DNA from: a bacterium
GTDB lineage: Bacteria > Patescibacteriota > JABMPQ01 > JAUVWW01
Assembly (NCBI GenBank): GCA_030603885.1
Contig: JAUVWW010000003.1
Location: forward strand, 13,223 to 77,222
Length of the DNA stretch: 64,000 nt
Direction: 5' to 3'
Shown: positions 1 through 64,000 of the stretch, one piece after another
How the letters are laid out: every line of letters starts with the position of its first letter
How positions within the stretch are numbered: the first letter of the stretch is position 1
Made by a program: the position numbers and the translations under genes
The notes under the pieces: model-generated
The model's database searches: none
Told to the model about the DNA's origin: nothing
What the model saw: only the letters and a program-made list of their open reading frames with translations

Positions 1-309
1 ATCCTGTATTTCAGCCTTCTTGGCTAAAATTGCTTCTTTCTGTTCTTCTGTAATTTTACCTTTCGACACTACCTGATTTAACCTTTCTTCAAGATGAGCC
101 TGCATTTTTTGGTGTCTCTCTTTGTGAGCTTCATTAAAGACTTCCCGTACTTCATCAACGTTCAGGTTAAATCGCTCAGCGAGCTTTTGGACTAGGGGTG
201 GGTAATCGCTACCATCCTGAGCATGTATAGCTCTTGTCCTCACAAGAATGAATACACCGGCCGTTACTAATAGTGCTACTAATAGTGTGTAAGCTGAGAG
301 TTTTTTCAT
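1..309 (-). CDS. Partial CDS running off the window edge: small secreted protein (N-terminal signal peptide MKKLSAYTLLVALLVTAGVFILV), hypothetical
   Basis: Minus-strand ATG at 309 preceded by an AT-rich spacer. The ORF stays open to position 1. The translation has a hydrophobic signal-like N-terminus. Confidence 0.4.
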   Translation of the reverse strand, partial: MKKLSAYTLLVALLVTAGVFILVRTRAIHAQDGSDYPPLVQKLAERFNLNVDEVREVFNEAHKERHQKMQAHLEERLNQVVSKGKITEEQKEAILAKKAEIQD

Positions 310-336
310 AGTTTTTTGTTAATTAGAATTTATTAT

Positions 337-1293
337 TTATCCTTGCGGAGCTTTTCTTTTTCTTCGTTTAACAATTTTTACAATTATCCAAACTAATATC
401 ACTAGGGGACCAAGGAAAATAACCAACCAAATCAATACATTAGTCAATCCTTGCAAAAATTGTATCCAGGATCTAAAAGCTCTTTTGAGAGTAGCCAGAG
501 GTCGCCATTCTTTGGTGGGAATTTCTATTCTTGCCTCTTCTTTTAACGTAATAGTAATAGTAGACATATCTGTTTGACTCTCTAAATATTTTATTTGGCC
601 TTGAATCCTTTCTATTCTACCTCGAACTAAAGAGAGCTTTTCTGTCACCTTGAGAATATCCTCTATAGTAGTGGCCTTTTTCAAAATCTCAAGATACTGT
701 TCTTCTTCAGCCTGATAATTTTTCAACTGAGACAGTAAATCTGTATATTTTTCAGTTACGTCTTGGCCAGAAAGAGATTCTTTCTTTACCACTTTAGCTA
801 GCTTCTTTGCATCTTCTACTGTTTCTTCAAATTTATCTACCGGAACCTTCAAGGTTATAGAGGCAGATTGGGTTCCGTCTGGATTAGTAGTGACAGAGGA
901 AGATAAAATAAAGCCACCCTTAGACACGGCAAGACTGTTGAGTTCACTTACTGTGTCCCCTGCTTTTTCTACAGTCAAAGTTAAATTGGCTGTCTTAATT
1001 ACCTTCTGCTCAGCCAATTCTACCTCCCCAGCAGCTGTCTCTGGTACTTCCTCAAGTTCAACCTCTTCAAATTTCTCAGCTGAAGGAGCCGTCATCCTTT
1101 CTGAGCTAGTAGCAGGAGCTTCTGCCATTTCTTCTGCTTCATAGCTAGAAAGTTCAGATGTCTGACCTAAAAAACTTGAGATAATTGCAATCCCTACAAA
1201 AAGCACAAAAATCCCTCCTATTATTCCTAAAACAATCCAGAGGGCTTTTCTCTTTGATTTTGGTTTTTGGACTGGTGTGGTTTGATTGGACAT
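337..1293 (-). CDS. Membrane protein with N- and C-terminal TM helices and a central coiled-coil-like domain (DUF4349-like architecture)
   Basis: ORF track 318 aa. There is a TM segment at each end and a charged helical middle. The layout resembles the DUF4349 family. Confidence 0.45.
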   Translation of the reverse strand: MSNQTTPVQKPKSKRKALWIVLGIIGGIFVLFVGIAIISSFLGQTSELSSYEAEEMAEAPATSSERMTAPSAEKFEEVELEEVPETAAGEVELAEQKVIKTANLTLTVEKAGDTVSELNSLAVSKGGFILSSSVTTNPDGTQSASITLKVPVDKFEETVEDAKKLAKVVKKESLSGQDVTEKYTDLLSQLKNYQAEEEQYLEILKKATTIEDILKVTEKLSLVRGRIERIQGQIKYLESQTDMSTITITLKEEARIEIPTKEWRPLATLKRAFRSWIQFLQGLTNVLIWLVIFLGPLVILVWIIVKIVKRRKRKAPQG

Positions 1294-1534
1294 GGTTTTT
1301 CTTCTTTCTACTCTATTTTCCCTAATCTAAGAATAGAGCAATTAATTATTAACTCTACTTGTATTGTATATTAATAAAGTTAAAAAATCAATCCTAAACT
1401 AAAAAAGAGACTAAATAAAAAAGCCCTGATAAGCTCAAAATTCCCAGGGGTCGCCTAGTGAAGGATGTTAGAAACTTTTGGATGACTACTAAAGAGTATA
1501 TCAGGATTCCAGTTCTAAGTCCAGCTAAATGAAA

Positions 1535-1560
1535 AACCACCAAATCTTGCGAGATGGTGA
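1535..1560. repeat. 25-nt direct repeat copy 1 (aaccaccaaatcttgcgagatggtg), flanking the TA cassette
   Basis: Near-identical copy (23/25) at 2580-2604. The two copies bracket ORFs 1598-2486. Confidence 0.7.
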
Positions 1561-1597
1561 CAAACAAGTTAATATAAATCAAAACCAATAAAAATAA

Positions 1598-2014
1598 TCA
1601 ACCATAATTTTTTGTAAGTTTTTCTTTTAAAGAACGCAGCATTTCCTCATATACTTTTTGCTCTCTTGGTCGTTTCTTATCTCCTAATTTCCCCCTTCTT
1701 TCAATATAATGTAAATAGGCAATTTTGTCTTCTTTAATAAAATAACAAATAAGTCTAAATCCACCTTGAGTTCCTTTTTTATAATCTGGGTCTGGCAATT
1801 TAGCGTTCCAAATTTCAAATTTATTTGTAGGCGAACGGAAATACAGCCTAAATTTCTTTGATTGAACCAAATTAACATCAGAAATACAATCCTCAGTACT
1901 TTCTATTACCTTTTGTGTTATTCTGAGCTTATCGCAACACTTTTTAAAGTGCCTTGTTTTATTTACTTCCCATTGTCTTATTTCCTTTGGTAAAGAAATC
2001 AACATTGCTAGCAT
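1598..2014 (-). CDS. RelE/ParE-superfamily toxin-like protein (C-terminal GGFRLICYFIKEDKIAYLHYIERRGKL resembles the RelE core)
   Basis: ORF 138 aa. The C-terminal half matches the RelE pattern G-[YF]-R-L-[VI]-Y ... D-E-K ... K-R. It overlaps the upstream Panacea-domain gene by 56 nt, as is typical of TA operons. Confidence 0.5.
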   Translation of the reverse strand: MLAMLISLPKEIRQWEVNKTRHFKKCCDKLRITQKVIESTEDCISDVNLVQSKKFRLYFRSPTNKFEIWNAKLPDPDYKKGTQGGFRLICYFIKEDKIAYLHYIERRGKLGDKKRPREQKVYEEMLRSLKEKLTKNYG

Positions 2015-2486
2015 ATTTTAAATCGACCTTTTCATAAGGTTTCGAATAAAACCAGGGGGATTCTAAATGAGTCTGGTTTACAATTTTACTTGAACTCCAA
2101 GGAAGAAATGTATTGCAAAGATATTTTAAAAGCTCTTTTTCATAACTATCAAAACTTGAAAGGCTAGATTTAACATTGGCCTCAAACTTAAACTTACCAG
2201 AATCTTTATACGGCACTTTATCGACCTTTATTTTTTCTTCTTCTTGAAGCTTAACTAATATTTCATCAGCATTTTCTGGGATAGGGCCAAATAATTTATG
2301 AACATACACATCACCGGTAACAATTTTTTTTCTGTCACGATAGGAAATGAAATCTAAGTAATATAATAACTTATTAAGCTTTGTTGCGCCTAAATACTTA
2401 TTATTGCAATGATTCAAAAAATACAATACAGCGTTTTTATATTTTCTAATATTGATAGATGTGGGAAGAATTGGTTTGGTAAGCAT
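1959..2486 (-). CDS. Panacea-domain (DUF4065, SocA-like) putative antitoxin
   Basis: ORF 175 aa carrying the KLNKLLYYLDF motif characteristic of DUF4065/Panacea antitoxin domains. It lies directly upstream of the RelE-like ORF. Confidence 0.55.
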   Translation of the reverse strand: MLTKPILPTSINIRKYKNAVLYFLNHCNNKYLGATKLNKLLYYLDFISYRDRKKIVTGDVYVHKLFGPIPENADEILVKLQEEEKIKVDKVPYKDSGKFKFEANVKSSLSSFDSYEKELLKYLCNTFLPWSSSKIVNQTHLESPWFYSKPYEKVDLKYASNVDFFTKGNKTMGSK

Positions 2487-2579
2487 ATTTAGTAGTTTAA
2501 TTGTTAAACTATTTAAAACCTCTATTTTATCTTAGTAGATAGGGAGTTGTTTGTCAATCCAGAACCGCCAAACATAAAG

Positions 2580-2604
2580 CCACAAAATCTTGCGAGATGG
2601 TGGT
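2580..2604. repeat. 25-nt direct repeat copy 2 (aagccacaaaatcttgcgagatggtg)
   Basis: Matches 1535-1560. Confidence 0.7.
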
Positions 2605-2626
2605 TTAGATTATTTAATCAATAGAG

Positions 2627-2965
2627 TTATTCTGCTAACAAATCAGAATAGCCCCAAGATTTAAGAAGTTCTGCAGTTCGTGACTTGTTTATAGGCTCGA
2701 TACACGATTTTTTTATGTCTTCTTCAGTTGCTTCTTTGTTTCTCTCCCTCACTGCACTAGTGCAACCTTGAATATCTCTATTATATTGATCCAAGAGGCT
2801 ACTGATATAGGTTTCTTCCTTGATCTTTAATTCTTTATCTTTAATATCAAGCTCTTTCTTTGCTAAATCGAAGCTGTAATCCTGAGAGCTCCAATATATG
2901 CTTATAGCTATCCATAAGGTTATTATTAGAATGATGAATAAGACAATTTTAATTTTTTCCTGCAT
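2627..2965 (-). CDS. Small membrane protein, hypothetical
   Basis: ORF 112 aa with an N-terminal TM helix and a charged tail. Confidence 0.4.
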   Translation of the reverse strand: MQEKIKIVLFIILIITLWIAISIYWSSQDYSFDLAKKELDIKDKELKIKEETYISSLLDQYNRDIQGCTSAVRERNKEATEEDIKKSCIEPINKSRTAELLKSWGYSDLLAE

Positions 2966-2976
2966 AAATTTTCAAT

Positions 2977-3705
2977 TTACCAGTCGTAATAAGAATTGTA
3001 GGTATCATAAGTATCAGAGTAGTTATCATAGTCATAATTGTATAAAGAGCTTGAGTCAAACGGAGATTTGTAGTCAAAAGATTCGTATGATGAACTATAA
3101 TCATATAGGGAACTACTTGGGGAATTATAGTTATATAAGTCGTAATCATCTAGAATATTACTGTAATCGTAAGTATCTAGGTAGTTACTGAGATCATATG
3201 AAGGAGTATAATCATAGGAAGGTGAGTAGTCATAGAAATCATAAGTATCTATGGGATCACTGAAATCATACGATGGTATATAATTGTAGGAGGGGGTATA
3301 GTCATAAGAAGAATAATTATAGGTATCATAAGTATCGAGAAGATCACTATAGTCATAGAAAGAGGTGTAATTATAAGAAGGAGTATATTCATCGTAATCG
3401 GTAGAATGACTTAAATTGTAATGATATTTACCTACATAGTAATCCTCGTCCCATAAATAAGATGGGCTATACCAATCAGAACTATAGTTTCTATCTCCAG
3501 AATCATAGTATGTTTTATTATAGAGTTTATCACCTTCCTTCCAGCTGTAGTTATCGTATTTTAAAGCATTGGGTTCGCTACGGTGATGTCCGCTAACCCA
3601 CGTGCCATCTGAGCGCAAATAACCATCTACCCATACGCTTGCGTTTGCTAAAAAAGGGTAAAGAAGGAAAATTAAGGCTAATATTAGAATAGTGATCTTT
3701 TTCAT
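2977..3705 (-). CDS. Secreted low-complexity Tyr/Asp/Ser-rich repeat protein
   Basis: ORF 242 aa with signal peptide MKKITILILALIFLLYPFLANA. The C-terminal ~150 aa are almost entirely Y/D/S/T/N, with degenerate PSYDxS..DTYD repeats. Confidence 0.55.
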   Translation of the reverse strand: MKKITILILALIFLLYPFLANASVWVDGYLRSDGTWVSGHHRSEPNALKYDNYSWKEGDKLYNKTYYDSGDRNYSSDWYSPSYLWDEDYYVGKYHYNLSHSTDYDEYTPSYNYTSFYDYSDLLDTYDTYNYSSYDYTPSYNYIPSYDFSDPIDTYDFYDYSPSYDYTPSYDLSNYLDTYDYSNILDDYDLYNYNSPSSSLYDYSSSYESFDYKSPFDSSSLYNYDYDNYSDTYDTYNSYYDW

Positions 3706-3947
3706 TATTTTAGTTCTATTATTTTAATTCCAGTATAATATAGTTTTTATCTTATTGCAAGAGCTAAATTCTTACCTCAATTCTGGACACACTATAACCC
3801 ATTAAGGAGGATAGGGTTAAGCACACCCAGAATTAAGATACTTTTATAATACTCAAAATAAATAAAGAAGACCAAAACAAAGAGATAAATAAGGAGATAA
3901 ATAATAGATAAGGTAATGCCGAATTTTCTTATTTTTTTCTTTCATGA

Positions 3948-5321
3948 TTATTTATAAAAATTTCCTATGAGAGCGTTATATTCATCAGCAAGGTTGTTAT
4001 ATTTATCTACTTCTCTGTCGTGTTCATTTGCTTTAGATTCGTATTTGTTATAAGTCGATTCATATTGAGAATATAATCGTCTGTATTCATTATATAAAGC
4101 ATAATCTCTTAAAATCTCGTGTCTTCTATAAACTGCTTTGGCTTGTTGGTCGTAATAATTAACACTATTTTCTAATTGATTTGCTTCACTTCCTAATAAG
4201 CTTATAATTCCCTCCAATTTGTTCAGTTCTTTTTCTAATGTCTCTATCCTCTGTATTGTCTGAGCTGTTTTAATTATTTCATGGTAGCTATTGCCTTCTG
4301 TTATCTCATAGACTTCAGCATTCTTCAATTCTGACCAAGTCAATTCACTCTCTTTTTCTTCATTGAATAGTTCTATCGTTGTCCTCGTTTTAGGTTTTCC
4401 AGCACGAATATCCATTTGAGGTATTTCGCCTATTCTAAACCCTAAATCTGTAACCTCAGCAAAGCAATAATCAGAATTATAGGAAGAATACTCTTTGGGG
4501 CATTCAACCGCTGGCGCTATATGACCAATTTCATCTTCCGTTACAGCCTCATAGTCAAACAAGGCAACTCCGTAACCTAATTCTTTTATAAGTGATGCGG
4601 CCAAAAAAGTTTTACCGCTACAAACTCCCTTATTATCATACAAAACTTCATATGGATATCTTGGATATAAATCTTCAAGATTATTAGGATATATAATTAA
4701 TTCAAGTTTATCTTCATCATAAGGAATTGATTGAACAAAAGCCACGGTTAATTCTAATAATTCATCACCCCTTAATCCGTTTTTTGAAGCTATCGCTTTA
4801 ATATCTGATGCAATTTTAGAAATTGTATTATCTTCTTCTGCTTCCTCTAAAAACCCTTTAAGACAACTCTCATAATCACCCCCTTCTTGCCAACAATGTT
4901 TATCCGGGCTTGAGTTATAATAATCATAAGCTGTTTTGTATAATGTTTCTTCCACCGTGTAAGGTAAGCCTCCGTATTCCCATTGGAAAGTTACTGTTTT
5001 TGGCTCTTCTAATGGTGGAAATTTCTTTGTTTGAGTAGTATAATCACGCTCTGTGTACCAAGTATCTGCGTACCAAATAACAAAGATTATACCTATTACA
5101 AATAGAGACGTGTAAACGAAACGTTTACCCTTCCAACGCCACCATAATTTTAAGCTTCTCCAATGTCTGAGTTTATAACTTTTTTGTTTCTCTCTTTTCT
5201 GTCTACCAGTAGGCCTACTGAAATATTCTATTCTATATTTTTCAGGGACTTCAGGCGGATATTTATTGTTCCCTTTTTCATTATCCATATTCTTTCTTAA
5301 ATTTTTTCTTTCATAAATCAT
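3948..5321 (-). CDS. Membrane-anchored protein with a possible transglutaminase-like Cys-His core (GVCSGKTFLAASLIKELGYG...GHIAP) and a C-terminal coiled coil
   Basis: ORF 457 aa. It has a basic N-terminus and one TM helix. The Cys and His residues are spaced about 30 aa apart as in transglutaminase-like peptidases. This is a motif-level call only. Confidence 0.4.
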   Translation of the reverse strand: MIYERKNLRKNMDNEKGNNKYPPEVPEKYRIEYFSRPTGRQKREKQKSYKLRHWRSLKLWWRWKGKRFVYTSLFVIGIIFVIWYADTWYTERDYTTQTKKFPPLEEPKTVTFQWEYGGLPYTVEETLYKTAYDYYNSSPDKHCWQEGGDYESCLKGFLEEAEEDNTISKIASDIKAIASKNGLRGDELLELTVAFVQSIPYDEDKLELIIYPNNLEDLYPRYPYEVLYDNKGVCSGKTFLAASLIKELGYGVALFDYEAVTEDEIGHIAPAVECPKEYSSYNSDYCFAEVTDLGFRIGEIPQMDIRAGKPKTRTTIELFNEEKESELTWSELKNAEVYEITEGNSYHEIIKTAQTIQRIETLEKELNKLEGIISLLGSEANQLENSVNYYDQQAKAVYRRHEILRDYALYNEYRRLYSQYESTYNKYESKANEHDREVDKYNNLADEYNALIGNFYK

Positions 5322-5420
5322 TTTAGATCTTATAGAGCATCTTTATAATAGCATATCCGAAGATTAGACTAAAGAAGAGATTAATAAAAAACTGCCAAAT
5401 TTTGCTTTAAATAAAACACA

Positions 5421-5448
5421 AAAACCTGCTTTTGAGCAGGCTTTTGTA
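5421..5448 (-). terminator. Intrinsic terminator hairpin (cctgcttttgagcagg) with a U-run on the minus strand, just after tRNA-His
   Basis: Perfect 6-bp stem. On the minus strand it is followed by a U-rich tract. Confidence 0.5.
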
Positions 5449-5452
5449 CTAA

Positions 5453-5527
5453 GGGGTGACCGTCGGGAATTGCACCCGAACTAGGAGTTCCACAAACTCC
5501 TGTGCTAACTGTTACACCACGGTCACC
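5453..5527 (-). tRNA. tRNA-His (anticodon GTG) with G-1
   Basis: Manual cloverleaf fold. Acceptor GTGACCG/CGGTCAC with an extra 5' G. Anticodon stem GGAGT/ACTCC with loop TTGTGGA. Confidence 0.75.
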
Positions 5528-5531
5528 ATAC

Positions 5532-5603
5532 TACCCTCGAGAGGAATCGAACCTCTATCCGAAGCTTAGAAGGCTTCTGTTCTATCCATTGAACTACGAG
5601 GGC
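5532..5603 (-). tRNA. tRNA-Arg (anticodon TCT)
   Basis: Manual fold. Acceptor GCCCTCG/CGAGGGT. Anticodon stem GAAGC/GCTTC with loop CTTCTAA. T-arm AGAGG TTCGATT CCTCT. Confidence 0.75.
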
Positions 5604-5751
5604 TAGTTCTCTTTAAACATAGCATAAGATTTTGTTTTAGTCAACTTTTTGTGGTGGGATATGTTGAGTGTAATATATATAATTTGCACTGCTATTTTTA
5701 ATATGCTACACTAAAGACCAAGTTATTCACATTAAGCATTGGTGTATAATT

Positions 5752-6018
5752 ATGCTTACCAGACGTCAAAAAGATAACATTATTAAAAAATTCGCCACCC
5801 ATAAAGGTGATACTGGTTCTCCAAAAGTTCAGATAGCTTTGTTAACTTACGAGATCGAGGATCTAACAAAGCACCTAAAGCATCATAAGAAGGATTTTTC
5901 TTCTCGGAGAGGCCTTTTATCCAAAGTAGTTCAAAGAAAAAAATTGTTGAAATATCTAAAAGGTGAAAGTGAAGCCCGATACGAAAAATTGATAAAGAAA
6001 TTAAAAATTAAAGGCTAA
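5752..6018 (+). CDS. rpsO: 30S ribosomal protein S15
   Basis: ORF 88 aa with the typical S15 sequence ([26 protein letters not shown]). PNPase lies downstream. Confidence 0.9.
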
Positions 6019-6020
6019 AA

Positions 6021-6521
6021 ATGGTCATACATAAAGCACAAAGAGTTGGTGTATTTGTCGATGTTCAGAATATGTATTATTCGGCAAAGAACCTCTATCG
6101 AGCCAAAGTTAATTTTAAAGAAATTCTAAAACAAGCTGTAGCTGGTAGAGCTTTGATTAGAGTTATTGCCTATGTGGTTAAGACAGAGGTCATAGAAGAA
6201 GAAAAGACATTTTTTGAAGCTTTAAGAAGGATTGGTTTTGAAGTCAAATCTAAACCCCTTCAGGTTTTTTATGGTGGAGCCAAGAAAGGCGATTGGGATG
6301 TAGGGATAGTTATTGATGCTATTGAGATGGCTCCTAAATTGGATGTGGTTATTTTAGTTTCGGGAGATGGGGATTTCATTCCCTTAGTAGGACATTTAAA
6401 AAGAGCTATGAGCTGTCGAGTTGAAGTTGCAGCTTTTTCTAAATCTGCTTCCTCTAAGCTAATCGAAGCAGCCGATAGCTTTTTGGATCTTTGTAAAGAT
6501 AAAAAATATCTTATTAAGTAG
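6021..6521 (+). CDS. NYN-domain (LabA-like, PIN-related) putative ribonuclease
   Basis: ORF 166 aa with VGVFVDVQNMYYS and the GDGDF motif typical of NYN/LabA. Confidence 0.7.
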   Translation: MVIHKAQRVGVFVDVQNMYYSAKNLYRAKVNFKEILKQAVAGRALIRVIAYVVKTEVIEEEKTFFEALRRIGFEVKSKPLQVFYGGAKKGDWDVGIVIDAIEMAPKLDVVILVSGDGDFIPLVGHLKRAMSCRVEVAAFSKSASSKLIEAADSFLDLCKDKKYLIK

Positions 6522-6636
6522 CAATTAACAATTAAAATATCGGCAGTTGATCTATAGACAGATAGACTACAAGAATTATCTCTTGGGCACAGTAATTGTA
6601 GTCTCTAGCCTGTAGGTCAGTTGCGGATCGACAATT

Positions 6637-8733
6637 ATGCCTCAATATGAAAAAGAAATTGGAGGAAGAAAATTAATTATTGAGACAGGAAAATTTGCTC
6701 TTCAAGCTAATGCAGCAGTAACAGCAAGATATGGAGATACTGTGGTTTTAGCTACTGTAGTTATGGCTCGTGAGCCAAGAGAAGACATTGATTATTTTCC
6801 TCTATTTGTAGATTACGAAGAAAAACTATATGCGGCTGGTAAAATTAAAGGCAGCCGTTTTGTTAAAAGAGAAGGAAAGCCTACTGATGAAGCTATCCTT
6901 ACTTCTCGCTGTATTGATCGTTCCCTGCGCCCTCTTTTTCCTAAAGATATGCTTAATGATGTTCAGGTGATTGTTAATGTTCTTTCTTATGATGAAGAAA
7001 ATGATCCTGATATTCCAGCTTTAATTGCATCTTCCTGTGTTCTTTCTATTTCTGACATACCTTTTGAAGGTCCCATGGCTGCAGTTAGAGTAGGGAAGGT
7101 AGGAGATGAATTGGTTTTAAATCCTACTCGTGAGGCCCTCAAGGAAAGCGATCTTGATTTGATCATAGCTTCTAAAAAAGACGATATAGTTATGATTGAA
7201 TCTCTGGCTAAAGAAATTCAGGAAGATACAATAACTGATGCTTTAAAATTTGGTCAAAAGCATTCAAGAGAAATAATTAGTCTGATTGAGGAAGTTATAA
7301 AAAAAGAAGGTAAGAAGAAATTAGAACCAGTTTATAAAGAGATAAAGCCAGAACTGAAAAAAGATGTAGAAAAGTTAGCTCAAAATAAAATTCAAGAACT
7401 TCTGTTTCCTAAAGAACCCATAAAGGGTAAATTTCATCTTCGAAGTGAGCAAATAGGAAAGTTTAAAGATGATATTGTCCAAAAGCTAGCTTCAAAATAT
7501 CAAGAGGAAAAAGATCAGAAAGATATAGGAGATGTAATAGATGATTTAATCAGACTTGAGGTAAGAAAGAGTATTTTAGAGAAGGAGAGAAGACTGGAAA
7601 ATAGAAAACTAGATGAAATCAGACCACTTGAAATAGAAACAGGGGTCTTACCTCGGACTCATGGCTCTGGACTGTTTAAGAGAGGAGAGACTCAAGTTCT
7701 GACTACAGTTACCTTAGGAGCTCCGAGTTTAGAGCAGATATTAGAAGATTTGGAAGAAGAAAGAAAAAAACGCTTTATGCACCATTATAATTTTCACCCC
7801 TTTTCTGTAGGCGAGGTAGCTCCTCTTAGAGGACCAGGAAGAAGAGAGATAGGACACGGAGCTCTAGTAGAAAAGGCCATCATGCCGCTTTTGCCCGAAA
7901 AAGAAGGATTCCCTTATACTATTCGTTTAGTTTCTGAAGTGCTATCTTCCAATGGTTCTACCTCTATGGCTTCAGTTTGTGGATCCTCTCTAGCTTTAAT
8001 GGATGCTGGAGTGCCTATTAAAAAAGCGGCAGCCGGAATTGCCATGGGTTTGATGACCGATGGCAAGGGTACTTATAAAATTCTAACCGATATCCAGGAT
8101 CTAGAAGATTTTGGAGGAGATATGGATTTCAAAGTGGCAGGCTCCCTGGATGGAATCTGTGCTTTACAGATGGACACAAAACTAAAAGGGCTTTCTCTTG
8201 AAGTTATGGCCAAAGCTCTAAAGCAAGCCAGACAAGCAAGACTCTTTATATTGAAGGAAATGTCCAAGGTGATAGATAAATCCAAAGAGAGTCTTTCTCC
8301 TCTTGCTCCTTCTATTGTGTGCTTTAAGATTAGTCCTAAAAAAGTTAGGGAGGTTATTGGTCCTGGAGGAAAGGTTATTCGAGATATTATTGGCAAGTTT
8401 GGAGTGGAGATAGACATTGAGGATGATGGCTCGGTTTGTGTTACTTCTAAAGATAAGGAAGCAGCCAAGAAAGCATCTGATTGGATAAGAGATATTGCCA
8501 GAGAGGTAAAAGTAGGAGAAATATTTTCTGGAAAAGTAACTAGGATTTTAGCTTTTGGAGCCATGGTCGAACTTTGGCCAGGCATGGAAGGCATGATTCA
8601 TATTTCTAAGCTAGCCCCCTTTAGAGTAAAAAGAGTAGAAGACGTTGTTAATATAGGAGACATTATTCCTGTTAAAGTAATAGAGATTGATAGGATGGGG
8701 AGGGTCAATCTAGCTGTGACTAAGAAAAAATAG
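6637..8733 (+). CDS. pnp: Polynucleotide phosphorylase
   Basis: ORF 698 aa with two RNase PH domains plus KH and S1, the canonical PNPase architecture. Confidence 0.95.
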   Translation: MPQYEKEIGGRKLIIETGKFALQANAAVTARYGDTVVLATVVMAREPREDIDYFPLFVDYEEKLYAAGKIKGSRFVKREGKPTDEAILTSRCIDRSLRPLFPKDMLNDVQVIVNVLSYDEENDPDIPALIASSCVLSISDIPFEGPMAAVRVGKVGDELVLNPTREALKESDLDLIIASKKDDIVMIESLAKEIQEDTITDALKFGQKHSREIISLIEEVIKKEGKKKLEPVYKEIKPELKKDVEKLAQNKIQELLFPKEPIKGKFHLRSEQIGKFKDDIVQKLASKYQEEKDQKDIGDVIDDLIRLEVRKSILEKERRLENRKLDEIRPLEIETGVLPRTHGSGLFKRGETQVLTTVTLGAPSLEQILEDLEEERKKRFMHHYNFHPFSVGEVAPLRGPGRREIGHGALVEKAIMPLLPEKEGFPYTIRLVSEVLSSNGSTSMASVCGSSLALMDAGVPIKKAAAGIAMGLMTDGKGTYKILTDIQDLEDFGGDMDFKVAGSLDGICALQMDTKLKGLSLEVMAKALKQARQARLFILKEMSKVIDKSKESLSPLAPSIVCFKISPKKVREVIGPGGKVIRDIIGKFGVEIDIEDDGSVCVTSKDKEAAKKASDWIRDIAREVKVGEIFSGKVTRILAFGAMVELWPGMEGMIHISKLAPFRVKRVEDVVNIGDIIPVKVIEIDRMGRVNLAVTKKK

Positions 8734-8757
8734 TATATTATATATATTTTTAAATTT

Positions 8758-10479
8758 GTGGCCAAGATTAAGATCAAAATAGAAAAGAAAAGAAAAGTTT
8801 TGCCCAGGGAAGAAATACAAGAGGTTGAACACGAGTCCACGCCTTCTATGACTGACGTGAAGAAAGAAAGCAAAGCAAAAACGCTTGTCCCCTCTCCGCC
8901 GAAAGTAATTCATCTTGAAAAAATCAAAAAGAAGTTTCAAAAAAAGAGTTTACTTTTCACTCTTTTTGTTATTATCATCAGTCTTTTGGTTTTGGGACTG
9001 ATAATATGGTTTGGGTTTCTAGCCAGAAAAGACAAAATCGTGGGCATGGTACCAGAAGAAGCTGTGTTATATGTTTGGGTAGATATAAATGAGAAGTGGG
9101 ACACTGATTTAAAAGATATATTGATTGGGGAAATACAGAAGTTGGTCCAACCTTATCACTTGGATTTTAGAAAAGACATCTTACCTATTTCAGGAAATCA
9201 ATTTGCTTTAGCTTTGTTACCAGGTACAGGTGATCAACTTTCACCTCTTTTAATTTTTGAATCAAATAAGAGAGAAGGATTTAAAGATGTTTTAAGTCAA
9301 ATTGAGGGTGACCTTAAGAAAGAAATATATAAAGAATATGAGATGAAATGTATGGATGGAGAAGATTTAGAAGGATGTTTTGTCTCTTTTGATAATTTTT
9401 TTATTTTAGCAAGAAACTTTGAGTCTCTTCAAAAGATCTTAGATACTCAAGAAGGTACTATACCTTCCTTAAAAGAATCGCCTAGTTTTAAAAGTACTCT
9501 AGCTAAACTTCCTCGAGGTGCACCAAGCCTTATTTATCTTAAACTAGAATATCTGCCTAGTATAGTTTCTGGTTTTTCAGAAAATCAAAATTACATATCA
9601 GGGCTATTAAGTTTTTTAGAAATTCAAGAGGCAAAGAATTTTGCTTTGGTTGTTTTTCAAGATACCCAGGGCCTAAATTTCGTGAGTGGTTTGGATATTT
9701 CTTTTGAGAAAAATTTTACTTCGGAGTTAATAAATTTTGTTCCCCAAAATGTAGTTAGTGTAATTTCAGGATATAATTTAGGTCAGACATATTTGGACTT
9801 AAAAAATAAATTAACTGATCAGTCCCCTTTATATTCGAATCTCATCTCTAATTTAGAAAAGACATTAAAAAGTGACTGGAATCTCGATTTAGAGAAAGAT
9901 TTAACTTTGTGGATGAATGGAGAATATGAAATAATTATTATGCCCAGGCAAGATGGATTATGGCCCGTGGCTTGTGTCTTTGAATTTGATGACCTTGACC
10001 AAGTCAAAGAAAAATTAGAATTAGTAGAGAAAGCAATAACGAGTTACTTAGCCAAAACACATCCTAAGGAAAAAGAGATTATTTTAGAGGATGGAACAAA
10101 AGCTATAGAGCTTTTGCCAGATATCGAATCTTATCAATTTTCGGATGCAGATTTTGAGGGTGTAAATATAAGAACAATATCTAACATAGATTCTAGTTTC
10201 TCGTATGCCTTTTTAGACAATAAATTAGTTGCAGCAAATCATCTTGGGCCAGTCAAATCTATAATTTCAGCTGCTAAATTTAAAGAGAATAGATTAGTTA
10301 GTCAGGAAGACTTCAAGATATCTTACGCTAAAATACCTCAACAGAATAATGGGATATTATATATAGATATAGAAAAATTATCTGATTTTCTAGGATTAGA
10401 AGAGTTATCTTCTTCTTTTAAAAATTTTATAGGGACTCAAATTAATTCAAAGCTAAAAGGATACTTACTGTTTAGATAA
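8758..10479 (+). CDS. Membrane-anchored hypothetical protein (charged N-terminus, one TM helix, large extracytoplasmic domain)
   Basis: ORF 573 aa. No confident family assignment. Confidence 0.45.
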   Translation: MAKIKIKIEKKRKVLPREEIQEVEHESTPSMTDVKKESKAKTLVPSPPKVIHLEKIKKKFQKKSLLFTLFVIIISLLVLGLIIWFGFLARKDKIVGMVPEEAVLYVWVDINEKWDTDLKDILIGEIQKLVQPYHLDFRKDILPISGNQFALALLPGTGDQLSPLLIFESNKREGFKDVLSQIEGDLKKEIYKEYEMKCMDGEDLEGCFVSFDNFFILARNFESLQKILDTQEGTIPSLKESPSFKSTLAKLPRGAPSLIYLKLEYLPSIVSGFSENQNYISGLLSFLEIQEAKNFALVVFQDTQGLNFVSGLDISFEKNFTSELINFVPQNVVSVISGYNLGQTYLDLKNKLTDQSPLYSNLISNLEKTLKSDWNLDLEKDLTLWMNGEYEIIIMPRQDGLWPVACVFEFDDLDQVKEKLELVEKAITSYLAKTHPKEKEIILEDGTKAIELLPDIESYQFSDADFEGVNIRTISNIDSSFSYAFLDNKLVAANHLGPVKSIISAAKFKENRLVSQEDFKISYAKIPQQNNGILYIDIEKLSDFLGLEELSSSFKNFIGTQINSKLKGYLLFR

Positions 10480-10498
10480 ACTATACCAGCTATAAATA

Positions 10499-10573
10499 GG
10501 TGGATAAATTGTGTATATTTCAAGACTCAACCCCTACAAATACCTGTGGATAAATGAATCAAATTGTGGACAA
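10499..10573 (+). promoter_or_regulatory. Cluster of three co-oriented DnaA-box-like 9-mers (GGTGGATAA, TGTGGATAA, TGTGGACAA; complement of TTATCCACA) followed by an AT-rich tract
   Basis: Perfect box at 10545-10553, with 8/9 matches at 10499-10507 and 10565-10573. An AT-rich stretch runs from 10575 to 10728. Confidence 0.35.
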
Positions 10574-10729
10574 CTGATTTTTTACTAAAATACTCTCTAT
10601 TTTATCCTTAGTTTAAGCCAAGATTCTACATTTTTAATTTTATATCGGAACAGTTGATTTAGCTGTTTTTTTATGCTATAATAAAGATAGAAAACAAAAG
10701 TCCATATGCCCCCAAAAGAATAAATTCAA

Positions 10730-11140
10730 TCCGAAAGGAAAGGACTAACCGGAGGGGGCTTTATCCCTTAGAACTTTTACAATTATACCCTGCCGCAGAA
10801 TAGTATGGGGTTCCTAGCAACCAGCTCCCAAGCTTTAGCTGCTAGAAATCCCCTACTATTCGTTAGGGAGCCGATACTCCCAAAGTTCAAACAAAAACAG
10901 ATTTGCTCTTTGAGCAAAAAAACAAAAACAAAACTTTGTTTTCGCAAGAGACCAAAATAGTTTCTTGCGAGAAGAACGGTAGGGGAATGACGGAGACAGA
11001 TTATCGGGCTGTCATACGTCTTTGGACATTATGTATCATCTCTCTTCCCGCCTTTTCTGCCTAGGAAAATTCTTAGTTAGAAAAGGCGGGATGAAAGTGG
11101 CAAGTGTCCGGAAGGGCACTGACGCTAAAAATTATTTTAT
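10730..11140 (+). ncRNA. Candidate structured non-coding RNA of unknown class
   Basis: An ORF-free segment of about 430 nt that is more GC-rich than its flanks. It is bounded 5' by an AT-rich tract and 3' by an intrinsic terminator. It has multiple long hairpins, for example AUAGUAUGGGG...CCCCUACUAU at 10801-10860 and a GUGUCC-GGAA-GGGCAC GNRA hairpin at 11104-11119. Confidence 0.3.
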
Positions 11141-11166
11141 GAGCGAATTCAGTGCTCTTTTTTTTG
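11141..11166 (+). terminator. Intrinsic terminator (gagcg aattcag tgctc followed by T9)
   Basis: Hairpin followed by a 9-T run, immediately upstream of lgt. Confidence 0.6.
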
Positions 11167-11213
11167 CTTATAGATATTTTCTATGATAGACTGACAACAA
11201 CTATCATTGAATC

Positions 11214-12011
11214 ATGATTTTTATGTATCGGGAGCTCTTAACTTTTACCATTTTTGGAAAATCCATTACCCTCTATTCCTATGGTCTTTTTATGTCCATA
11301 GCCCTTGTTTTGGGAATTTTAGTATTTTATAAACTAGCAGAAAAGAAAGGTCTTAGGATCTCTAGGATTTTTGACAACATTGTTCTGGTTATTCTAGTTG
11401 GATTCGTAGGCGCTAGAGTTGGTTATGTGCTAGCTCATCTAGATTACTATACCAGGTATCCTCTTGATGCTCTTAAGATCTGGCAGGGAGGGTTAGCTTT
11501 CTACGGAGCATTTTTGGGTGGACTTCTGGCAGCTTTGATTTGGTTTTTAAGAGAAGAAAGAAGGAACCTATGGAAATGGCTAGATTGTGCTATACCAGCA
11601 GTTATTTTAGGAAATGGTATAGGAAAAATTGGCTGTTTTCTAAATGGCTGTTGTCATGGAAGACCAAGCAATCTAGCTTGGGCAATAAAAATTCCTGTGT
11701 TGGAAGATAATATTGCTCGGCACCCAGCACAGATTTATGAAGCCTTAGCTTATATTTTAGTTTTTGTCATCCTTATTTTAGTAGGTCGCCTAAAGTATAA
11801 ATTTGACGGCTTTATCTTCTTTTTAGGATTAATTTTACATTCACTGGCTCGTTTTGGGCTAGAGTATTACAGAGAATGGATTATTACAGTTAGGCTAGTC
11901 AATATAGAATTTTCTGATGCACAGATTATCTGTTCTGTTATAATAATTTGTGCTATAATAGGGATGGTCTGGAGAAGAAATATATGGACAAAGAGACTAT
12001 TCAAAAATTAA
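11214..12011 (+). CDS. lgt: Prolipoprotein diacylglyceryl transferase
   Basis: ORF 265 aa with Lgt signature regions (GARVGYVLAH, GGLAFYGAFLGG). Confidence 0.85.
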   Translation: MIFMYRELLTFTIFGKSITLYSYGLFMSIALVLGILVFYKLAEKKGLRISRIFDNIVLVILVGFVGARVGYVLAHLDYYTRYPLDALKIWQGGLAFYGAFLGGLLAALIWFLREERRNLWKWLDCAIPAVILGNGIGKIGCFLNGCCHGRPSNLAWAIKIPVLEDNIARHPAQIYEALAYILVFVILILVGRLKYKFDGFIFFLGLILHSLARFGLEYYREWIITVRLVNIEFSDAQIICSVIIICAIIGMVWRRNIWTKRLFKN

Positions 12012-12385
12012 AGAAAAAACTTCTTCAAAAAAAGAAAGAATTGGAAAAGGTGCTTAAAGAGATTGCCACTAAAGATAAAGTGGTTAAAGGAGATTATGAT
12101 GCTAAATTTTTTAATATCGGTCGAGAGCTGGAAGAAAATGCTTTGGAAGTGGGAACTTATGATCTTAATTTATCTTTGGAAGCCAATCTTGAAGTAGCCT
12201 TAGCTGCCACAAATAGAGCCTTGGAGAAAATTAAAAAGAGTACCTATGGCATTTGTGAGAAATGTAGCAAAGAGATAAAACCGAAAAGGTTGGAAGCTTT
12301 TCCTCAAGCCAGATTTTGTATAGATTGTAAAAAGAAGTTAGGAAAGGGAATAAGGGAAGTGAGAGGAAAATGGGCAAGAATGTAG
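11984..12385 (+). CDS. DksA/TraR-family C4 zinc-finger protein
   Basis: C-terminal CEKCSKEI...CIDCKKK motif. The start is probably at MDKETIQ (11984) to avoid overlap with lgt. Confidence 0.65.
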   Translation: MDKETIQKLKKKLLQKKKELEKVLKEIATKDKVVKGDYDAKFFNIGRELEENALEVGTYDLNLSLEANLEVALAATNRALEKIKKSTYGICEKCSKEIKPKRLEAFPQARFCIDCKKKLGKGIREVRGKWARM

Positions 12386-12386
12386 T

Positions 12387-12869
12387 ATGGAAAAATTTAG
12401 CCGGAACATAAGAAGACCAGTACTTTATACATTGATAGGTTTACTTATTGTCTTTTTAGATCAATTTACAAAATGGTTAGCAATAGACAAAGCAAGAGGA
12501 GGTTTTTTTGTAATTCCCAAATTGTTAAAGATAGAAATTTACAGAAACAGAGGTATTGCCTTTGGTTTCTCTATTCCATATTTTATTCTATTAGTCCTTG
12601 TGATTTTGGTTTTAGTTTTTTGTCTTTTGGAATTAAGAAAGGGACTAGCTAAGAAAAATTTTTTAGTGGTCTTAGCTTTAGTGCCAGTCATTGCGGGAGC
12701 AATAAGTAATTTAATAGATAGAATACGTCTGGGATATGTAGTAGACATTCTACATTTTATTCCTACTAGATCCATGTTTAACTTAGCAGACATAGCTATA
12801 GTGGTAGGAGTAGGGATGTTGGTCTGGAGAGAGATACGAAAATCAAGATTCATAATTCACCGTTCATAA
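12387..12869 (+). CDS. lspA: Lipoprotein signal peptidase II
   Basis: ORF 160 aa with LspA motifs (FTKWLA, NRGIAFGF, NLIDR). Confidence 0.85.
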   Translation: MEKFSRNIRRPVLYTLIGLLIVFLDQFTKWLAIDKARGGFFVIPKLLKIEIYRNRGIAFGFSIPYFILLVLVILVLVFCLLELRKGLAKKNFLVVLALVPVIAGAISNLIDRIRLGYVVDILHFIPTRSMFNLADIAIVVGVGMLVWREIRKSRFIIHRS

Positions 12870-12878
12870 TTCTAAGCC

Positions 12879-14390
12879 ATGCCTTCAAAAGTAATCTCAG
12901 TTGCTATTGTTGGCCTTGAGTGCCAGCTCATAGAAGTAGAAGCAGATATATCGAGTCATCTTCCTTCCTTTAACATTGTTGGCTTACCTGATACAGCTGT
13001 TCAGGAGTCAAGAGAAAGAGTAAGATCTGCTATCAAGAATTCAGGTGCTCAATTTCCTTCCACTAGAGTGACAGTTAACTTAGCCCCAGCAGATATTAGA
13101 AAAGAAGGCCCAGCCTATGATTTACCTATAGCTTTGGCCGTTCTTGCTGCCTCAAAACAACTTCAATTTGATTGGCAAAGAAAAATCTTTGTGGGAGAGT
13201 TATCTTTGGAGGGTAAGTTACGTCATGTCAATGGCATCCTTAATATTTCTTTAATGGCCAAAGAGAAAGGGGCAGATACCCTATTTGTTCCAGAAATAGA
13301 TGCCAGAGAGGCAGCTTTAATTAAAGGGCCAAAAATTATTCCGGTTAAATCTTTGGCTCAGGTGACTTCTTATCTTAAGGAAGAGGAAGAGATAGAGCCT
13401 TATCAGAGAAGAATTAGTTTAAAAAACCAAGAGCAAGAATCAAAATACGATATGGCCTATGTTAAAGGTCAGGAGCATGTCAAGCGGGCTTTTGAGATTA
13501 CTGCTGCTGGAGCTCATAATCTTGCCATGACAGGACCGCCAGGTGCAGGAAAAACCTTGCTGGCCCGAACCGTGCCTTCGATCTTGCCTAAAATGGGTAT
13601 TTCCGAGGCTTTGGAAGTAACTAGAATTTATTCCGTAGCTGGCATGTTGCCTCATGATATGCCTTTGATTTGTCAGCGGCCTTTTAGATCTCCCCATCAT
13701 ACTGCTTCTGGAGTGGCTCTAGTTGGGGGAGGAACTTGGCCTAGGCCGGGTGAAATAAGTTTAGCCCATCGAGGGGTTTTATTTTTGGATGAATTTCCAG
13801 AGTTTTCTAGGCAAACACTTGAAAATCTACGCCAGCCCTTAGAGGATGGAATTATAACTGTAGCTCGGGCTCAGAGTACCATAACTTTTCCAGCTAAGTT
13901 CACTCTGGTGGCAGCTATGAATCCTTGTCCTTGTGGCTATTTGGGAGATCTTGGAAAAGAATGTACCTGTTCTCCCTCTCAAGTTACTAAATATCAAAAA
14001 AGAATTTCAGGACCACTTTTAGATAGAATAGATCTGCATGTAGAAGTGCCAAGACTTAAATATGAAAAACTGGCCGATGAAAGAGTGGCTGAGGGCTCTA
14101 AAAAAGTAAGAGCTAGAGTAGAGGGAGCAAGAAAGATTCAAGAAAAAAGATTTCAAAATAGCCCCTGTAGCACCAATTCAGACATGGGGCCAGAAGATAT
14201 TAAGAATTACTGTTTAATTGATAACCAAACAAAAGACCTTTTGCGGGGAGCTGTTAATCAACTATATCTTTCAGCTAGGGCCTATCATCGAGTTTTAAAG
14301 TTGGCTCGGACTATTGCTGATTTAGCAGAGAGTGAAAAGATACAAATGGCTCATGTAGCAGAAGCTTTACAGTATAGACCAAAGCAATAA
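12879..14390 (+). CDS. comM: YifB/ComM-family Mg-chelatase-like AAA+ ATPase
   Basis: ORF 503 aa with N-terminal Lon-like and AAA domains (GPPGAGKT) and a C-terminal MgChelatase domain. Confidence 0.85.
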   Translation: MPSKVISVAIVGLECQLIEVEADISSHLPSFNIVGLPDTAVQESRERVRSAIKNSGAQFPSTRVTVNLAPADIRKEGPAYDLPIALAVLAASKQLQFDWQRKIFVGELSLEGKLRHVNGILNISLMAKEKGADTLFVPEIDAREAALIKGPKIIPVKSLAQVTSYLKEEEEIEPYQRRISLKNQEQESKYDMAYVKGQEHVKRAFEITAAGAHNLAMTGPPGAGKTLLARTVPSILPKMGISEALEVTRIYSVAGMLPHDMPLICQRPFRSPHHTASGVALVGGGTWPRPGEISLAHRGVLFLDEFPEFSRQTLENLRQPLEDGIITVARAQSTITFPAKFTLVAAMNPCPCGYLGDLGKECTCSPSQVTKYQKRISGPLLDRIDLHVEVPRLKYEKLADERVAEGSKKVRARVEGARKIQEKRFQNSPCSTNSDMGPEDIKNYCLIDNQTKDLLRGAVNQLYLSARAYHRVLKLARTIADLAESEKIQMAHVAEALQYRPKQ

Positions 14391-14425
14391 CAGCCAACAG
14401 CAAGCAGCTGATTTACTGAAATCAA

Positions 14426-14455
14426 AAAGCCCTCGATTTTTTGAGAGCTTTTTTA
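14426..14455. terminator. Hairpin between convergent comM and LysM-CHAP genes
   Basis: aaagccctc ... gagagcttt imperfect stem with flanking T-runs on both strands. Confidence 0.4.
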
Positions 14456-14478
14456 ATTAAACTTTTGATTTTTAACTT

Positions 14479-15627
14479 TTAGTAGACGTATCCTTTTATT
14501 CTTCCACTTGAAGCAGGCAAAGTTCTCTCGCTAACTATTCCATATCCTTTATAATTCTGTTCAGTAATAGTTATGGTGCCGTCATTGTTTACAGATTTAA
14601 TTACACCTACATGTCCCACCCAACTTTCATTAGTAACTATAATGGCTCCGGCTCTGGGAGTGTTTCCTATTTCATAACCCTTTGCCCTAGCTCCTGATAG
14701 CCAGGTTCCCGCATTTCCTCCGATATTTTTACCGGTTACAGCATTTACATAGTTTGTACAATAACCACCACCGTAGCTACCTCTTCTATAATAACTAGGT
14801 CTAGAATAATAACTTCTTCTCGAAGCCAGATAAACCGGTCGAGGTTTGGGTTTGAGCTCTGGTTCTGCCTTCCTGCCTCCAGGAATAATTAAAACTTGTC
14901 CTTCTTCTATATCTGAAGCATTAATTAGCTTGTTGTAAGATAAGGCTTGGTCTAGATCTGCTTGATATTTTTGAACAATAGCTTCTAAAGTTTCTCCATT
15001 CTTTACTTGATGGGCAAGGCCGGTAACTGATAGAATTTTTAAAGTATCACCAGGTTTGATAACACTATCTGCATACTTAAGAAGGCTTTCATTGGCCCAA
15101 AAGATAGTGTTCTGAGAGATACCAAACTTAGCTGCTACATGAGAGACAGTTTCTCCTCCTTTTACCTCATAGGTTATGATCTTATCTTGAGGAAATTTTT
15201 GGAGGCCATTGCGGGGAGCGGTAGTTTTAACTAAGACATCCCCTGCTAGATATCTAGAAGACAAAGTGTTATCTTGATATGTTTGGTTCTGACGAGCATC
15301 AAAGGCAGAAACTGGTGAAGCCAAAGCAAATAGTTTGCTTTGTTGAGGCTTGGGAGTTTGAGAAGTATTTTTAACTACTTCTAGCTCCTGCTCGTATGAG
15401 GGTGTGATTAGAGAAATAAAAATACTACTATCTTCTTCAAGGAAATTTCCCCTGGTCTTAGCTTGTAGATTTCCTAACACACAAGCCGAAGTTAACAATA
15501 CCACAAACAGAGGAATGGCAACCTTGGATAGTAGTTTACTTAGATTAAATTTTGATAATTTTTTTGTTTGGGATGTTCGCTTCAAGAGCGAACTAGGAGG
15601 CTTACTCATCCTGGAAGGATTTTTCAA
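14479..15627 (-). CDS. Secreted LysM-repeat plus CHAP-domain peptidoglycan hydrolase
   Basis: ORF 382 aa with a signal/TM segment, two LysM-like segments (GDTLKIL.., GETLEAIVQKY) and a C-terminal CHAP domain (GYCTNYV...WVGHVG). Confidence 0.75.
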   Translation of the reverse strand: MKNPSRMSKPPSSLLKRTSQTKKLSKFNLSKLLSKVAIPLFVVLLTSACVLGNLQAKTRGNFLEEDSSIFISLITPSYEQELEVVKNTSQTPKPQQSKLFALASPVSAFDARQNQTYQDNTLSSRYLAGDVLVKTTAPRNGLQKFPQDKIITYEVKGGETVSHVAAKFGISQNTIFWANESLLKYADSVIKPGDTLKILSVTGLAHQVKNGETLEAIVQKYQADLDQALSYNKLINASDIEEGQVLIIPGGRKAEPELKPKPRPVYLASRRSYYSRPSYYRRGSYGGGYCTNYVNAVTGKNIGGNAGTWLSGARAKGYEIGNTPRAGAIIVTNESWVGHVGVIKSVNNDGTITITEQNYKGYGIVSERTLPASSGRIKGYVY

Positions 15628-15744
15628 AGGAGTAAGCTTTAGTAGAGTACGAATAGTGCTCTAAAATTAATTGCTAATTAAAATCCAGCTTATGGTGCCG
15701 GATGGATGTATCCTATCAAGGGTATATTTTCTGTCAAGGTCGAA

Positions 15745-15753
15745 TTATCCACA
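15745..15753 (+). promoter_or_regulatory. Perfect DnaA-box 9-mer TTATCCACA in a divergent intergenic region
   Basis: Exact consensus match. Confidence 0.3.
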
Positions 15754-15764
15754 ATCGCCAAAAA

Positions 15765-15818
15765 ATGCCTTAAATAAAGCAAAAAATTGTGAAATGCCTT
15801 AAATAAAGCAAAAAATTG
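15765..15818. repeat. Tandem direct repeat: 25-nt unit atgccttaaataaagcaaaaaattg twice with a 4-nt spacer
   Basis: Identical copies at 15765-15789 and 15794-15818, upstream of rsmA. Confidence 0.7.
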
Positions 15819-15904
15819 CATCTTTTTAATTTTGGCTTAAATAAGGGAAAATTCTTTTAAGAAAATTAGTAAATTAAGGTAGAAAGTGATATACTGGATG
15901 AGAA

Positions 15905-16819
15905 ATGATTCAAAATTACAGAATTTTAAATCCTAAATTTAAATATCAATCGTCTAAAAATACTTCATCTCAAGAAGTAAAAGCTCTTTTAAAAAAATAT
16001 AATCTTAGAGCCTTAAAGCAGCTTGGTCAACATTTTCTAGTAGATAAAAAAGTGTTAATAAAGATTGTTGGTGCTGCCAAGTTAAATAAAGGGGATACCG
16101 TGCTTGAGATAGGTCCTGGCTTAGGAATTCTGACAGAGGCTTTAGCAGAAAAAGCTGGAAAAGTGATAGCCATAGAGATAGACAAAGGATTAGTGAAATA
16201 TCTAGAGAAAAGATTTAAAGACCACCAGAATTTAGAAATTATTCATGAGAATATACTAAAACTAAGGACTAAGGATCTAGCTTCTCGGCTTGGCTCGAAG
16301 AATAAATTTAATTATAAAGTAGTAGCCAATCTTCCCTATTATATTACTTCTAGAGTTATTCGGCATTTTCTTGAAGCAGAGATAAAACCGAATCTAATAG
16401 TTTTTCTGGTCCAAAAAGAGGTAGCCGAGAGAATTATAGCTGAGCCTCCAAAAATGTCTTTACTTTCTATATCTTGCCAATTTTATGGAGAGCCAGAAAT
16501 AGTTGATTTTGTGCCCCAAGATAGCTTTTGGCCAAAACCAGAAATAGAATCTGCTATTTTAAGAATAAAAGTATACAAGAAGCCAAAAGTCAAAGTAAAA
16601 GATAAAAAGCTATTTTTCCGAGTTGTCAAAGCTGGCTTTTCCAACAAGAGAAAACAGCTTCATAATGCCTTGGCTGGAGGCCTACACATATCTAACCAGA
16701 AAGCAAAAGGCCTACTTAAAAAAAGTGGAATTGATCCTGCTCGAAGAGCCCAGACCCTAAATTTAGAAGAGTGGGCAAAGATAGCTGACTGCCGTAAGCT
16801 AAGTTTATCCACACATTGA
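15905..16819 (+). CDS. rsmA: 16S rRNA (adenine1518/1519-N6)-dimethyltransferase
   Basis: ORF 304 aa with KsgA motifs (LGQHFL, VLEIGPGLGILT). Confidence 0.9.
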   Translation: MIQNYRILNPKFKYQSSKNTSSQEVKALLKKYNLRALKQLGQHFLVDKKVLIKIVGAAKLNKGDTVLEIGPGLGILTEALAEKAGKVIAIEIDKGLVKYLEKRFKDHQNLEIIHENILKLRTKDLASRLGSKNKFNYKVVANLPYYITSRVIRHFLEAEIKPNLIVFLVQKEVAERIIAEPPKMSLLSISCQFYGEPEIVDFVPQDSFWPKPEIESAILRIKVYKKPKVKVKDKKLFFRVVKAGFSNKRKQLHNALAGGLHISNQKAKGLLKKSGIDPARRAQTLNLEEWAKIADCRKLSLSTH

Positions 16820-16900
16820 CTCTTGATATTAGATATGATAAAATAAAGTAAAGAAGACTGATTTTTTCGCTAATATAAAATAAAAATTAAGCAAATTATT

Positions 16901-17869
16901 ATGCCAAATACAAGCAAAGCTAAGATCATTGCCTTGGTTATTATGGCTATTACTGTTTTATTAGTAGCCTTTTTTATTGTCAAAGAGAATTTTGCTTTGT
17001 CTCAAGAAGGAAAGATTATCTCCCGAGCTTCTATTACTGACACAGACGGAGATGGGCTGACAGATGAAGAGGAAACCAAGTATAAAACCAATCCAAATCA
17101 GGCAGATTCAGATGGAGATGGAGTATCTGATTTAGAAGAGATCCAAAAAGGAACAGATCCCAACAAAGCAGATCAAATTCCTGGGGACGTGGATTCCGAC
17201 GGAGATGGCTTGACTAATGACGAAGAAGCCAAATATGGCACAGATCCTTTTAATCCAGACACAGATCAAGATGGCTATTCAGATGGTCAAGAGATAGTTT
17301 CAGGCTATGATCCTTTAACTCCTTGTGAAGGATGTGAAGGAAGAGTGGCAGGAGACTGGTCTAAGACTTTGGAAGGTCTAACAGAGGGCTTGGAGGCTGA
17401 TAAAATTTTAGAAAATGTAGATACATCTCCAGTTGAATTACCAGATATCTCAGATTCAGAGTTAAATATTACAGATGAGACTGGAAAGAAAGCAATGAGA
17501 AAATATTTTGATGAGGTAGAAAAGGTGTTAAAAAAAGATCTGCCCTTTGTAATGGGCAAGGAAAATATTCAGGCTTTTGCATCTGATGCTCTATTAATTC
17601 TCCAGAATAAAGAGAAAATAGATGAAATTACAAAACAACTAGAGACTACCTACCAAGATATAAAAAATATTCCTACTCCAAAGGAATGTAAGACAATTAA
17701 AACAAAAACATTACAAATTTTAAAAGTATCTCCTCAAATATTGAATACAATATACGATTGTCAACAAAGAGGCGATTATTTAAGTTATTTATCTCAACTT
17801 TATAAGATTCAATCCCTTTCTCTCGTCGGAGGGGATTTAGCTAAGGAGATAACCAATATCCAAAAATAA
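16901..17869 (+). CDS. Membrane-anchored protein with thrombospondin-type-3-like Ca-binding repeats ([48 protein letters not shown])
   Basis: ORF 322 aa with an N-terminal TM helix and four D-x-D-x-D-G repeats. Confidence 0.55.
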
Positions 17870-17873
17870 ATAT

Positions 17874-18716
17874 ATGTCTTTTTTTAGAAAAATAACCTCT
17901 TTGCTGCTAATTGTGTTAATAGTGGCAACTATAGGAGGCTTTGCCTTTTTTAAACCAAAACCTGCTCAGGCAATTTTTGGAATTGGTGATACTGTATTTA
18001 ACCCCTATGATGATTTTATTCGGCCAATTATAGTGTCAACTCTTAGAACAATGTATCTGGGCGCAGTAAGGCCTCAACTGGCTAATATAATTGCCGGTAA
18101 ATCAGATAGACCAATTTATGTACCTAATGCAGCAGAGTACCTGAGAGATGTATTCACAGATGAAGTAGCTAAGCAGATTGAAGAAATATCTGGTATAAAT
18201 GTCTGTGAGCCATTTAAAGCTCAGCTAGTTATCGCTTTAGGAGCAAATTTTGCTAGGCTTCCCTATGAAAGGCCCCCGGCTCCTGAATGTACAGCTGAGA
18301 GGGCTTGGAAAAATATCGAAGAAGGTGTGGCCAGTCTAGATGATTTTGTTGTAATCTCACAACCTCAGAACAATATCTTTGGTGCCTATCTCATAGCTAG
18401 TGATAATATGGAGAGAATAATAGGTCGAAAACTTGAATACGAGAACACACAGCTGGTAACCGGTCAAGGATTTATAGGTGTTAGGGCTACAAGAATAAGA
18501 GATGGAAAAGAGGAGGAATATGTTAAGACACCTGGTGCAATAGTATATAAAATGGTTACTGATACTGATCGATCACCTTTAGAAATTATTCAGAATTCTA
18601 AAGATGTCGCCTCTTTGTTTACTGGCATAGCTTATGATCTTATCACCGTAGCCACAGGAGGACTGACAGAAAGATTTTACAGGTCAGCAATGAATTATTA
18701 TGAATCAAAGAGATAA
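17874..18716 (+). CDS. Membrane-anchored hypothetical protein (T4SS-like locus)
   Basis: ORF 280 aa with an N-terminal TM/signal segment. Confidence 0.4.
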   Translation: MSFFRKITSLLLIVLIVATIGGFAFFKPKPAQAIFGIGDTVFNPYDDFIRPIIVSTLRTMYLGAVRPQLANIIAGKSDRPIYVPNAAEYLRDVFTDEVAKQIEEISGINVCEPFKAQLVIALGANFARLPYERPPAPECTAERAWKNIEEGVASLDDFVVISQPQNNIFGAYLIASDNMERIIGRKLEYENTQLVTGQGFIGVRATRIRDGKEEEYVKTPGAIVYKMVTDTDRSPLEIIQNSKDVASLFTGIAYDLITVATGGLTERFYRSAMNYYESKR

Positions 18717-18731
18717 TTTTTACTACAATCC

Positions 18732-21107
18732 ATGCTAAGAAAATCTAAAAATTTCCTTATTTACTTTCTGGTTTTTAGTTTTGTTTTATTATCTCAACCA
18801 TGGTTAGTTAATAAAGCAAGTGCTTATACAAGGCCCACTCTCAATTTAAACATCCCTTCTCAGCCGAAGATTGGTGATGAGATGAAAATTAGGGTCATGG
18901 CCATGTATTTTGACGAAAAAGAGCCTACAAAGATAGGGTATAGTTATTATATCAAGGGCTTTCCAGGTGGGGGCCTTGTAGCTGGGTCTCAAGATAGATT
19001 TGTTAAAGATGGGGTATTGGGCAATCAATATGGCAATTTAAAATATATAGATTATGAACCAACTGCTGGGCATAAGATTAGATATTGGTATAGGACTACT
19101 TTAGATTCTACAGGAACAGAGAAAGAGCCATGGGAGAATAATGATAAGGATATAAATAAAAATAAAATACATGATGATTGGGAAAGAAGATATTTTAGAA
19201 TTGACCCTACAACTGAAGCAGTAAATCCAGATGATGATCCAGATGGGGACAGTTATAATTGGCTGGATAGAATGAAAGCTGCTCATAGGGTATGTATAAC
19301 TTTCAGCATGCCTGAGGCAACCCATTGTGCACTTTACGGATTTCCAGGTGAAGTTTGCTTGCACAAGGCACTATTTGATGCTGGAGTTCCTCAAACAGCA
19401 GATGTTGGTCCTGCAGGAATTATTAATCCTACCTCTCCTAGATATGGAATAGGTACAGACAATAAGTTTACTAACTATGAAGAATATGTTTTTGGAACTA
19501 ATCCTAAATTAGCAGATACAGATGGAGACAGTATATTGGACGAAGCCGATGTAATTGGTATGGGTCAAGATGAGTGTAAGTTTAAGGTTACTCCTGCCTT
19601 AGGTCCGGTAGGAAGAAAGTTTCCTGTGGAGATTAAAACTCTAGGCTATGTTCCAAGAGGTAGTGGTGAATTTCATTGGTGGCGGGGAGGGTCGCCTGGG
19701 TGGGGTGGTATCTTTGATTGGTCTTGTCTTCTTCTACTTTCTAAAACAAATACTGTTGAAATTTCCCCTGGCCCTCCTTTAGATATTATTTTGCAGTCAG
19801 AGCCAGAAGTTCCTACTCCAGCTAATAATGGAACAGATTATCCTGAAGTTAAGATAGAAGCTTCAGTAACAGGAATGGAATATAAACAGAGATTGTATTT
19901 TAAATGGTATATTGGGGCCAAGGTAATAGATGAGGGATACGGAAAGAATATATTTACATTTCCAGTAACTGCTGATCCTTGCAGTGTTGTTCCGGTTACC
20001 TGTGATGTTTCAGAGGAGTTTCCTGGGGGGGTAGTTAGATCCGGATCTGCTAGTTTGGATATGGGAATTGGATATGATATTCCAGAAGATGCCTTATCAG
20101 CTAGCCTGCTTTACAATACTTCCCAAGACCAAGACGAAGATGGCTGTATAGACGGGGATATGAATTGTAATTTCATATTAGATGGTGGCGAAACTTGGAC
20201 TACAACAGATCCATTTTATGATCAGATAAACGATGACCTATTGAATAACGGTCGTAATATAAGACAAAATGATGTAATAACAATACATACCGAATTTTCC
20301 AGTACTAATGGATTATGTACTTTGCCAGATTCAGACGAGCCAAAAGATTTTGTCTATGTCTGGTATCTAGATGGAAAAGAGCAGACAGACCAATCAGGTG
20401 CAGGAGATAAACCTAATCCTCAAATCGAAGGAGGAACTTTTCAAGATTTTAAATTTACTGTTACCAAGCCTCCTGGAAGTAAACATCTAGTAAAATTAAA
20501 ACTAATCAGAATCTCTGATGGTTTTGAATATGGTCAGTTTGGAGAGAAAGTATTTACTGTTCAAACCCCAACAGCTTCTATAGAATCAGGTACAGCTTTT
20601 GGTTGCGATGAAGAGGAGACAGGTTTGTGTAGAGTAATATTAGAGCCTGATGAAACACGAACAGTAGATTTTAAAGCTGTTCTTGAATATTTCCAGCCTA
20701 CCTATGCCGAAACTTTCCATTATACCTGGACTTTTGATGGAGAAGTAGTTAAAGAGAAAGATACTACTGAAGCTGAGGATATTCTCACTTATGAATTTAC
20801 TCATCCAGGAGGAGTAGAAGAGGAGCGTACAGAGAGCCACACTGTAGTAATAACTGTAGATAATTATATAGACTTAGATGAGATAGCAGATGAATCAGCT
20901 ATAAATACTTATGCTGTGGAGCTAGTGCTAAAGCCGGGTGGAGCAGCAGTTGCCCGGGGTCCCCTCCGAACTTTCTTTGCTCAGGCAGGCCAGGCTGTAT
21001 CAAGCCATTTCAAAAATATCTTTAACATTGTTTTCACTATAGGTGTCATTGGCTTTATTGTCTTTGTAGTTATGGCGGCAGGACAGATTAAGAGAAAAAA
21101 AGAATAG
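18732..21107 (+). CDS. Large secreted surface protein with C-terminal TM anchor
   Basis: ORF 791 aa with a signal peptide, an Asp-rich Ca-binding-like motif (DTDGDSILDE) and a C-terminal hydrophobic helix plus KRKKE. Confidence 0.5.
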   Translation: MLRKSKNFLIYFLVFSFVLLSQPWLVNKASAYTRPTLNLNIPSQPKIGDEMKIRVMAMYFDEKEPTKIGYSYYIKGFPGGGLVAGSQDRFVKDGVLGNQYGNLKYIDYEPTAGHKIRYWYRTTLDSTGTEKEPWENNDKDINKNKIHDDWERRYFRIDPTTEAVNPDDDPDGDSYNWLDRMKAAHRVCITFSMPEATHCALYGFPGEVCLHKALFDAGVPQTADVGPAGIINPTSPRYGIGTDNKFTNYEEYVFGTNPKLADTDGDSILDEADVIGMGQDECKFKVTPALGPVGRKFPVEIKTLGYVPRGSGEFHWWRGGSPGWGGIFDWSCLLLLSKTNTVEISPGPPLDIILQSEPEVPTPANNGTDYPEVKIEASVTGMEYKQRLYFKWYIGAKVIDEGYGKNIFTFPVTADPCSVVPVTCDVSEEFPGGVVRSGSASLDMGIGYDIPEDALSASLLYNTSQDQDEDGCIDGDMNCNFILDGGETWTTTDPFYDQINDDLLNNGRNIRQNDVITIHTEFSSTNGLCTLPDSDEPKDFVYVWYLDGKEQTDQSGAGDKPNPQIEGGTFQDFKFTVTKPPGSKHLVKLKLIRISDGFEYGQFGEKVFTVQTPTASIESGTAFGCDEEETGLCRVILEPDETRTVDFKAVLEYFQPTYAETFHYTWTFDGEVVKEKDTTEAEDILTYEFTHPGGVEEERTESHTVVITVDNYIDLDEIADESAINTYAVELVLKPGGAAVARGPLRTFFAQAGQAVSSHFKNIFNIVFTIGVIGFIVFVVMAAGQIKRKKE

Positions 21108-21144
21108 AGTCTCCAAATTTACAAATTTCAATTAAAAATTATTA

Positions 21145-23757
21145 ATGATATTTGATTCTATCCAGCAAAAATTGATTCAGGTTTATTTTAAAGGAAAATC
21201 TTTTATTTTTTCCCATAAAAAAGTCGTAATCGCCGGAGTCTTGCTTTTGGCTCTGGTTTTTGTTCTTTTGCCTCATTTTTCACAAGCAGCAAAAGCACCA
21301 ACTTCAATAGAAGTACCAGGGGGAAACTTTCTAGCCTGGGTATTGTATATGGCTAAGATGTTAATATATTGGTTAACATTACTTGCAGCCAGAATTTTAG
21401 CTTGGATGCTAAGAGGAACTCAGGGTTTTCTAGATAGTGAATTAGTTACTGTGGGCTGGTCTGTAGTTAGAGATACAGCCAATATGTTCTTTATTTTAAT
21501 TTTGTTGGTTATTGCCTTTGGCACTATCTTACGTCTGGAAGCCCTTGGCCTTACCTACAAAAGACTTCTTACTCCCATGATCGTTGCTATTTTATTAGTT
21601 AATTTTTCTCGGACCATTTGCACTACCATTGTTAATTTTTGTGATACTTTAATGGAGGGATTTATAGGAGGAATATCAGGCGGAAAAATAGGGACTTTAC
21701 CCGATGCCCTTGTTAGTGGTATGCAGTTAGATAAGATGTGGGAAACAGCTCCCGTAAAGATTAGCTTGTGGAAAATTTTCACTGGATTTCAGACGTTAGA
21801 TGTGATTTTAGCCCAAGCTTTTGATAGTGCTTATGCTAGCGTAGCTTTAATAGCCATGTTAGCAGTCTGTATCTTTTTAATGATCCGAGTTTTGGCTTTG
21901 AGCCTTTTAACCATTGCTGCTCCTCTGGTATTTGTCATGCAAATAATACCAGCTACCAAAACCTATGTAGCTAAGTGGTGGCCTACTTTTATTAAGTATG
22001 CTCTCTATGGACCCATAGCTGCTTTTTGTGTTGCCCTGGCTGGAAAAATGAGTGAGCTTCTTAGAAAAGGTGGGATAGGGCTTTTGGGATGGGAAAAACT
22101 TTCAAATGTGGAACAGCAAGCGCTAGAAAAAGCGGGTTTTGCTTCTGCCATTAGCACTCCCAGAGCCCTTGTAGAAGGCCTTTTTGTCTGTGGAATTCTC
22201 TTTGCCGCGGTTTTGGCTGCCCAACAGCTTGGTCTACACGGCGCAGGAGCCATTGTTAAACTTGCCAGAGGAGGAGCAGGAGTTTTGTTTACGGGAGCCA
22301 AAGCTGGAGGAAGATTTGTTGGTCGAAGAGTATCCATGGGTCTAGGTGCAGGTAAGGAGGGCCTTGTAGGGAAAGTTATGACTCGGGTGGGACTAGGGAA
22401 ATATGCAGATTTTCCCCGTTTTCTCTCTCCTAGGGTGCTAAAAGAAGGTTTAAAAACAAGAATAGAGGAGGCTGAAAAAATGTCCTACGAGGGAGCTTAT
22501 GGTTGGGTCACGGATAGAGTAAACGCTTTATCTACTAAAACTCTTGGTAGTTTAGGAATGGCAAGAATAATGAAAAGAGATTACGAGTCCATAGATTTAG
22601 CAAAGGCTCGAAAAGAGAGAAGAGCTTATTTTCAAGAAGTCAATCCCCATGGTGGCCATCCTTATCTAAGAGACGAATTCTGGAAAGCTGTAGAGGCTAA
22701 AGATATACCGGGATTACAGGAGCTCTTGCTTGAACTAGGCCCACGTCAAAATTGGAATGAGCTTTTAAGGGAATCAGCCCAAGCACCTAAAACCGAAAAA
22801 ATTGGAAGACACATGTTCTCTAAAAAGTATAAGATCTTATTTGGAGAGAAATATTTAGCAAGTGAGAAAATTCAGAAAGAAATGGATCGAACCGGGATGT
22901 TAAAGTTTGATAATGCATCCAGGATAGCCATGCTTGAGAGTCTCTTTGGCAAAGAAAGGGGTATTAAGCTTGGAGCAGAGATATCCGAGGAAGGAAAAAT
23001 TTCAGGAGATCAATCCCGGTCTGAAATGAGAGATTTTCATGCTGGAAAGGAGATCTGGACAGGAACAGTGCAAGTTAATGAGGCTAAAAGAGACGCTGAG
23101 ACGTTATCCGAAGCTGCTTTGAGAGATAAGGCGTTAAAGGCTGGATTTACAAAGACTGATATAGAGGGAGCCTCAAAGCTAAGATTGGCTTACCTAGTTA
23201 AAGCTGTTGAGGTGGGAGCAGACAGAGATGAGATGATCCAGATAGCTCTTGCGCCAGACGAGAATCTCGATGAGATTTATAAGCAGAAAAGAGACACAGA
23301 AAAGTTAAGGGATGTTGTTGATCAAGAGCTAGAGGCTAAGATTATGGATCGGGTTAGAGGACATAGGGCAGCCATAGAACATGCCAAACAGTCTTCCCGA
23401 AAGAAGCTGGATCAATCCAGATTTACCCATGTTATTGTAGGCTATAAGTCAGATGGATCAGAGATGGTCTTTGATATGACTACCAATGCTAGAGATACGG
23501 CAGAGGGTGGAAACTATGTAGCGGGTGATATACATGAAGTAGATAGGTTTACTTCCGCCGTAACTATAGAAAACCAAGTCAAACCTAATGTAAAGATAAT
23601 AAGAAAATATACACTTAAGAAAACAAAAAAGAGAGATCCAGAAGCAGCTAAGCGAAGTGAAGCCTACTATGCACAAGTAGATTATGCTCATGAGCATCCA
23701 GAAGGAGAGCTGAAAAAATTAGCAAGAGCCATACTGGAAGAGGAAAAAGAAAAGTAA
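21145..23757 (+). CDS. VirB6/TrbL-like polytopic membrane protein with long C-terminal hydrophilic domain
   Basis: ORF 870 aa with a signal peptide, then about six TM helices in the first ~400 aa with VirB6-like topology. The C-terminal ~450 aa are charged and helical. Confidence 0.5.
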   Translation: MIFDSIQQKLIQVYFKGKSFIFSHKKVVIAGVLLLALVFVLLPHFSQAAKAPTSIEVPGGNFLAWVLYMAKMLIYWLTLLAARILAWMLRGTQGFLDSELVTVGWSVVRDTANMFFILILLVIAFGTILRLEALGLTYKRLLTPMIVAILLVNFSRTICTTIVNFCDTLMEGFIGGISGGKIGTLPDALVSGMQLDKMWETAPVKISLWKIFTGFQTLDVILAQAFDSAYASVALIAMLAVCIFLMIRVLALSLLTIAAPLVFVMQIIPATKTYVAKWWPTFIKYALYGPIAAFCVALAGKMSELLRKGGIGLLGWEKLSNVEQQALEKAGFASAISTPRALVEGLFVCGILFAAVLAAQQLGLHGAGAIVKLARGGAGVLFTGAKAGGRFVGRRVSMGLGAGKEGLVGKVMTRVGLGKYADFPRFLSPRVLKEGLKTRIEEAEKMSYEGAYGWVTDRVNALSTKTLGSLGMARIMKRDYESIDLAKARKERRAYFQEVNPHGGHPYLRDEFWKAVEAKDIPGLQELLLELGPRQNWNELLRESAQAPKTEKIGRHMFSKKYKILFGEKYLASEKIQKEMDRTGMLKFDNASRIAMLESLFGKERGIKLGAEISEEGKISGDQSRSEMRDFHAGKEIWTGTVQVNEAKRDAETLSEAALRDKALKAGFTKTDIEGASKLRLAYLVKAVEVGADRDEMIQIALAPDENLDEIYKQKRDTEKLRDVVDQELEAKIMDRVRGHRAAIEHAKQSSRKKLDQSRFTHVIVGYKSDGSEMVFDMTTNARDTAEGGNYVAGDIHEVDRFTSAVTIENQVKPNVKIIRKYTLKKTKKRDPEAAKRSEAYYAQVDYAHEHPEGELKKLARAILEEEKEK

Positions 23758-23847
23758 CCTTTTATGCCTGAATATCTAACAAATATGCAAGACTAGTAGA
23801 CTAAAAAGAGATAAAAAGATGAAAACATATTCTAAGTTACCTGACAA

Positions 23848-25428
23848 ATGATTCTCAATTTAGTAAAAAAAGAGCTAGACAAACCTGAGACTTTCGAAAA
23901 GATTTTGAGAAAAATCAGAGTTTGGCATTATGACGGTTATAGAAGGTATACAGATGAGATAATGGTCTTTATTGTTGAGCTTGGAAAGAGACTGCCAGAC
24001 CTGAAGAGGACCAATCCAGACCTAGCTTCAAAATATGAGACAATCTCAATCAATCTCAAATGGGAGATGTTAGAGAATCTTCCAGATGATGAAGTGGTCG
24101 AGATGTTTGAGAAATATTATCTTACAGGTCTTAAGAAAGGGACTAACTTGGTGGATAGATTAAGGATAAAAATGCTGATTATATCAATATGGCTGAGAGA
24201 TGATTATCTCAAAGAAATAAGGCAAGTTTTAGAGAAAAATACCCAGAGATTAGGGACCAAGACTATTATTGTTCCTGGTCAGGTGAGACCCCAACCTCCA
24301 ACAATAGGAAATTGGCTTCTAGATTACAATGATGCCTTAGGAGTAGGAAAGCATAGCGATATAGCTATTTCTAACTATTTTGTCACATCTGCTAATGTTG
24401 CTGGCCTAACTACCGAAGAAAAAGAACTCCTGAGAAAAACCATTCTCTTTTATGAACTTCTAAAATTAGGTGTTAGAGATCCAGGCTCAATGAGTGGTTA
24501 CTCTTTGAATTTTTATGGCATCAGGGGTACTGAGGCTATACCTGTCGAATCTGGTATGGGTCATTTTGTTACTTATCCAGCATTGTCAAGAAGATTTGCC
24601 GGAGAACATCCCATTCCAGGCTCTCCTCGGCTAGGAGTACTTGCAGAAAGAAAAAGAAAAAGAGAAGTAGCCAAGGTAAAAGAACACCTAGCCAAGATAG
24701 CAAGGAAGCCCCTTGCTCCACCAATTACCCCTCCACATATTAAGGCGCCTAAGCCACCATCAGAAATAGAAAAAGAGATTGAAGCTAAAAGAAAAGCAGA
24801 AGAAGAGAGGATTGCTCGTTTAGAGAGAGAAATGGAGCCAAAAGTGGCTCCGCCACCTAAAGTCAAAATACCCAAACCTCTCGAAGTTCCTAAAACACCT
24901 CCTAGGCCAGAGGTTGCTCCTCTTAAGATTAAGCCTGCTCCGGAATTTAAGCCTCCTGAGGCACCAAAGCCTAAACCACTCGCTCCTCCAGAGATTAAGC
25001 CTGCTCCTCCTTTGCCTCCAAAACCAGCAAGGCCACCTCGAATCGAGGCTGCTCCTCCACCCCCACCTAAGCCCGCTCCTCCGCTAGAGCCAAAAGCTCC
25101 TCCCAAAATTGAATCAGTTGATGATATTAAAAAACTTGGCTTGGATGATTTTAGGAGCTATCGAGAAGTACCTCTTGATTCTGCACGGGTTATTACAGAA
25201 AAAATAAATTCTTTACTAGCTGAAGCTTCTCCTTTAGATAAAATAAAAGCTCTGGCCTTTTGGAAAGAAAGTAATCTTTATAAACTTTATATTGAGATGG
25301 GAAGAGAATCCATGGCTCAAGGTATCTCTGTCAAAGAGCTAGCTGAAAAAAGAAGAGCTGAGGGAAAACCATTTTTGTCCCATGAGGAGTTTGAGGCGAT
25401 AGTGGAGATATCAGGAAGCATTGGATAA
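23848..25428 (+). CDS. Hypothetical protein with central Pro-rich repeat region (PPxKP/APPxxKP)
   Basis: ORF 526 aa. The PxP repeat block runs from about 24700 to 25110. Confidence 0.45.
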   Translation: MILNLVKKELDKPETFEKILRKIRVWHYDGYRRYTDEIMVFIVELGKRLPDLKRTNPDLASKYETISINLKWEMLENLPDDEVVEMFEKYYLTGLKKGTNLVDRLRIKMLIISIWLRDDYLKEIRQVLEKNTQRLGTKTIIVPGQVRPQPPTIGNWLLDYNDALGVGKHSDIAISNYFVTSANVAGLTTEEKELLRKTILFYELLKLGVRDPGSMSGYSLNFYGIRGTEAIPVESGMGHFVTYPALSRRFAGEHPIPGSPRLGVLAERKRKREVAKVKEHLAKIARKPLAPPITPPHIKAPKPPSEIEKEIEAKRKAEEERIARLEREMEPKVAPPPKVKIPKPLEVPKTPPRPEVAPLKIKPAPEFKPPEAPKPKPLAPPEIKPAPPLPPKPARPPRIEAAPPPPPKPAPPLEPKAPPKIESVDDIKKLGLDDFRSYREVPLDSARVITEKINSLLAEASPLDKIKALAFWKESNLYKLYIEMGRESMAQGISVKELAEKRRAEGKPFLSHEEFEAIVEISGSIG

Positions 25429-25460
25429 TTTAAAGTTAAATTATTAATAATTCATTTTTT

Positions 25461-25925
25461 ATGCAATATGCTGTTCCTCAATTTGTCGAGATAGAAGACA
25501 AAGTCATCGGCCCTCTCACTGTTCGGCAATTTTTGATTATTTTGGCTGGAGGAGGACTGACTTTTTTAGCCTACAGATTAGCCGATCTTACTCTTTTTAT
25601 TTTGTTAGCTCTGGTGATTATGGGGGGAGCATGTGCTTTTGCTTTTGTCAAAATTAATGGCCAGCCCATACATCAGTATGGCCTGAATGCTTATAAGTTT
25701 CTGACCAAACCAAAGATTTTAATGTGGGCTCATGATCCTAAGCTGGCTCGAGTAAAAGCCACCGAAAAAGTTAAAATAGCTCGACCTAAAATAGAAGAGG
25801 CAGTGCCAGCAAAAGAAATAGTTCCAAGAAGTAAATTAAGAGATTTGTCTGTTATTTTAGATACCTATACGGAGGGAGTGGAGAGAGAAGAAAAGAAAGA
25901 GGGCGAAGAGAGAAAAGAAAAATAG
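25461..25925 (+). CDS. PrgI/VirB3-like small membrane protein
   Basis: ORF 154 aa with an LTVRQFLIIL motif followed by two TM helices. It lies directly upstream of VirB4, as in Gram-positive T4SSs. Confidence 0.5.
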   Translation: MQYAVPQFVEIEDKVIGPLTVRQFLIILAGGGLTFLAYRLADLTLFILLALVIMGGACAFAFVKINGQPIHQYGLNAYKFLTKPKILMWAHDPKLARVKATEKVKIARPKIEEAVPAKEIVPRSKLRDLSVILDTYTEGVEREEKKEGEERKEK

Positions 25926-25952
25926 CTTATTAAATTTAACTGCCTAACGAAG

Positions 25953-26771
25953 ATGGAGCAAGAAGTTAAAAAACCAAAAGGACCTTTTGAAGGGATCATT
26001 GACAAGATCCTTAGTTTTTTACCTACCCCGAAAAAACCTCCTGGGGCCAAGGGTCCTGAAAAGGAAGCTAAGCCAGTTGAGGCGGCAGAGACCTTGAAAT
26101 CTTCTCGAGCTAAAGCAAGAGTAGCTGCCTCAGTTCAAAGATATCTTCCTTTTAAGGAAATAAGAGATGGCTGTGTGGTGCTTAAAAATAACGCTCTTAG
26201 AGCCATTCTAATGGTCTCCTCTATTAATTTTGCCTTGATGTCTGAAGAAGAGCAAAAAGCTAAGCTTTATGCCTACCAAGAATTTTTAAATGCTCTAGAA
26301 TTTCCAGTTCAGTTTGTCATTCAATCCAAAATGCTAAATATTTCAGGATATTTGGAAAAGGTGGAGGAGATAGCCAGGGTTCAGGAGAATGAACTTTTGC
26401 GTATTCAAACTTCAGAATATAAAGAATTTGTAAAAAGCCTGGTTGAGCTAGCTAATATTACTTCTAATCATTATTATATAGTGGTTCCTTATTCGGGTCC
26501 CGGAGTAGAAGTTAAAAAAGGAATAGCCGATAGAGTAAAAAGTATGATTCAACCAGCCCAAAAGATTGCCGAAGAAAAGCTTAGTTTTGAAAAATCAAAA
26601 GAAGCCCTGGATTTAAGGGTATCTCAGGTGATATCTGGTCTATCTGGCATGGGTCTTAGATGTGCTCAACTTTCCACCCAAGAAATAGTTGAGCTTTTGT
26701 ATACAGTTTATAATCCAGATACAGCCAAGAATCAGATTTTGGCTGATTTGGAAAGATTAGAAGTAGCATAA
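25953..26771 (+). CDS. VirB4/TrbE/PrgJ-family ATPase, N-terminal segment, separated from the remainder by one in-frame TAA
   Basis: LPFKEIRDGCVVLKNNALRAILMVSSINFALMSEEEQ matches the conserved N-terminal region of Gram-positive VirB4-like proteins. It is in the same frame as 26799-28664. Confidence 0.6.
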   Translation: MEQEVKKPKGPFEGIIDKILSFLPTPKKPPGAKGPEKEAKPVEAAETLKSSRAKARVAASVQRYLPFKEIRDGCVVLKNNALRAILMVSSINFALMSEEEQKAKLYAYQEFLNALEFPVQFVIQSKMLNISGYLEKVEEIARVQENELLRIQTSEYKEFVKSLVELANITSNHYYIVVPYSGPGVEVKKGIADRVKSMIQPAQKIAEEKLSFEKSKEALDLRVSQVISGLSGMGLRCAQLSTQEIVELLYTVYNPDTAKNQILADLERLEVA

Positions 26772-26798
26772 AAAGGTCTCGACCTTTATCTGAATTTA

Positions 26799-28664
26799 TT
26801 GTTCAAAACCATGGTCGAAAAACTCGAAACAAAACAAGTTCCCATAGGTAAAAAAGATCTTGAAAGTCTCACTCTAGAAGAGAGAGAGGCTATTCTTAAA
26901 GCCGAAGAAATCTATCGTAAGGGCCTGGTTTCTGTTCAGGATATCATTGCTCCTTCTGCTTTAAAAATAAATCCTGATCATATTATTATTGGTACCAAGT
27001 ATGCTCGTACTATATACCTAGTTACTTATCCTCGGTATCTAATGACTGGTTGGTTTGCTCCCATAATTAACTTAAATGTGGCTTTGGACATTGCCCTGTT
27101 TATTGAGCCTATGTCTTCAGAGACAGTGTTGAAGACTCTTCGTTCTAAAGCAGCTCAAGTTCAGGCAGGCATAGCTGGCAATATAGAAAAGGGAATGGTC
27201 AGAGATCCTATTTTGGATGCAGCTTTAAAAGATGTAGAGACTTTGAGAGATAAGCTAACTGCCGGAACAGAGAGATTTTTTCATTTCGGACTTTACATCA
27301 CTATCTATGCTAAAAATACAGAAGAATTAGAAAAGACCACCACTGAAATAGAAACTATGTTTGGGCATAAGTTAATTATGTCCCGGAGAGCCGTATTTCA
27401 AGGGGAGCAGGGTTTTAATTCCACTTTACCTTTTGGAATGGATGATCTTGGTATAACCCTGCCCATGAATACAGGACCTTTATCTACTTCATTCCCGTTT
27501 GTCTCAAGTGAACTTACTTCAGATAAAGGAATTCTTTATGGCATAAATCGGCATAACAACTCCCTAATTTTATTTGATCGATTTTCTCTTCCCAATGCAA
27601 ACTCAGTTGTTTTTGCTACTTCAGGAGCTGGAAAGAGTTATGCTGTGAAACTTGAAGTTTTAAGATCTATGATGTTTGGTACTGATGTCATTATTGTCGA
27701 CCCAGAAAATGAATATCAGCATTTATCTGAAGCTGTGGGTGGAACTTTCTTGAAAATTTCTTTAGGAGCCAATTATATTATCAATCCTTTTGATCTTCCT
27801 AAACCTGTGGCTGGAGAGTCTACTGAAGATATTATCAGATCTGCTGTTATTAGCTTAAAGGGATTAATGAAGGTTATTTTAGGCCGAATGACTAAAGAAG
27901 AAGAGGCTTTGGTAGACAAAGCTCTACTTGAGACTTATGCTGCCAGAGACATTACTCCTGAATCAGATTTAGCTAAAATTACTCCTCCAACTATGGAAGA
28001 TTTTGAGAGCATTCTCTCTGGTATGGAAGGAGCAGAAGATCTTGCTCTAAGAATTCAGAAATATACCAAAGGAACCTTTGCAGGGCTTTTTAATAAACCT
28101 ACCAATGTAGAGCTGAAACAGCAGTTGGTAGTCTTTTCTATTCGAGACCTTGAGGATGAACTTCGTCCAGTAGCTATGTACATTATCTTGAATTATATCT
28201 GGAATATAGTAAGATCAGAATTGAAGAAAAGAATTTTAGTTGTTGATGAAGCTTGGTGGATGATGCAATATGAAGATTCGGCTCGGTTCCTATTTGGATT
28301 AGTTAAAAGAGCAAGAAAATATTATCTGGGAGTGACAGTTATTTCTCAAGATGTAAATGACTTCTTGACTTCTGATATGGGCAAAGCAGTAGTGACTAAC
28401 TCTGCCATGCAAATATTACTTAGACAGTCTCCAGCAGCTATTGATCTTTTAAGAAAAACATTTTATCTGACTGAGGAAGAAAAATATCTACTTTTGGAAT
28501 CCAATGTAGGGGAGGGAATATTCTTTGCCGGAGCCAAGCATGTGGCCATAAAGATAGTTGCCTCTTATTCTGAAGATCAGATTATTACCACTGACCCAAG
28601 ACAGCTTTTAGAGATAGAAAAGGCAAAGGAGGAATTTGCCGAGGCAGAGAAACAAGCAGGTTAA
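26799..28664 (+). CDS. VirB4-like T4SS ATPase (Walker A ATSGAGKS, Walker B ILVVDEAWWMM)
   Basis: ORF 621 aa (TTG start in the track; ATG at 26811). It has the conserved IIGTKYARTIYLVTYPRY region and P-loop NTPase motifs. Confidence 0.85.
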   Translation: MFKTMVEKLETKQVPIGKKDLESLTLEEREAILKAEEIYRKGLVSVQDIIAPSALKINPDHIIIGTKYARTIYLVTYPRYLMTGWFAPIINLNVALDIALFIEPMSSETVLKTLRSKAAQVQAGIAGNIEKGMVRDPILDAALKDVETLRDKLTAGTERFFHFGLYITIYAKNTEELEKTTTEIETMFGHKLIMSRRAVFQGEQGFNSTLPFGMDDLGITLPMNTGPLSTSFPFVSSELTSDKGILYGINRHNNSLILFDRFSLPNANSVVFATSGAGKSYAVKLEVLRSMMFGTDVIIVDPENEYQHLSEAVGGTFLKISLGANYIINPFDLPKPVAGESTEDIIRSAVISLKGLMKVILGRMTKEEEALVDKALLETYAARDITPESDLAKITPPTMEDFESILSGMEGAEDLALRIQKYTKGTFAGLFNKPTNVELKQQLVVFSIRDLEDELRPVAMYIILNYIWNIVRSELKKRILVVDEAWWMMQYEDSARFLFGLVKRARKYYLGVTVISQDVNDFLTSDMGKAVVTNSAMQILLRQSPAAIDLLRKTFYLTEEEKYLLLESNVGEGIFFAGAKHVAIKIVASYSEDQIITTDPRQLLEIEKAKEEFAEAEKQAG

Positions 28665-28673
28665 ACCTATAAA

Positions 28674-29315
28674 ATGTTCAAAAAAAATCTTTCTAAAAAA
28701 TTTATTCTAGTCATTTTTGTTGGATTGATCGTAGTCTTAGTAACGGCTGGTTTGGGTTGTAAAGAACCAGCCGAAGAAGAAGCTGCTTCTCCAGCTCCAG
28801 TAGCCAAACCAGTGGAAAGACCAGCTGAAGAGATTGAAGAAGAGGCTAAACCAGTAGCCAAGCCCAAAGAAGAGGTTGAACCTATAGAAGAAGTAACACC
28901 CGAGGAAGAAAAGCCTCAAGAGCTTCCCCTGACAGCTGAAGATGAGCAAGCCCTAGTCCTAAAACAAGCAGAAAAAATAGCCCAGATTTATGGGACCTAT
29001 GCTACTACGGATGACCCCCCTTACAAAAATATAAGAGATCTAAAAGATTTTGGAACTGATGCATTTAATTCCTGGCTAGATACCATCATTAAAGATGTTG
29101 CTCCCACTGGTCCGTTTCATGGATGGGCCACTACGGCTATATCTTCTGCTATATTAGAAAGTTCTTTTGATTCTATGGAAATATTAATTACTTGTAAAAA
29201 AGAGGAGTTTTTAGAGACTCAGAGAGCTCCAAAAGTAAGTTATAAAATGTTGAAGATAAGTTTTAAGAAAGTTGGGGAAGATTGGAAAGTGGATAGAGTG
29301 AAATGGATAGAATAG
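28674..29315 (+). CDS. Putative lipoprotein (lipobox LGC) with acidic and Pro-rich linker
   Basis: ORF 213 aa with signal peptide plus Cys lipobox. Confidence 0.45.
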   Translation: MFKKNLSKKFILVIFVGLIVVLVTAGLGCKEPAEEEAASPAPVAKPVERPAEEIEEEAKPVAKPKEEVEPIEEVTPEEEKPQELPLTAEDEQALVLKQAEKIAQIYGTYATTDDPPYKNIRDLKDFGTDAFNSWLDTIIKDVAPTGPFHGWATTAISSAILESSFDSMEILITCKKEEFLETQRAPKVSYKMLKISFKKVGEDWKVDRVKWIE

Positions 29316-29328
29316 TGAATAGTGATTC

Positions 29329-29874
29329 TTGATTCAAAATTCAATACCCATGGAAATATCTCAACAAGAAATACAATGGAAACGTCAATTGGCTGCCATC
29401 AGGCGAGCCAAGCAAGGTATTGGAGTGGCTAAAGATATTGGAAAATCAAGATATTTAAAAGATGGAGGAAATCCAGGTCTAGAAGATCCTCCCCAGGAGG
29501 AGGAGATTTTGCCAGAGGAGGAACAACCAAGTGCAGTAGCTAGACTTAGAGAGGCTGCCGAAGAAGAAGCAAAAAGACTAGCTAAGGAAGCAATTAAGAA
29601 AGCAGCCAAGAAAGTAGTTAAGAAGGCAGCTGTAAGCGTTTTTAAGGCCTTAGCAAAAAATCCTTACTTTTGGGTAGCTGTAGGAATAATAGTGGGTATA
29701 ATTCTTTTAGTCGTGCTGGTAGTGGTAGTATATAATATTAGCGGGGGTGGAGTAGAGATTACTCCAGAGGAAAGAGCATATTATGAGGAAGTGGTAACTG
29801 AAGAAAGAATGGAAAGTTTTCTAGATAAACCTGCCCCAGTGCCTGTACCTGGAGGAATACCAATCCAAAGGTAG
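29329..29874 (+). CDS. Hypothetical single-TM protein with Lys/Ala-rich helix
   Basis: ORF 181 aa. Confidence 0.4.
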   Translation: MIQNSIPMEISQQEIQWKRQLAAIRRAKQGIGVAKDIGKSRYLKDGGNPGLEDPPQEEEILPEEEQPSAVARLREAAEEEAKRLAKEAIKKAAKKVVKKAAVSVFKALAKNPYFWVAVGIIVGIILLVVLVVVVYNISGGGVEITPEERAYYEEVVTEERMESFLDKPAPVPVPGGIPIQR

Positions 29875-29939
29875 AGGATTAAGGTTATAGGTAGGAAGTT
29901 AATATGGTTTAAGAGCTAAGGTTATATCTATTAGTTAAT

Positions 29940-30581
29940 ATGTTCAATAAATTAAAATCCATTTTTCTTTTTCTTGTCTGCCTAGCTTTATTTGTTTTAC
30001 CTCTATTTACTCTTGCCCAAGAAGGATTTTTTGGTGAGGCAGAAACAGCTACTGGAATGATTAGAAATATTTATTGGTTTGGAGTAGTCATAGTTGGCTT
30101 TGCGGCTGTGGTAGCCATTGTCATTGCTGGCATAATGTATATGCAGTCCTATGGAGATCCGCAGAAAATAACCCAGGCCAAACAGCTTTTAGGAGGTGCT
30201 CTTATTGGTATGGTCCTACTTCTTTTTTCCTACACCATTCTCCGAACCATAAATCCTGCCTTGGTAAGACTAAGGGAGCCGATGTTGGAGGTGGAGTTGG
30301 AAAAGCCTGAATGTCTTCCAAACGGGACTTCGTGTAATGTACATGCTGAATGTTGTAGTGGAAGATGTGATCCGCAAACAAGACTGTGTATAACTCCTGG
30401 GGGTGGAACCGCTGGAAAATGTAATGAAGAAGACCCTACAAAAAAACATGAGTGTTGTAAAAATAATGATACTGGCGAATTTTGGGAAGCATGGCTAGGG
30501 GTTAATCAATACTGTCACCATGTTTGTCCTGAAACCCCCGGGGGTTGGGCTGGCGTCGGTTCTTCTGCTTGTGGATTTTAA
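29940..30581 (+). CDS. VirB2/TrbC-topology pilin-like protein (signal peptide plus two TM helices) fused to a C-terminal Cys-rich domain (14 Cys)
   Basis: ORF 213 aa. It is a paralog of 31941-32951, sharing the FFGEAE motif after the signal peptide, a two-TM hairpin and P.L....P.LEVEL. Confidence 0.5.
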   Translation: MFNKLKSIFLFLVCLALFVLPLFTLAQEGFFGEAETATGMIRNIYWFGVVIVGFAAVVAIVIAGIMYMQSYGDPQKITQAKQLLGGALIGMVLLLFSYTILRTINPALVRLREPMLEVELEKPECLPNGTSCNVHAECCSGRCDPQTRLCITPGGGTAGKCNEEDPTKKHECCKNNDTGEFWEAWLGVNQYCHHVCPETPGGWAGVGSSACGF

Positions 30582-30655
30582 ATTACAGATTGAATTAATA
30601 AAAAGGGGCAGTCTCCCTGAGAACAATAGAATAATTTAACAATTAAACAATTTCC

Positions 30656-31831
30656 ATGTCTAGAAAACTTATTATCATTGGAATTGGAGCAGCTATTTTG
30701 ATTCTTATTGTTGTTGTAGTTGTCTCTACTATAATAAGAAGAAGAGCTGTTGCTCCTACCCCTGCTCCTGAACCAACTCCACCTCTGACCGAAGAAGAAA
30801 AAAGACTGATTCCTGCTGGAGAAAGGGTAATATCATCTGAAGCAGAGGAGATTGCTGGCCGGCTTAAAATAGAAAAGACTTTAGATGTTCAAACTCAGGC
30901 TCCAGCTCAGTCTGCAGAAGGAGATAATATTGTCTATTTCGATCAAAAAGCAGGCGAGTTTTATATTGCCTCAATGGCTGGAGCAAATATCGAGCCTCTA
31001 ACCCAGGCTGGATTTAGAAATGTTGAAGATATAGTTTGGTCTCCCAAAAAAGACAAAGCTATAATAGTCTTTCCTGAAGAAAAGCATACTTATGATCTAG
31101 TAGAAAAATCATCAACCAAACTAGATGAGCACATGACTGCTGCCACTTTTTCTCCAGATGGATCAAAGATTCTTTATAAATTCGATTCAGATACTCTTCG
31201 TGCTTTATCAATGGCTGACCCCGACGGTTCTAATTGGAAAAGGATTAAAGATGTGGGGCCGGGGAATTTAGTTTTACATTGGTACAGGCCAGACAGAATT
31301 GCCTATCATTCTCCTGCCTCAGGATATTCTCGGACCACTATTTATACTTGTAATTTAGAAGGAAAAGACATAAAAGTTATTGCTTCGGATAACTATGGCT
31401 CAGGAGCCAAATGGTCTCCTGATGGCTTAAAAATGATCTTTACCACCTCACCAAAAGAATCTTCTAGCCTAGCTTTGAAGCTGGCTTGGGGTGATGGAAG
31501 TCATGTTAGAGATCTTGGCATGAATAGCCTGGTTGAAAAATGCACTTTCTCTCAAGATTCAAAATCTTTATATTGCGCTCTTCCTGAACCTGTCTCAACT
31601 GTATTTGTTTTACCTGATGATTGGTATGACAAGAAAGTAATCACCTCTGATTCTTTTTGGAAAATAGATACCGAGACTGACGAGCGAACAAAAATAGCCT
31701 CAACTGACGACATTGAGACACTATATGGTAAGACTTTTGACGCTTCGAATTTATTTGTTTCACAAGATGCTTCAAGACTTTTCTTTACTGCTAGAAATGA
31801 TGGTAAGTTGTATAGTTTGATACTGCCTTAG
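30656..31831 (+). CDS. Membrane-anchored PD40/TolB-like beta-propeller protein
   Basis: ORF 391 aa with an N-terminal TM helix and repeated WSP.../SPDG... blades. It is a paralog of 32977-34152, with shared C-terminus DGKLYSL. Confidence 0.5.
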   Translation: MSRKLIIIGIGAAILILIVVVVVSTIIRRRAVAPTPAPEPTPPLTEEEKRLIPAGERVISSEAEEIAGRLKIEKTLDVQTQAPAQSAEGDNIVYFDQKAGEFYIASMAGANIEPLTQAGFRNVEDIVWSPKKDKAIIVFPEEKHTYDLVEKSSTKLDEHMTAATFSPDGSKILYKFDSDTLRALSMADPDGSNWKRIKDVGPGNLVLHWYRPDRIAYHSPASGYSRTTIYTCNLEGKDIKVIASDNYGSGAKWSPDGLKMIFTTSPKESSSLALKLAWGDGSHVRDLGMNSLVEKCTFSQDSKSLYCALPEPVSTVFVLPDDWYDKKVITSDSFWKIDTETDERTKIASTDDIETLYGKTFDASNLFVSQDASRLFFTARNDGKLYSLILP

Positions 31832-31940
31832 CTATAAAGACACAAATTTTCCACGAATATTAACTCGAATAAATATAGTGCAGACCTTCGGTCTGCTTTT
31901 GTTAGACATAAGGCATGTTTTTTGATAGAATACAATTAGT

Positions 31941-32951
31941 ATGCGTCTCAAAATAATGACAATCTCAATTTCGATTATTCTAGCAAGTGTTTGTGCTACA
32001 AGCATAGCTCATGCTCAGGCAGTTCCCTTTTTCGGAGAGGCAGAAAATATCTGTGAGCTAATAAAAAACATTGTTTATTTTGGAGTAGGTTTAGCTGGTG
32101 TTGCTGCTATGCTGGTGATCATGATTGGAGGGATTATTTACATGGTTTCTTTTGGTTCGGAGGAAAGAAAGAAAACTGGCATGGACCTTATGGGAGGGGC
32201 AGTCAAAGGCTTACTTTTAGCTCTTTTTTCCTGGACCATTTTTTATATTATTAGTCCCTATCTTTTAAGATGTAAAGTGCCTGTGTTGGAAGTAGAGCTA
32301 CCAGAATGGTATGGAGAAAGAGAAAGAGGGATAGCAAAACGCCTTCCTTGTCAAGGTAAGGAAACCTTTGACCGGGCTGAATGTAGCACAAAATGTGGCG
32401 TAGAGCCAGGCGAAGCAAGGCCAGGCATGAATTGTATCCCAGAAAAGAATTCTTGTGGTCAAGAAGGAGATAAATACTGTTGCCTAGATTTAAAAATCGA
32501 TCATATCACTGTTCATTGGACAGCTGGACATCCTAGTCATATCACTAATTTCTGTACAAATGGGTATCTTGGATATCACTATGTTGTCGATTCACAGGGA
32601 ACTGTTCATCAAATGGCAAAGGATTGGGAAATCCCCCCCTGGCATACTAAAGGTAGAAATACTCGGGGCATTGGTATTACTGCCGCAGGTATGGCTGGAG
32701 CCGGCACAACTTGCTATGTGGAGAGTGGTGATATCGGTGGATGTCCTAATTGTCCAAACTGTCTTACCCAGGCTCAGATAAATGCAATGAAAGCCAAAAT
32801 AGCAGAACTAGCAAATAAATATAATATTCCTTCTACTACTGCCGGTATAATCACACACGGAGAAGCTGCTATAGAAGATGGATACTATCCAAATAGATGG
32901 GAATACACTGTAAAAAATAAGGTTAACTATGGACCCGAATTTCGACAATAA
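31941..32951 (+). CDS. VirB2-topology pilin-like protein fused to a Cys-rich region and a C-terminal Amidase_2/PGRP-type N-acetylmuramoyl-L-alanine amidase domain
   Basis: ORF 336 aa. HITVHWTAGH...YHYVVDSQGTVHQ...WHTKGRNTRGIGI matches the Amidase_2 core. The N-terminus is paralogous to 29940-30581. Confidence 0.6.
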   Translation: MRLKIMTISISIILASVCATSIAHAQAVPFFGEAENICELIKNIVYFGVGLAGVAAMLVIMIGGIIYMVSFGSEERKKTGMDLMGGAVKGLLLALFSWTIFYIISPYLLRCKVPVLEVELPEWYGERERGIAKRLPCQGKETFDRAECSTKCGVEPGEARPGMNCIPEKNSCGQEGDKYCCLDLKIDHITVHWTAGHPSHITNFCTNGYLGYHYVVDSQGTVHQMAKDWEIPPWHTKGRNTRGIGITAAGMAGAGTTCYVESGDIGGCPNCPNCLTQAQINAMKAKIAELANKYNIPSTTAGIITHGEAAIEDGYYPNRWEYTVKNKVNYGPEFRQ

Positions 32952-32976
32952 AAAACTTAAATGTTAAGTTTGATTT

Positions 32977-34152
32977 ATGAAATTAAGTAAGAGAGCAATT
33001 ATTTTCGGCTGTGCACTGGTAATTTTAATAATTGCAGCCATTATTATTTTTGTTAGGAGAAGAGCAGTTCCTAAAGTTCCAGAAGAAGAGATTCACGAAC
33101 GAATAACTTTTTTAGAAGCTAATCCAGACATTAAATTAGCTTTTGAAGAATCACAGACCCCTGTCGTTCCAGAACCTTTAAAGATAACTGAAGTTATTGA
33201 TGATAGGGTTTCTTTTCCTAGCTTGTCTTTAGAAGAGAGGGGTATTTTTTACTTTTCTCTAACGGGTGGAAGACTTTATAGGACACAATTGGATACAAAA
33301 GAGAAAAGAGAATTATTTCCACTAGCACGATTCGAGAATATGGACAGTGTTATTTGGTCGCCTTTGTTTAATCGAGCTATCATTTCTTATCGCTCCTTTC
33401 CCAAAGAATATCTATTAGATGATTTAGAATATTTAGAGATGCCTGTTACCAAAGAAGTACTCGATTTTTCTAGTCAATCCTCGGTCAGATTAAATAAGAA
33501 TATAGAAGATGTCATGTGGACTCCTAGTGGCGATAGAATTGTCTATCATTATTTAGATGAAGAACAAGATCTAAGTGTAATAAGTATTGCTGATCATGAT
33601 GGTGGTAATTGGAGGAATTTAAAGGAATTAACTATTACACCTTACTCAAAAGTTTTAAGACTTGTTAAATGTTATAGTAATAGGGTTCTTTTTGTTTCTT
33701 TTTCTGATGATGGTTCAGAATTTACCTTATATAGTTTGGATTTATTTAGTGGAGAGCAGACCAGGATAATAGATAAAATCCGGTGGGCAAAGCCATCCCC
33801 AGATGGAAGAAGTATTTTAGTAGAGGCTATGGAAAATGGTAATTTGATTCATTTTGTGATGGATTTAGACAGGAGAACGAGAGAAATTTTAGATATAGAT
33901 ACCTTGATAAATAAATGTGTTTGGAGTAATGATAACACAACTATTTACTATGCCTTAGGAGATAATGTTAATTATTTAGTTTCTGATAGTTTTTGGAAGC
34001 TAAACACTGTTACAGGTCAAAAAACCCAACTTACTAATTTAGATCTAGACTCTCCTATTGATGCCAGTGATCTATTTCTATCTCAAGATGAAAAGACTCT
34101 TTTCTTCAAAAACAATATTGATGGCAAGCTTTATTCCTTGGCTCTTTACTAG
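32977..34152 (+). CDS. Membrane-anchored PD40/TolB-like beta-propeller protein (paralog 2)
   Basis: ORF 391 aa with the same architecture and length as 30656-31831. Confidence 0.5.
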   Translation: MKLSKRAIIFGCALVILIIAAIIIFVRRRAVPKVPEEEIHERITFLEANPDIKLAFEESQTPVVPEPLKITEVIDDRVSFPSLSLEERGIFYFSLTGGRLYRTQLDTKEKRELFPLARFENMDSVIWSPLFNRAIISYRSFPKEYLLDDLEYLEMPVTKEVLDFSSQSSVRLNKNIEDVMWTPSGDRIVYHYLDEEQDLSVISIADHDGGNWRNLKELTITPYSKVLRLVKCYSNRVLFVSFSDDGSEFTLYSLDLFSGEQTRIIDKIRWAKPSPDGRSILVEAMENGNLIHFVMDLDRRTREILDIDTLINKCVWSNDNTTIYYALGDNVNYLVSDSFWKLNTVTGQKTQLTNLDLDSPIDASDLFLSQDEKTLFFKNNIDGKLYSLALY

Positions 34153-34221
34153 TGAGCAGTTAGAATGATGGGATACCAAGAAAATTTTTGAGTTTTTAAT
34201 TTGTCTTTTTAATTTTTCTTC

Positions 34222-35586
34222 ATGCCTAAATCAAGAACAATCTATGTTTGTTCAAACTGTGGAGATGAGTTTTTGAAATGGGCTGGAAAATGTGAGGCTT
34301 GTGGAGAGTGGAACACTTTAAAAGAATTGAGAATTACCAAATCTGAAGGAGGAAGCGGAAAAAGAGAAGCTAGCCAGCCAGTGAGTTTCGATCAGATTCA
34401 GCAGGAAGGTTTTTCTAGATTAATGACTGGAATTTCTGAGTTTGATCGGACAGTAGGAGGAGGAATTGTTCCAGGATCTGTTATTCTTCTTGGTGGAGAT
34501 CCGGGGATAGGGAAATCAACACTCATTTTGCAAGCCTGTGACAAGATTACACAAATGCTCTCGGATAACAGTCTACTTTACGTATCAGGCGAAGAATCAG
34601 CAGAGCAGATTAAAATGAGAGCAGATAGGTTGGGAATTAAGGCTCAAAATTTACAGTTTCTAGCTGAGACAAATATCGATTCTATAGTGGCTACCATAGA
34701 TAAGACTAAACCTGGGCTAGTGATTATTGATTCTATCCAAACTATGTGCCAAGAAGATATTCCTTCTTCGGCAGGAAGTGTTGCTCAAGTCAGAGCTTGT
34801 GCCTTAAAACTCATTGAAATAGCCAAGGCTAATCATATTCCCATAGTCCTTATTGGTCATGTGACTAAAGGAGGAGAGGTGGCTGGTCCAAAAACCCTAG
34901 AACATTTAGTAGATTGTGTGCTCTATTTAGAAGGTGAGCGATATGGAACCTATAGAATTCTAAGGGGAACAAAAAATAGATTTGGATCAACTGATGAAGC
35001 AGGAGTATTTGCCATGACTGAGACGGGGATGACTGAGGTCAAAAATCCCTCTGGTGTGTTTTTGCAGGAGCGAAAAAAAGGAGCAACTGGATCTTGTGTT
35101 ACGGCTACTCTTGAGGGAACAAGGACATTTCTGCTGGAGATTCAGGCTTTAACTTCCTTAACTAATTTTGGTTATCCCAGACGAACTGCTTCTGGTTTTG
35201 ACTTTAATAGGATGCAGTTGCTAATTGCTGTTTTACAAAAGAAGGCTCGACTTAAACTAGATAACCAAGATGTATATTTAAATATAGTTGGTGGCTTTAG
35301 AATTAGAGAGCCAGCTTGTGATTTAGCTTTCTGTCTAGCTATTGCCTCTTCTTATACAGGGAAAACAGTTGATCCTGAGATGGTGGTGATAGGTGAAGTA
35401 GGTCTAAATGGAGAGATCAGATCAGTGAGCAAACCAGAAAAGAGAATTTCTGAAGCAGCTAAGCTTGGATTTAAAAAAGTGTTAATACCAGCTTTTGTAG
35501 CTCAGACCTTTAGTTCTGACAACAAGGGTGTAAATGTTATCAAAATAAGAACAGTCCAGGAGGCGATTGAGAAGGCGTTAAAATAA
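34222..35586 (+). CDS. radA: DNA repair protein RadA/Sms
   Basis: ORF 454 aa with an N-terminal C4 zinc finger (CSNCG...CEACG), a RecA-like P-loop (GGDPGIGKST) and a Lon-like C-terminus. Confidence 0.9.
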   Translation: MPKSRTIYVCSNCGDEFLKWAGKCEACGEWNTLKELRITKSEGGSGKREASQPVSFDQIQQEGFSRLMTGISEFDRTVGGGIVPGSVILLGGDPGIGKSTLILQACDKITQMLSDNSLLYVSGEESAEQIKMRADRLGIKAQNLQFLAETNIDSIVATIDKTKPGLVIIDSIQTMCQEDIPSSAGSVAQVRACALKLIEIAKANHIPIVLIGHVTKGGEVAGPKTLEHLVDCVLYLEGERYGTYRILRGTKNRFGSTDEAGVFAMTETGMTEVKNPSGVFLQERKKGATGSCVTATLEGTRTFLLEIQALTSLTNFGYPRRTASGFDFNRMQLLIAVLQKKARLKLDNQDVYLNIVGGFRIREPACDLAFCLAIASSYTGKTVDPEMVVIGEVGLNGEIRSVSKPEKRISEAAKLGFKKVLIPAFVAQTFSSDNKGVNVIKIRTVQEAIEKALK

Positions 35587-35613
35587 AAATATAAAAATTT
35601 AATTGAAATAAAT

Positions 35614-35647
35614 AACGGTGAATCTCGAATGCTCAAGATTCACCGTT
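35614..35647. terminator. 12-bp perfect hairpin (aacggtgaatct...agattcaccgtt) between convergent radA and dksA-like genes
   Basis: An inverted repeat with flanking A/T runs. Confidence 0.55.
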
Positions 35648-35662
35648 CCCCACATCATAAAG

Positions 35663-36064
35663 TTATGCACGTACTTGCGTGGTGTAGGGTGTTCTTTTTC
35701 TAAGATGGCTTTCGGTCGCCTTCTTACATTTCACACAGAGTCTCGCTTCTGGTTTAATCTGAAGGCGGTCTTTTGAAATTGGCTCCTCACAAATTACGCA
35801 GATGCCATACTCCCCAGTTCTCACTCGTTCTATTGCTTCCTCAAAGTCTCTCAGTTGCTTCTGGAGACGCAATAGCCGTGTTCCATTCATCCGACCGAGC
35901 TCCTCACTGTCACTATCAGCCAGATGATTACCATAGTCTTTGTCTTTCAGTGTCTTAGCTTTTTCTTCCAAGGAATTAATCCGTTTCATGATCTTGTTTC
36001 TTTTTTCTTGTAAGATCCGCAGAATCTTATTGGTTTTCACCTTTGTCATCCTTTGCGTTGCCAT
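35663..36064 (-). CDS. DksA/TraR-family C4 zinc-finger protein (second copy)
   Basis: ORF 133 aa with a C-terminal CVICEEP...CVKCKK motif. Confidence 0.65.
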   Translation of the reverse strand: MATQRMTKVKTNKILRILQEKRNKIMKRINSLEEKAKTLKDKDYGNHLADSDSEELGRMNGTRLLRLQKQLRDFEEAIERVRTGEYGICVICEEPISKDRLQIKPEARLCVKCKKATESHLRKRTPYTTQVRA

Positions 36065-36348
36065 CTGTGCCCTCCTCTTTTTATTGAGTTTTTCTTATTT
36101 TCCATTTCTTTGAACTCATATAAAAAGAGTTACTACAGGCCATCTAATATCTTTTTCATTACCACCTCCTTTTTTAAAGGTACAAAGTTATGTTTATGGC
36201 GAGCCAGCGAGAGGAGTTATCAAATAAGGGAGAAGAGGGCACCCCCAACCCTTATTTGATAGTAGGGAGTAAGCAGTAGGAAAAGGCCCGCCATTTTTAT
36301 CAAGGTACTGTCTATATTATAATTTACTAAAAAATCTTGTCAAGGCTT

Positions 36349-38418
36349 TTATTCTAAATGTACCATTTCTCCAAATTCCTTAAGTTTTTCTCTTAATTGA
36401 GGGAAATTTTTTAATTGAGGCTCTTTTTCTAAAAGTTTCTTAGCTTCGTCTCGAGCTTTCTTTAGAGTAATAGCATCCATCAAAGAAGCCATCTTTAGAT
36501 CTGGGATTCCCCATTGTCTTAGACCAAATACCTCGCCTGGTCCTCGCATTTTAAGATCAATTTCTGCCAGCTCAAATCCGGATTTTGCTTGGACTAGAGA
36601 GCTTAATCTTTTTCTTACTTTTTCCGTTTCAGAATCAGAAAACAGAAAACAATAGGATTTAGCTTTTCCTCTGCCCACTCTTCCTCTAAACTGATAAAGC
36701 TGAGCCAGTCCAAATCTTTCTGCTCCTTCAATCATCATTACTGTTACATTAGGTACATCAATTCCCACTTCAATAACTGGGGTAGAGACCAGAATATCAA
36801 TTTTGCCTTGGGCAAAATCAGACATTACTTTTTCTTTCTCCTCTTTTTTTAACTTTCCATGCAAGAGTCCGATTTTGTAATGAGGAAAGATTTTCTTGGA
36901 TAATTTTTTGTATTCTTCAGTAGCTGACTTTACTCCTAACTTATCTGATTCTTCAATCAAAGGACAAACTACATAAACCTGATGTCCTTTTTTTATTTGA
37001 TCAGAAATAAAATCATAAGTTTTTTCTCGATCCTCCAAGGAGACTACTTGGGTCTCGATTTTTTGCCTTCCTTTAGGCATCTCTGAGATGATGGATAAAT
37101 CTAGGTCGCCATAAATACTCAAGGCTAAAGTGCGAGGAATAGGAGTGGCGGTCATGGATAAAAGATGAGGAGTCAGACCTGATTTATTAATTTTTCTTAA
37201 TCTAGCCCTTTGTTTTACTCCAAAGCGATGCTGTTCATCAACAATAACCAAGGCTAGATCTTTGAATTTAACTTTTTCTTGAAGCAAAGCATGAGTGCCG
37301 ATAAGAACTTGTATTTTACCTTTTTCTAATTTACTAAGCATCTGAGAACGTGATATTTCTTTTGAGAGTGACTTTTCTTTAATTTTAGAGTCAGTACGGG
37401 TTAACAGTCCGACAATAGAATCAAATTTTTTTAATAGATTAGAGATGGTCTCAAAGTGTTGTTTGGCTAAAATCTCAGTTGGTGCCATCAAACAAGACTG
37501 TAGACCAGCTTTAGTAGCCTCTAACATAGCCATGGTGGCCACTACTGTTTTTCCTGAGCCGACATCCCCTTCTAGGAGTCTTGAGGCTGGTTTTTCTTTT
37601 TCTAAATCCTTGATGATTTCCCAGGCGGATCGTTTTTGATCATCGGTTAGTTTATAAGGCAGAGACCGGACAAATGACTTTATTAATTCTTTGGGAAATT
37701 TGACAGGATAAGATTTATTTTTTTGCCACTCAAGTCTTTTAGATAGAGAATTGAGCTGGATTAGAAATAATTCATCAAAAACCAGCCTTTTTTTGGCTTG
37801 TTTAAGCCTAAAACTGTTAGTGGGGAAATGGATTTCTCGGATAGCCCAAGGAAGGGAAATTAGATTTTGATTTTGTTTTATTTCAGCAGATAAAAAATCT
37901 TTGATTTGATTGGTGTATTTTAAAAGGGGTTTGATAATAAAACGCAACCACTTAGAAGTTAGATTTTCTGTCACAGAATAAACGGGAACAATTCTTCCGA
38001 CATGAACCTGATCTTTTTTAACTTTTTCATAAGCCGGATTTTCAAGTTGCAGACCAGAAATTCCCAGTCCTACCTTGCCAGCCAATAAGACCTCGGTTTT
38101 TGGTCTTAAAAAACGAGCAATAAAAGGTTGATTAAACCAGATAGCTAAAATTGATCCTGTTTTATCTTTGATCAAGGCTTGGGTGATGATCATTCTCTTT
38201 CTGGGGGTTCTTTTATTTTCAATGACTTGTATGATTCCTCTGACCGTAGCTGTTTGTTCTCTTTTAAGATTAGAGATTTTAGAAATAGTACTAAAATCAT
38301 CATACCTTAAAGGAAAGTGAAAAAAGAGATCTTTTAAAGTAAAAAGACCCAGTTTTTTTAAAGCCTTTTGATGCTTTTTGTCTATTTTTCGGATTTGAGT
38401 AAGTAAAGTATCAAGCAT
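36349..38418 (-). CDS. recG: ATP-dependent DNA helicase RecG
   Basis: ORF 689 aa with a wedge domain and helicase motifs (DVGSGKT, DEQHRFG). Confidence 0.9.
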   Translation of the reverse strand: MLDTLLTQIRKIDKKHQKALKKLGLFTLKDLFFHFPLRYDDFSTISKISNLKREQTATVRGIIQVIENKRTPRKRMIITQALIKDKTGSILAIWFNQPFIARFLRPKTEVLLAGKVGLGISGLQLENPAYEKVKKDQVHVGRIVPVYSVTENLTSKWLRFIIKPLLKYTNQIKDFLSAEIKQNQNLISLPWAIREIHFPTNSFRLKQAKKRLVFDELFLIQLNSLSKRLEWQKNKSYPVKFPKELIKSFVRSLPYKLTDDQKRSAWEIIKDLEKEKPASRLLEGDVGSGKTVVATMAMLEATKAGLQSCLMAPTEILAKQHFETISNLLKKFDSIVGLLTRTDSKIKEKSLSKEISRSQMLSKLEKGKIQVLIGTHALLQEKVKFKDLALVIVDEQHRFGVKQRARLRKINKSGLTPHLLSMTATPIPRTLALSIYGDLDLSIISEMPKGRQKIETQVVSLEDREKTYDFISDQIKKGHQVYVVCPLIEESDKLGVKSATEEYKKLSKKIFPHYKIGLLHGKLKKEEKEKVMSDFAQGKIDILVSTPVIEVGIDVPNVTVMMIEGAERFGLAQLYQFRGRVGRGKAKSYCFLFSDSETEKVRKRLSSLVQAKSGFELAEIDLKMRGPGEVFGLRQWGIPDLKMASLMDAITLKKARDEAKKLLEKEPQLKNFPQLREKLKEFGEMVHLE

Positions 38419-38504
38419 CTTGGAAATTTAGACTTTAGTCTGCCTCTTGCTGTACACTAAAGTGTACTATTCCATTATTCTATCAGATTTCCCTTTAATA
38501 AAAA

Positions 38505-38536
38505 AGAGGGAAGTCCTTTAATATGACTTCCCTTTA
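38505..38536 (-). terminator. Intrinsic terminator for the radical SAM gene (gggaagtc...gacttccc plus U-run on the minus strand)
   Basis: 8-bp stem followed on the minus strand by UCUUUUUUAUU. Confidence 0.55.
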
Positions 38537-38559
38537 ATTCTGTACTGCAGAATCTTATA

Positions 38560-40011
38560 CTAGTCTTTCTGGAGATAATGTTTTCGCCAGATTTTCTCTG
38601 TAAGTTTAGAGAAATCTTTGTCGTATTTGATTAAGCCCTCACGATAATTTTTATCCTTAAATGCTTGTCTTGAGGGTTCATCTACTCCTTGGGCACCACA
38701 ATTCTTTACAACTTCTCTGAACTTTTTGTGGTGGTCTCTAATAGGACAGGGCATAATCCAGTTTTGCTGCTCCCCTAGAGGTTTCTTATAGCCGTAGTCA
38801 TCCTGCCATTTCCTGATTTCTGAAAAGAATTTTGAACGAAAGACATCATTCAGATTTTTACCTTTTTTGTAGATATCATAAATATTATCTGTGGAATAGG
38901 GAAGGAAAACACAGGGCATAATATTTCCATTCCAGTCTATATAGAAGTATCCTCTTCCGGCTGCAATACAGCCATCAGTTAATGTTGCACTGTTCCAGAA
39001 ATCGGCAATGAAGATATCTCTTTCTCTGACAAGCTGCCATTCTTTTTTGAAAAGTTTGAGTCTTTGTTTGGGCGTGGGCATCAGGTCAAGAGTATATCCT
39101 CTTCCTATGGGCATATATTGAAACATCCAGACATAAACAGCTTTTTGCTTTTCAAAATAGAAGTCAAAGAACTCTTCACTTAAGGGAATATCTATGTTAT
39201 CCCTCATCACGGTGAATGAGATACCAAAAGGGACTCCTACTTCTCTAAGGTTTTCCATGGCAGAAAGGATTTTTTTGAAAACCCCTTTACCTCTTCTTTC
39301 ATCTGTCTCTTTCTTGAATCCTTCAACGGAGATAGCTGGTGTAACATTACCCAGGTCTGCTAAGCGCTTGGCCATCTTTTTATTTATCAGAGTGCCATTG
39401 GTATACATGAGAAAATAACAATCACTATTTTCTTCATATATATCAAGAATGCTTTTACCTTTGCTTTGATAGAGGAGCGGTTCACCACCTGAGATGACAA
39501 AGAAACTTGAGCCCCAGAGCTTTTTGGCGTCGTTTATAACCTTGGAGAAGATATCATAATCCAGTTTTTCAGAGAATTCCTTGCCAGAATCGGCATAGCA
39601 TCCCTTGCATTTGAGATTGCAGGCTTTCCCCGGGCTGATGGTGAGAAAAACAGGAGGCCTAAAACCATGCTTCTTGATAAATTCTGCCCTTTTATAAAAT
39701 CCACCGAAGAAGACGCTCCCCAGGAAGACAGAGAATAGTCCTTCTGTTACTTTTCTGGAGAGATTTCCTTCTGTGAATGCCTTGTCTATCCTTCTTAAAA
39801 GAGCTCTACCCATATAATATTTATCCTCCTGGACCCTAAGGGGTCTGTTGCGAGGATTGGCTTTAATAAGGTCTTCATACCTTCTTTTTTCCAGCTGTCT
39901 CAAGATAAGCTTTCTTAGTGTCCTGTTTCTAATTGCAACATGGGTAAGTTTCAAGAGGGTTTTAATAGAGATCTTTTTTGAGACATTAGTAACTGCGGTT
40001 GTAACCGACAT
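38560..40011 (-). CDS. Radical SAM protein with C-terminal SPASM/twitch-like Cys cluster and ~100-aa N-terminal extension
   Basis: ORF 483 aa with a CNLKCKGC (CxxxCxxC) motif and a later CIAAGRGYFYIDWNGNIMPC region. Confidence 0.75.
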   Translation of the reverse strand: MSVTTAVTNVSKKISIKTLLKLTHVAIRNRTLRKLILRQLEKRRYEDLIKANPRNRPLRVQEDKYYMGRALLRRIDKAFTEGNLSRKVTEGLFSVFLGSVFFGGFYKRAEFIKKHGFRPPVFLTISPGKACNLKCKGCYADSGKEFSEKLDYDIFSKVINDAKKLWGSSFFVISGGEPLLYQSKGKSILDIYEENSDCYFLMYTNGTLINKKMAKRLADLGNVTPAISVEGFKKETDERRGKGVFKKILSAMENLREVGVPFGISFTVMRDNIDIPLSEEFFDFYFEKQKAVYVWMFQYMPIGRGYTLDLMPTPKQRLKLFKKEWQLVRERDIFIADFWNSATLTDGCIAAGRGYFYIDWNGNIMPCVFLPYSTDNIYDIYKKGKNLNDVFRSKFFSEIRKWQDDYGYKKPLGEQQNWIMPCPIRDHHKKFREVVKNCGAQGVDEPSRQAFKDKNYREGLIKYDKDFSKLTEKIWRKHYLQKD

Positions 40012-40127
40012 ATTTTTTCTTTATTAAGTTTTATTACTTTTTTTATTTAATAAATGTATTTATAATGGTAGACAATAAAAAAAAGAGTGTCAAGTGTAAT
40101 GTGTTCAGCTAGGATTGGTAAACGACA

Positions 40128-40201
40128 GTGCCCTCGAGAGGACTCGAACCTCTAATCTTGGGAACCGCAATCCCACGTTCTATCCAGTTGAACTACGAGG
40201 G
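40128..40201 (-). tRNA. tRNA-Arg, anticodon read as GCG from the fold
   Basis: Manual fold. Acceptor GCCCTCG/CGAGGGC. Anticodon stem TGGGA/TCCCA with loop TTGCGGT. Its arms are nearly identical to those of tRNA-Arg(TCT) at 5532-5603. Confidence 0.65.
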
Positions 40202-40269
40202 CCTAAAAATGAAAAATTAAAAACTTGTGGTGAGCAAGGTCGAACCATAACAATGCAAAATGTAAAAAT

Positions 40270-40755
40270 TTACAGTCCCAGTGTTCTAGCCAGTCTATCA
40301 ATTCCTCCTTCTTCACGAGTTACATCCTCTGCTAGATATTTTAATAAGATTTCTCTAATTTTTAAAGGATTTTGGTCTTCTAGCTGAATGACTAAATTGG
40401 GACGAATGCCTCTTTGGTCGAAGTTTAAAGTCTTTACTTCCCCATGAGGTTTATAAATAATCCAGAATTTTGCTAGATCTTCATCATAGGAATAGAGTCG
40501 GTCATTGATTTTGACACCATCAGGAGTGATGACTATATTTATCATCTCTGACTTTCTTTGACTAAGCATATAAATTACTACTGCCCCCATAGGCACGATT
40601 AAAGTGAAAAGATAATTTTTAGTAAAAATAGACCAGACAATAAGCAAACCTGAAAGAGCAAAAAGTCCAATATACCAGGCACCACTTTTTTCAGAGTGAG
40701 TATATTCTGATGCCTGCCAGGAGGCAAGAGGTTTTTCTTTTTCTCCATTGGGCAT
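40270..40755 (-). CDS. Hypothetical membrane protein (two TM helices then a beta-rich domain, bPH-like)
   Basis: ORF 161 aa. Confidence 0.4.
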   Translation of the reverse strand: MPNGEKEKPLASWQASEYTHSEKSGAWYIGLFALSGLLIVWSIFTKNYLFTLIVPMGAVVIYMLSQRKSEMINIVITPDGVKINDRLYSYDEDLAKFWIIYKPHGEVKTLNFDQRGIRPNLVIQLEDQNPLKIREILLKYLAEDVTREEGGIDRLARTLGL

Positions 40756-40780
40756 AAGTTTGAATTATGAATTATAAATA

Positions 40781-40870
40781 TGGCGGTGGGAGCAGGATTC
40801 GAACCTGCGGCCCCCTTACGGAGACAATGGTTTTCAAGACCATCCCTTTAAACCACTCAGGCATCCCACC
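40781..40870 (-). tRNA. tRNA-Ser (anticodon TGA), CCA encoded
   Basis: Manual fold. Long variable arm. Anticodon stem ATGGT/ACCAT with loop CTTGAAA. Confidence 0.75.
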
Positions 40871-40871
40871 A

Positions 40872-40961
40872 TGGCGGAGAGGGCGGGATTCGAACCCGCG
40901 AGCCGGAAAAATCCGACATGGTTTAGCAAACCATTGCCTTAAACCACTTGGCTACCTCTCC
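40872..40961 (-). tRNA. tRNA-Ser (anticodon GCT), CCA encoded
   Basis: Manual fold. Long variable arm. Loop TTGCTAA. Adjacent to tRNA-Ser(TGA) with a 1-nt spacer. Confidence 0.75.
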
Positions 40962-41028
40962 TTTATTTCATTATCTCTTATTTATTATAAAAAGTCAATA
41001 CTAGTAAGCAGCTGACAGCTGACTGCTG

Positions 41029-41814
41029 TCATTGTACTCTTGCCAGAACCAGTCCCCAGATTTCTTTTGGTTTAGCTTGGTATAAGGCTTTAGCACATTC
41101 TTCTAAGGTAGCAGAAGTAGTACAGACATCATCTATCAAAATAATAGTCTTGTCTTTGACTACTTTGGGATTAGTACACTGGAAAGCATTTTTAATATTT
41201 TTGCGTCGCACCAAGTGTGATTTTATCTGCATTTGGGGTTGGGTATGTTTTGAGCGGACAAGAATATCTTGTCTAGTTGGTATCTTTAATTGATTGTTAA
41301 GCCAATAAGATAACTCTTGAGCCTGATTAAATCCTCGCCATTTTAGACGCTTGGTGTGAAGTGGAACAGGGATATACACTAATTTATTTGCCAATATTTG
41401 TGAATCTAGAAGATTCGAATTTAAGGTTTTTACCAAAATTTTAGATAAAGGTTTAGCCAAGTCTTTCACAAATTTATATTTCATAGTATGGATAGATTTT
41501 TGTAGAAGTTTGTCATCATAAGAAGCAGCTACCATAATTCCAGTCATTCTTGATTTGAAAGAACATTCAGCACAAAATTTTCCATATTTAGATGGTTTAC
41601 CACATTTGGGACAAGTTGGATTTTTTATTAACTCGATGGTGGCCAGACAATCACCACAGATCCATTTCCCTTCTTTGCCACAGCTAAGACAGCGGACAGG
41701 GAAGAGAATATCCAGAATGAATTTATAGATTTTTTGTATTTGTTTTTTTAGACTAGGCATTGTATATTGTATAATACAGCTTAAACTAAGCAAATGCAAC
41801 AACAAAAAGATCAA
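41029..41814 (-). CDS. comFC: ComF-family competence protein (zinc-ribbon N-terminus plus phosphoribosyltransferase domain)
   Basis: ORF 261 aa with CLSCG...CGDC and CPKCGK...CAEC motifs and the PRTase motif IILIDDVCTTSATL. Confidence 0.7.
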   Translation of the reverse strand: MIFLLLHLLSLSCIIQYTMPSLKKQIQKIYKFILDILFPVRCLSCGKEGKWICGDCLATIELIKNPTCPKCGKPSKYGKFCAECSFKSRMTGIMVAASYDDKLLQKSIHTMKYKFVKDLAKPLSKILVKTLNSNLLDSQILANKLVYIPVPLHTKRLKWRGFNQAQELSYWLNNQLKIPTRQDILVRSKHTQPQMQIKSHLVRRKNIKNAFQCTNPKVVKDKTIILIDDVCTTSATLEECAKALYQAKPKEIWGLVLARVQ

Positions 41815-42270
41815 GAAAAAGAAGCTTACAATTTTGTCTTAAAACTAATAGGGGTTCATCTGAGAACTATTTTTGAGATAGAAAATAAATTAAAAGATAA
41901 AAATTTTTCTCAGAATATTATTGATCAAACCATTGTCTTGCTAAAAGATCAAGGCTATCTAAATGATAAACAATATGCTAAAGCTTGGATTGAGGAAAGA
42001 ATAAGAAATAGACCCTCGGGCCGAGCTTTATGCTGGAAAAAATTAAGAGAAAAGGGAATAGAAAAAGATATTATAGATAAGATTCTAGGCCAGATATTAG
42101 ATGAGAAAAAAGAGATTAAGCTAGCTTTAAAATTAGCTCAAAATAAAAAAGCCGAGCTTAAAGCTCGGAAAGTCCACTGGAAGAAAATTCCAGGCAAAAT
42201 AGGTTTCTTTTTACAGTCAAGAGGATTCCCAACAAATATTATTATTGAGGTGCTGGAACAGCTAAAATAA
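41794..42270 (+). CDS. recX: RecX-family recombination regulator
   Basis: ORF 158 aa with RecX helical repeats (YLNDKQYAKAWIEERIR...). Confidence 0.7.
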   Translation: MQQQKDQEKEAYNFVLKLIGVHLRTIFEIENKLKDKNFSQNIIDQTIVLLKDQGYLNDKQYAKAWIEERIRNRPSGRALCWKKLREKGIEKDIIDKILGQILDEKKEIKLALKLAQNKKAELKARKVHWKKIPGKIGFFLQSRGFPTNIIIEVLEQLK

Positions 42271-42283
42271 AATTCAAATCAGT

Positions 42284-42811
42284 TTAGAATATTTCTGAAA
42301 TCTGAACTTCAAGAGCTTCAAATTCTTCTTTGCCAATAATGTCTTCTTGAGCTGTAGCAGAAATAGACATTCCTTCCTTAATATCTTCGAATTTCATCTT
42401 CTCTCTTTTAAATGGTTCAGGAGGAACAGATTCTTCTCCTTCTTTAGGTGCAGCCATCTCTTCTGGGGGAACCATGGTCATCTTAAAGATCTTAGTGCTG
42501 TCTGTAACTTTTACTTTTAAAGTTGTCTCTTGTCCCATCTCTAGAATCTCAGTTGTGGGCTTAGCTCCTTTGACATATAAAGTTTTTCCTTCAATCTTTT
42601 CTACTGTTCCAGAGAAATATGTTTGCTCTTCAGGCATAGGAGGCATAAAGGTAGAAACCGTCTCTTCGTATTTAGCTTTAGTCTCTTGTTCTGCTTTCTT
42701 GTAGCCATATGTCCAGCCAAAATAGGCTGAGGCAGCAAGAGCACAAAGAACAATAATGATAACGACTACTAGTAAAAGAGGCTTTGGGGTTGGTTTTACT
42801 TCTTCTTGCAT
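42284..42811 (-). CDS. Hypothetical single-TM protein
   Basis: ORF 175 aa. Confidence 0.4.
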   Translation of the reverse strand: MQEEVKPTPKPLLLVVVIIIVLCALAASAYFGWTYGYKKAEQETKAKYEETVSTFMPPMPEEQTYFSGTVEKIEGKTLYVKGAKPTTEILEMGQETTLKVKVTDSTKIFKMTMVPPEEMAAPKEGEESVPPEPFKREKMKFEDIKEGMSISATAQEDIIGKEEFEALEVQISEIF

Positions 42812-42875
42812 AGATTTTTTGATTAGGGATTAGTTTTCTAAAAAAAGTATACCTTATTTATAAATAAAAGCAACC

Positions 42876-42884
42876 TGTGGATAA
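42876..42884 (+). promoter_or_regulatory. Isolated perfect DnaA-box 9-mer (TGTGGATAA)
   Basis: Exact match, upstream of ORF 42963. Confidence 0.2.
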
Positions 42885-42962
42885 CTTATGATCCAGTTTT
42901 TGACTTTAGGTTTTAAATATGATAAAATAAAACAAAATTAACATAATACAAAACATAAAATT

Positions 42963-44624
42963 ATGCCCAAAGAAAAACTCAATGGAAGACGTCTGATCAT
43001 TATTATTGTTATTGTACTAATCGTGCTTTTTGGTGTCTGGTATTTTTTAAACCAAAGATCCAAAAGAGCCGAGGTTGAAGTCTGGGGAACATCTGCCCAT
43101 GCTGTCACCGCCCAAATAGAAAACTCCTTGCTTGATCTAAAAGAAAAACTAGGGGGAAGGCTAACCATAGATATACATTTAGTTTGTGCCAAAGACGAAG
43201 AAGGCCAATTTCAAAGTTATGCTCAGGTAGCCCAGAGACCGGAGATAGGAAGGTTGGATATTGAAGAAAATAAGCGACAACTAGTCATTAAAAAATATTG
43301 GCCAAGTGAATTTTGGAAATATATTTCAGTGAGGAATCAAGGACAGAATATATATGATCTGGCTTGGGAAAAATATGTTCTTTATGCTGGGCTAGACAAG
43401 GATAAAGTTTCTGAAAAGGTTGAGCAAGAAGGGGATGAGCTTTTGTCTAAAGAGATCGAAGATTTTGAAAAAGTTAAAACAAGTTTTAAAGAAAAATATG
43501 GACAGGAGCTAGCCGTGGTTCCTGTTGTTTTAATAAATGGTCAGTTTTATGAAGGCTCTCCAGATACTATGTCCCTGGCAGCTGCCATTGCCAAGCCAAT
43601 TCTTCGGGGAAAAAGAGCTTCCCTGCCTGTGACTCCTAAAATTGAGCTATTTCGAGGCTTGATTACCTTTTCCTGGCCAATTAGTTACTCTACAAATGGC
43701 CTAGTTGAGTGTTATGCTCCTTTAGATTGCAATGACAAGTCAGACAAAAATGGAGAATGTGTAGAGGTGGGAACTTCAAAAGCCCACTGTGTTTACACTG
43801 AGCCTGTTCAGGTGGGTTTGACTGTTTTGACTTCAAAAGATTGTCTCTCTTGTAATACTGATTTGATAGTTAACCAGCTCAAGAGAGATTTTAAAGGGCT
43901 AAAATCCCAGGAGATTGATGTTGGTACGGCCGAAGGAAAGGCTTTGGCCGAAGGTTTGGGAATAACCAGTCTCCCTGCCTATATCTTTGAGCCCAATGTT
44001 CAGCAAGCTCAAGCTTTTCAGTATTATTCTCAAAATCAAGTACTTCAGCCTATAGGCCAGGCAGGGCAAATGACCCTAGCCCAGGTTCAACCTCAGGTAC
44101 TGCTTAGTCGAGAGAAAAAGGAAAAGACCATGGATTTGTGGATTATGAGCTATTGTCCTTATGGGACTTTAGCTGAAAATAAAATGATCAATCATTTAAA
44201 AAAGAAACCAGAATCCTTTACTCTAGACATTCGCTATATTGTCTCTCTTGACGAGGAAGGAAAGATAACTTCTTTACACGAAGACAAAGAGATTGAGGAA
44301 AACAAGAGACAGCTTGTGATTAAAAAATATTATAGCGATAAATTCTTTGATTATTTATTAAAGAGAAATGAGAACCTAGAAGGAAATTGGGAAGAGGTAG
44401 CCACTGGACTAGAAATTAATGTGGTTGATGTAAAGGCCAAAGTGGCTCAAGAAGGAGAAAGCTTACTTAAAGAAGAAGCCAATCTAGCTTCCGAACTTAG
44501 CATTACTGCTTCACCAACTTATTTCTGGGAAAATCAGCAGTTTGTTAATGCTCAAGATTTGACAAAGATAGATGTCTTTTCTGATCTAGAGGAAAAAGAA
44601 CAAGCAAGTGGATCCTGCCAATAA
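42963..44624 (+). CDS. Membrane-anchored protein with internal duplication (IEENKRQLVIKKYW/Y...) and CxxC/CPYG thioredoxin-like motifs
   Basis: ORF 553 aa. The two halves share the motif IEENKRQLVIKKY. Confidence 0.4.
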   Translation: MPKEKLNGRRLIIIIVIVLIVLFGVWYFLNQRSKRAEVEVWGTSAHAVTAQIENSLLDLKEKLGGRLTIDIHLVCAKDEEGQFQSYAQVAQRPEIGRLDIEENKRQLVIKKYWPSEFWKYISVRNQGQNIYDLAWEKYVLYAGLDKDKVSEKVEQEGDELLSKEIEDFEKVKTSFKEKYGQELAVVPVVLINGQFYEGSPDTMSLAAAIAKPILRGKRASLPVTPKIELFRGLITFSWPISYSTNGLVECYAPLDCNDKSDKNGECVEVGTSKAHCVYTEPVQVGLTVLTSKDCLSCNTDLIVNQLKRDFKGLKSQEIDVGTAEGKALAEGLGITSLPAYIFEPNVQQAQAFQYYSQNQVLQPIGQAGQMTLAQVQPQVLLSREKKEKTMDLWIMSYCPYGTLAENKMINHLKKKPESFTLDIRYIVSLDEEGKITSLHEDKEIEENKRQLVIKKYYSDKFFDYLLKRNENLEGNWEEVATGLEINVVDVKAKVAQEGESLLKEEANLASELSITASPTYFWENQQFVNAQDLTKIDVFSDLEEKEQASGSCQ

Positions 44625-44633
44625 AAATTAAAA

Positions 44634-46838
44634 ATGAAAAATTCAAAAATAAAATATATTCTTTTAACTTTTGCCTTGATTCTAATCTGTAGTCTTTTCT
44701 TTTTCTTAAAATCCGAGACAGCAAAGGCTGGCTATGAGCATAATGTTTGGCAATGGGTTTGGTCTCAAAATATAGGTTGGTTTAGTTTAAATAATATTAA
44801 TGCCTGTCCTGAACCTACCTGTGAAGACTATGGAGTAAATGCAACAGATGGGAAGATTTGGGGGTGGGCTTGGTCTCAATATACTGGATATATATGTTTT
44901 GGAAAGACATGCAAAGAGGTAGACTGGGACGGAGATGGAAATACTTGTAGCACCCCTAGTCCAAACACAGACGATGATTGTAAGCCACCAGATTCTAGTG
45001 AACTAGAAATAATATACGAAACTCCACCTCCGCCCAATAATATTTCCAAAGTAACCCAGGGTTGGGCTAGAATAATGAATCTAGGTCAATATGGAAATCA
45101 AGAATTTGGACAGAATGACTGGGGATGGATTCATTTATCTAATATTCCTACTTATTGGGTCCAGGTAAACACAGTTACTGCTCAGCTTCAAGGTTGGGCT
45201 TGGTCGGGAAATGGTTCGGATGCTCTTGGGAACGAAGTGGAAGGCTCAGGCTATGGTTGGATTGCTTTTACTTTTAGGTTGCCCACGCCAGCCACTATAG
45301 AAGGGAAAGTCACTGATTTTTATACTGAAGAGCCTATAGAAGGAGCAATTGTATTTACGGATAAAGGAGGATTTACAACTACTACCGAATCAGATGGATC
45401 CTATGAACTTCCTGTGATTAGAGACGATTATTTTGTTAATGCTGTAGCCACTGGATATGCCAAGAAAGGAAGAAGGGTATGTAAAGAACCTGACCCATGT
45501 CCAGTGGAGGAGTTTTTTACTGCTGACGATGGTACAGTTTCTGGAGTAGATTTAGGATTAGAAACTGCTGTAGTGGGAGATAAGACAATTTCTGGAGTAG
45601 TTTATGAAGATTTGAATGGAAATGAGATTTATGATTCAGGTGAAGAGATAAGTCCATCTCCACCGGATGTATATGTTATTGTTTGGACAGATCACGGAGG
45701 CTATTCTACCCTTGATGTAGGAAGAGATTGTGATGGAAATTTAGTTCCTGGAGCTTATTGTCTTAAAGATGTAGTAGCAGATTATTATAAAGTCTATGCT
45801 TCAGCCACTGGTTATAGTCAAAACTGGCAGCCAGGGGATGTAAGGGAAAATAATGCTACAAATGTCAATATTCCTCTTTCCAAAACCGGTCCTGGACCAA
45901 CTAAGGCTACTAGTTGGATTCATACCTGGTGGAGCGATGTTCATAGTAACAAAATTATTGAAGGTAGCGTCTCTCCTAACACAGCTTTATATGGAAACGC
46001 TACTTATATAATTACGGCCGAAGGGACCATTGTAAATTTCTTTAGCTGGGCTCAAGGGATATCTGGAGATCCTGGAGAACAGTTAAAAGAATGGGTTTCT
46101 GAATATTATGGAGCTTTAGGATATACAGGTACTCCGGGCGGAGTATTTGATCCTATTGATATTGATAAATTAAAAGGTGAGGCTGAGGAAATTACTTCTT
46201 CCTCAATAAGTGCTAGTGATTTAGTAAATGATGATTTCAATGTTCCAAAAGTATGGAGATATGATGGAGATTTAGAAATTACAGGAGGAGAATTTGGAGC
46301 AGGAGCAAAAACCGTCATTGTTGATGGTGGTGATTTAGTTTTAAATCCTGGATCCGATGGTATTGTTTATGAATCAAATACTTTTTCCGATCAGCAACTT
46401 CCTTCAGTGGGATTTATAGTCAGAAATGGAAATGTAAAAATCCAATCAACTCAAGAAGATCCTAATGACGGCACAGGAGAACAAGAAAATATAGTAGGAG
46501 CATTTTATGTAGAAGGTGATCCATTAGCATCTACTCCCACAGGAATAATTTATACCCGATGTCCAGGAGGAATCTGTGCTCCTCCTGGAGAACCAGAACT
46601 TAATCGAGATAGACATCTTGTTTGTGAAGGATTAATGGTAGCTAGGAAATTAGAATTTCAAAGATCCACTTCTTTGGAACCCTGGATAGCATACAAGGGA
46701 GATGGAACTTCGATTAGTTCTTATCCAGAGGGAAATGCTCCTTCCGAAGTCATTTGGTACGACTCCCGTGTCGTCATCAACACCCCCAAAGGATTTGAGG
46801 ATTTTGTGAAAGCATTGCCCGCTTGGGAGGAGCGTTAG
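44634..46838 (+). CDS. Large secreted protein with carboxypeptidase-regulatory-like beta-sandwich domain(s)
   Basis: ORF 734 aa with a signal peptide and a GKVTDFYTEEPIEGAIVF..SDGSYEL motif. Confidence 0.45.
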   Translation: MKNSKIKYILLTFALILICSLFFFLKSETAKAGYEHNVWQWVWSQNIGWFSLNNINACPEPTCEDYGVNATDGKIWGWAWSQYTGYICFGKTCKEVDWDGDGNTCSTPSPNTDDDCKPPDSSELEIIYETPPPPNNISKVTQGWARIMNLGQYGNQEFGQNDWGWIHLSNIPTYWVQVNTVTAQLQGWAWSGNGSDALGNEVEGSGYGWIAFTFRLPTPATIEGKVTDFYTEEPIEGAIVFTDKGGFTTTTESDGSYELPVIRDDYFVNAVATGYAKKGRRVCKEPDPCPVEEFFTADDGTVSGVDLGLETAVVGDKTISGVVYEDLNGNEIYDSGEEISPSPPDVYVIVWTDHGGYSTLDVGRDCDGNLVPGAYCLKDVVADYYKVYASATGYSQNWQPGDVRENNATNVNIPLSKTGPGPTKATSWIHTWWSDVHSNKIIEGSVSPNTALYGNATYIITAEGTIVNFFSWAQGISGDPGEQLKEWVSEYYGALGYTGTPGGVFDPIDIDKLKGEAEEITSSSISASDLVNDDFNVPKVWRYDGDLEITGGEFGAGAKTVIVDGGDLVLNPGSDGIVYESNTFSDQQLPSVGFIVRNGNVKIQSTQEDPNDGTGEQENIVGAFYVEGDPLASTPTGIIYTRCPGGICAPPGEPELNRDRHLVCEGLMVARKLEFQRSTSLEPWIAYKGDGTSISSYPEGNAPSEVIWYDSRVVINTPKGFEDFVKALPAWEER

Positions 46839-46904
46839 CCAATGAACTATCAAGCCATATATACACATTGACCTTTGATTTTATTCATGCTAAAATATAA
46901 ATAG

Positions 46905-47987
46905 ATGCCACTTTTTGGCCGACCAAAAAGATACTTAGGTATAGATATTGGGACAGCTTCCTTAAAAGTAGTAGAAATTGAGGATATAGGAAGAAGAGCC
47001 AAACTTTCTACTTATGGTTCAATAGATCTTCCTTTAGATATCATCAAATCAGGTGCTCGAGAGGTAATTGTTCGAGTATCTGATGCTCTAAAGGAGTTAA
47101 TAAGAAGAGCCGGAGTAACCACAGATAAGGCTACCTCAGCCCTTCCTGGATTTTCTGTTTTTACCACAGTGATTGAGCTTCCCAAAATGCCAGAGAAAGA
47201 GCTAGCTTCAGCTATCAGGTATGAGGCAGAAAAATATATTCCTTCACCTTTGGAGGAGACAGTTCTAGATTGGGAGATTGTGGGGGAGACAGAGGCAGAA
47301 ATAACTCCCAAAGAAGGCGAAGGGAGAAAAAAGGTGCTCATGTCCAGAATTCTTCTGACTGCTGCTTCAAAAAGCCTAGTTTCGCGATACACGGAGATCT
47401 TCAAAAATGCAGGACTAGATCTTGAGAGTCTTGAGACAGAAGCTGTGGCTCTAGTTAGATCTCTGGTTGGCGAAGATACAACTCCTTTGCTACTCATTGA
47501 CATGGGAGCTACTGCCACTGATATATGCCTAGTTGAAGATGCCTCGCCCAGGCTAACCCGGTCAATAGATATAGGAGGCAATGCCATTACTAGATCCATT
47601 GCCAAAAGCCTAAGTATTAAACCAGAGCGGGCTGAGCAATTTAAAAAAGATTTTGGTTTAAAGGGAGGACTAGCAGAGGGAGCCCTTGAAGAAAGGGTGC
47701 CTCAAGCCATAATAGCCATTTTAGACGACATTGTGAAAGAAATTAGACATGCTTGTAATTTATTCTATAATAAAGGTGGAAGAAGAATTGAAAAAGTGAT
47801 CCTAACTGGTGGAGGAGCCAAACTGACCGGACTTCCTGAATATCTAAATAGCCTTTTAGGTGTTAAAGTTCTTATAGGAAATCCTTGGGCGCGAGTTGAA
47901 TATCCTGAGGAGCTAAGACCTTTACTTTTAGAGCTTGGAGCGGACTTTGCCGCAGCCGTAGGGTTGGCCATGCGCAATATTTACTAA
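46905..47987 (+). CDS. pilM: Type IV pilus assembly protein PilM (actin-like ATPase fold)
   Basis: ORF 360 aa with LGIDIGTASLKVV. Confidence 0.8.
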   Translation: MPLFGRPKRYLGIDIGTASLKVVEIEDIGRRAKLSTYGSIDLPLDIIKSGAREVIVRVSDALKELIRRAGVTTDKATSALPGFSVFTTVIELPKMPEKELASAIRYEAEKYIPSPLEETVLDWEIVGETEAEITPKEGEGRKKVLMSRILLTAASKSLVSRYTEIFKNAGLDLESLETEAVALVRSLVGEDTTPLLLIDMGATATDICLVEDASPRLTRSIDIGGNAITRSIAKSLSIKPERAEQFKKDFGLKGGLAEGALEERVPQAIIAILDDIVKEIRHACNLFYNKGGRRIEKVILTGGGAKLTGLPEYLNSLLGVKVLIGNPWARVEYPEELRPLLLELGADFAAAVGLAMRNIY

Positions 47988-47997
47988 TTAGCTAACA

Positions 47998-48627
47998 TTG
48001 TTTCCAGGCCTCGGGTATGCCTGTGAGCATACGCGGCATACTACTCGGCCTTATAAATCTATGCCTATCATAGGCGTCGAGCCTGAAGAAGAAATAGAAA
48101 GACAAACAAAAAAAAGAACTGGTATGTTGACAGTGGTGTTGATTTTGGTGATTGTTATTGTTGCTGGGATTTGGTTTTGGCTTTATTATCTAGAAACCAA
48201 CTCTCGTGATCAATTACTTAGCCTAGATGCAAAAATTACAAGCTCAGAGGCACAAATTGAAGAAAAGAGGACTATGCAAGAGGAAGCACAAGTTTTACAG
48301 AAACAACTTAGTAGTCTAGATGCCTTGATTAAAAATCACATTTATTGGTCAAAGACATTTAAGGAAATAGAGAATAATACTTTGAAGAAAGCATACTTTA
48401 GTAGATTTACTGGTGATGCAGCGGGAAAGAAGATTGTCTTGTCTTGCCAAGTTCCTGATTTTACTTCGGCTGCCAAACAGCTTGTAGTTTTTAGAGAAGC
48501 TGAAAAATTTACGGATGTAGATATATCCTCAATTTCTATAAATGTCGAAGAAGGCAAAGCCTACATTGGCTTTGATGTAACCTTGAGCCTGGCAGATGAT
48601 TTATTGATACCATACCTAGAAAGGTAA
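47998..48627 (+). CDS. pilN: PilN-like pilus assembly protein (start probably at an internal Met)
   Basis: A TM helix and coiled coil, by position between pilM and pilO. Confidence 0.5.
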   Translation: MFPGLGYACEHTRHTTRPYKSMPIIGVEPEEEIERQTKKRTGMLTVVLILVIVIVAGIWFWLYYLETNSRDQLLSLDAKITSSEAQIEEKRTMQEEAQVLQKQLSSLDALIKNHIYWSKTFKEIENNTLKKAYFSRFTGDAAGKKIVLSCQVPDFTSAAKQLVVFREAEKFTDVDISSISINVEEGKAYIGFDVTLSLADDLLIPYLER

Positions 48628-48663
48628 GAGGTAAAAAACTTCTAACTTCTAACTTTTAATTTT

Positions 48664-49203
48664 ATGAAGGTTCCAACAGCATTAATCATTGGCCTGCTTA
48701 TTGTGGCAGTAATTGTGGCAGCCTATTTTATCCTTATGCCTAAATATAATAACTTGAAAGATCTAGGGGCCCAAGTCAAAGAGAAAGAACAAACATTAGC
48801 CAGTAAGCAAAAAACATGGGAAGATCTTAAAGAGTTAGAAGAAAACTATAATCGAGCCAAGGTAAAAGTAAAGGACATTCCCGATGTTTTACCTAAAGAA
48901 GAAGAAATTCCAGAGCTGCTCATTCAGCTTGAAGCTTTGGCTAAAGAAAATAATATGGGTCTGGCTTCTATTAATGTAATTCCGGGGGCAGAGACAGAGG
49001 AAGCTTTATATAAAAGTCTAAATATTTCTATCGGTGTAGCTGGCTCATATTCTAATCTCAAAAAATACCTGGATTCCGTAGAGAAGAATATGCGTATTAT
49101 GGATGTAACTTCCATTGATTTTTCAGCTACTCCAGTGGTTGAAGAAGGACCACTTGATATATTTTCCTATACTGTGAATATGCGAACCTACTATATAGAG
49201 TAA
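48664..49203 (+). CDS. pilO: PilO-like pilus assembly protein
   Basis: ORF 179 aa with an N-terminal TM helix and coiled coil. Confidence 0.5.
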   Translation: MKVPTALIIGLLIVAVIVAAYFILMPKYNNLKDLGAQVKEKEQTLASKQKTWEDLKELEENYNRAKVKVKDIPDVLPKEEEIPELLIQLEALAKENNMGLASINVIPGAETEEALYKSLNISIGVAGSYSNLKKYLDSVEKNMRIMDVTSIDFSATPVVEEGPLDIFSYTVNMRTYYIE

Positions 49204-49270
49204 CAGCTTATAGTAAATAGCTTTTAGCAGAAGAGCTACTAGTCATTAGCTATAAGCCATAAGCTAAATC

Positions 49271-49600
49271 ATGGCAATAACACAAGGAAAAGGAGGAAAG
49301 AGACAATTGTTGTTGATTATTGTGCTGGTAATTATAGCAGTGATTGTTGGTGTTTATCTATATTCCACTCGGAGACCAGCTCCTGAGGCTGTGCCTACTG
49401 AGCGAGTCGCAGCTCCTGAGGCTGTAGTTCCTGGGGTCGCAGCTCCTGCTGCGCGCGTAAGGCCGGAAGCATTATCTTCAGAAAGAATTACCAAGATCAT
49501 TAGTAGTCTTGAGAAATTAGATTTGGTTTTGCATGGGGAGTTACCTATTGAAGTGGATCCAAAAGAAATAGGAAGAGCTAATCCTTTTGTTGCGCTATAA
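49271..49600 (+). CDS. Small TM protein in the pilus operon (possibly PilP-like)
   Basis: ORF 109 aa. It contains a 17-nt direct DNA repeat (gcagctcctgaggctgt, twice). Confidence 0.35.
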   Translation: MAITQGKGGKRQLLLIIVLVIIAVIVGVYLYSTRRPAPEAVPTERVAAPEAVVPGVAAPAARVRPEALSSERITKIISSLEKLDLVLHGELPIEVDPKEIGRANPFVAL

Positions 49601-49643
49601 CACTACGCCATGACACGCCTTTTATTTACGCCTAAATAACGCC

Positions 49644-51395
49644 ATGGCGTTTATAATGGCATCTAATGGCGTTTATAATATGCCTCAAAATATAGCCGAT
49701 ATTTTATTTAAAGAAGGCAAAATTACCAAAGAGCAGTATGATTCTTTTTTAGCTGAGGCTGAGCGTACCAAAAATCCAGTCTATTCTATTGTGGCAAGAA
49801 GTGGAGCGGTTTCTGAGGAGGATCTAGTTCAAGCTCGGGCTAAAATTTTAGATATTCCCTACATAGACTTAAGAGAGAAGAGAATCCCCGAAAATGCTTT
49901 AACTTTGGTTTCTGAGAAAACAGCAGAGGCCTATTCATTTATTCCCTTTGAAATAAAAGATGGTATCTTAAAGATAGCCATGGTTGACCCAGAGGATTTT
50001 AAAGCCCTGGAGGCCTGTGAGTTTGTTGCCAAAAGAAAGAACCTTAGGCCTGATATTTATATTACTACTTCAGGTAGTTTTGAGGATGCTTTTAGACAAT
50101 ATGGAGGACTGAGGGAAGAGGTAAGAGAGGCCTTAAGAGAGGCAGAGGCTGAAGTACCAGAGGAAGTACCCAAAAAATTAGAGGCAAGAGAAGTAGAAAA
50201 GATTATTGAAGAGGCACCAGTGGCCAAAGCAGTGGCCGTCATTCTAAAACATGCTGTGGATGGCCGAGCCTCGGATATACACATCGAACCTCTTGAGGAA
50301 CAAACCAGGATAAGATATAGAATAGACGGGGTACTGAAGAGCACTTTAATGATGCCTAAAAGAATTCATCCTGCAGTGGTGGCTCGAATAAAAGTTCTTT
50401 CTAATTTGAAAATAGATGAGACTAGAATTCCTCAAGATGGCAAATTTAGACAAAAAATAGTAGGCAAGAAGATTGACTTTAGAGTTGCCTGCATGCCTCA
50501 AACTGAAGGAGAAAAAGTAGAAATAAGAATTCTGGAAGTAGGTGCTAAAGCTCCTTCCTTGGAGGAGTTGGGACTTGGGGGAAAAAGCCTAACACTAGTT
50601 GAAAGATACATAGAGCGACCCTTTGGTATGATTATTGTTTGTGGTCCTACTGGATCTGGAAAATCTACTACTTTGTATGCTGGCCTTTCTATTTTAAATA
50701 AAATGGGAGTAAATATTGTTACTATTGAAGATCCGGTAGAGTACTTTATTCCTGGAGTAAATCAGACTCAAGTGCGCCCAGGGTTGGGGCTAGATTTTGC
50801 CTCAGGTTTAAGATCTATTTTAAGACAAGATCCCGACATTATTATGGTGGGAGAGATAAGAGACAAAGAGACAGCTGCTATTTCTGTTCATGCTGCCCTG
50901 ACTGGTCATCTAATTCTCTCCACTTTACATACCAATACTGCTTGCGGAGCTATTCCTAGGCTGATCGATATGGGGGTTGAGCCATTTCTTTTGAATGCTT
51001 GTCTAAATTTAATCGCTGCCCAAAGATTAGTGAGAAAAATTTGTGAGCATTGCAGAAAAGAGGTTAAATTGTCTTCTAAGATAAAAGAGGAAATAGAAAA
51101 ACAGCTTGCTCAAATTCCAGAAGAAGAAAAGAAAAATATTCCTAAAGAAATAAAAATATATAAAGGAGAAGGCTGTAAATATTGTGGTAGGGAAGGATAT
51201 AAAGGTAGAATAGCTATTTTTGAAGTGCTGGAAATAACGCCTGAAGTGCGAGAAATAATAGCTCGTCAGCCTTCCATAGATAAAATTCGCGAAGAAGCCA
51301 GGAGGCAAAAAATGATAACTATGGAACAAGATGGGATTTTGAAGATGCTACGTGGGATTACTACTTATGAGGAAGTGTTAAGAGTAACACAGTAA
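49644..51395 (+). CDS. pilB: Type IV pilus assembly ATPase PilB/GspE
   Basis: ORF 583 aa with Walker A GPTGSGKST and a tetracysteine motif. Confidence 0.9.
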   Translation: MAFIMASNGVYNMPQNIADILFKEGKITKEQYDSFLAEAERTKNPVYSIVARSGAVSEEDLVQARAKILDIPYIDLREKRIPENALTLVSEKTAEAYSFIPFEIKDGILKIAMVDPEDFKALEACEFVAKRKNLRPDIYITTSGSFEDAFRQYGGLREEVREALREAEAEVPEEVPKKLEAREVEKIIEEAPVAKAVAVILKHAVDGRASDIHIEPLEEQTRIRYRIDGVLKSTLMMPKRIHPAVVARIKVLSNLKIDETRIPQDGKFRQKIVGKKIDFRVACMPQTEGEKVEIRILEVGAKAPSLEELGLGGKSLTLVERYIERPFGMIIVCGPTGSGKSTTLYAGLSILNKMGVNIVTIEDPVEYFIPGVNQTQVRPGLGLDFASGLRSILRQDPDIIMVGEIRDKETAAISVHAALTGHLILSTLHTNTACGAIPRLIDMGVEPFLLNACLNLIAAQRLVRKICEHCRKEVKLSSKIKEEIEKQLAQIPEEEKKNIPKEIKIYKGEGCKYCGREGYKGRIAIFEVLEITPEVREIIARQPSIDKIREEARRQKMITMEQDGILKMLRGITTYEEVLRVTQ

Positions 51396-51438
51396 TAAAA
51401 GACCTCGGGTCTTTAGATATCGATAACTTAAATTAAAT

Positions 51439-51825
51439 ATGGAAAAGGAAAAAAAGACAAAGATTCTCATTATTGAAGATGATCCTTTTCTGTCTTCGAT
51501 GTATATAACTAAGTTAGAAAAAAGTGGCTATGAGACTTTGGCTTGTGAGGATGGCCAAAAAGGATGGGAATTAGTTCAGGAAGAGAAGCCAGATCTGGTT
51601 CTTTTAGACATTCTTCTTCCCAAGATGTCTGGCTTTGAGGTGCTAAAACGGATGAGAGCTTCATCCAAGCTCAAGGACATCCCTGTTATTCTGCTTACTA
51701 ATTTAGGACAGAAATCAGATATTGACGAAGGTTTAAAGTTAGGAGCAGTTGATTATCTAATTAAAGCCCACTTTACACCGACTGAGGTGGTTAAAAAGAT
51801 AGAGAAAGCATTGAAAACTTTATAA
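51439..51825 (+). CDS. CheY-like response regulator receiver protein
   Basis: ORF 128 aa with DD...D...K receiver residues. Confidence 0.8.
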   Translation: MEKEKKTKILIIEDDPFLSSMYITKLEKSGYETLACEDGQKGWELVQEEKPDLVLLDILLPKMSGFEVLKRMRASSKLKDIPVILLTNLGQKSDIDEGLKLGAVDYLIKAHFTPTEVVKKIEKALKTL

Positions 51826-51866
51826 CTAACAGCTAACAACTATCGACAATCGACATAAGTTGGAAG

Positions 51867-52979
51867 TTGATAGTCGAAAGTTGTAAGTTTATCATGGAGA
51901 AATACGAAAGTGCCAGGCTGGAGCTAGAGCGGCTTCTTTCTATCTGTGCTAAAAGAGAAGCCTCTGATTTGCATTTGTCATGTGGAAAGCCTCCCCTTTT
52001 GCGTATTGAAGGAAGACTGACTCCTATAGAGAAAGAAGAGATCCCGAGTCCAGAAAAAACAGAGAGCCTAATTTTGGCTCTAATGAATGAAGCACAGAAA
52101 GAAAAATACCTTACAGAAAAAGAAATAGATTTTTCCTTTGCCTTTGGAGAACAAGCTAGATTTAGGGTCAATGCCTATCATGAAAAAGGTCACAAAGCTT
52201 GTGCCCTGAGACTCATTCCTTTACAGATAAAGACATTAAAAGAGCTGGGTTTGCCTGAGACATTGAAAGAATTCTGCAAGGCTAAACAAGGTTTTGTTCT
52301 TGTAGTGGGTCCTGCTGGCCATGGAAAATCTACTACCTTGGCTTGTATGATTGATATTATTAATCATGAAAGAGCCGAGCATATTATTACTATCGAAGAT
52401 CCTATTGAATATTTGTTTATAGAGGACAAAAGCTTAATAGAGCAAAGAGAAGTCTATGCCGATACCAATTCTTTTTCTCGAGCCCTAAAGTCTGTTCTTA
52501 GAGAAGATCCTAATGTGGTTATGATTGGAGAGATGAGAGATCTTGAGACTATATCTTCGGCTCTAACTGTGGCTGAAACAGGACATTTAGTTTTTTCAAC
52601 TCTACATACTAATAATGCCCCTCAAACCATAGATCGAATAGTGGATGTTTTTCCTCCTTTTCAACAAAGACAGATAAGGGTTCAGTTAGCCAACAATTTA
52701 CTGGCCATTATTTCACAAAGACTTATTACTAGAATTGGCGGAGGCCTGGTGGTAGTAGTTGAGGTAATGAAGAATATTCCGGCAGTAGCCTCTCTTATTA
52801 GAGAAGGAAAGACCTATCAATTAGATTCTGTTATTCAGACCTCAGCTGAAGAAGGAATGATCCCTTTAGATAAATCACTAGCTGAGCTGACCAAAGCTGG
52901 AGTAATTCGCTTTGAAGATGCCCTGGCCTATGCCAATAATAAAAAGGGATTTAGGATGATGATGGGGGAATCGATTTAA
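51867..52979 (+). CDS. pilT: Twitching motility (pilus retraction) ATPase PilT
   Basis: ORF 370 aa with GPAGHGKSTT. Confidence 0.85.
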   Translation: MIVESCKFIMEKYESARLELERLLSICAKREASDLHLSCGKPPLLRIEGRLTPIEKEEIPSPEKTESLILALMNEAQKEKYLTEKEIDFSFAFGEQARFRVNAYHEKGHKACALRLIPLQIKTLKELGLPETLKEFCKAKQGFVLVVGPAGHGKSTTLACMIDIINHERAEHIITIEDPIEYLFIEDKSLIEQREVYADTNSFSRALKSVLREDPNVVMIGEMRDLETISSALTVAETGHLVFSTLHTNNAPQTIDRIVDVFPPFQQRQIRVQLANNLLAIISQRLITRIGGGLVVVVEVMKNIPAVASLIREGKTYQLDSVIQTSAEEGMIPLDKSLAELTKAGVIRFEDALAYANNKKGFRMMMGESI

Positions 52980-52989
52980 TATTAAATAT

Positions 52990-54180
52990 ATGCCACTTTT
53001 TGAGTATCGAGCTCGCGATAAAACAGGAAAAGTAGTTATAGGAACAGTAGAAGCCACAGGTAAAAAGACTGCTGTGGAGACTTTGCGTAAGCATGATTTG
53101 GTAATTATCTCAATAGAGTTAAAAAGAAAAATTGAAATTATCCCAGCTCGGGTATCTAGAAAAGATTTAGTAGTTATGTCAAGACAGCTAGCTACCATGT
53201 TAGAAGCTGGTCTTCCCATTGTTATAGCCCTAAAGACCCTGGTAAGACAGACAGAGAATCCTAAGTTGAAAGATGTTCTCACTGATGTGGCTGCTTCTGT
53301 CGAAGGGGGAACAAAGCTTTCTTTAGCTTTGGCTGCTTATCCTAAGGCTTTCTCTAATTATTTTGTTAGTTTAGTAAAAACAGGAGAAACTACTGGACAG
53401 TTGGATAAAGTGCTTTTAGTCCTAGCTGATCAGCAGGAAAAAGACTACACTCTAATTTCTGAAATCCGAGGAGCCCTGATGTATCCTATCTTTATTGTTG
53501 TGGGACTTTTTGTAGTTGGTCTTTTAATGATTGTCATGGTTATACCTCAATTGACAGCTATTTTAGAAGAAGCGGGTCAAGAACTTCCTATAGCTACCAG
53601 AATGTTAATTGGAACTTCAAACTTTCTAACAAGCTATTGGTGGCTGGTCTTAATTGTTATTTTAGGTATAATATTAGCTGTCCGTTCCTATGTTCAAACA
53701 GAAGAAGGAAGAAAATGGTGGGATGGACTAAAACTTAGACTTCCTTTGGTTGGAGATCTTTTTAGAAAAATATACGTAGCTAGATTTGCTGGTTCTCTTT
53801 CTGGCTTAATTATCGGAGGAACTCCTATTGTTGAGGCTCTAAAGATAGCTGGAGATGTCACTGGTTCTGAAATTTATAAGGAAGTATTTTATGAGACCTC
53901 AGATGCTGTCAGAGGAGGAAAACCCATAACCTCTGTCATAGAAAAAAGAGAGGAGGTTCCACCTATGGTGGCTAACATGATGGCTGTGGGAGAGAAAACA
54001 GGAAAATTAGGAGAGATTCTCTTGGTAGTAAACAATTTCTACACCAAAGAAGTAGATACATCACTTAAGGGTTTAGTAAGGTTGATAGAACCAGCCGTTA
54101 TGATTATTATGGGAATTGCCGTGGGAATTATGGTAGCAGCAATAATCATGCCCATGTACAATTTGGCAGGAGCCATGTAA
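52990..54180 (+). CDS. pilC: Type IV pilus platform protein PilC (GspF family)
   Basis: ORF 396 aa with two GspF repeats. Confidence 0.85.
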   Translation: MPLFEYRARDKTGKVVIGTVEATGKKTAVETLRKHDLVIISIELKRKIEIIPARVSRKDLVVMSRQLATMLEAGLPIVIALKTLVRQTENPKLKDVLTDVAASVEGGTKLSLALAAYPKAFSNYFVSLVKTGETTGQLDKVLLVLADQQEKDYTLISEIRGALMYPIFIVVGLFVVGLLMIVMVIPQLTAILEEAGQELPIATRMLIGTSNFLTSYWWLVLIVILGIILAVRSYVQTEEGRKWWDGLKLRLPLVGDLFRKIYVARFAGSLSGLIIGGTPIVEALKIAGDVTGSEIYKEVFYETSDAVRGGKPITSVIEKREEVPPMVANMMAVGEKTGKLGEILLVVNNFYTKEVDTSLKGLVRLIEPAVMIIMGIAVGIMVAAIIMPMYNLAGAM

Positions 54181-54231
54181 GCAACTAATAACCACCAACT
54201 GTAATTAAATAACTAATTAAAAGGAGAAAAC

Positions 54232-54702
54232 ATGTCCAAACTAAACAAAATAAAAAAAGGTTTTACTTTAATCGAGCTTTTGGTAGTCATCGCCATTATC
54301 GGTATTTTGGCTACTTTGGTCTTGGTAGCTTTGGGGGGTGCCCGAACTAGAGCCAGGGATGCAAGAAGAAGTTCAAATATGAATCAAATTGCTTTGGCTA
54401 TGGAGATGTATTATGACGAAGATCAAAAGTATCTGGATACCTCTTCAGTGCCCACTAGTATTGGTACTTATATGGTATCAGTGCCTAAGGATTTACTAAC
54501 CGATAATAACTACGCATGGTCTAATAATACAGGTGCAGGCCCTAATGGTGAAGCTGGATTGCAATGGTATTGTATTTCTGCTGAGCTAGAAGAAGATGTA
54601 AATGGGGACAATAACCTAGATAATGATTACTTCAGATGCGATAGCAATGGATGTAGAGAAACTACCAATGTTTGTCCATCGTCCACAGCTGAAAGTCTAT
54701 AG
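54232..54702 (+). CDS. pilA: Type IV pilin (class III signal KGFTLIELLVVIAIIGILA)
   Basis: Prepilin cleavage/methylation motif with Glu at +5. Confidence 0.85.
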   Translation: MSKLNKIKKGFTLIELLVVIAIIGILATLVLVALGGARTRARDARRSSNMNQIALAMEMYYDEDQKYLDTSSVPTSIGTYMVSVPKDLLTDNNYAWSNNTGAGPNGEAGLQWYCISAELEEDVNGDNNLDNDYFRCDSNGCRETTNVCPSSTAESL

Positions 54703-54770
54703 AGGATTTAGTTAATCAGTAAAAAATATAATTCATAATTCTAAATTCTATCGAAGGGAGGTGAATAAAA

Positions 54771-55187
54771 ATGCGAAAAAAAGGTTTTACTTTAATCGAA
54801 CTTCTGGTTGTCATCGCCATTATCGGTATTTTGGCTACTTTGGTTTTGGTGGCTTTAGGTAACGCTAGGAGAAGAGCCAGAGACGCCAGAAGACAATCAG
54901 ATATGAATCAGATTGCTTTGGCTATGGAAATGTGCTATGAGGAGGAACAGCAATATATACTAATTGGAACGGAACCACCTACTTCTATTGCTGTTGGTGG
55001 AGTAACTTGTATGAAAGATGTTCCAGATGATCCTGGTTCTGCCAGAGTTTATACCTGGAGTAACAATTCAACTGCTCGTCAGACATACTGCGTGAGTGCT
55101 GATTTAGAAGATGGTGGCTATTTTATGTGTACTCAGGAAGGATGTAGAGAGGAAACTACTGCATGTGATATTAGCTCTACCCCCTGA
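54771..55187 (+). CDS. Type IV pilin, second paralog
   Basis: MRKKGFTLIELLVVIAIIGILA. The N-terminus is nearly identical to the previous pilin. Confidence 0.85.
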   Translation: MRKKGFTLIELLVVIAIIGILATLVLVALGNARRRARDARRQSDMNQIALAMEMCYEEEQQYILIGTEPPTSIAVGGVTCMKDVPDDPGSARVYTWSNNSTARQTYCVSADLEDGGYFMCTQEGCREETTACDISSTP

Positions 55188-55351
55188 TGGTACTCTCTGT
55201 TGTCTAGGTAAGCACTGTTCTCTAAATCGCTAGTTTAATTGAAGTCTTCTGTAAACCTAAAAATGGTTTTTATTGGATTATTAGCTTATTATACATCATA
55301 CTTTAAGCTTGGGATAAATATAAAAATAAAATAAGACAATTTTATATTTTT

Positions 55352-56167
55352 ATGTTTTTATATTTTTATGTTTTTATATTTGTATTTGGCCTTTGTCTAG
55401 GCAGCTTCTTAAATACGGTTATTTATAGACTCAAAACAGGCGAGTCTATTTTATTTTTAAGATCCCATTGTCCTTCATGCAAGCATACTTTAGGATTTTT
55501 TGATTTGATTCCTCTTTTTTCTTTTATTTTTCTTGGGGGAAGATGTCGATATTGTAAAAAGAAAATCTCTTGGCAATATCCTATGGTAGAATTAGCCACA
55601 GGAATATTGTTTGTCTTGTTTAGCTATCTAGCTAAACTACCTAGCTATCTAATAATGGAGCAGTTGAGCCTTGGCTGGTTTCTGGCTAGTTTAGTACTTA
55701 ACTTTTTTCTTATTAGTATCTTGATTATCATTTTTGTCTATGATTTAAAACATTCAATTATTCCAGACAAAGTAGTTTGGCCAGGGGTAGTGGTAGTTTT
55801 TATGGCCTATTTATTTTCTGAATTTTCTCAATACTCAATACTCAATACTCAGTATCTAATACTTGCTGCAGCCTTAGCCGGTGGCTTTTTTCTAATCTTA
55901 GTTCTTGTTTCTCGCGAAAAATGGATGGGCTGGGGGGATGTAAAATTAGGAATATTAATAGGCCTTATTTTAGGTTGGCCTAATATTTTGGTAGCCTTGT
56001 TTTTAGCTTTTGTCTCTGGAGCCATTGTTGGGGGAGGCTTAGTTTTAGCCAAAAAGAAAACCCTAAAGAGTCAGATTCCCTTTGGTCCATTTTTATGTGG
56101 ATCTACTATAGTGGCCATCTTAGTGGGAGAGAAGATTTTGGATTGGTACCTTGGATTGCTTGGATAG
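55352..56167 (+). CDS. pilD: Prepilin peptidase PilD (A24 family)
   Basis: N-terminal CPSC...CRYC zinc motif. A 16-nt tandem repeat (atgtttttatattttt) sits at the annotated start. Confidence 0.8.
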   Translation: MFLYFYVFIFVFGLCLGSFLNTVIYRLKTGESILFLRSHCPSCKHTLGFFDLIPLFSFIFLGGRCRYCKKKISWQYPMVELATGILFVLFSYLAKLPSYLIMEQLSLGWFLASLVLNFFLISILIIIFVYDLKHSIIPDKVVWPGVVVVFMAYLFSEFSQYSILNTQYLILAAALAGGFFLILVLVSREKWMGWGDVKLGILIGLILGWPNILVALFLAFVSGAIVGGGLVLAKKKTLKSQIPFGPFLCGSTIVAILVGEKILDWYLGLLG

Positions 56168-56271
56168 TTCCTCTTTAAAATAGCCAGCCCAAGCTAGCCT
56201 AAAGACATATTTCAATTAGTTTCTATTTGTGCTAAAATAAAAATAGAAATAGAGCTTTTAAGGTTAAATTC

Positions 56272-56883
56272 GTGAATATTCGTGGTAAATTAGTGAAAAT
56301 TTGCAAGAAGCAGGGTTTTACCATTATCGAACTCATCATTGCCATTGCTATTGTAGCTTTAATTACGGGCATAGTTTTAGCTAACTATAGAGTAGGACAA
56401 AGACAGCAAACTATCCGAGCTGAAGCCCAGAAACTAGTCTCCACTTTAAGAAATGCTCAAAACATGGCTTTGGCAGGGAAAGTTCACAATACAGAGGTGC
56501 CTAAGTTTGGTTATGGGGTGTATATCGATGATACAAATAATAAATATACTTTATTTGCTAATTATTGTGAGCCAGATTATAAAGATTTTGTTTCCGAGGC
56601 TTGCCTAGACTACATGGATCAGGATATAGAGACTATGGATTTAACTTTAAAAAAAATTGATGTCGAAGTAGGTCTGGAGGATCCCACGCCTTCCAATTTC
56701 TACGATCCGGTGTTTGATTTTGAGCCGCCTAAAGCTTTACCTATTACTGTTTTTTATGGGCCTAAAGATGAGAGATACTCTCTTGATAGTAAAACAGTTT
56801 TAATTACCCTTACGTTAGAAGGTACTAGTTTAGAAAGAATAGTAAGAGTCAATGCTTCTACAGGACAGATCAGTATGGATTAA
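56272..56883 (+). CDS. Minor pilin (prepilin-type N-terminus KKQGFTIIELIIAIA)
   Basis: Class III signal. Two in-frame GTG candidates, at 56272 and 56293. Confidence 0.65.
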   Translation: MNIRGKLVKICKKQGFTIIELIIAIAIVALITGIVLANYRVGQRQQTIRAEAQKLVSTLRNAQNMALAGKVHNTEVPKFGYGVYIDDTNNKYTLFANYCEPDYKDFVSEACLDYMDQDIETMDLTLKKIDVEVGLEDPTPSNFYDPVFDFEPPKALPITVFYGPKDERYSLDSKTVLITLTLEGTSLERIVRVNASTGQISMD

Positions 56884-56921
56884 TAAACTAAAGAATAATC
56901 TTACTAAGGATAAAAAAAATT

Positions 56922-57515
56922 GTGAAAATTGGTGGTAAATTTGTGAAAATTCGCGAAAAACAAAAAGGTCTTTCTCTCATCGAGATGACCATTGCTATTG
57001 CTATTTTAGTAGTGGCTCTCCTTTCTGCCCTGATTTTGGCTACTTTTGGTCTTGTGGCTGGGGGAGAAAGTCAAATGAGGGTAGTGGCTATTAATTTAGC
57101 CAGAGAAGGGGTGGAAGTAGTGAGGAATATTAGGGATTCAAATTGGCTAGCTGGGAATGATTGGACTAAGGACATTATTACTGGGAATTCTATTTCTATA
57201 TTCAACGTTACTAATAATAATTGGACTTTGGGAACAAATTCAAGTATTAGTAATCTGGTGATAGATCCAGAAAAACCAGAAACCATTCAAGATGCTTCAA
57301 CTCAAGTTCTTAAGGCGGATGAGTTGTACGTTCAACGTCTTCTTCATGTACCAGGTGAGATTAAAACAAATTTTTATCGTTTGATTAAAATAGTAGAAAT
57401 TACTTCCAAGATATCCCCTGACCACGAGCTCAAAGTCACTTGCTATGTTGTTTGGGAGGAACGGGGCCGATGGCATCTAGTAAATGTAGAAGACCATTTG
57501 TTCAATTGGTACTAA
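56922..57515 (+). CDS. Minor pilin (KQKGLSLIEMTIAIA)
   Basis: Class III signal. In-frame GTG candidates at 56922 and 56943. Confidence 0.65.
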   Translation: MKIGGKFVKIREKQKGLSLIEMTIAIAILVVALLSALILATFGLVAGGESQMRVVAINLAREGVEVVRNIRDSNWLAGNDWTKDIITGNSISIFNVTNNNWTLGTNSSISNLVIDPEKPETIQDASTQVLKADELYVQRLLHVPGEIKTNFYRLIKIVEITSKISPDHELKVTCYVVWEERGRWHLVNVEDHLFNWY

Positions 57516-57519
57516 AGAA

Positions 57520-58119
57520 ATGCAAGATCTAAAATTCAAAATTCAAAAAAGTAAAGGTTTTACCTTAATGGAAATGGTAGTTGCCGTTGCCATATTTATC
57601 ATTGTCATGACTGCCGTCATTGGAGTATTTATTGCTATTTTGAGAGTTCAGAGAAGAACTCAAGCCATGCAAGTTACTCAGCAAGATGCCAGATGGGCTA
57701 TGGAGACAGTGGCTAGGTATGCCAGAATGAATAAAATAAGATATTGTGGTGAAAACTATTGTCATTGTGATGGTATAAATACCCCATGCCCTATGGTTGC
57801 AGATCACCCCGAATCTGATAAATTTATTGAGGCTGAAGCTCTCTATTTAGAAGGTGCCTACTTTAAAAGATCGGATGATAAATTAGAAATGAGCACTGAT
57901 GGGGGTACAACTTGGTCTAATATTACCCCAGCCAAAGTTAGCCTTGAAGATTTGAAATTTTATATTTATCCCTACAAAAATCCCTACGAAAGTGGCGGCC
58001 CAGACGAACAATCTCGAATAACTATACTTATGAAAACAAAAAGTATTGGTGCTAAACCAGAAGAGGAAGTAGTGATAAATTTACAGACAACTATGTCAAC
58101 TAGAGCATATACAAGGTAG
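57520..58119 (+). CDS. Minor pilin (KSKGFTLMEMVVAVA)
   Basis: Class III signal. Confidence 0.65.
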   Translation: MQDLKFKIQKSKGFTLMEMVVAVAIFIIVMTAVIGVFIAILRVQRRTQAMQVTQQDARWAMETVARYARMNKIRYCGENYCHCDGINTPCPMVADHPESDKFIEAEALYLEGAYFKRSDDKLEMSTDGGTTWSNITPAKVSLEDLKFYIYPYKNPYESGGPDEQSRITILMKTKSIGAKPEEEVVINLQTTMSTRAYTR

Positions 58120-58139
58120 AAATCTGCTAATCTAAAAAT

Positions 58140-58949
58140 ATGAGTGATATTAACAATAAAAAAGGACAAGTAATTCTCGTCGCCCTTCTTATCATGGCCG
58201 TAGTTTTAGTAGTAGCTTTGGCCATTGGAACTTTGATGCTCCGAGAACTTCGAATGGCAGGTAATATTGATCGGTCAATAACTGCCTATTTTGCGGCTGA
58301 GAGTGGGTTGGAAGAGGAGCTCTGGAAAGCAAGAAAGAATCCTCCAATGGATGCTATTCCTTATGGAGAGGGTTTAGCTATTGAAGGAGCAAGGTGGGAT
58401 TTGACCAAAAGCGAAGCTCCAGAAGAAGAATTTGTTGAAAAAGTTCTAGTAAGAGACAAGTCAGAGCAGATTTATTTAAAATACGATCCTAGCGATCCAG
58501 AAAATATAAATAGATTTATGTTTGAAATGTGGTCATCACCCACTGCTTGGCTAGAGTATAAAGTAATAAGTTGGCCCACATATGATTCTACTGGAAAAAT
58601 TCCCCTTGATCCTAGTGAGGTGATAACTAAAGAAGGTTTGTGGGGAACATCAGATGTTCCAAATATCTGCATTAATTTAAATGAGGGGACTAGGCCTATC
58701 TATTACTACGATCATGTTTTCCGATTTAAGCCCCTTTATGCTGACGTTAGCTATACTCTAAAAGGATATAGTGATACATCGTGCACACCCGCAAACGAGG
58801 TAGGTATAAAAGGAGGAAAGCTAGAAATTACTTCTACTGGAACTTATAGTGCTACAAAACGAAGCCTTAGCATTGTTTTTTATCCCAAACCTCCCCTCCA
58901 CGGTATCTTTGATTATGTACTCTTTTCGGATGAGAGTATTGTCAAATAA
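58140..58949 (+). CDS. PilX-like minor pilin
   Basis: ORF 269 aa with N-terminus KKGQVILVALLIMAVV followed by AAESGLEE. Confidence 0.5.
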   Translation: MSDINNKKGQVILVALLIMAVVLVVALAIGTLMLRELRMAGNIDRSITAYFAAESGLEEELWKARKNPPMDAIPYGEGLAIEGARWDLTKSEAPEEEFVEKVLVRDKSEQIYLKYDPSDPENINRFMFEMWSSPTAWLEYKVISWPTYDSTGKIPLDPSEVITKEGLWGTSDVPNICINLNEGTRPIYYYDHVFRFKPLYADVSYTLKGYSDTSCTPANEVGIKGGKLEITSTGTYSATKRSLSIVFYPKPPLHGIFDYVLFSDESIVK

Positions 58950-58994
58950 AAACCATCAATTATCAATAGTCGAGAGTTGATTGTTGTTTATTAA

Positions 58995-61082
<2,088 letters not shown>

Positions 61083-61158
61083 TGGAGTGACAGACAAGAA
61101 TCTTTTATAAAAAAGAGCGCCTGCAACCTTTAATAGTCGCAGGCGGTTTTTTTCAGGT

Positions 61159-62346
61159 CTAAAGAAGACCAGAAGCCATCTTCAAGATCTCCTTTGCTTC
61201 TTTTAATTTATTCTTCTGTATTAATCTTGTTACTTTGATCAGTTTTCTTTTTACCTTATAACAACATCGGATCTCGAATTCTCGTTCATCAATAGTCTTC
61301 AGATCTGCTATCAGATATTGCAAGCGAGCTTCAAGATTAGATAAGTAAGCTACACGAGTAGATCGACCATAGATTATTAAGCTCATATCCAAAATAATCT
61401 TCTCTAGATCACTCTGGATTTCCTTAAGACGGAGAGCTTCCAAACTCTTCTTAAGAATTTTCTTTGATCGAGCAAATTGTCTTTTTCGAAGAAGTTCTCT
61501 GACTCTTTCAAATTCATTCTGAAGCATTTTCACGGGGAAAAGGAAAGGCTCCACATCAACAGTCTCAAGGTCACTTATCCACATCCATAATCTAGTAGCA
61601 TACCCCATTATTTCTGATTCAGAGACATTTTTCTCTTTGAAGACAGTATGATTTTCGAGAGATGCAAGAAAGCTTCTAATAGGGCGTAGCACATCTTTTT
61701 CAATACGATTCTTTTCGGTGATCAAAGCTAGTTCTAACATTCCTAGTCGAGAAGCTATTCTATAGATCTCCTCTTTTCGCATTTTCAGTCTTCTTTCAGC
61801 TGCTACTGTCTTGGCACCCGTAGCTGAAGGATTGATTCGACCCAGGCTGTCAGTTATGTTGAGACTGCTTTTGAAATAGTCACGAGCCTCTTTCTTAGTC
61901 GGTTTTCTTACTTTCTCCAATCGAAAAGCTAACTCGGCTATTTTTTTGTTGAGATTTATGAACTCCTTTTGAGTTAGGCCGGAATAATCAAGAAGAAGTA
62001 TAATGATCTCACGAGATGCCTCAGCAAATTCACTCATTAGCTGGAGCTCGCCCTTTTCTTCTCTGATTCCATACTGAGAGAGGGTATGGAATCTACCTCG
62101 GATAGCTTCATAAAGCCCACGTTCGTATATTTGATATTTTGTTATTTTTGGATCTTTTTCCTCTCTCCGAGGGATAAGAATCATTCCTTTTTTAAGCCAA
62201 TGGTCTTTTTTGAGTGGCTTACCATCTTTCAGTTTAGTCCCTTTCCGATAGCGATAATCTTCTTTGACTATAAGAATGTTTATTCCGTGGAGTCTCCTAA
62301 CTTCTAGCTGAGCAAAACCAAACTTAGTCACAATTCTCTGTTTCAT
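61159..62346 (-). CDS. Hypothetical, mostly alpha-helical protein
   Basis: ORF 395 aa. No family recognised. Confidence 0.4.
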   Translation of the reverse strand: MKQRIVTKFGFAQLEVRRLHGINILIVKEDYRYRKGTKLKDGKPLKKDHWLKKGMILIPRREEKDPKITKYQIYERGLYEAIRGRFHTLSQYGIREEKGELQLMSEFAEASREIIILLLDYSGLTQKEFINLNKKIAELAFRLEKVRKPTKKEARDYFKSSLNITDSLGRINPSATGAKTVAAERRLKMRKEEIYRIASRLGMLELALITEKNRIEKDVLRPIRSFLASLENHTVFKEKNVSESEIMGYATRLWMWISDLETVDVEPFLFPVKMLQNEFERVRELLRKRQFARSKKILKKSLEALRLKEIQSDLEKIILDMSLIIYGRSTRVAYLSNLEARLQYLIADLKTIDEREFEIRCCYKVKRKLIKVTRLIQKNKLKEAKEILKMASGLL

Positions 62347-62560
62347 TTTTCCTCCTTATTTCAAATTGTTTTTAAAAGGACATTTTGTTTTCTTGTGAGT
62401 TTATCTTAAAATAAATTTTTTGTCAACCCTTCGGCGATATACGTCCAGAAGGACATTTTATTTTAATACTATCTAGAATAATCAAGAAAAAAGGCTCGTG
62501 TGATTTATATGATTCACGCAGCCTTAGATGGGACAGGCCAAAGAATAAAACAGTAAAAAA

Positions 62561-62845
62561 TTATTCTTTGGCCTGTTTGTCAAAATTGTCGATGCTTTCG
62601 ATCATTTCTTCGAGGTCCTTTTCTGCTTCATGTAATGCCTCGCAGCCTTTAGCTTCGTCGATTGTGGCGTGATCTTTTCCACAGACATTACAGACGAAGC
62701 GTCTTTGATCGCCAGTCGTTTTAAAATCAGCGATCAATTTTTCTGTGTATTCACGAGCACATTCATCAGCCTCGTTCACGCGGTCATATAGCTTTCCGCA
62801 GATGGGGCATTTGTATTTAATGCTTACCCCTTTTCCTTCAAACAT
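62561..62845 (-). CDS. Small zinc-ribbon protein with internal duplication (C-x2-C-G-K ... E-A-x2-C twice)
   Basis: ORF 94 aa with motifs CPICGK...EADEC and CNVCGK...EAKGC. Confidence 0.45.
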   Translation of the reverse strand: MFEGKGVSIKYKCPICGKLYDRVNEADECAREYTEKLIADFKTTGDQRRFVCNVCGKDHATIDEAKGCEALHEAEKDLEEMIESIDNFDKQAKE

Positions 62846-62955
62846 TTTACCTCCTTTTTAGTTTCATTTTACCCTATCATACTGCCTATTTTTTGTCAAG
62901 TCTAGGAGGTCATTTGAGTAAAATAAATAGACATTCCAATTTGGTAAAGGAATGT

Positions 62956-63261
62956 CTATATCTGGTCTCTTTTTTCCAAGAGTTGCCTTGCTTTTTTCTC
63001 TCTTTTCTGAGGAGTGTCATGTTTCTTAAGACAATCAAGGCAAACCAGAAAATGGTGTTTTTCATTGTCAATCTCGATCTCAAGAACTCTACCTTTGACT
63101 ATAGATGAGTTCTTGAAACTCATGTGCGGATGGATTGTCTCTCCTCTCTCAAAATAGATGATGGCTTCTACCATAATTACATTATCCTCTCCGCAAAATT
63201 CACACCTTGATGTCCAGTGTTTAAAAGCTTCTGAGGATATACCAGAAACCTTATCCTTCAT
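62956..63261 (-). CDS. Small zinc-ribbon protein (CEFCG ... CLDC)
   Basis: ORF 101 aa. Confidence 0.4.
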   Translation of the reverse strand: MKDKVSGISSEAFKHWTSRCEFCGEDNVIMVEAIIYFERGETIHPHMSFKNSSIVKGRVLEIEIDNEKHHFLVCLDCLKKHDTPQKREKKARQLLEKRDQI

Positions 63262-63455
63262 CTGTACCTCCTTTTTATTAACACTCCATTATATCACTAT
63301 CAATTAATCTGTCAAGCCAATGGTATGGTTTTCTGAAATTGCATTCGATTAACCATTCAGTAAGATTCTAGATTTCAAAAGACTTGTCATGGATTTTCTG
63401 ATATGCTAGTATAGGCAGAATTGGCCTTTTGATAATATTTAATAAAGGAGGAAAA

Positions 63456-64000
63456 ATGAAGAGATTGTTATTTGTTGTTTTTCTTGTTTTACTTTTGCCA
63501 AGGCTTGCTTTTGCTAAGGAACCAGAGGACTACCAAGGGGAAAGATATAAAAAGCTTTTTTGGGAGCTTCAGGACAAGGGTTTCACTATATACGAGATAG
63601 GAAAAGTTTTTTATGACCCGAGAGTCGAATTTTATGAATTCCTTGTTAAACCTAGAAAAAGGCCCAAGCAAGACAAAGACTATAATCCTTATTTTGATCC
63701 CCAAAAAAAGTGGATCTCCACCCACGCTATCCTCAGGGGAAAGAGATTTCGAAAAGAGTCTAAAAATCCCCTGGATCAGACAGAAAAGAGGTTTGGCGTA
63801 GATTGGGGAATAAGCTCTGCAATTGGGTGGATTGAATCTCGCTTTGGAAGTAATACAGGACAATATAGGGTATTTAATGTTTACAACACCCTGTTTGCCT
63901 GGAAAAATTCAAAGTGGGCCAGGGCAGAGATTATAAGCCTTTTTTTACTGGCTAAAAAACTAGGTTTGGATCTATTGGATTTACTTGAGATCAGAGGTTC
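63456..64000 (+). CDS. Partial CDS running off the window: secreted lytic murein transglycosylase (MltB-like)
   Basis: Perfect RBS aaaggagg 5 nt upstream of the ATG at 63456, a signal peptide, and a GVDWGISSAIGWIESRFG motif. The frame stays open to the window end. It is absent from the ORF track because it has no in-window stop. Confidence 0.55.
   Translation, partial: MKRLLFVVFLVLLLPRLAFAKEPEDYQGERYKKLFWELQDKGFTIYEIGKVFYDPRVEFYEFLVKPRKRPKQDKDYNPYFDPQKKWISTHAILRGKRFRKESKNPLDQTEKRFGVDWGISSAIGWIESRFGSNTGQYRVFNVYNTLFAWKNSKWARAEIISLFLLAKKLGLDLLDLLEIRG

Follow-up and report, generated by a model that had tools for sequence, protein, structure and literature searches.

The chromosomal, relaxase-less T4SS of ultrasmall Patescibacteria (CPR) has been described in publications from 2023 to 2025. 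Its VirB4 clade is related to MPF_FATA, and the loci comprise TrsD, PrgI, VirB6 and arrays of VirB2, with no relaxase and with ksgA nearby; in class ABY1, comF, recG and radA also belong to the T4SS neighbourhood, and VirB8-like matches occur mostly in this class (Quinonero-Coronel et al. 2025, Microb Genom, PMC12102498). The saccharibacterial T4SS, which has no recognisable coupling protein or relaxase, is essential for epibiotic growth (Wang et al. 2023, Cell, PMC10633639), and in Candidatus Southlakia epibionticum ML1 it corresponds to SEML1_0006-0019 (PMC10633639). The role of the Patescibacteria T4SS has been called 'completely unknown', and non-conjugative effector export and ComB-like DNA or nucleotide uptake have both been proposed already (PMC11665869).

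The gene block at positions 16901-34152 of the window (the whole 64-kb stretch of DNA analysed here) is a locus of this published kind. As a preliminary description had claimed, it is a co-oriented block, with 14 tightly packed forward-strand ORFs in the ORF map and intergenic gaps of 4-109 bp (Table 1). Its T4SS nature, proposed in the same description, is confirmed, with VirB4, PrgI and T4SS_pilin all above their Pfam or NCBIfam family cutoffs. The block probably represents a chromosomally fixed, monoderm-type T4SS characteristic of Patescibacteria, with its genes arranged as has been published for class ABY1 and groups close to it (probability roughly 0.75). The less ordinary feature of the locus is that its pilin-like proteins are fused to cell-wall-cutting enzymes.

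Table 1. Genes of the T4SS block and selected neighbours, with window positions
Position	Strand	Feature	Support
12879-14390		Putative ComM	Mg_chelatase 310 bits, ChlI domains
14479-15627	-	CHAP + 2xLysM peptidoglycan hydrolase, N-terminal TM segment	Pfam CHAP 59.5 bits, LysM 58 bits
16901-17869	+	First block gene: N-terminal TM anchor (9-27), four bacterial TSP3 (Ca-binding) repeats, uncharacterised C-terminal domain	Pfam TSP3_bac 100 bits
17874-18716	+	280-aa protein, N-terminal signal/TM segment (7-25)	Found in 17 loci by profile iteration
18732-21107	+	791-aa surface protein, N-terminal signal and C-terminal TM anchor (TM 8-26, 763-781)	TM prediction, profile search
21145-23757	+	Extended VirB6/TrbL-like polytopic membrane protein: TM core ~1-360, ~500-aa charged C-terminal extension	Family-level TrbL support
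23848-25428	+	Pro-rich 526-aa protein: helical N-domain, ~170-aa Pro/Lys/Glu-rich linker, compact helical C-domain	12% proline, no TM segment
25461-25925	+	PrgI/VirB3-like small membrane protein, two hydrophobic segments	Pfam PrgI 47.2 bits (cutoff 27)
25953-26771	+	TrsD-like 272-aa protein, detached N-terminal part of monoderm-type VirB4	Partial NCBIfam matches
26799-28664	+	VirB4 ATPase, signature T4SS motor	NCBIfam conju_CD1110 363.2 bits (cutoff 325), model positions 172-734
28674-29315	+	213-aa membrane-anchored protein: lipobox-like LGC behind TM segment, acidic linker, C-terminal alpha+beta domain; probable VirB8-like component	
29329-29874	+	181-aa single-TM protein (TM 116-134), charged N-terminal part	ORF map
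29940-30581	+	First pilin, 213 aa: VirB2-like hairpin (signal peptide, two TM helices) fused to ~90-aa Cys-rich C-terminal domain	Pfam T4SS_pilin 29.0 bits (cutoff 26.6)
30656-31831	+	First propeller, 391 aa: TM-anchored (5-23), TolB/PD40-like beta-propeller, partner of first pilin	Pfam PD40 27.8 bits (cutoff 20.9)
31941-32951	+	Second pilin, 336 aa: VirB2-like hairpin, Cys-rich linker, Amidase_2 (PGRP/T7-lysozyme-type N-acetylmuramoyl-L-alanine amidase)	Pfam Amidase_2 57.7 bits (cutoff 26; residues 184-309), T4SS_pilin 29.7 bits (cutoff 26.6; residues 35-104)
32977-34152	+	Second propeller, 391 aa: TM-anchored (8-26) beta-propeller, partner of second pilin	Paralogue of 30656-31831
34222-35586		RadA	

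Core machinery and surface proteins

The locus was compared with the 80 VirB4 relatives retained from species-representative genomes, all from Patescibacteria-type MAGs and 55-70% identical; component counts over these 80 loci are lower bounds, since each locus was cropped at 10 kb or broke off with its contig. The core order recurs in the retained loci from these other MAGs, a synteny comparison that the preliminary description had recommended. VirB4 has no counterpart to the initial ~170 positions of the CD1110-type VirB4 model, matches Pfam P-loop_TraG (93 bits) and CagE_TrbE_VirB (28.9 bits, cutoff 21), and has its best PDB match in 4AG5 (Thermoanaerobacter VirB4, E = 1.1e-43). Its Walker A (G276/G278/K279/S280) and Walker B (D483/E484) residues are invariant among 19 orthologues. 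Directly upstream of VirB4 in 75/80 loci (profile iteration) lies the gene for the TrsD-like protein, which shows partial NCBIfam matches, below the whole-family cutoffs, to VirB4_plasma (model positions 101-235 of 894, E = 3.3e-14), TrsD NF041427 (E = 4.6e-6) and conju_CD1110 (model positions 2-119 of 752, E = 1.1e-5). Pfam TraC_F_IV is weakly matched by 16 of 32 members of the TrsD-like family, and comparing the profiles of this family and of the VirB4 family gave no significant match. In the window the two ORFs share a frame and are separated by a TAA stop, whereas in relatives the frames differ or overlap, indicating that the split is old and real.

PrgI occurs ~1.2 kb upstream of VirB4 in 74/80 loci, and a VirB6-like gene lies upstream of VirB4 in 63/80 (both by profile iteration). 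The VirB6-like protein contains ~7 hydrophobic segments, and W105, N113, N153-F154-S155, R248, P260 and P269 are invariant. On its own it scores below the Pfam TrbL cutoff (17.2 vs 25.9 bits), but 14 of the 32 syntenic relatives (window protein counted) match TrbL, with a best E of 6.8e-10, and one matches TrbL_4, so that the VirB6/TrbL assignment made in the preliminary description is supported at the family level. The Pro-rich protein is a conserved component of the locus, its N-domain profile being found between VirB6 and PrgI in 56/80 loci; its C-domain (residues 420-526) was modelled by AF2 with pLDDT 85-93, and Foldseek found no matching fold for this model (best E = 0.24). The membrane-anchored protein encoded after VirB4 is probably a VirB8-like component with an NTF2 domain of the PrgL/TraM type, and its gene was recovered in 37/80 loci (profile iteration). 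The adjacent 181-aa protein has no homologue across the 80 loci and shows a faint NCBIfam match to the CD1108 mobile-element family (E = 0.072).

At the start of the block, a promoter-like site (16816-16844; consensus match only) precedes the TSP3 gene, homologues of which lie behind ksgA in loci L002, L003, L004, L007 and L010; the profile of the C-terminal domain of its product matches 21 of the 80 loci. The 280-aa protein has no Pfam, NCBIfam or PDB match, and in all 17 loci its family sits between the TSP3 gene and VirB6. The 791-aa surface protein, a candidate adhesin, matches no Pfam or NCBIfam family, and its profile recovers 46 paralogues or orthologues in the loci, mostly downstream of VirB4 and at times as tandem triplets (L010). 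Its gene lies upstream of VirB6 in the window, whereas in the closest relatives the large surface-protein gene is found downstream of VirB4. The CHAP-LysM hydrolase is a possible VirB1-like accessory of uncertain membership in the locus: in the Moranbacteria loci L075 and L080, a homologue (38-42% identity) immediately precedes VirB6 and shares its strand, while the window gene is divergent from the T4SS block, with ksgA in between.

The preliminary description had thus correctly listed the VirB4 ATPase, the VirB3/PrgI-like protein (which passes its curated threshold) and the TSP3-repeat, Pro-rich and pilin-like proteins, and its lipoprotein agrees with the lipobox-like motif of the VirB8-like candidate. 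Its 'two large surface proteins' comprise one large protein and another of only 280 aa. It had overlooked the TrsD-like ORF, the 181-aa protein, the two TolB-like propellers and the C-terminal pilin domains (Amidase_2 in one, a Cys-rich knottin-like motif in the other).

Pilin-like fusion proteins and their propeller partners

Each of the two PF18895 pilins combines a signal peptide and two TM helices with a Cys-rich C-terminal domain, and they are 39% identical over residues 1-120 only. Their inter-helix loop is K/R-rich (SEERKK) and hence, by the positive-inside rule, cytoplasmic; the fused hydrolase and Cys-rich domains are predicted to face outward (extracellular). The first pilin also has below-cutoff Pfam matches to TrbC (21.1 bits) and Conotoxin (E = 0.003), and direct reading of its first six Cys gives C-x6-C-x5-CC-x3-C-x6-C, a knottin-type spacing. 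The amidase sequence of the second pilin contains the motifs HWTAGH, GYHY and THGE, which may supply the catalytic/zinc residues. In the PDB, the isolated amidase domain weakly matched PGRPs and T7 lysozyme (E = 0.004-0.26) via a GYHY...HTKG.N..IGI core. A terminator-like hairpin (31880-31896) and a promoter-like site (31903-31931) lie just before this gene.

The first propeller matches NCBIfam propeller_TolB with an E of 6.4e-11, below the family cutoff; the second is 29% identical to it over the full length (E = 6e-41), with weak PD40 and propeller matches. Propeller genes are present in 53/80 loci, downstream of VirB4 and adjoining pilin genes (profile iteration), and T4SS_pilin hairpins adjoin VirB4 in 29/80 loci, always in co-orientation. 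Fused domains among 44 pilin-like proteins in relatives include VanY (4), SLT (3), GDSL (3), M15 (3) and SLT_3 (1), and the syntenic gene in L002 and L006 encodes a GDSL-pilin-SLT protein. These comparisons suggest that in this clade the pilin hairpin is joined to swappable envelope hydrolases (an amidase here; SLT, GDSL and VanY/M15 in relatives) and paired with propellers. The publications on the Patescibacteria T4SS cited here do not mention hydrolase-fused pilin hairpins paired with propellers, and the text of PMC12102498 mentions neither pilin-hydrolase fusions and TolB-like propellers nor the TSP3 and Pro-rich proteins.

Chromosomal setting and possible roles

Housekeeping genes flank the block on both sides, over 17 kb and 30 kb of the window, with ksgA upstream (KsgA, 204 bits) and radA and recG downstream; a gene further upstream can be read as comM from its Mg_chelatase/ChlI domains, and RecG, ComFC (DZR_2 and Pribosyltran), RecX, a full T4P cluster and LigA are encoded beyond RadA. 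Within 10 kb of VirB4, tblastn detected radA in 29/80, recG in 38/80, ksgA in 19/80 and comFC in 12/80 loci. The Pfam scans, which covered ~54 window ORFs (all but a handful of the smallest, and every ORF of at least ~160 aa), detected no T4CP, relaxase, integrase or transposase. The absence of VirD4, relaxase and integrase stated in the preliminary description holds for the scanned ORFs, and its Gram-positive-type reading holds as a monoderm-type system that lacks these three components locally. The two roles that it suggested, a non-conjugative one in host interaction and a ComB-like one in DNA transfer, had both been put forward in the literature.

The extended VirB6-like protein and PrgI/VirB3 would form the inner-membrane platform of the system. 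Based on T4SS biology and the Saccharibacteria Tn-seq result, VirB4 as the motor, together with the TrsD-like protein that represents its separated ancestral N-terminal part, may supply the energy for building a channel or short pilus that spans the wall. This structure would link the epibiont to its host cell and allow macromolecules to pass between them, rather than serve conjugative self-transfer. The pilin-tethered hydrolases could cleave peptidoglycan, acting on a local patch of their own cell's wall, as VirB1 does, or on the wall of the host where the two cells touch.

It is very unlikely that the block is part of an ordinary or decaying ICE with its relaxase, coupling protein and integrase outside the window, because it is embedded in conserved chromosomal synteny. 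Such an element would fit a VirB4 that reaches the cutoff of an NCBIfam family named after C. difficile conjugative transposons, and ~45 kb of the source contig (~110 kb) lies beyond the window; T4CP homologues also occur in many Patescibacteria genomes, far from virB4 (PMC12102498). However, the ksgA-T4SS-radA-recG order is kept in distinct lineages despite a VirB4 identity of only 55-70%, the block borders carry no tRNA or integrase, and GC content shows no marked shift (0.35-0.42 in the block, 0.31-0.41 elsewhere in the window). A 2025 survey moreover counted only 109 relaxase homologues in 103 genomes, only 15 of them near virB4 (PMC12102498). With housekeeping genes on either side and a core order recurrent across Patescibacteria, the block is best regarded as a chromosomal fixture. 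An inward-working T4SS, taking up host DNA like H. pylori ComB or archaeal Ced, is unlikely, but the radA, recG and comF linkage suits it at least as well as the reading preferred here. Incoming DNA would be handled by the neighbouring ComM, RadA, RecG, ComFC, RecX and LigA, possibly with the adjacent type IV pilus. The T4SS is packed between ComM and RadA in the window, and linkage to radA, recG and comF is also noted for ABY1 (PMC12102498). Import has been raised on the ground that S. epibionticum can do without comEC yet requires the T4SS (PMC11665869). Against this, genes lying together in small, syntenic genomes say little about function, and in other Patescibacteria classes the T4SS lies near dnaA/dnaN instead (PMC12102498); the weak NCBIfam matches of VirB4 to CedB (E = 6.8e-9; 34.9 vs 700 bits) and CedD (20.7 vs 600 bits) fall far under the family cutoffs and reflect a shared ATPase fold. 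Neither ComEC nor ComEA was seen in the window, and the ComB-defining VirB7, VirB9 and VirB10 are absent, as expected of a monoderm.

A pilus may also be lacking altogether, a possible if doubtful reading in which the 'pilins' only tether autolysins and a Cys-rich module to the membrane of the cell that makes them, in the service of wall remodelling or division, and the propellers are Tol-like envelope proteins, neither being functionally part of the T4SS. All fused domains are generic wall or envelope enzymes, TolB-like propellers elsewhere are envelope-maintenance proteins, the terminator-like and promoter-like sites set the last gene pair apart, and a 230-aa domain on every pilin subunit would be hard to pack, which counts against pilus assembly. 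The hairpins nevertheless exceed the PF18895 cutoff, and both they and the propellers recur beside or downstream of VirB4, the hairpins co-oriented without exception; S. epibionticum, moreover, requires the PF18895 pilin arrays of its T4SS cluster (PMC10633639). Even without a pilus, a VirB1-like wall-opening role would keep the hydrolase-pilins as T4SS accessories.

Comparison with known systems

The locus shares with the Patescibacteria-clade T4SS an MPF_FATA-related VirB4, an adjacent TrsD homologue, PrgI/VirB3, VirB6, PF18895 VirB2-like pilins near virB4, the lack of a nearby relaxase or T4CP, and ksgA, comF, recG and radA (PMC12102498). However, its pilins of 213 and 336 aa with C-terminal domains differ from the short pilin arrays described there. 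With the ML1 cluster it shares VirB4 (0008), a ~290-aa neighbour (0009; 293 aa in the supplement), PrgI (0010), an NTF2-like protein (0012), an extended VirB6 (0013) and PF18895 pilins (0014-0019) (PMC10633639), as well as a wall hydrolase inside the cluster and no recognisable relaxase or T4CP. The ML1 pilins are short (~100-185 aa) and form a six-gene array, whereas the window has no more than two pilin genes, and each of them is followed by a propeller gene; the lysozyme-like hydrolase of ML1 is a separate 643-aa protein (0006), whereas here hydrolase and pilin hairpin occupy one polypeptide. Essentiality has been demonstrated for ML1 only.

Like the MPF_FATA systems of monoderms (C. difficile CTn2 CD1110 family, pCF10 Prg, pGO1 Trs and pIP501 Tra), the locus encodes a VirB4 meeting the CD1110 cutoff, a PrgI family protein, a TrsD-like protein (as in pGO1), a probable PrgL/TraM-type NTF2 domain and a predicted associated wall hydrolase activity. 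Unlike these conjugative systems, it is chromosomal and vertically conserved, lacks a relaxase, T4CP and oriT-associated genes, and encodes the N-terminal part of VirB4 as a separate gene; its VirB2-like pilins, too, have no equivalent in monoderm conjugation systems. The DNA-recombination neighbourhood of the locus further invites comparison with ComB and Ced, T4SS-derived DNA-uptake machines that are likewise relaxase-less. ComB has the diderm parts B7, B9 and B10, which are absent from the window locus, and Ced uses VirB2-like pilins.

Composition of the type IV secretion block

The block comprises 14 ORFs on one strand with intergenic gaps of 4-109 bp, flanked by KsgA/RsmA upstream and by RadA and then RecG, the latter on the other strand, downstream. 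The window has a GC content of about 37%, and its stop codons (TAA in 40 of 60 ORFs, TAG in 16 and TGA in 4) indicate the standard code; an alternative code reading UGA as glycine was considered and rejected, because TGA terminates four of these ORFs. A promoter scan found 49 promoter-like sites in the window compared with 52.4 in shuffled sequence, so gene spacing is the sole basis for the operon boundaries.

Coordinates of the block, its genes and neighbouring features (window positions)
Position	Strand	Feature	Annotation
1598-2486	-	SocA/Panacea antitoxin-domain protein	53.8 bits; overlaps a 138-aa ORF
5.4-5.6 kb; 40.1-41.0 kb		tRNAs	away from block borders
11214-12869	+	Lgt and signal peptidase II	on either side of a DksA/TraR-type zinc-finger ORF
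12879-14390; 34222-38418; 41029-42270; 58998-61082		DNA-uptake/recombination genes	around the T4SS
15905-16819		KsgA/RsmA	upstream border of block; RrnaAD 204 bits
16901-34152	+	T4SS block	
25953-26771	+	TrsD-like ORF	272 aa, directly 5' of VirB4
	+	TSP3-repeat protein	in block; Pfam TSP3 100 bits
29940-30581	+	First pilin	Cys-rich C-terminal module
30656-31831	+	First propeller	PD40/TolB-like
31880-31931	+	GC-rich hairpin and T run	between first propeller and pilin-amidase genes
31941-32951	+	Second pilin (pilin-amidase)	Amidase_2 57.7 bits
32977-34152	+	Second propeller	PD40/TolB-like
34222-35586		RadA	downstream border of block
35663-36064	-	Second DksA/TraR-like Cys4 ORF	after RadA; judged by eye from sequence
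38560-40011	-	Radical SAM + SPASM enzyme	peptide-maturase-like; between RecG and tRNA-Arg
42963-46838	+	553-aa and 734-aa ORFs	just 5' of pilM; DsbA-like match under cutoff (553 aa), CarboxypepD_reg (734 aa)
46905-58949	+	Complete type IV pilus cluster	13 kb downstream of T4SS; PilM, PilN-like, PilO, PilB (T2SSE 417 bits), PilT-like ATPase, PilC, PilD; major pilin, three further N-methyl-motif pilins, PilX-like protein

The VirB4 ATPase, encoded at 26799-28664, matches the NCBIfam model conju_CD1110 at 363 bits (cutoff 325) over model positions 172-734, followed by the Mycoplasma ICE VirB4 (247 bits), TraC (173) and VirB4_CagE (124) models, and in Pfam it matches P-loop_TraG (93 bits) and CagE_TrbE_VirB (28.9 bits, cutoff 21). 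Its closest solved structure in a PDB search is Thermoanaerobacter VirB4 (4AG5, E 1e-43), and its Walker A and Walker B residues are unchanged across 19 orthologues. All 80 retained genome matches, at 55-70% identity, belong to Patescibacteria-type MAGs, labelled Komeili-, Falkow-, Magasanik-, Doudna-, Andersen-, Morani- and Portnoybacteria; counts over the 80 corresponding loci, which were cut at 10 kb or contig ends, are lower bounds. Judged by its sequence, VirB4 is of the monoderm (MPF_FATA-related) type, with its nearest relatives in Patescibacteria.

The TrsD-like ORF matches TrsD (NCBIfam NF041427, E 4.6e-6), the N-terminal part of VirB4_plasma (model positions 101-235, E 3.3e-14) and positions 2-119 of CD1110; since VirB4 itself covers positions 172-734 of the latter model, the pair behaves as a split VirB4. 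The relation was decided by the NCBIfam models, as an hhalign comparison of the TrsD-like and VirB4 families was not significant (probability 0.07%, E 0.71). In the window the two ORFs share a frame and are separated by one TAA, and a readthrough site or broken gene at this codon was rejected because the frames differ or overlap in relatives. Together with the adjacency of the two genes, seen in 75 of 80 loci, this indicates that the split is ancient and no lesion.

The preliminary description had proposed a T4SS-like locus with VirB3/PrgI-like and VirB6/TrbL-like components. The locus assignment is borne out, as VirB4, PrgI and two PF18895 pilins all exceed Pfam or NCBIfam cutoffs, whereas the two named components fare differently: the PrgI/VirB3 protein, found in 74 of 80 loci, reaches 47.2 bits with Pfam PrgI (cutoff 27), and the VirB6-like protein stays under the TrbL cutoff (17.2 against 25.9 bits), its assignment resting on TrbL matches in 14 of 32 syntenic family members including itself (best E 6.8e-10). 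The VirB6-like protein combines some seven hydrophobic segments with a charged tail of about 500 aa. The gene immediately after VirB4 encodes a 213-aa protein whose transmembrane segment bears a lipobox-like LGC and which also has an acidic linker; its conserved C-terminal domain is modelled by AF2 with three helices and four strands (pLDDT ~62-84). The best PDB match of its family profile is PrgL of pCF10 (E 0.022), and the protein is probably VirB8-like. No matches to VirB7, VirB9 or VirB10 were found among the block ORFs in Pfam.

The remaining proteins are less readily classified. The Pro-rich protein, conserved in 56 of 80 loci, lacks a transmembrane segment, and its AF2 model has a confident helical C-terminal domain for which Foldseek gave no matching fold (best E 0.24); three relatives (loci L014, L015 and L027, at about 2800-8800) carry two paralogues each. 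The 280-aa and 791-aa proteins carry signal or anchor segments and match no family in Pfam or NCBIfam, and the 280-aa family likewise matches nothing in Pfam. In locus L010, the 791-aa surface protein has three paralogues, arrayed in tandem 3' of VirB4 (12285-21042). PDB profile searches with the 280-aa, VirB6-like and TrsD-like families returned coiled-coil or chance matches only. A 181-aa protein is not conserved across the 80 loci.

Hydrolase-fused pilins and their propellers

Both pilins score above the 26.6-bit cutoff of PF18895, at 29.0 and 29.7 bits, with TrbC under its own. Each has a signal peptide and two transmembrane helices joined by a K/R-rich loop, which is the topology of VirB2 and places both ends on the outside of the cell, so that the C-terminal domains are extracytoplasmic. 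The two proteins are 39% identical across residues 1-120 and unrelated beyond. The first ends in a Cys-rich module whose first six cysteines have knottin spacing, and in the second, a Cys-rich linker precedes an amidase of the PGRP/T7-lysozyme type; the full-length pilin-amidase has no match in the PDB, and the amidase domain alone gives weak PGRP and T7-lysozyme matches. Downstream of each pilin gene lies one for a membrane-anchored propeller, and the propellers share 29% identity (E 6e-41), indicating that a two-gene pilin-propeller module was duplicated long ago. Between the modules, the hairpin and its T run (GCAGACCTTCGGTCTGC TTTTGTT) immediately precede a promoter-like site whose -10 is extended, and the pilin-amidase and second propeller genes may form a separate transcription unit.

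Pilin-like ORFs with long extensions also occur in relatives (42 in 29 of 80 loci, median C-terminal extension 193 aa), where the recognisable extra domains are VanY/M15, SLT, GDSL esterase and SLT_3; in two close relatives (L002 and L006), the syntenic pilin gene encodes a GDSL-hairpin-SLT arrangement. By family, all of these domains target the cell envelope, and most of them peptidoglycan. Wall hydrolases encoded in the window include the pilin-fused Amidase_2 and a CHAP-LysM protein encoded 1.3 kb upstream of the block on the other strand, with no SLT-type VirB1 in the window. By analogy, the pilin-fused hydrolases (Amidase_2 here; SLT, VanY or GDSL at the same pilin position in relatives) would be functional equivalents of VirB1. 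A disulfide oxidoreductase encoded just 5' of pilM would suit the cysteine-rich extracellular domains of the pilins, although the DsbA-like match there is too weak for reliance.

A word-indexed search with the pilin profile gave 30 proteins, mostly short pilins. In an exhaustive search of the representative library with the PF18895-like profile (111,240 clusters at 50% identity), the best 150 of these clusters (P0040-P0189) are mainly long proteins with 2-17 pilin domains in tandem, such as P0040, with 17 pilin stretches in 1775 aa. They may be genuine polyproteins, or pilin genes in tandem that wrong-code gene calling has joined, and their dominance makes the frequency of pilin fusions unreadable from the best 150 clusters.

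Chromosomal setting

About 54 ORFs of the window, among them every one of at least ~160 aa, were scanned with Pfam, and none matches a VirD4/TcpA, relaxase, integrase or transposase family, in agreement with the absence of VirD4, relaxase and integrase noted earlier for the 64 kb. The comparison with T4SS-like loci elsewhere that had been suggested alongside shows that the core gene order is shared with the Patescibacteria relatives at 55-70% VirB4 identity, many of which have ksgA upstream and radA/recG downstream. Given this conserved order and context and the lack of mobility genes among the scanned ORFs, the block is vertically inherited chromosomal equipment and no ICE.

Genes for DNA uptake and recombination are concentrated in the neighbourhood, which encodes a Mg-chelatase-family ATPase, read as ComM, together with RadA, RecG, ComFC (double zinc ribbon and PRTase), RecX, the NAD-dependent ligase LigA and the complete type IV pilus cluster. 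Lgt and signal peptidase II, encoded 16 kb upstream, make up the lipoprotein-processing pathway that the T4SS protein with the lipobox-like LGC would need. In addition, the SocA/Panacea protein and the overlapping 138-aa ORF likely constitute a toxin-antitoxin pair.

Possible function and relation to known systems

The Patescibacteria T4SS is essential in the one species tested, and a 2024 perspective calls its role "completely unknown" (PMC11665869). Any locus that narrows the options is useful. In the proposed mechanism, VirB4 and the TrsD-like protein would energise a channel of the VirB6-like protein, PrgI and the VirB8-like protein, and possibly a VirB2-type filament as well; this channel would link the epibiont with its host cell, the surface proteins and the TSP3 protein would help contact, and the pilin-tethered hydrolases would open peptidoglycan, either of the cell's own wall or of the host's. 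A more specific proposal, to which we assign a probability of roughly 0.2, is that the VirB2-like hairpin is a carrier on or at the tip of the T4SS filament for exchangeable outside domains, each with a cognate propeller, which together form a wall-drilling toolkit. The exchangeable domains may include amidase, lytic transglycosylase, D,D-peptidase, GDSL esterase and knottin-like modules, and the propeller may serve as chaperone, docking partner or inhibitor of its cognate pilin-borne domain. Such a pilus-displayed, polymorphic toolkit may open the host wall at the site of epibiont contact.

Alternatively, the T4SS may take up DNA, a role that we consider unlikely but retain because the linkage to recombination genes is conserved. 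Compared with import T4SSs of the ComB/Ced kind, VirB4 lies far below the NCBIfam model cutoffs (CedB 34.9 bits against 700; CedD 20.7 against 600). The 2024 perspective puts forward effector delivery as well as ComB-like uptake (PMC11665869). The locus leads to concrete experimental questions, as wall-hydrolase function is fused to VirB2-like hairpins and exchanged between relatives: whether the hydrolase is active, whose peptidoglycan it cleaves, and whether the neighbouring propeller binds or inhibits it. The organism itself is uncultivated.

The T4SS described here is no new kind of system, and the preliminary reading of the locus is right, though already published. The Patescibacteria VirB4 clade is related to MPF_FATA, with TrsD, PrgI and VirB6 adjacent; its systems have VirB2-like pilins, VirB8 matches mainly in class ABY1 and almost no relaxases, and lie near ksgA and, in ABY1, near comF, recG and radA (Quinonero-Coronel et al. 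2025, PMC12102498). A 2025 review regards the Patescibacteria T4SS as a newcomer to the T4SS superfamily. The block shares with this clade its VirB4 type, TrsD, PrgI, PF18895 pilins and the lack of a nearby relaxase, and the window also has the ksgA, radA, recG and comFC context, to which it adds the ComM-like ATPase, RecX and the NAD-dependent ligase. In contrast to conjugative MPF_FATA T4SSs and ICEs, no MOB relaxase, T4CP (VirD4/TcpA) or integrase was found among the scanned window ORFs. For annotation, the locus offers a clear, well-conserved ABY1-like example, with VirB4 split into a TrsD-like protein and an ATPase and a probable VirB8-like protein right after. The saccharibacterial T4SS is essential for epibiotic growth (Wang et al. 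2023, PMC10633639). In the cultivated saccharibacterium S. epibionticum, short pilins occur alongside a lysozyme-like hydrolase that is a protein of its own (PMC10633639), whereas in the block the hydrolase is fused to the pilin. The text of the accounts of Patescibacteria T4SSs cited here makes no mention of pilin-hydrolase fusions or propellers; hydrolase-fused pilins paired with propellers are the clade-specific twist on the known system, which merits a systematic survey.

Follow-up and report, generated by a model that had tools for sequence, protein, structure and literature searches.

Two open reading frames that together resemble a VirB4 ATPase follow one another in the 64,000-nucleotide stretch of Patescibacteria DNA analysed here (the window), in one reading frame and with a single TAA between them. 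Does this locus hold one gene broken by a stop codon, or two genes? The earlier note on this DNA described it as a VirB4 ATPase interrupted by an in-frame stop, and offered as explanations a genuine split gene, a recent nonsense mutation, stop-codon readthrough, and an assembly or sequencing error. We consider it very probable that the locus is the normal two-gene VirB4 form of the Patescibacteria, which have a monoderm, MPF-FATA-like T4SS, and that it is neither broken nor recoded.

The two parts of a VirB4 ATPase

The arrangement on which the question rests is borne out by the sequence: the first reading frame (ORF1), the TAA that ends it and the second reading frame (ORF2) share a frame, with positions 25953, 26799 and 26811 all divisible by 3. 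ORF2 is indeed separated from the TAA by sense codons, but their number is not ten, as had been counted; nine precede the TTG at 26799 and thirteen the ATG at 26811. The gene for a PrgI protein lies just upstream and forms the first member of a conserved trio, prgI, trsD-like and virB4. Together with two pilin genes downstream it provides ORF2 with a T4SS gene neighbourhood (Table 1). The second pilin gene, whose Amidase_2 part is a peptidoglycan hydrolase domain, also belongs to the T4SS cluster.

Table 1. Coordinates of the two-gene virB4 locus and of neighbouring T4SS genes, in positions of the window
Feature	Position	Strand	Basis
prgI / VirB3-like small membrane protein, 154 aa	25461..25925	+	Pfam PrgI PF12666, E 3.3e-12
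trsD-like / 'TraC-like' gene (ORF1), 272 aa	25953..26771	+	homologues, profiles, fold, dN/dS
TAA, genuine conserved termination codon of the trsD-like gene	26769..26771	+	78/78 orthologous loci
Non-coding spacer, 39 nt	26772..26810	+	indel against L087, of a length that is not a multiple of 3
6-bp hairpin AAAGGT-CTCG-ACCTTT within the spacer	26772-26787	+	starts directly after the TAA
virB4 ATPase core (ORF2), 617 aa from ATG	26811..28664	+	Pfam, NCBIfam, PDB
Alternative ORF2 start TTG	26799	+	product would be 621 aa
Walker A ATSGAGKS	27615..27638	+	read from ORF2 translation
Walker B ILVVDEAW	28233..28256	+	read from ORF2 translation
T4SS pilin (VirB2/TrbC-like), same T4SS cluster	29940..30581	+	Pfam T4SS_pilin 1.1e-6, TrbC 3.7e-4
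Second pilin-domain protein, fused to Amidase_2	31941..32951	+	T4SS_pilin 6.8e-7, Amidase_2 2.1e-15

ORF2 encodes the ATPase core. Its product begins with the second half of the VirB4 N-terminal domain (residues ~30-235), followed by the RecA-like C-terminal ATPase domain (~235-593), and is matched in Pfam by P-loop_TraG (1.5e-26), CagE_TrbE_VirB (1.4e-6) and AAA_10. Among structures it matches the solved VirB4 C-terminal domain (PDB 4AG5, E 1e-43) and residues 445-735 of TrwK. ORF2 passes the 325-bit cutoff of the NCBIfam model conju_CD1110 (NF045971) with a score of 363.2 bits, its alignment being confined to profile positions 172-734 of 752; the scores for TIGR00929 and the other NCBIfam VirB4 models are under their cutoffs. 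With both Walker motifs present, ORF2 carries the remainder of VirB4, as had been proposed. Its N-terminal domain is incomplete: relative to the CD1110 model the protein starts near position 172 of 752, and relative to a fused VirB4 protein from a Bacillus mycoides plasmid near residue 234 of 831. ORF2 aligns to residues 234-818 of the latter (E 1e-71).

The missing N-terminal part is encoded by ORF1. Behind a disordered, poorly conserved Lys/Pro-rich leader (residues 1-60), ORF1 aligns to the beginning of two NCBIfam models, VirB4_plasma (residues 58-181 to model positions 101-235 of 894, E 3.3e-14) and CD1110 (residues 62-178 to model positions 2-119 of 752, E 1.1e-5), which confirms its assignment to the conserved N-terminal region of VirB4. 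In a profile comparison (hhalign) it aligned with 98.3% probability to residues 21-213 of the fused 831-aa protein; its counterpart in single-chain VirB4 is thus the first ~200 residues, that is, the first half of the N-terminal domain. An AF2 model of ORF1 (pLDDT 73.5), compared with the PDB by Foldseek, had TrwK/VirB4 structures as all of its top 13 matches, each of them weak (E 0.04-0.2, TM about 0.34). Sequence searches of the PDB chains with ORF1 and with its family profile returned only chance coiled-coil matches, and the local Pfam copy gave nothing relevant for ORF1 even at permissive E-values. A precomputed TraC-like tag (PF26593) is attached to the identical protein P0001 and to all listed homologues, and was not returned by hmmscan against the local Pfam copy. 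ORF1 and ORF2 align in order to the single-chain proteins and make up, as had been supposed, the two collinear halves of one full-length VirB4.

The family to which ORF1 belongs can be described with some precision. All 36 sampled members match both the VirB4_plasma and the TrsD models of NCBIfam, the best TrsD match having an E-value of 9e-10. ORF1 itself matches the TrsD/TraD model NF041427 with 26.6 bits (E 4.6e-6) over 42 aligned residues, and fails the curated cutoff of 200 bits. Because it falls so far under this cutoff, we keep ORF1 out of the narrow TrsD/TraD subfamily; judged from these alignments it is a distant relative of the curated subfamily, not to be filed within NF041427.

The comparison covered 80 species-representative Patescibacteria loci. 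In 78 of them the gene immediately before the ORF1 homologue encodes a PrgI homologue, and in 78 of the 80 the ATPase gene comes directly after it. Across these latter loci the gap between the ORF1 homologue and the ATPase gene has a median of 9 nt, with nine overlaps. One may ask whether the TrsD-like protein is instead an independent accessory factor, such as a regulator or an assembly chaperone, and not a stably bound subdomain of the ATPase. A looser relation of this kind would fit the few loci in which the gene pair is 0.4-1.2 kb apart, and the Gracilibacteria TrsD homologues reported without virB4 association (PMC12102498). However, the two proteins follow the order of fused VirB4 exactly and part at a short linker that is not conserved. 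Their genes adjoin one another almost universally, a few nucleotides apart, and the ATPase gene has no N-terminal region of its own that corresponds to the TrsD-like protein, leaving the core alone with an incomplete domain. An independent accessory role is therefore improbable, and we retain the interpretation of ORF1 as the detached first part of VirB4.

The stop codon and the spacer in related loci

In all 78 loci with the adjacent gene pair, the ORF1 homologue ends in a stop codon at the same aligned position, and all three stop codons are used (TAA in 56 loci, TAG in 13, TGA in 9). The stop that seemed to interrupt a VirB4 gene is a conserved gene boundary, and the alignment to orthologues that the earlier note had named as the test for a conserved split yields two genes at this junction throughout, in favour of the genuine split gene among its four options. 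Four closer relatives also have the stop (L087 and L081 with TAA, L082 with TAG, L083 with TGA). Frames 0, +1 and +2 of the ATPase gene, counted from ORF1, occur in the proportion 24:29:25 (78 loci; chi-square p = 0.76). Given this distribution, the shared frame in the window is due to chance, a 1-in-3 coincidence. A single in-frame stop between both genes, as in the window, occurs in 17 of the 78 loci (22%).

One of these relatives, L087, is an independent JGI metagenome contig (sample 3300022538) whose ORF1 (cluster mate P0121) is 97% identical. Its junction reads GCA TAA TAAATTTC ATG, with the same stop, an 8-nt spacer, a double stop TAATAA and the ATPase gene in a different frame. In L081, which is 77% identical, the TAA is followed by a 10-nt spacer, again with a different frame. 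Thirty-one nucleotides of the 39-nt spacer of the window are missing in L087, and such an indel against a 97%-identical relative shows that the spacer is non-coding.

These comparisons bear on the possibility that programmed readthrough or another form of recoding yields a full-length VirB4 of ~900 aa, perhaps stimulated by the hairpin after the TAA. In its favour, the frames match in the window, the 39-nt spacer is free of further stops, and a perfect 6-bp hairpin lies immediately 3' of the stop codon. Against it, the relative frame of the two genes varies at random among orthologues. In the relatives at 97% and 77% identity the genes are out of frame and the hairpin is absent, the stop of L087 is doubled, and translation of the spacer would give residues to which nothing in the fused homologue corresponds. 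The fold of the hairpin is not significant (z-score -1.5), no terminator or promoter was called in the spacer, and an Rfam scan returned only tRNAs, with no element at the junction. We therefore rejected the hairpin both as a readthrough stimulator and as a terminator, and programmed readthrough as the source of VirB4 is very improbable.

A recent nonsense mutation, by which a point change to TAA would have turned a continuous virB4 into a decaying pseudogene, would explain the common frame and the lone stop, and fused single-chain homologues do exist elsewhere, as on the B. mycoides plasmid. This reading is effectively refuted. The stop is present in every relative examined and in each of its three forms; the best 120 of the 1349 ORF1 homologues found, mostly from Patescibacteria, are all standalone proteins of 188-316 aa, and no fused form occurs among these 120 or in the 78 loci. 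The non-coding nature of the spacer likewise does not fit a continuous ancestor. Purifying selection is strong, with a dN/dS of about 0.10 for ORF1 and about 0.06 for the compared N-terminal part of ORF2 (pN 0.13-0.16 versus pS 0.65-0.76 in these comparisons), so selection is not relaxed. A sequencing or assembly error at 26769, conceivable in a metagenome-derived sequence, has a negligible probability, given the same GCA TAA in the independent JGI contig and a stop there in every orthologue.

The start of the second gene can be placed from the same relatives. The ATG at 26811 is homologous to the ATPase starts in L087 and L081, and the resulting 617-aa product is the form on record. A weak ribosome-binding site had been noted for ORF2, and a Shine-Dalgarno sequence is in fact absent; this is uninformative, as about 45 of the 50 genes of the window also have none. 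The lack of such a sequence before ATG 26811 is normal because most genes of the window are without it, and we rejected it as evidence against independent initiation of ORF2.

A possible working of the split ATPase

In the interpretation that we favour, the TAA at 26769 is the real end of the trsD-like gene, and translation of the ATPase starts independently at ATG 26811. Within the N-terminal domain of single-chain VirB4, the TrsD-like protein is the counterpart of the first ~200 residues, and the 617-aa core has the rest as well as the ATPase domain with Walker A and B. The two polypeptides may then associate and rebuild a complete VirB4 N-terminal domain. In the R388 system VirB3 wraps around this domain, through which VirB4 dimerises (PMC9259494). 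If the domain is indeed rebuilt from two chains, the TrsD-like subunit would therefore be expected to help hold the ATPase hexamer at the membrane platform of PrgI/VirB3 and to help organise it there. Spacers in the family are typically very short, some being replaced by overlaps, and may permit coupled translation of the two genes; tight coupling is less likely in this strain because its spacer of 39 nt exceeds the family median of 9 nt.

With this in mind, one may speculate, although we think it unlikely, that a separate first half of the N-terminal domain allows the cell to set the ratio of this part to the core, and that in this strain there is in addition a trace of readthrough. According to this speculation, only some ATPase subunits would carry the VirB3/PrgI-binding module, which would echo the two non-equivalent VirB4 positions of R388, one central and VirB3-bound, the other outside and bound to VirB8 tails. 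The chance in-frame TAA would, for its part, yield some fused protein.

For annotation, the consequence of the two-gene interpretation is that the pair should not carry a disrupted-virB4 or pseudogene flag. Frame-based detectors of interrupted genes would raise the same false alarm in about a fifth of the Patescibacteria T4SS loci (17/78).

Comparison with known systems

In single-chain VirB4 proteins (those of B. mycoides, the CD1110 family, the Mycoplasma ICE VirB4 and TrwK of R388, 7O41/8RTB), the entire chain is matched in order by ORF1 and then ORF2. The best fold match of ORF1 is TrwK, and ORF2 matches the VirB4 C-terminal domain. The N-terminal domain of TrwK comprises residues 15-400 (PMC9259494). 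The difference is that one polypeptide is made there and two in the window, where the break falls inside the N-terminal domain, in an unconserved linker of ~20 residues.

Split forms are found on plasmids of Firmicutes. Geobacillus subterraneus pGspE55-1 and C. perfringens pJFP838A have the same order of PrgI, an ORF1-like protein and a DUF87 ATPase, with an equivalent split into 318 or 312 aa and then 636 or 641 aa. The Geobacillus protein shares 31% identity with ORF1 (E 1e-25). These trios differ in being plasmid-borne and from another phylum, and the Geobacillus gene pair overlaps by 14 nt. TrsD/TrsE of the staphylococcal plasmids pGO1/pSK41 and TraD/TraE of pIP501 belong to the pGO1 subclass of MPF-FATA. 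Their gene order is probably comparable, with a small relative of the VirB4 N-terminus just upstream of a shortened VirB4-like ATPase; by profile comparison the ORF1 protein is a distant relative of this TrsD, with which only the 42-residue stretch described above aligns.

The closest likeness is to the TrsD-VirB4 pair of the Patescibacteria themselves, described by Quinonero-Coronel et al. 2025, Microb Genom (PMC12102498). TrsD is characterised there as remotely homologous to the VirB4 N-terminus and as the most abundant T4SS component of Patescibacteria; of its 2,272 homologues in this group, 1,664 adjoin virB4 (PMC12102498). The same paper lists it among the essential genes of Ca. Southlakia epibionticum ML1, citing Wang et al. 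2023. In both cases virB4 and prgI/virB3 are accompanied by a standalone remote homologue of the VirB4 N-terminus and have pilin genes close by, and the arrangement is widespread across Patescibacteria. Gene order and homology in the window are those of the published pair. Nothing substantive sets it apart, its particular traits being the shared frame and the longer 39-nt spacer. The split TrsD-like and VirB4 arrangement is already published (PMC12102498), and the locus adds one more instance of the T4SS that epibiotic Patescibacteria have derived from conjugation and that is essential to them.

The stop codon as a gene boundary

The two same-frame ORFs separated by a TAA are real. The earlier note read them as one VirB4 ATPase interrupted by a single in-frame stop, and offered a genuine split gene, a nonsense mutation, readthrough or a sequencing error as explanations; the distance, which it put at ten codons, is 9 codons from the TAA to the TTG or 13 to the ATG.

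Features of the T4SS region (window coordinates)
Feature	Position	Strand	Remarks
Bacterial TSP3 calcium-binding repeat protein	16901-17869	+	5' of T4SS cluster
PrgI/VirB3	25461-25925	+	Just 5' of ORF1
ORF1, trsD-like	25953-26771	+	272 aa; ends with TAA 26769-26771
Spacer, 39 nt	26772-26810	+	Between trsD-like gene and virB4; 31 nt missing from L087
Hairpin AAAGGT-CTCG-ACCTTT	26772-26787		Directly after TAA; perfect 6-bp stem, CTCG loop; within the 31 nt missing from L087
ORF2, virB4 ATPase	to 28664	+	Same frame as ORF1; possible starts TTG 26799, ATG 26811
Walker A, ATSGAGKS	27615-27638	+	In ORF2
Walker B, ILVVDEAW	28233-28256	+	In ORF2
T4SS pilin-domain gene	29940-30581	+	Pfam; Cys-rich C-terminal extension, weak 'Conotoxin' Pfam match
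Pilin + Amidase_2 protein, 336 aa	31941-32951	+	T4SS pilin/TrbC residues 35-104; Amidase_2 residues 184-309
RadA/Sms-like protein	34222-35586	+	Zinc ribbon, KaiC/RecA-like ATPase and Lon_C domains; 3' of T4SS cluster

A search with ORF1 over 5.8 billion proteins returned 1349 homologues. Each of the best 120 is a separate protein, 188-316 aa long and not joined to an ATPase, and some carry the NCBI name 'TraC family protein'. Among 80 loci sampled from species-representative genomes, the ATPase gene lies directly 3' on the same strand in 78, and in each of these 78 the ORF1 homologue terminates at one shared position of the alignment (with TAA in 56, TAG in 13, TGA in 9). The stop is therefore a conserved gene boundary and not an interruption, leaving the genuine split gene, an arrangement that is already known and published, as the option that holds.

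Conserved readthrough is ruled out by the mixed frames of the ATPase relative to the ORF1 homologue (0, +1 and +2 in 24, 29 and 25 of the 78 loci; chi-square p = 0.76), and by the change of frame in two relatives. In L081, a locus 77% identical, a TAA is followed by a 10-nt spacer; in the contig L087, which comes from an independent JGI metagenome and whose ORF1 is 97% identical, the junction reads GCA TAA TAAATTTC ATG GCT GAA, with the TAA as in the window, then a second stop and a spacer of 8 nt. The conserved stop position, seen also in closer relatives (TAG in L082, TGA in L083), likewise excludes a recent nonsense mutation, and the presence of the stop in L087 and all orthologous loci analysed excludes a sequencing error.

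A single in-frame stop, exactly as in the window, occurs in 17 of the 78 loci (22%), which is about the chance expectation for short spacers. Around one fifth of such loci thus mimic a disrupted virB4 purely by chance, a caveat for annotation. Compared with relatives whose proteins are 73-82% identical, non-synonymous differences amount to 0.11-0.16 per site and synonymous differences to 0.65-0.76, near saturation. The resulting dN/dS is low (∼0.10 for ORF1, ∼0.06 for the start of ORF2), and ORF1 and the compared start of ORF2 are therefore maintained by selection.

The spacer and the start of virB4

The spacer has a median of 9 nt over the 78 loci, with 9 overlaps and some big gaps. In the window, where ATG 26811 is homologous to the ATG of L087, it is 31 nt longer than in L087; since this difference is not a multiple of three, the window spacer is non-coding. 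The hairpin in this extra stretch has a non-significant fold z of -1.5, was not called by a terminator scan, matches no Rfam family and was not found in the close relatives L081 and L087. In the Falkowbacteria locus L027, the 192 nt between the trsD-like gene and virB4 are taken up by a CGCATAA tandem array that starts right at the trsD-like stop (∼4664-4859 of L027).

Inspection of the ribosome-binding site of ORF2, as the earlier note proposed, found no Shine-Dalgarno sequence before ATG 26811. This is uninformative and no argument against independent initiation, because ∼45 of 50 window genes lack one (∼5 are recognisable; median anti-SD duplex energy -0.3 kcal/mol) and most leaders are A/T-rich.

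ORF1 and ORF2 as the two parts of VirB4

ORF2 matches the Pfam families P-loop_TraG, AAA_10 and CagE_TrbE_VirB, passes the curated cutoff of the NCBIfam CD1110-type VirB4 model (363 bits against 325), and matches both the Thermoanaerobacter VirB4 C-terminal domain crystal structure 4AG5 (E 1e-43) and TrwK residues 445-735. For ORF1, nothing was found in the local Pfam copy or by PDB sequence searches. Precomputed tables tag a protein identical to ORF1 with PF26593 ('TraC-like'), which hmmscan with the local Pfam-A did not return at E <= 10, probably because that copy lacks the model. In the 894-position NCBIfam model for Mycoplasma ICE VirB4, positions 101-235 align with ORF1 residues 58-181 and positions 285-893 with ORF2; in the 752-position CD1110 model, positions 2-119 align with ORF1 residues 62-178 and positions 172-734 with ORF2. 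All 36 sampled ORF1-family members give like alignments. The best 13 PDB fold matches of an AlphaFold2 model of ORF1 (pLDDT 73.5) are TrwK/VirB4 chains, each of them weak (probability 0.72-0.94, E 0.04-0.2). Since these results and a fused Bacillus mycoides protein agree, the assignment of the VirB4 N-terminal region to ORF1 and of the rest to ORF2 is borne out; the ORFs are collinear VirB4 halves, with the break in a short unconserved linker within the N-terminal domain. The NCBIfam TrsD/TraD model matches ORF1 weakly (26.6 bits, cutoff 200), and ORF1 is a TrsD-like relative outside this narrow curated subfamily.

TrsD, a remote homologue of the VirB4 N-terminus, ranks first in abundance among the T4SS components of Patescibacteria (2,272 homologues, of which 1,664 are virB4-associated) and is listed among the essential genes of Ca. 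S. epibionticum ML1 (Quinonero-Coronel et al. 2025, PMC12102498). In R388, VirB3 wraps round the VirB4 N-terminal domain (residues 15-400), which mediates VirB4 dimerisation (PMC9259494). The TrsD-like protein probably associates with the VirB4 core and completes its N-terminal domain, which would connect the ATPase hexamer with the PrgI/VirB3 platform in the membrane. Translation of the two genes may be coupled more readily by the short spacers that are typical of the family.

Genomic surroundings and known systems

The cluster is a monoderm-type T4SS in a low-GC genome (37%), and the homologues are nearly all from Patescibacteria. A PrgI homologue lies directly 5' of the ORF1 homologue in 78 of the 80 loci, and the ATPases encoded 3' of the latter are 630 aa long in the median. 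Immediately 5' of prgI are three big ORFs (791, 870 and 526 aa; 18732-25428, +) that matched no Pfam family and probably encode T4SS or surface components specific to the lineage; the 526-aa ORF has a long Pro/Lys-rich low-complexity region. Within the cluster, the Cys-rich extension of the pilin-domain protein may form a disulfide-rich surface tip, and another product joins an N-terminal pilin to a C-terminal N-acetylmuramoyl-L-alanine amidase, a peptidoglycan hydrolase.

Six loci, mostly of Moraniibacteria (L031, L057, L079, L043, L059, L067), have a virB4 with an extra N-terminal ∼150-300 aa (ATPase ORFs up to 835-900 aa) and retain a separate trsD-like gene beside it. Many records with a Patescibacteria-type locus of prgI, trsD-like and virB4 genes (L002, L008, L013, L014 and others) are titled 'uncultured Gammaproteobacteria' or 'Bdellovibrionales', probably through taxonomy label errors in deposited MAGs.

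The window carries two genes, each with its own stop and start, under purifying selection and collinear with single-chain VirB4. The same trio of PrgI, ORF1-like protein and DUF87 ATPase is annotated on Geobacillus subterraneus pGspE55-1 (318 and 636 aa, 14-nt overlap) and on C. perfringens pJFP838A (312 and 641 aa). With two phyla sharing it, the split looks old. On a Bacillus mycoides plasmid both halves are fused in one 831-aa protein, to which the ORF1 family profile aligns at residues 21-213 (hhalign 98.3%, E 2.5e-14) and ORF2 residues 33-598 at residues 234-818 (E 1e-71), so that fused and split forms of VirB4 coexist.

Follow-up and report, generated by a model that had tools for sequence, protein, structure and literature searches.

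Known systems related to the locus

Arrays of VirB2-like pilins have already been published for Patescibacteria type IV secretion systems (T4SSs), where they belong to Pfam family PF18895 and lie beside a VirB4/PrgI/TrsD/VirB6-like core without a relaxase (Wang et al. 2023 Cell, PMC10633639; Quinonero-Coronel et al. 2025, PMC12102498). S. epibionticum cannot grow as an epibiont without its T4SS and pilins, and neither a relaxase nor a coupling protein was recognised there (PMC10633639). The published pilins are treated as plain proteins; for the six that are essential in S. epibionticum, the coding sequences measure about 380 to 420 nt where listed. The locus described here shares the pilin family and the gene neighborhood with these arrays, and that part is not new. 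Unlike them, it carries an exchangeable head of 90 to 215 aa, in one case a predicted peptidoglycan hydrolase, after the pilin module, and its intervening non-pilin gene encodes a membrane-anchored propeller. In the literature we found no account of the propeller partner, of heads that are enzymes or of their exchange as cassettes, and neither “propeller” nor “amidase” has a text match in PMC10633639 or PMC12102498.

Two further groups of proteins invite comparison. Hydrolases of the VirB1 type (PrgK of pCF10, TraG of pIP501, TcpG, and the CD419/TrsG profiles) are likewise membrane anchored, extracytoplasmic and encoded in the T4SS locus, and are often multidomain, with SLT, CHAP/NlpC or LytM/M23 domains (PMC12102498). 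Here, however, a VirB2-family pilin hairpin takes the place of a simple transmembrane (TM) helix as the anchor, the enzyme type differs between near relatives, and the Amidase_2 domain that we find is absent from those given for VirB1 homologues in PMC12102498. Polymorphic toxins (CdiA-CT/CdiI, Rhs, LXG) likewise join a conserved N-terminal trafficking part, across a sharp demarcation motif, to C-terminal enzymes that are unrelated in close relatives, and the downstream gene is replaced along with the C-terminal domain, which happens here in one gene pair, while the other swaps its head alone. In contrast to these toxins, the carrier here is a T4SS pilin domain, and the partner is a large TM-anchored propeller whose family also occurs without any head.

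The genes form the distal end of a T4SS locus

Within the window, i.e., the whole 64,000-nucleotide stretch of DNA analyzed, the genes A1 (29940 to 30581, 213 aa), B1 (30656 to 31831, 391 aa), A2 (31941 to 32951, 336 aa) and B2 (32977 to 34152, 391 aa) make up the two A-B pairs delimited in an earlier note on this DNA. Like all features below, they lie on the + strand. They are the distal end of a Patescibacteria-type (Gram-positive-like, MPF_FATA-related) T4SS locus of an ultrasmall Patescibacteria/CPR bacterium, in keeping with the T4SS subunits proposed in that note.

The T4SS core lies directly 5' of the four genes. It includes an 870-aa VirB6/TrbL-like polytopic membrane protein (21145 to 23757), which has a weak TrbL match (E 0.0046) and whose assignment is supported by the same-position gene of the related locus L003, which carries PF04610 TrbL. 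A PrgI/VirB3-like small membrane protein follows (25461 to 25925; PF12666, 3.3e-12, 47.2 bits against a cut-off of 27), and then a TrsD/TraC-like protein that resembles the N-terminal part of VirB4 but is encoded by a separate open reading frame (25953 to 26771; partial NCBIfam matches to VirB4_plasma, 3e-14, and TrsD, 4.6e-6); a separate PF26593 TraC-like frame also precedes virB4 in L002, L003, L006, and L007. The VirB4-family ATPase itself (26799 to 28664; P-loop_TraG 1.5e-26, AAA_10, and CagE_TrbE_VirB 1.4e-6) is 59 to 69% identical to VirB4 from 80 Patescibacteria genomes. Two smaller genes separate it from A1. The first (28674 to 29315) encodes a conserved protein, membrane anchored and about 200 aa long, whose place is always 3' of virB4, a gene of this size filling the slot in most of 80 loci; its product is 71% identical to that of L088:1189-1800. 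The second (29329 to 29874) encodes a protein of 181 aa that has a single hydrophobic segment around residues 113 to 136; it matched no Pfam family, and L088 keeps a part of it (81% identity over 42 aa). Among the cluster ORFs examined, no VirD4 coupling protein was found, and radA lies directly 3' of B2.

A1 and A2 are pilin-domain proteins

A1 and A2 are VirB2/TrbC-superfamily pilin-domain proteins, as their topology had suggested in the earlier note. Both exceed the gathering cut-off of PF18895 T4SS_pilin (29.0 and 29.7 bits against 26.6), both remain under the Pfam cut-off for the TrbC/VirB2 profile, and both combine a hydrophobic signal-like segment with two long hydrophobic stretches. 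They are 39% identical to each other, a similarity that is limited to residues 1 to 120 (E 8e-26) and includes the common motifs FFGEAE and P.LEVEL. The AlphaFold model of A2 folds its two long stretches into a helical hairpin (helices 37 to 69 and 74 to 104, pLDDT 71 to 90), and the best Foldseek match to the model is a conjugation pilus pilin (8dfu), at probability 0.95 but with an E value of 0.29. Among the 136 closest pilin relatives scanned, 131 match PF18895, and 28 match TrbC/VirB2 too (best 7e-26).

The A1 pilin module (29940 to 30299) runs from the signal peptide through FFGEAE and the hairpin to an NPxL...LEVEL junction; it is 82 to 85% identical among relatives, with a dN/dS of 0.15 to 0.22. 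The A2 module (31941 to 32307) is 76 to 87% identical among relatives. Signal peptide and two-TM topology would place the C terminus beyond the junction outside the cell.

The heads of A1 and A2

Beyond the junction, A1 and A2 hold 12 cysteines each, and their heads are probably disulfide rich. In A1 the cysteines lie in the head itself (variable cassette 1, 30300 to 30581), whose first six cysteines have a knottin-like spacing (C-x6-C-x5-CC-x3-C-x6-C) and which gives only subthreshold matches to conotoxin profiles (0.003). The Cys-rich domain noted earlier for A1 is real, but the count of 14 cysteines becomes 13, 12 of them in the C-terminal domain. In A2, a Cys-rich stalk with 8 cysteines and a terminal KYCC (32308 to 32489; model residues 140 to 185 at pLDDT 65 to 80) precedes the head. 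In P0002, P0004, P0064, P0078, and P0088, too, a similar Cys-rich stretch with (K/G)(Y/W/F)CC at its end separates the pilin from the enzyme.

The A2 head (32490 to 32867) carries the Amidase_2 domain that the earlier note had read behind the Cys-rich region (N-acetylmuramoyl-L-alanine amidase/PGRP/T7-lysozyme fold), with residues 184 to 309 matching PF01510 at 2.1e-15 (57.7 bits against a cut-off of 26). Matches to PGRPs and T7 lysozyme among PDB sequences are weak, the amidase part of the AlphaFold model is unreliable (pLDDT ~30), and an alignment with T7 lysozyme places no more than two Zn-ligand histidines and the catalytic Tyr. The closest relative found is P0005 (35% identity), a 194-aa Amidase_2 protein on a phage-like contig, whose gene is directly 3' of a holin-like gene (weak Phage_holin_4_1 match). 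From its sequence, we predict the A2 head to be an endolysin-like peptidoglycan amidase. It shares PF01510 with the Amidase_2 phage endolysins (T7 lysozyme/PGRP), but here the domain forms one protein with the pilin module and Cys-rich stalk that precede it, and it has a Cys-rich insertion (C258, C268, C271, and C274) that T7 lysozyme is not known to contain.

A hydrolase-bearing pilin within a T4SS locus could also act on the producer itself as a VirB1 substitute: the head would locally cut the cell's own peptidoglycan to give the T4SS channel or pilus a way through the wall, with the pilin module merely holding the enzyme at the assembly site. Gram-positive T4SSs need a membrane-anchored multidomain hydrolase (PrgK, TraG of pIP501), and a recognisable VirB1 is absent in most Patescibacteria with VirB2 homologues (PMC12102498). 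We nevertheless regard this as a tenable but somewhat unlikely explanation, given that the amidase's closest relative is a phage endolysin-type gene beside a holin-like gene, and that A1 heads carry no recognisable enzyme and yet are swapped equally often.

B1 and B2 are membrane-anchored propellers

As had been read from the sequence, B1 and B2 are beta-propellers of the PD40 type, each anchored in the membrane by a single pass. Identity between the two is 29% and extends over almost the whole length (E 6e-41), and both have the DGKLYSL motif near the C terminus; B1 is above the PD40 cut-off of 20.9 (27.8 bits, 2.3e-6), while B2 is below it (15.8). The AlphaFold model of B1 (pLDDT 85.9) comprises a TM helix (3 to 29), a disordered linker and a propeller (72 to 391), and matches the propellers of TolB, DPP-IV and oligogalacturonate lyase at ~1e-12 (Foldseek). 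The B proteins resemble TolB and other PD40 propellers in repeats, fold and extracytoplasmic location. They differ in lacking the N-terminal domain of TolB, in an NCBIfam TolB score of 41.8 against a cut-off of 343, in having an N-terminal TM helix with a Pro-rich linker, and in belonging to a T4SS locus of a monoderm-type organism.

B1 orthologs are 73 to 94% identical, and their dN/dS of 0.12 to 0.14 indicates purifying selection on B1. For B2, in contrast, a search of 5.8 billion clustered proteins gave no close ortholog (best 33%), and the propellers in the B2 slot of L001 and of L093/L092 are only 28 to 34% identical to B2 and to one another. Propeller genes also occur 3' of plain pilins of 123 and 153 aa (L005/L006). 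Such retention beside plain pilins and the selection on B1 support the propeller as a partner of the pilins. They also count in favor of the VirB1-substitute explanation, in which the propellers would be structural parts of an envelope-spanning machine: their layout of bitopic TM, Pro-rich linker and beta-domain recalls VirB10 and VirB8, and VirB8 is rarely found in Patescibacteria (PMC12102498).

Exchange of cassettes between near relatives

In close relatives, the pilin domain of about 120 aa is kept and everything past the LEVEL junction is replaced, the N-terminal modules of A1 and A2 being 76 to 87% identical and the heads unrelated. L088, L090, P0041, and P0044 carry unrelated A1 heads of 131 to 218 aa, and the A2 position is occupied by Amidase_2 here, by Peptidase_M23 in two relatives and by an NlpC/P60-like enzyme in three. 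In blastn comparisons, DNA homology with L088, L090, and L091 stops at 30292 to 30298, at the A1 junction, and resumes only at ~30624. At A2, homology with L001, L091, L092, and L093 stops at exactly 32307, the same base in four independent contigs, and 3' of the head it returns only at 34019 to 34141, inside B2. These breakpoints delimit variable cassette 2 (32308 to 34018), comprising the A2 stalk, the head and most of B2, with conserved DNA on both sides. The A2 head is thus swapped jointly with most of B2, whereas the A1 head is swapped alone, B1 staying 73 to 94% identical, so the propeller does not always covary with the upstream head. Compared with L093, the flanking radA is 93% identical in amino acids and 92% in nucleotides (dS 0.29), while B2 has a dS of 1.2 and a dN of 0.65, a contrast that indicates allele replacement rather than fast local evolution. 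The diversification proposed in the earlier note thereby gains stronger support than the sequence alone could give it. Switching among amidase, M23 and NlpC/P60-like heads where radA is 93% identical would also be unexpected if the target were the cell's own, presumably constant, wall.

The sharp border between conserved N terminus and variable C terminus, the allele replacement, and the joint exchange of A2 head and B2 (three enzyme types with three propellers) also suit a polymorphic toxin-immunity module. The pilin would then be the delivery or trafficking domain, the C-terminal enzyme a toxin against competitors, or one freed by cleavage at the LEVEL junction, and B2 the cognate immunity protein, a surface-tethered inhibitor shielding the producer's own wall. 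Peptidoglycan hydrolases are delivered by T4SSs, with immunity proteins, in Xanthomonadales, and C-terminal processing of TrbC-type propilins is established. We consider this explanation distinctly unlikely, since B1 does not covary with the A1 heads, the propeller family also accompanies headless plain pilins, and a 391-aa protein with a TM anchor would be an atypical immunity protein; moreover, radA, and no orphan head-immunity cassette, was seen downstream, and the cluster ORFs examined lack a VirD4 coupling protein.

Most likely, the A proteins display exchangeable modules that target the cell wall, be it the host's or their own, on the surface or on a pilus. As a mechanism, we propose that the pilin module lets the T4SS insert, and possibly polymerise, the A proteins at the cell surface, so that the heads would be exposed where the cell touches its host. 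At this site they may bind and cut peptidoglycan, opening a path for T4SS-dependent exchange, while the propeller would dock or restrain the head-bearing pilin, B2 being fitted to the one enzyme that it accompanies; recombination that swaps the heads would retune the system to different wall chemistries. For this reading as a whole, with wall-cutting heads at the host contact zone and a docking propeller, we hold about even confidence. Helical packing of the VirB2 type may be hard to reconcile with a globular head of 90 to 215 aa if each subunit carries one. Also against this reading, B1 stays conserved while the A1 head changes, the cluster of S. epibionticum, the sole experimentally studied system, comprises six pilins, all plain, and lacks a propeller, and ~55 of 80 related virB4 loci have neither pilin nor propeller within 10 kb.

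Recurrence in other Patescibacteria

Head-bearing pilins are common. Their heads across relatives include M23, NlpC/P60-like, SLT, M15/VanY, 3D, and C39 domains; SLT occurs in 15 of the 136 closest relatives scanned, and C39, NlpC/P60, M15 or M23 in others. The L090 A2 pilin module turns into alpha/beta-hydrolase-like sequence after about codon 75 and could come from a chimeric contig, which raises the question of whether the fusions are artefacts of misassembly or of miscalled read-through of two genes, with the pairs juxtaposed by chance. We find this scarcely credible and already contradicted by recurrence: the same architecture occurs as continuous ORFs in many independent assemblies (NCBI, JGI, ENA, and Logan), 140 of the 149 closest pilin relatives exceed 200 aa, and the junction motif and Cys-rich stalk are conserved.

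Membrane-anchored PD40 propellers regularly accompany these pilin genes, a pilin ORF lying within ~1 kb in most loci with a propeller. Pairing in related genomes, like the domain matches and the pilin-like fold on which the earlier note had made its reading depend, was found. Its tandem two-gene duplication stands in part. A1 and A2, like B1 and B2, are paralogs, and the duplication is old, the two pairs sharing only short DNA patches; because synonymous sites are saturated, the dN/dS computed between the paralogs is uninformative. What recurs elsewhere is a triad of pilin, propeller and pilin-hydrolase, which suggests that A1-B1-A2 is the conserved unit and B2 an added, lineage-specific paralog, rather than a simple two-by-two duplication. 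Between B1 and A2, a consensus scan matched a terminator-like hairpin followed by a T-run (31880 to 31896) and a promoter-like site (TAGACA-17-TAGAAT preceded by TG, 31903 to 31931), which suggests that A2-B2 might be transcribed separately.

Two pilin-like proteins with C-terminal heads and the propellers encoded next to them

The pilin-like proteins A1 (29940 to 30581, 213 aa) and A2 (31941 to 32951, 336 aa) are both encoded on the + strand, where the earlier note had placed them; the gene call for A2 uses a different start and yields 331 aa, against 336 aa for the open reading frame (ORF). Their reading as VirB2/TrbC-type pilins was borne out by a Pfam scan, with PF18895 (T4SS_pilin) scoring 29.0 bits in A1 and 29.7 bits in A2 (cut-off, 26.6) and TrbC (PF04956) staying below its cut-off of 27.9 bits in both (21.1 and 20.8, respectively). 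Hydropathy likewise reproduced the proposed signal peptide and two-TM hairpin, with hydrophobic segments at residues 1 to 31, 40 to 72, and 82 to 105 of A1 and at similar positions in A2. With a signal peptide and then two membrane helices, both proteins are predicted to have their C-terminal part outside the cell. That part is large: neither protein is a small mature pilin made of the hairpin only, as about 90 (A1) and about 215 (A2) additional C-terminal residues follow it. We refer to this exchangeable portion past the conserved LEVEL junction as the head, which is a Cys-rich domain in A1 and a Cys-rich stalk plus Amidase_2 in A2. A1 and A2 can be aligned over their first 120 residues only, with 39% identity (E value of 8e-26). 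A1 contains 13 cysteines, not the 14 counted previously, of which 12 lie past residue 120, and A2 contains 15.

In an AlphaFold model of A2, the hairpin helices span residues 37 to 69 and 74 to 104 with pLDDT values of 71 to 90; the pilin part is the only confident one, the Cys-rich stalk being modeled with moderate confidence. The top Foldseek match of this model in the PDB was the conjugation pilus of Aeropyrum pernix (8dfu; target TM-score of 0.64), a resemblance that is suggestive only, given an E value of 0.29 despite a probability of 0.95. Searching the pilin profile against PDB sequences gave nothing meaningful, only spurious membrane-protein matches. Sub-threshold NCBIfam matches of A1 (2.8e-5) and A2 (2.7e-3) to Mbov_0395, a family of pilin-like conjugal transfer proteins from Mycoplasma ICEs, hint that a related pilin-like protein may also occur in the MPF_FATA-type systems of Mollicutes; a 2025 survey describes MPF_FATA systems as lacking VirB2 homologues (PMC12102498).

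The propeller proteins B1 (30656 to 31831) and B2 (32977 to 34152), encoded after A1 and A2, respectively, are both on the + strand; as first described, each is 391 aa long and has one N-terminal hydrophobic anchor and the C-terminal DGKLYSL motif. The PD40/TolB-like blades attributed to both could be recovered for B1 (PD40 at 27.8 bits against a cut-off of 20.9), whereas B2 reached just 15.8 bits and is classed as a propeller through its 29% identity to B1, which extends almost end to end (E value of 6e-41). Neither is a full-length TolB: against TIGR02800, with a cut-off of 343 bits, B1 scored 41.8 and B2 25.8, and the propeller part alone aligned. Consistent with this, a B1 AlphaFold model built from 17 homologs (mean pLDDT of 85.9, pTM of 0.78) has a TM helix at residues 3 to 29, a disordered Pro-rich linker at about 28 to 58, and a propeller of about 28 strands at 72 to 391, so that its N terminus holds no TolB domain. 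Foldseek matched this model to the propellers of TolB, tricorn, DPP-IV, and oligogalacturonate lyase at 1e-10 to 1e-13. Among 5.8 billion clustered proteins, the best relative of B2 was 33% identical.

The earlier note had suggested calculating dN/dS between the paralogs; this was done, but synonymous sites were saturated (pS of 0.775 for B1 and B2) and the ratio is undefined. In orthologous comparisons, used instead, the conserved parts gave a dN/dS of 0.09 to 0.22 and are under purifying selection. The DNA of the two pairs has only short patches in common, for example the FFGEAE codons, which lie 2001 nt from each other, and the repeat comparison gave no sign of a recent duplication. Together with the saturated synonymous sites, this argues that the duplication of the pairs is old.

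The surrounding T4SS locus

A1 through B2 are encoded together with VirB4 and other T4SS core genes, which occupy positions 21145 to 28664 directly upstream: a VirB6/TrbL-like polytopic protein (21145 to 23757), a PrgI/VirB3-like protein (25461 to 25925), a TrsD/TraC-like ORF (25953 to 26771), and the VirB4 ATPase (26799 to 28664). Two small membrane proteins follow VirB4, and radA follows B2. The GC content is about 37%. VirB4 is 59 to 69% identical to the VirB4 proteins of 80 Patescibacteria MAGs, the nearest coming from Falkow-, Magasanik-, Uhr-, Nomura-, Buchanan-, and Komeilibacteria-type MAGs. The locus is the Gram-positive-like Patescibacteria T4SS described by Quinonero-Coronel et al. 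in 2025, who found VirB2-like pilins near virB4 in 1,135 assemblies, so that the pilin array as such is already known (PMC12102498). In Southlakia epibionticum, the Patescibacteria T4SS is essential (Wang et al. 2023, PMC10633639).

The sequence between B1 and A2 has consensus matches, and no more than that, to a terminator-like hairpin and a promoter-like site, which suggest that A2-B2 could be expressed separately. Rfam placed five tRNAs across the window, none of them in the A1-B2 region. On the - strand at 14479 to 15627, the translation of a 382-aa ORF reads as two LysM-like repeats with a CHAP/NlpC-like C-terminal end (..GGYCTNYV..GHVGVI..), a putative second wall hydrolase encoded separately in the neighborhood of the T4SS genes. 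Just upstream of the core, 16901 to 17869 and 18732 to 21107 encode surface proteins whose Asp-rich repeats resemble thrombospondin type 3 ([24 protein letters not shown]); the 791-aa one of these, which has a C-terminal TM segment, shows weak similarity (E value of 0.004) to an 882-aa protein encoded ahead of the propeller at the related locus L003. Two related loci keep an Rce1-like CAAX/CPBP intramembrane protease (PF02517, about 1e-7) two genes past virB4 (L002:5060-5740 and L003:6265-6936), a candidate pilin-processing enzyme; no counterpart was recognized among the window ORFs from virB4 to A1. At L002 and L005, the T4SS-pilin-propeller locus lies about 8 to 10 kb or less from dnaA/dnaN, in agreement with the origin-proximal location of the T4SS reported previously (PMC12102498), and two Wzy_C (O-antigen-ligase-like) genes plus glycosyltransferases follow the propeller on the opposite strand.

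Heads are exchanged at a fixed junction between close relatives

Contigs of related genomes were found through homologs of B1, B2, and A2 and then compared. As a query, A2 retrieved just four non-self relatives. Two of these (P0002 and P0003) have pilin modules 84% and 76% identical to that of A2 over the first 120 residues, followed by Peptidase_M23 and not by Amidase_2, and another (P0004) has an NlpC/P60- or Amidase_5-like domain in the head position, recognized through a weak match (9e-4). The A1 pilin module is 82 to 85% identical among relatives and carries five unrelated versions of the head, of 91, 131, 196, 204, and 218 aa. The A2 pilin module is 76 to 87% identical and carries Amidase_2 in the window, M23 in L001 and P0003, and an NlpC/P60-like domain in L091, L092, and L093. 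B1 orthologs share 73 to 94% identity, whereas the propellers at the B2 position share only 28 to 34% with one another.

The boundaries of these exchanges are sharp at the DNA level. In blastn comparisons, homology with the relatives is lost at 30292 to 30298, corresponding to about codon 120 of A1, and returns at about 30624, just 5' of B1, from where it runs continuously across B1, the intergenic region, and the A2 pilin module. A second break falls at exactly 32307, codon 122 of A2 and just past LEVEL, in four independent contigs; thereafter homology returns only in the final 30 to 40 codons of B2 (34019 to 34141) and in radA. Between the window and L093, radA is 93% identical in amino acids and 92% in nucleotides with a dS of 0.29, whereas B2 and the L093 propeller differ with a dS of 1.2 and a dN of 0.65. 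This difference in dS indicates that the A2 head and B2 were replaced as one block from a divergent source rather than having changed rapidly in place.

A conserved N-terminal region, a sharp junction, and unrelated C-terminal domains in near relatives are also what polymorphic toxin-immunity systems display, and a toxin-immunity module would account for the joint replacement of the A2 head and B2. However, the downstream gene covaries with the head only in this second pair and not for the A1 head and B1, which is conserved; propellers, moreover, also adjoin headless pilins, and their size fits such a module poorly. We regard this reading as improbable.

A break at another position was seen in an A2 ortholog that ends at its contig end (L090:2142-3044), which has an A2-type pilin start and, after about codon 75 within the hairpin, becomes alpha/beta-hydrolase-like, with a GKSIGG nucleophile-elbow motif. 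Here DNA homology to the window is lost at 32164 and not at 32307; either the contig is chimeric or the head was replaced in some other way.

The A2 head is an endolysin-like amidase by similarity

The Amidase_2 domain proposed for A2 was confirmed as PF01510 at residues 184 to 309 (2.1e-15, 57.7 bits against a cut-off of 26), the match spanning profile positions 3 to 122 of 131. In an alignment to T7 lysozyme, residues of three A2 motifs, namely His in HWTAG, Tyr in GYHY, and His in THGE, fall on His17, Tyr46, and His122, so that two of the Zn-binding His residues and the catalytic Tyr are presumably kept, the third ligand not being placed. The amidase part of the A2 model is unreliable (pLDDT of about 30) because the sequence alignment is too shallow there, and no catalytic-site geometry can be read from it. 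The nearest relative of the head is P0005, a 194-aa Amidase_2 protein with 35% identity, whose gene lies directly 3' of a holin-like gene in phage-like contigs, which suggests that the A2 head is endolysin-like.

Possible role of the heads and propellers

The heads are Cys-rich, and the recognizable ones act on peptidoglycan according to their domains. Solved structures of conjugative pili have the pilin termini on the outside and the loop between the two helices along the lumen. A head at the C terminus would accordingly sit on the outside of the filament or, for a protein that remains in the membrane, of the cell. The heads might also be released by cleavage at the conserved junction, in keeping with the C-terminal processing of TrbC-type propilins. 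The reading we put forward, at about an even chance, is that the T4SS would display its exchangeable heads, which would bind and cut the wall, at the contact zone, with the propeller acting as a docking or restraining partner and B2 matched to its own enzyme. In the main alternative, the head would be directed at the producer itself as a substitute for VirB1. This would explain why a VirB1-type wall hydrolase was not found in most genomes of the 2025 survey (PMC12102498), and the pilin-hydrolase fusion may in any case account for this "missing VirB1"; a self-directed part is nevertheless difficult to reconcile with a switch of enzyme type among genomes whose radA is 93% identical, and we consider the alternative unlikely.

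Few machines have been demonstrated to be essential to Patescibacteria as epibionts; the T4SS is one of them, yet a 2024 perspective calls its role "completely unknown" (PMC11665869). Wall-cutting enzymes fused to a T4SS pilin module and swapped at a fixed junction bear directly on this open question, in that they connect the T4SS with wall breaching in a concrete way that can be tested. They would also represent a natural modular surface display on a VirB2 scaffold, with the TM-anchored propeller as a conserved and previously unremarked partner. The full-text literature searched, whose coverage is incomplete, held no description of pilin-hydrolase fusions, head exchange, or the propeller partner; InterPro-style architecture tables may list the fusions.

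Distribution across Patescibacteria

An exhaustive profile search with the pilin module matched 25,868 representative proteins at an E value of ≤1e-3 and 2,326 at ≤1e-10. Long versions prevail among the 149 best relatives, 140 of which exceed 200 aa (median, 341 aa). A Pfam scan of the 136 closest relatives found T4SS_pilin in 131 and TrbC in 28, as well as SLT (15 proteins), C39-type peptidases (7), NlpC/P60 (4), M15/VanY (one or two), M23 (1), and a GDSL lipase (1). None of these 136 carries Amidase_2, so the amidase version appears to be a singleton so far. It is possible, if doubtful, that at least in many environmental lineages the Patescibacteria T4SS builds a pilus or a surface array in which the subunits bear enzymatic heads exchangeable by recombination (amidase, M23, NlpC/P60, SLT, or M15), in effect a modular "drill" for the host wall, with a matched propeller checking the enzyme on the producer and head and propeller together setting the host range.

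Using the VirB4 alignment as an anchor and custom pilin and propeller HMMs, we inspected 80 VirB4 loci from species-representative genomes. A propeller lies within 10 kb in about 20 of them, mostly with a pilin ORF no more than about 1 kb away. At eight loci, the pilin immediately 5' of the propeller bears a head of 200 to 330 aa without a Pfam match, and the pilin immediately 3' of the propeller bears SLT (L024 and L079), a 3D domain (L015), or VanY (L023). Given these patterns on either side of the propeller, A1-B1-A2 appears to correspond to a recurring triad of pilin-X, propeller, and pilin-hydrolase. Among the loci compared, a second propeller past the hydrolase pilin was seen in the window and in two close relatives (L001 and L093/L092) but in no other. 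Other arrangements include a B1-type propeller with a glycosyltransferase gene and then radA immediately after it (L089), a propeller downstream of plain pilins of 123 and 153 aa (L005/L006), and a propeller preceded by a large surface protein, not a pilin (L003/L004). The T4SS cluster of S. epibionticum lacks a propeller and encodes six pilins, all of them plain. At most loci, a gene of about 200 aa after virB4 also matched the propeller profile, with E values mostly between 1e-3 and 1 (lowest, 2e-5 in L022); these ORFs are too short for a full propeller, and the weak matches probably stem from the portion of the profile that covers the TM helix and linker.

Several proteins (P0038, P0039, P0046, P0048, and others) hold tandem pilin modules in a single polypeptide of 480 to 620 aa, with three to seven profile stretches, and some of these end in SLT, as in P0038 with four stretches. 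Many VirB4 proteins 60 to 65% identical to that of the window come from species-representative MAGs titled "uncultured Gammaproteobacteria bacterium" (L011, L017, L019, L021 to L023, and many others). The loci examined among them carry the same Patescibacteria-type pilin and propeller genes, and these record titles look mislabeled.
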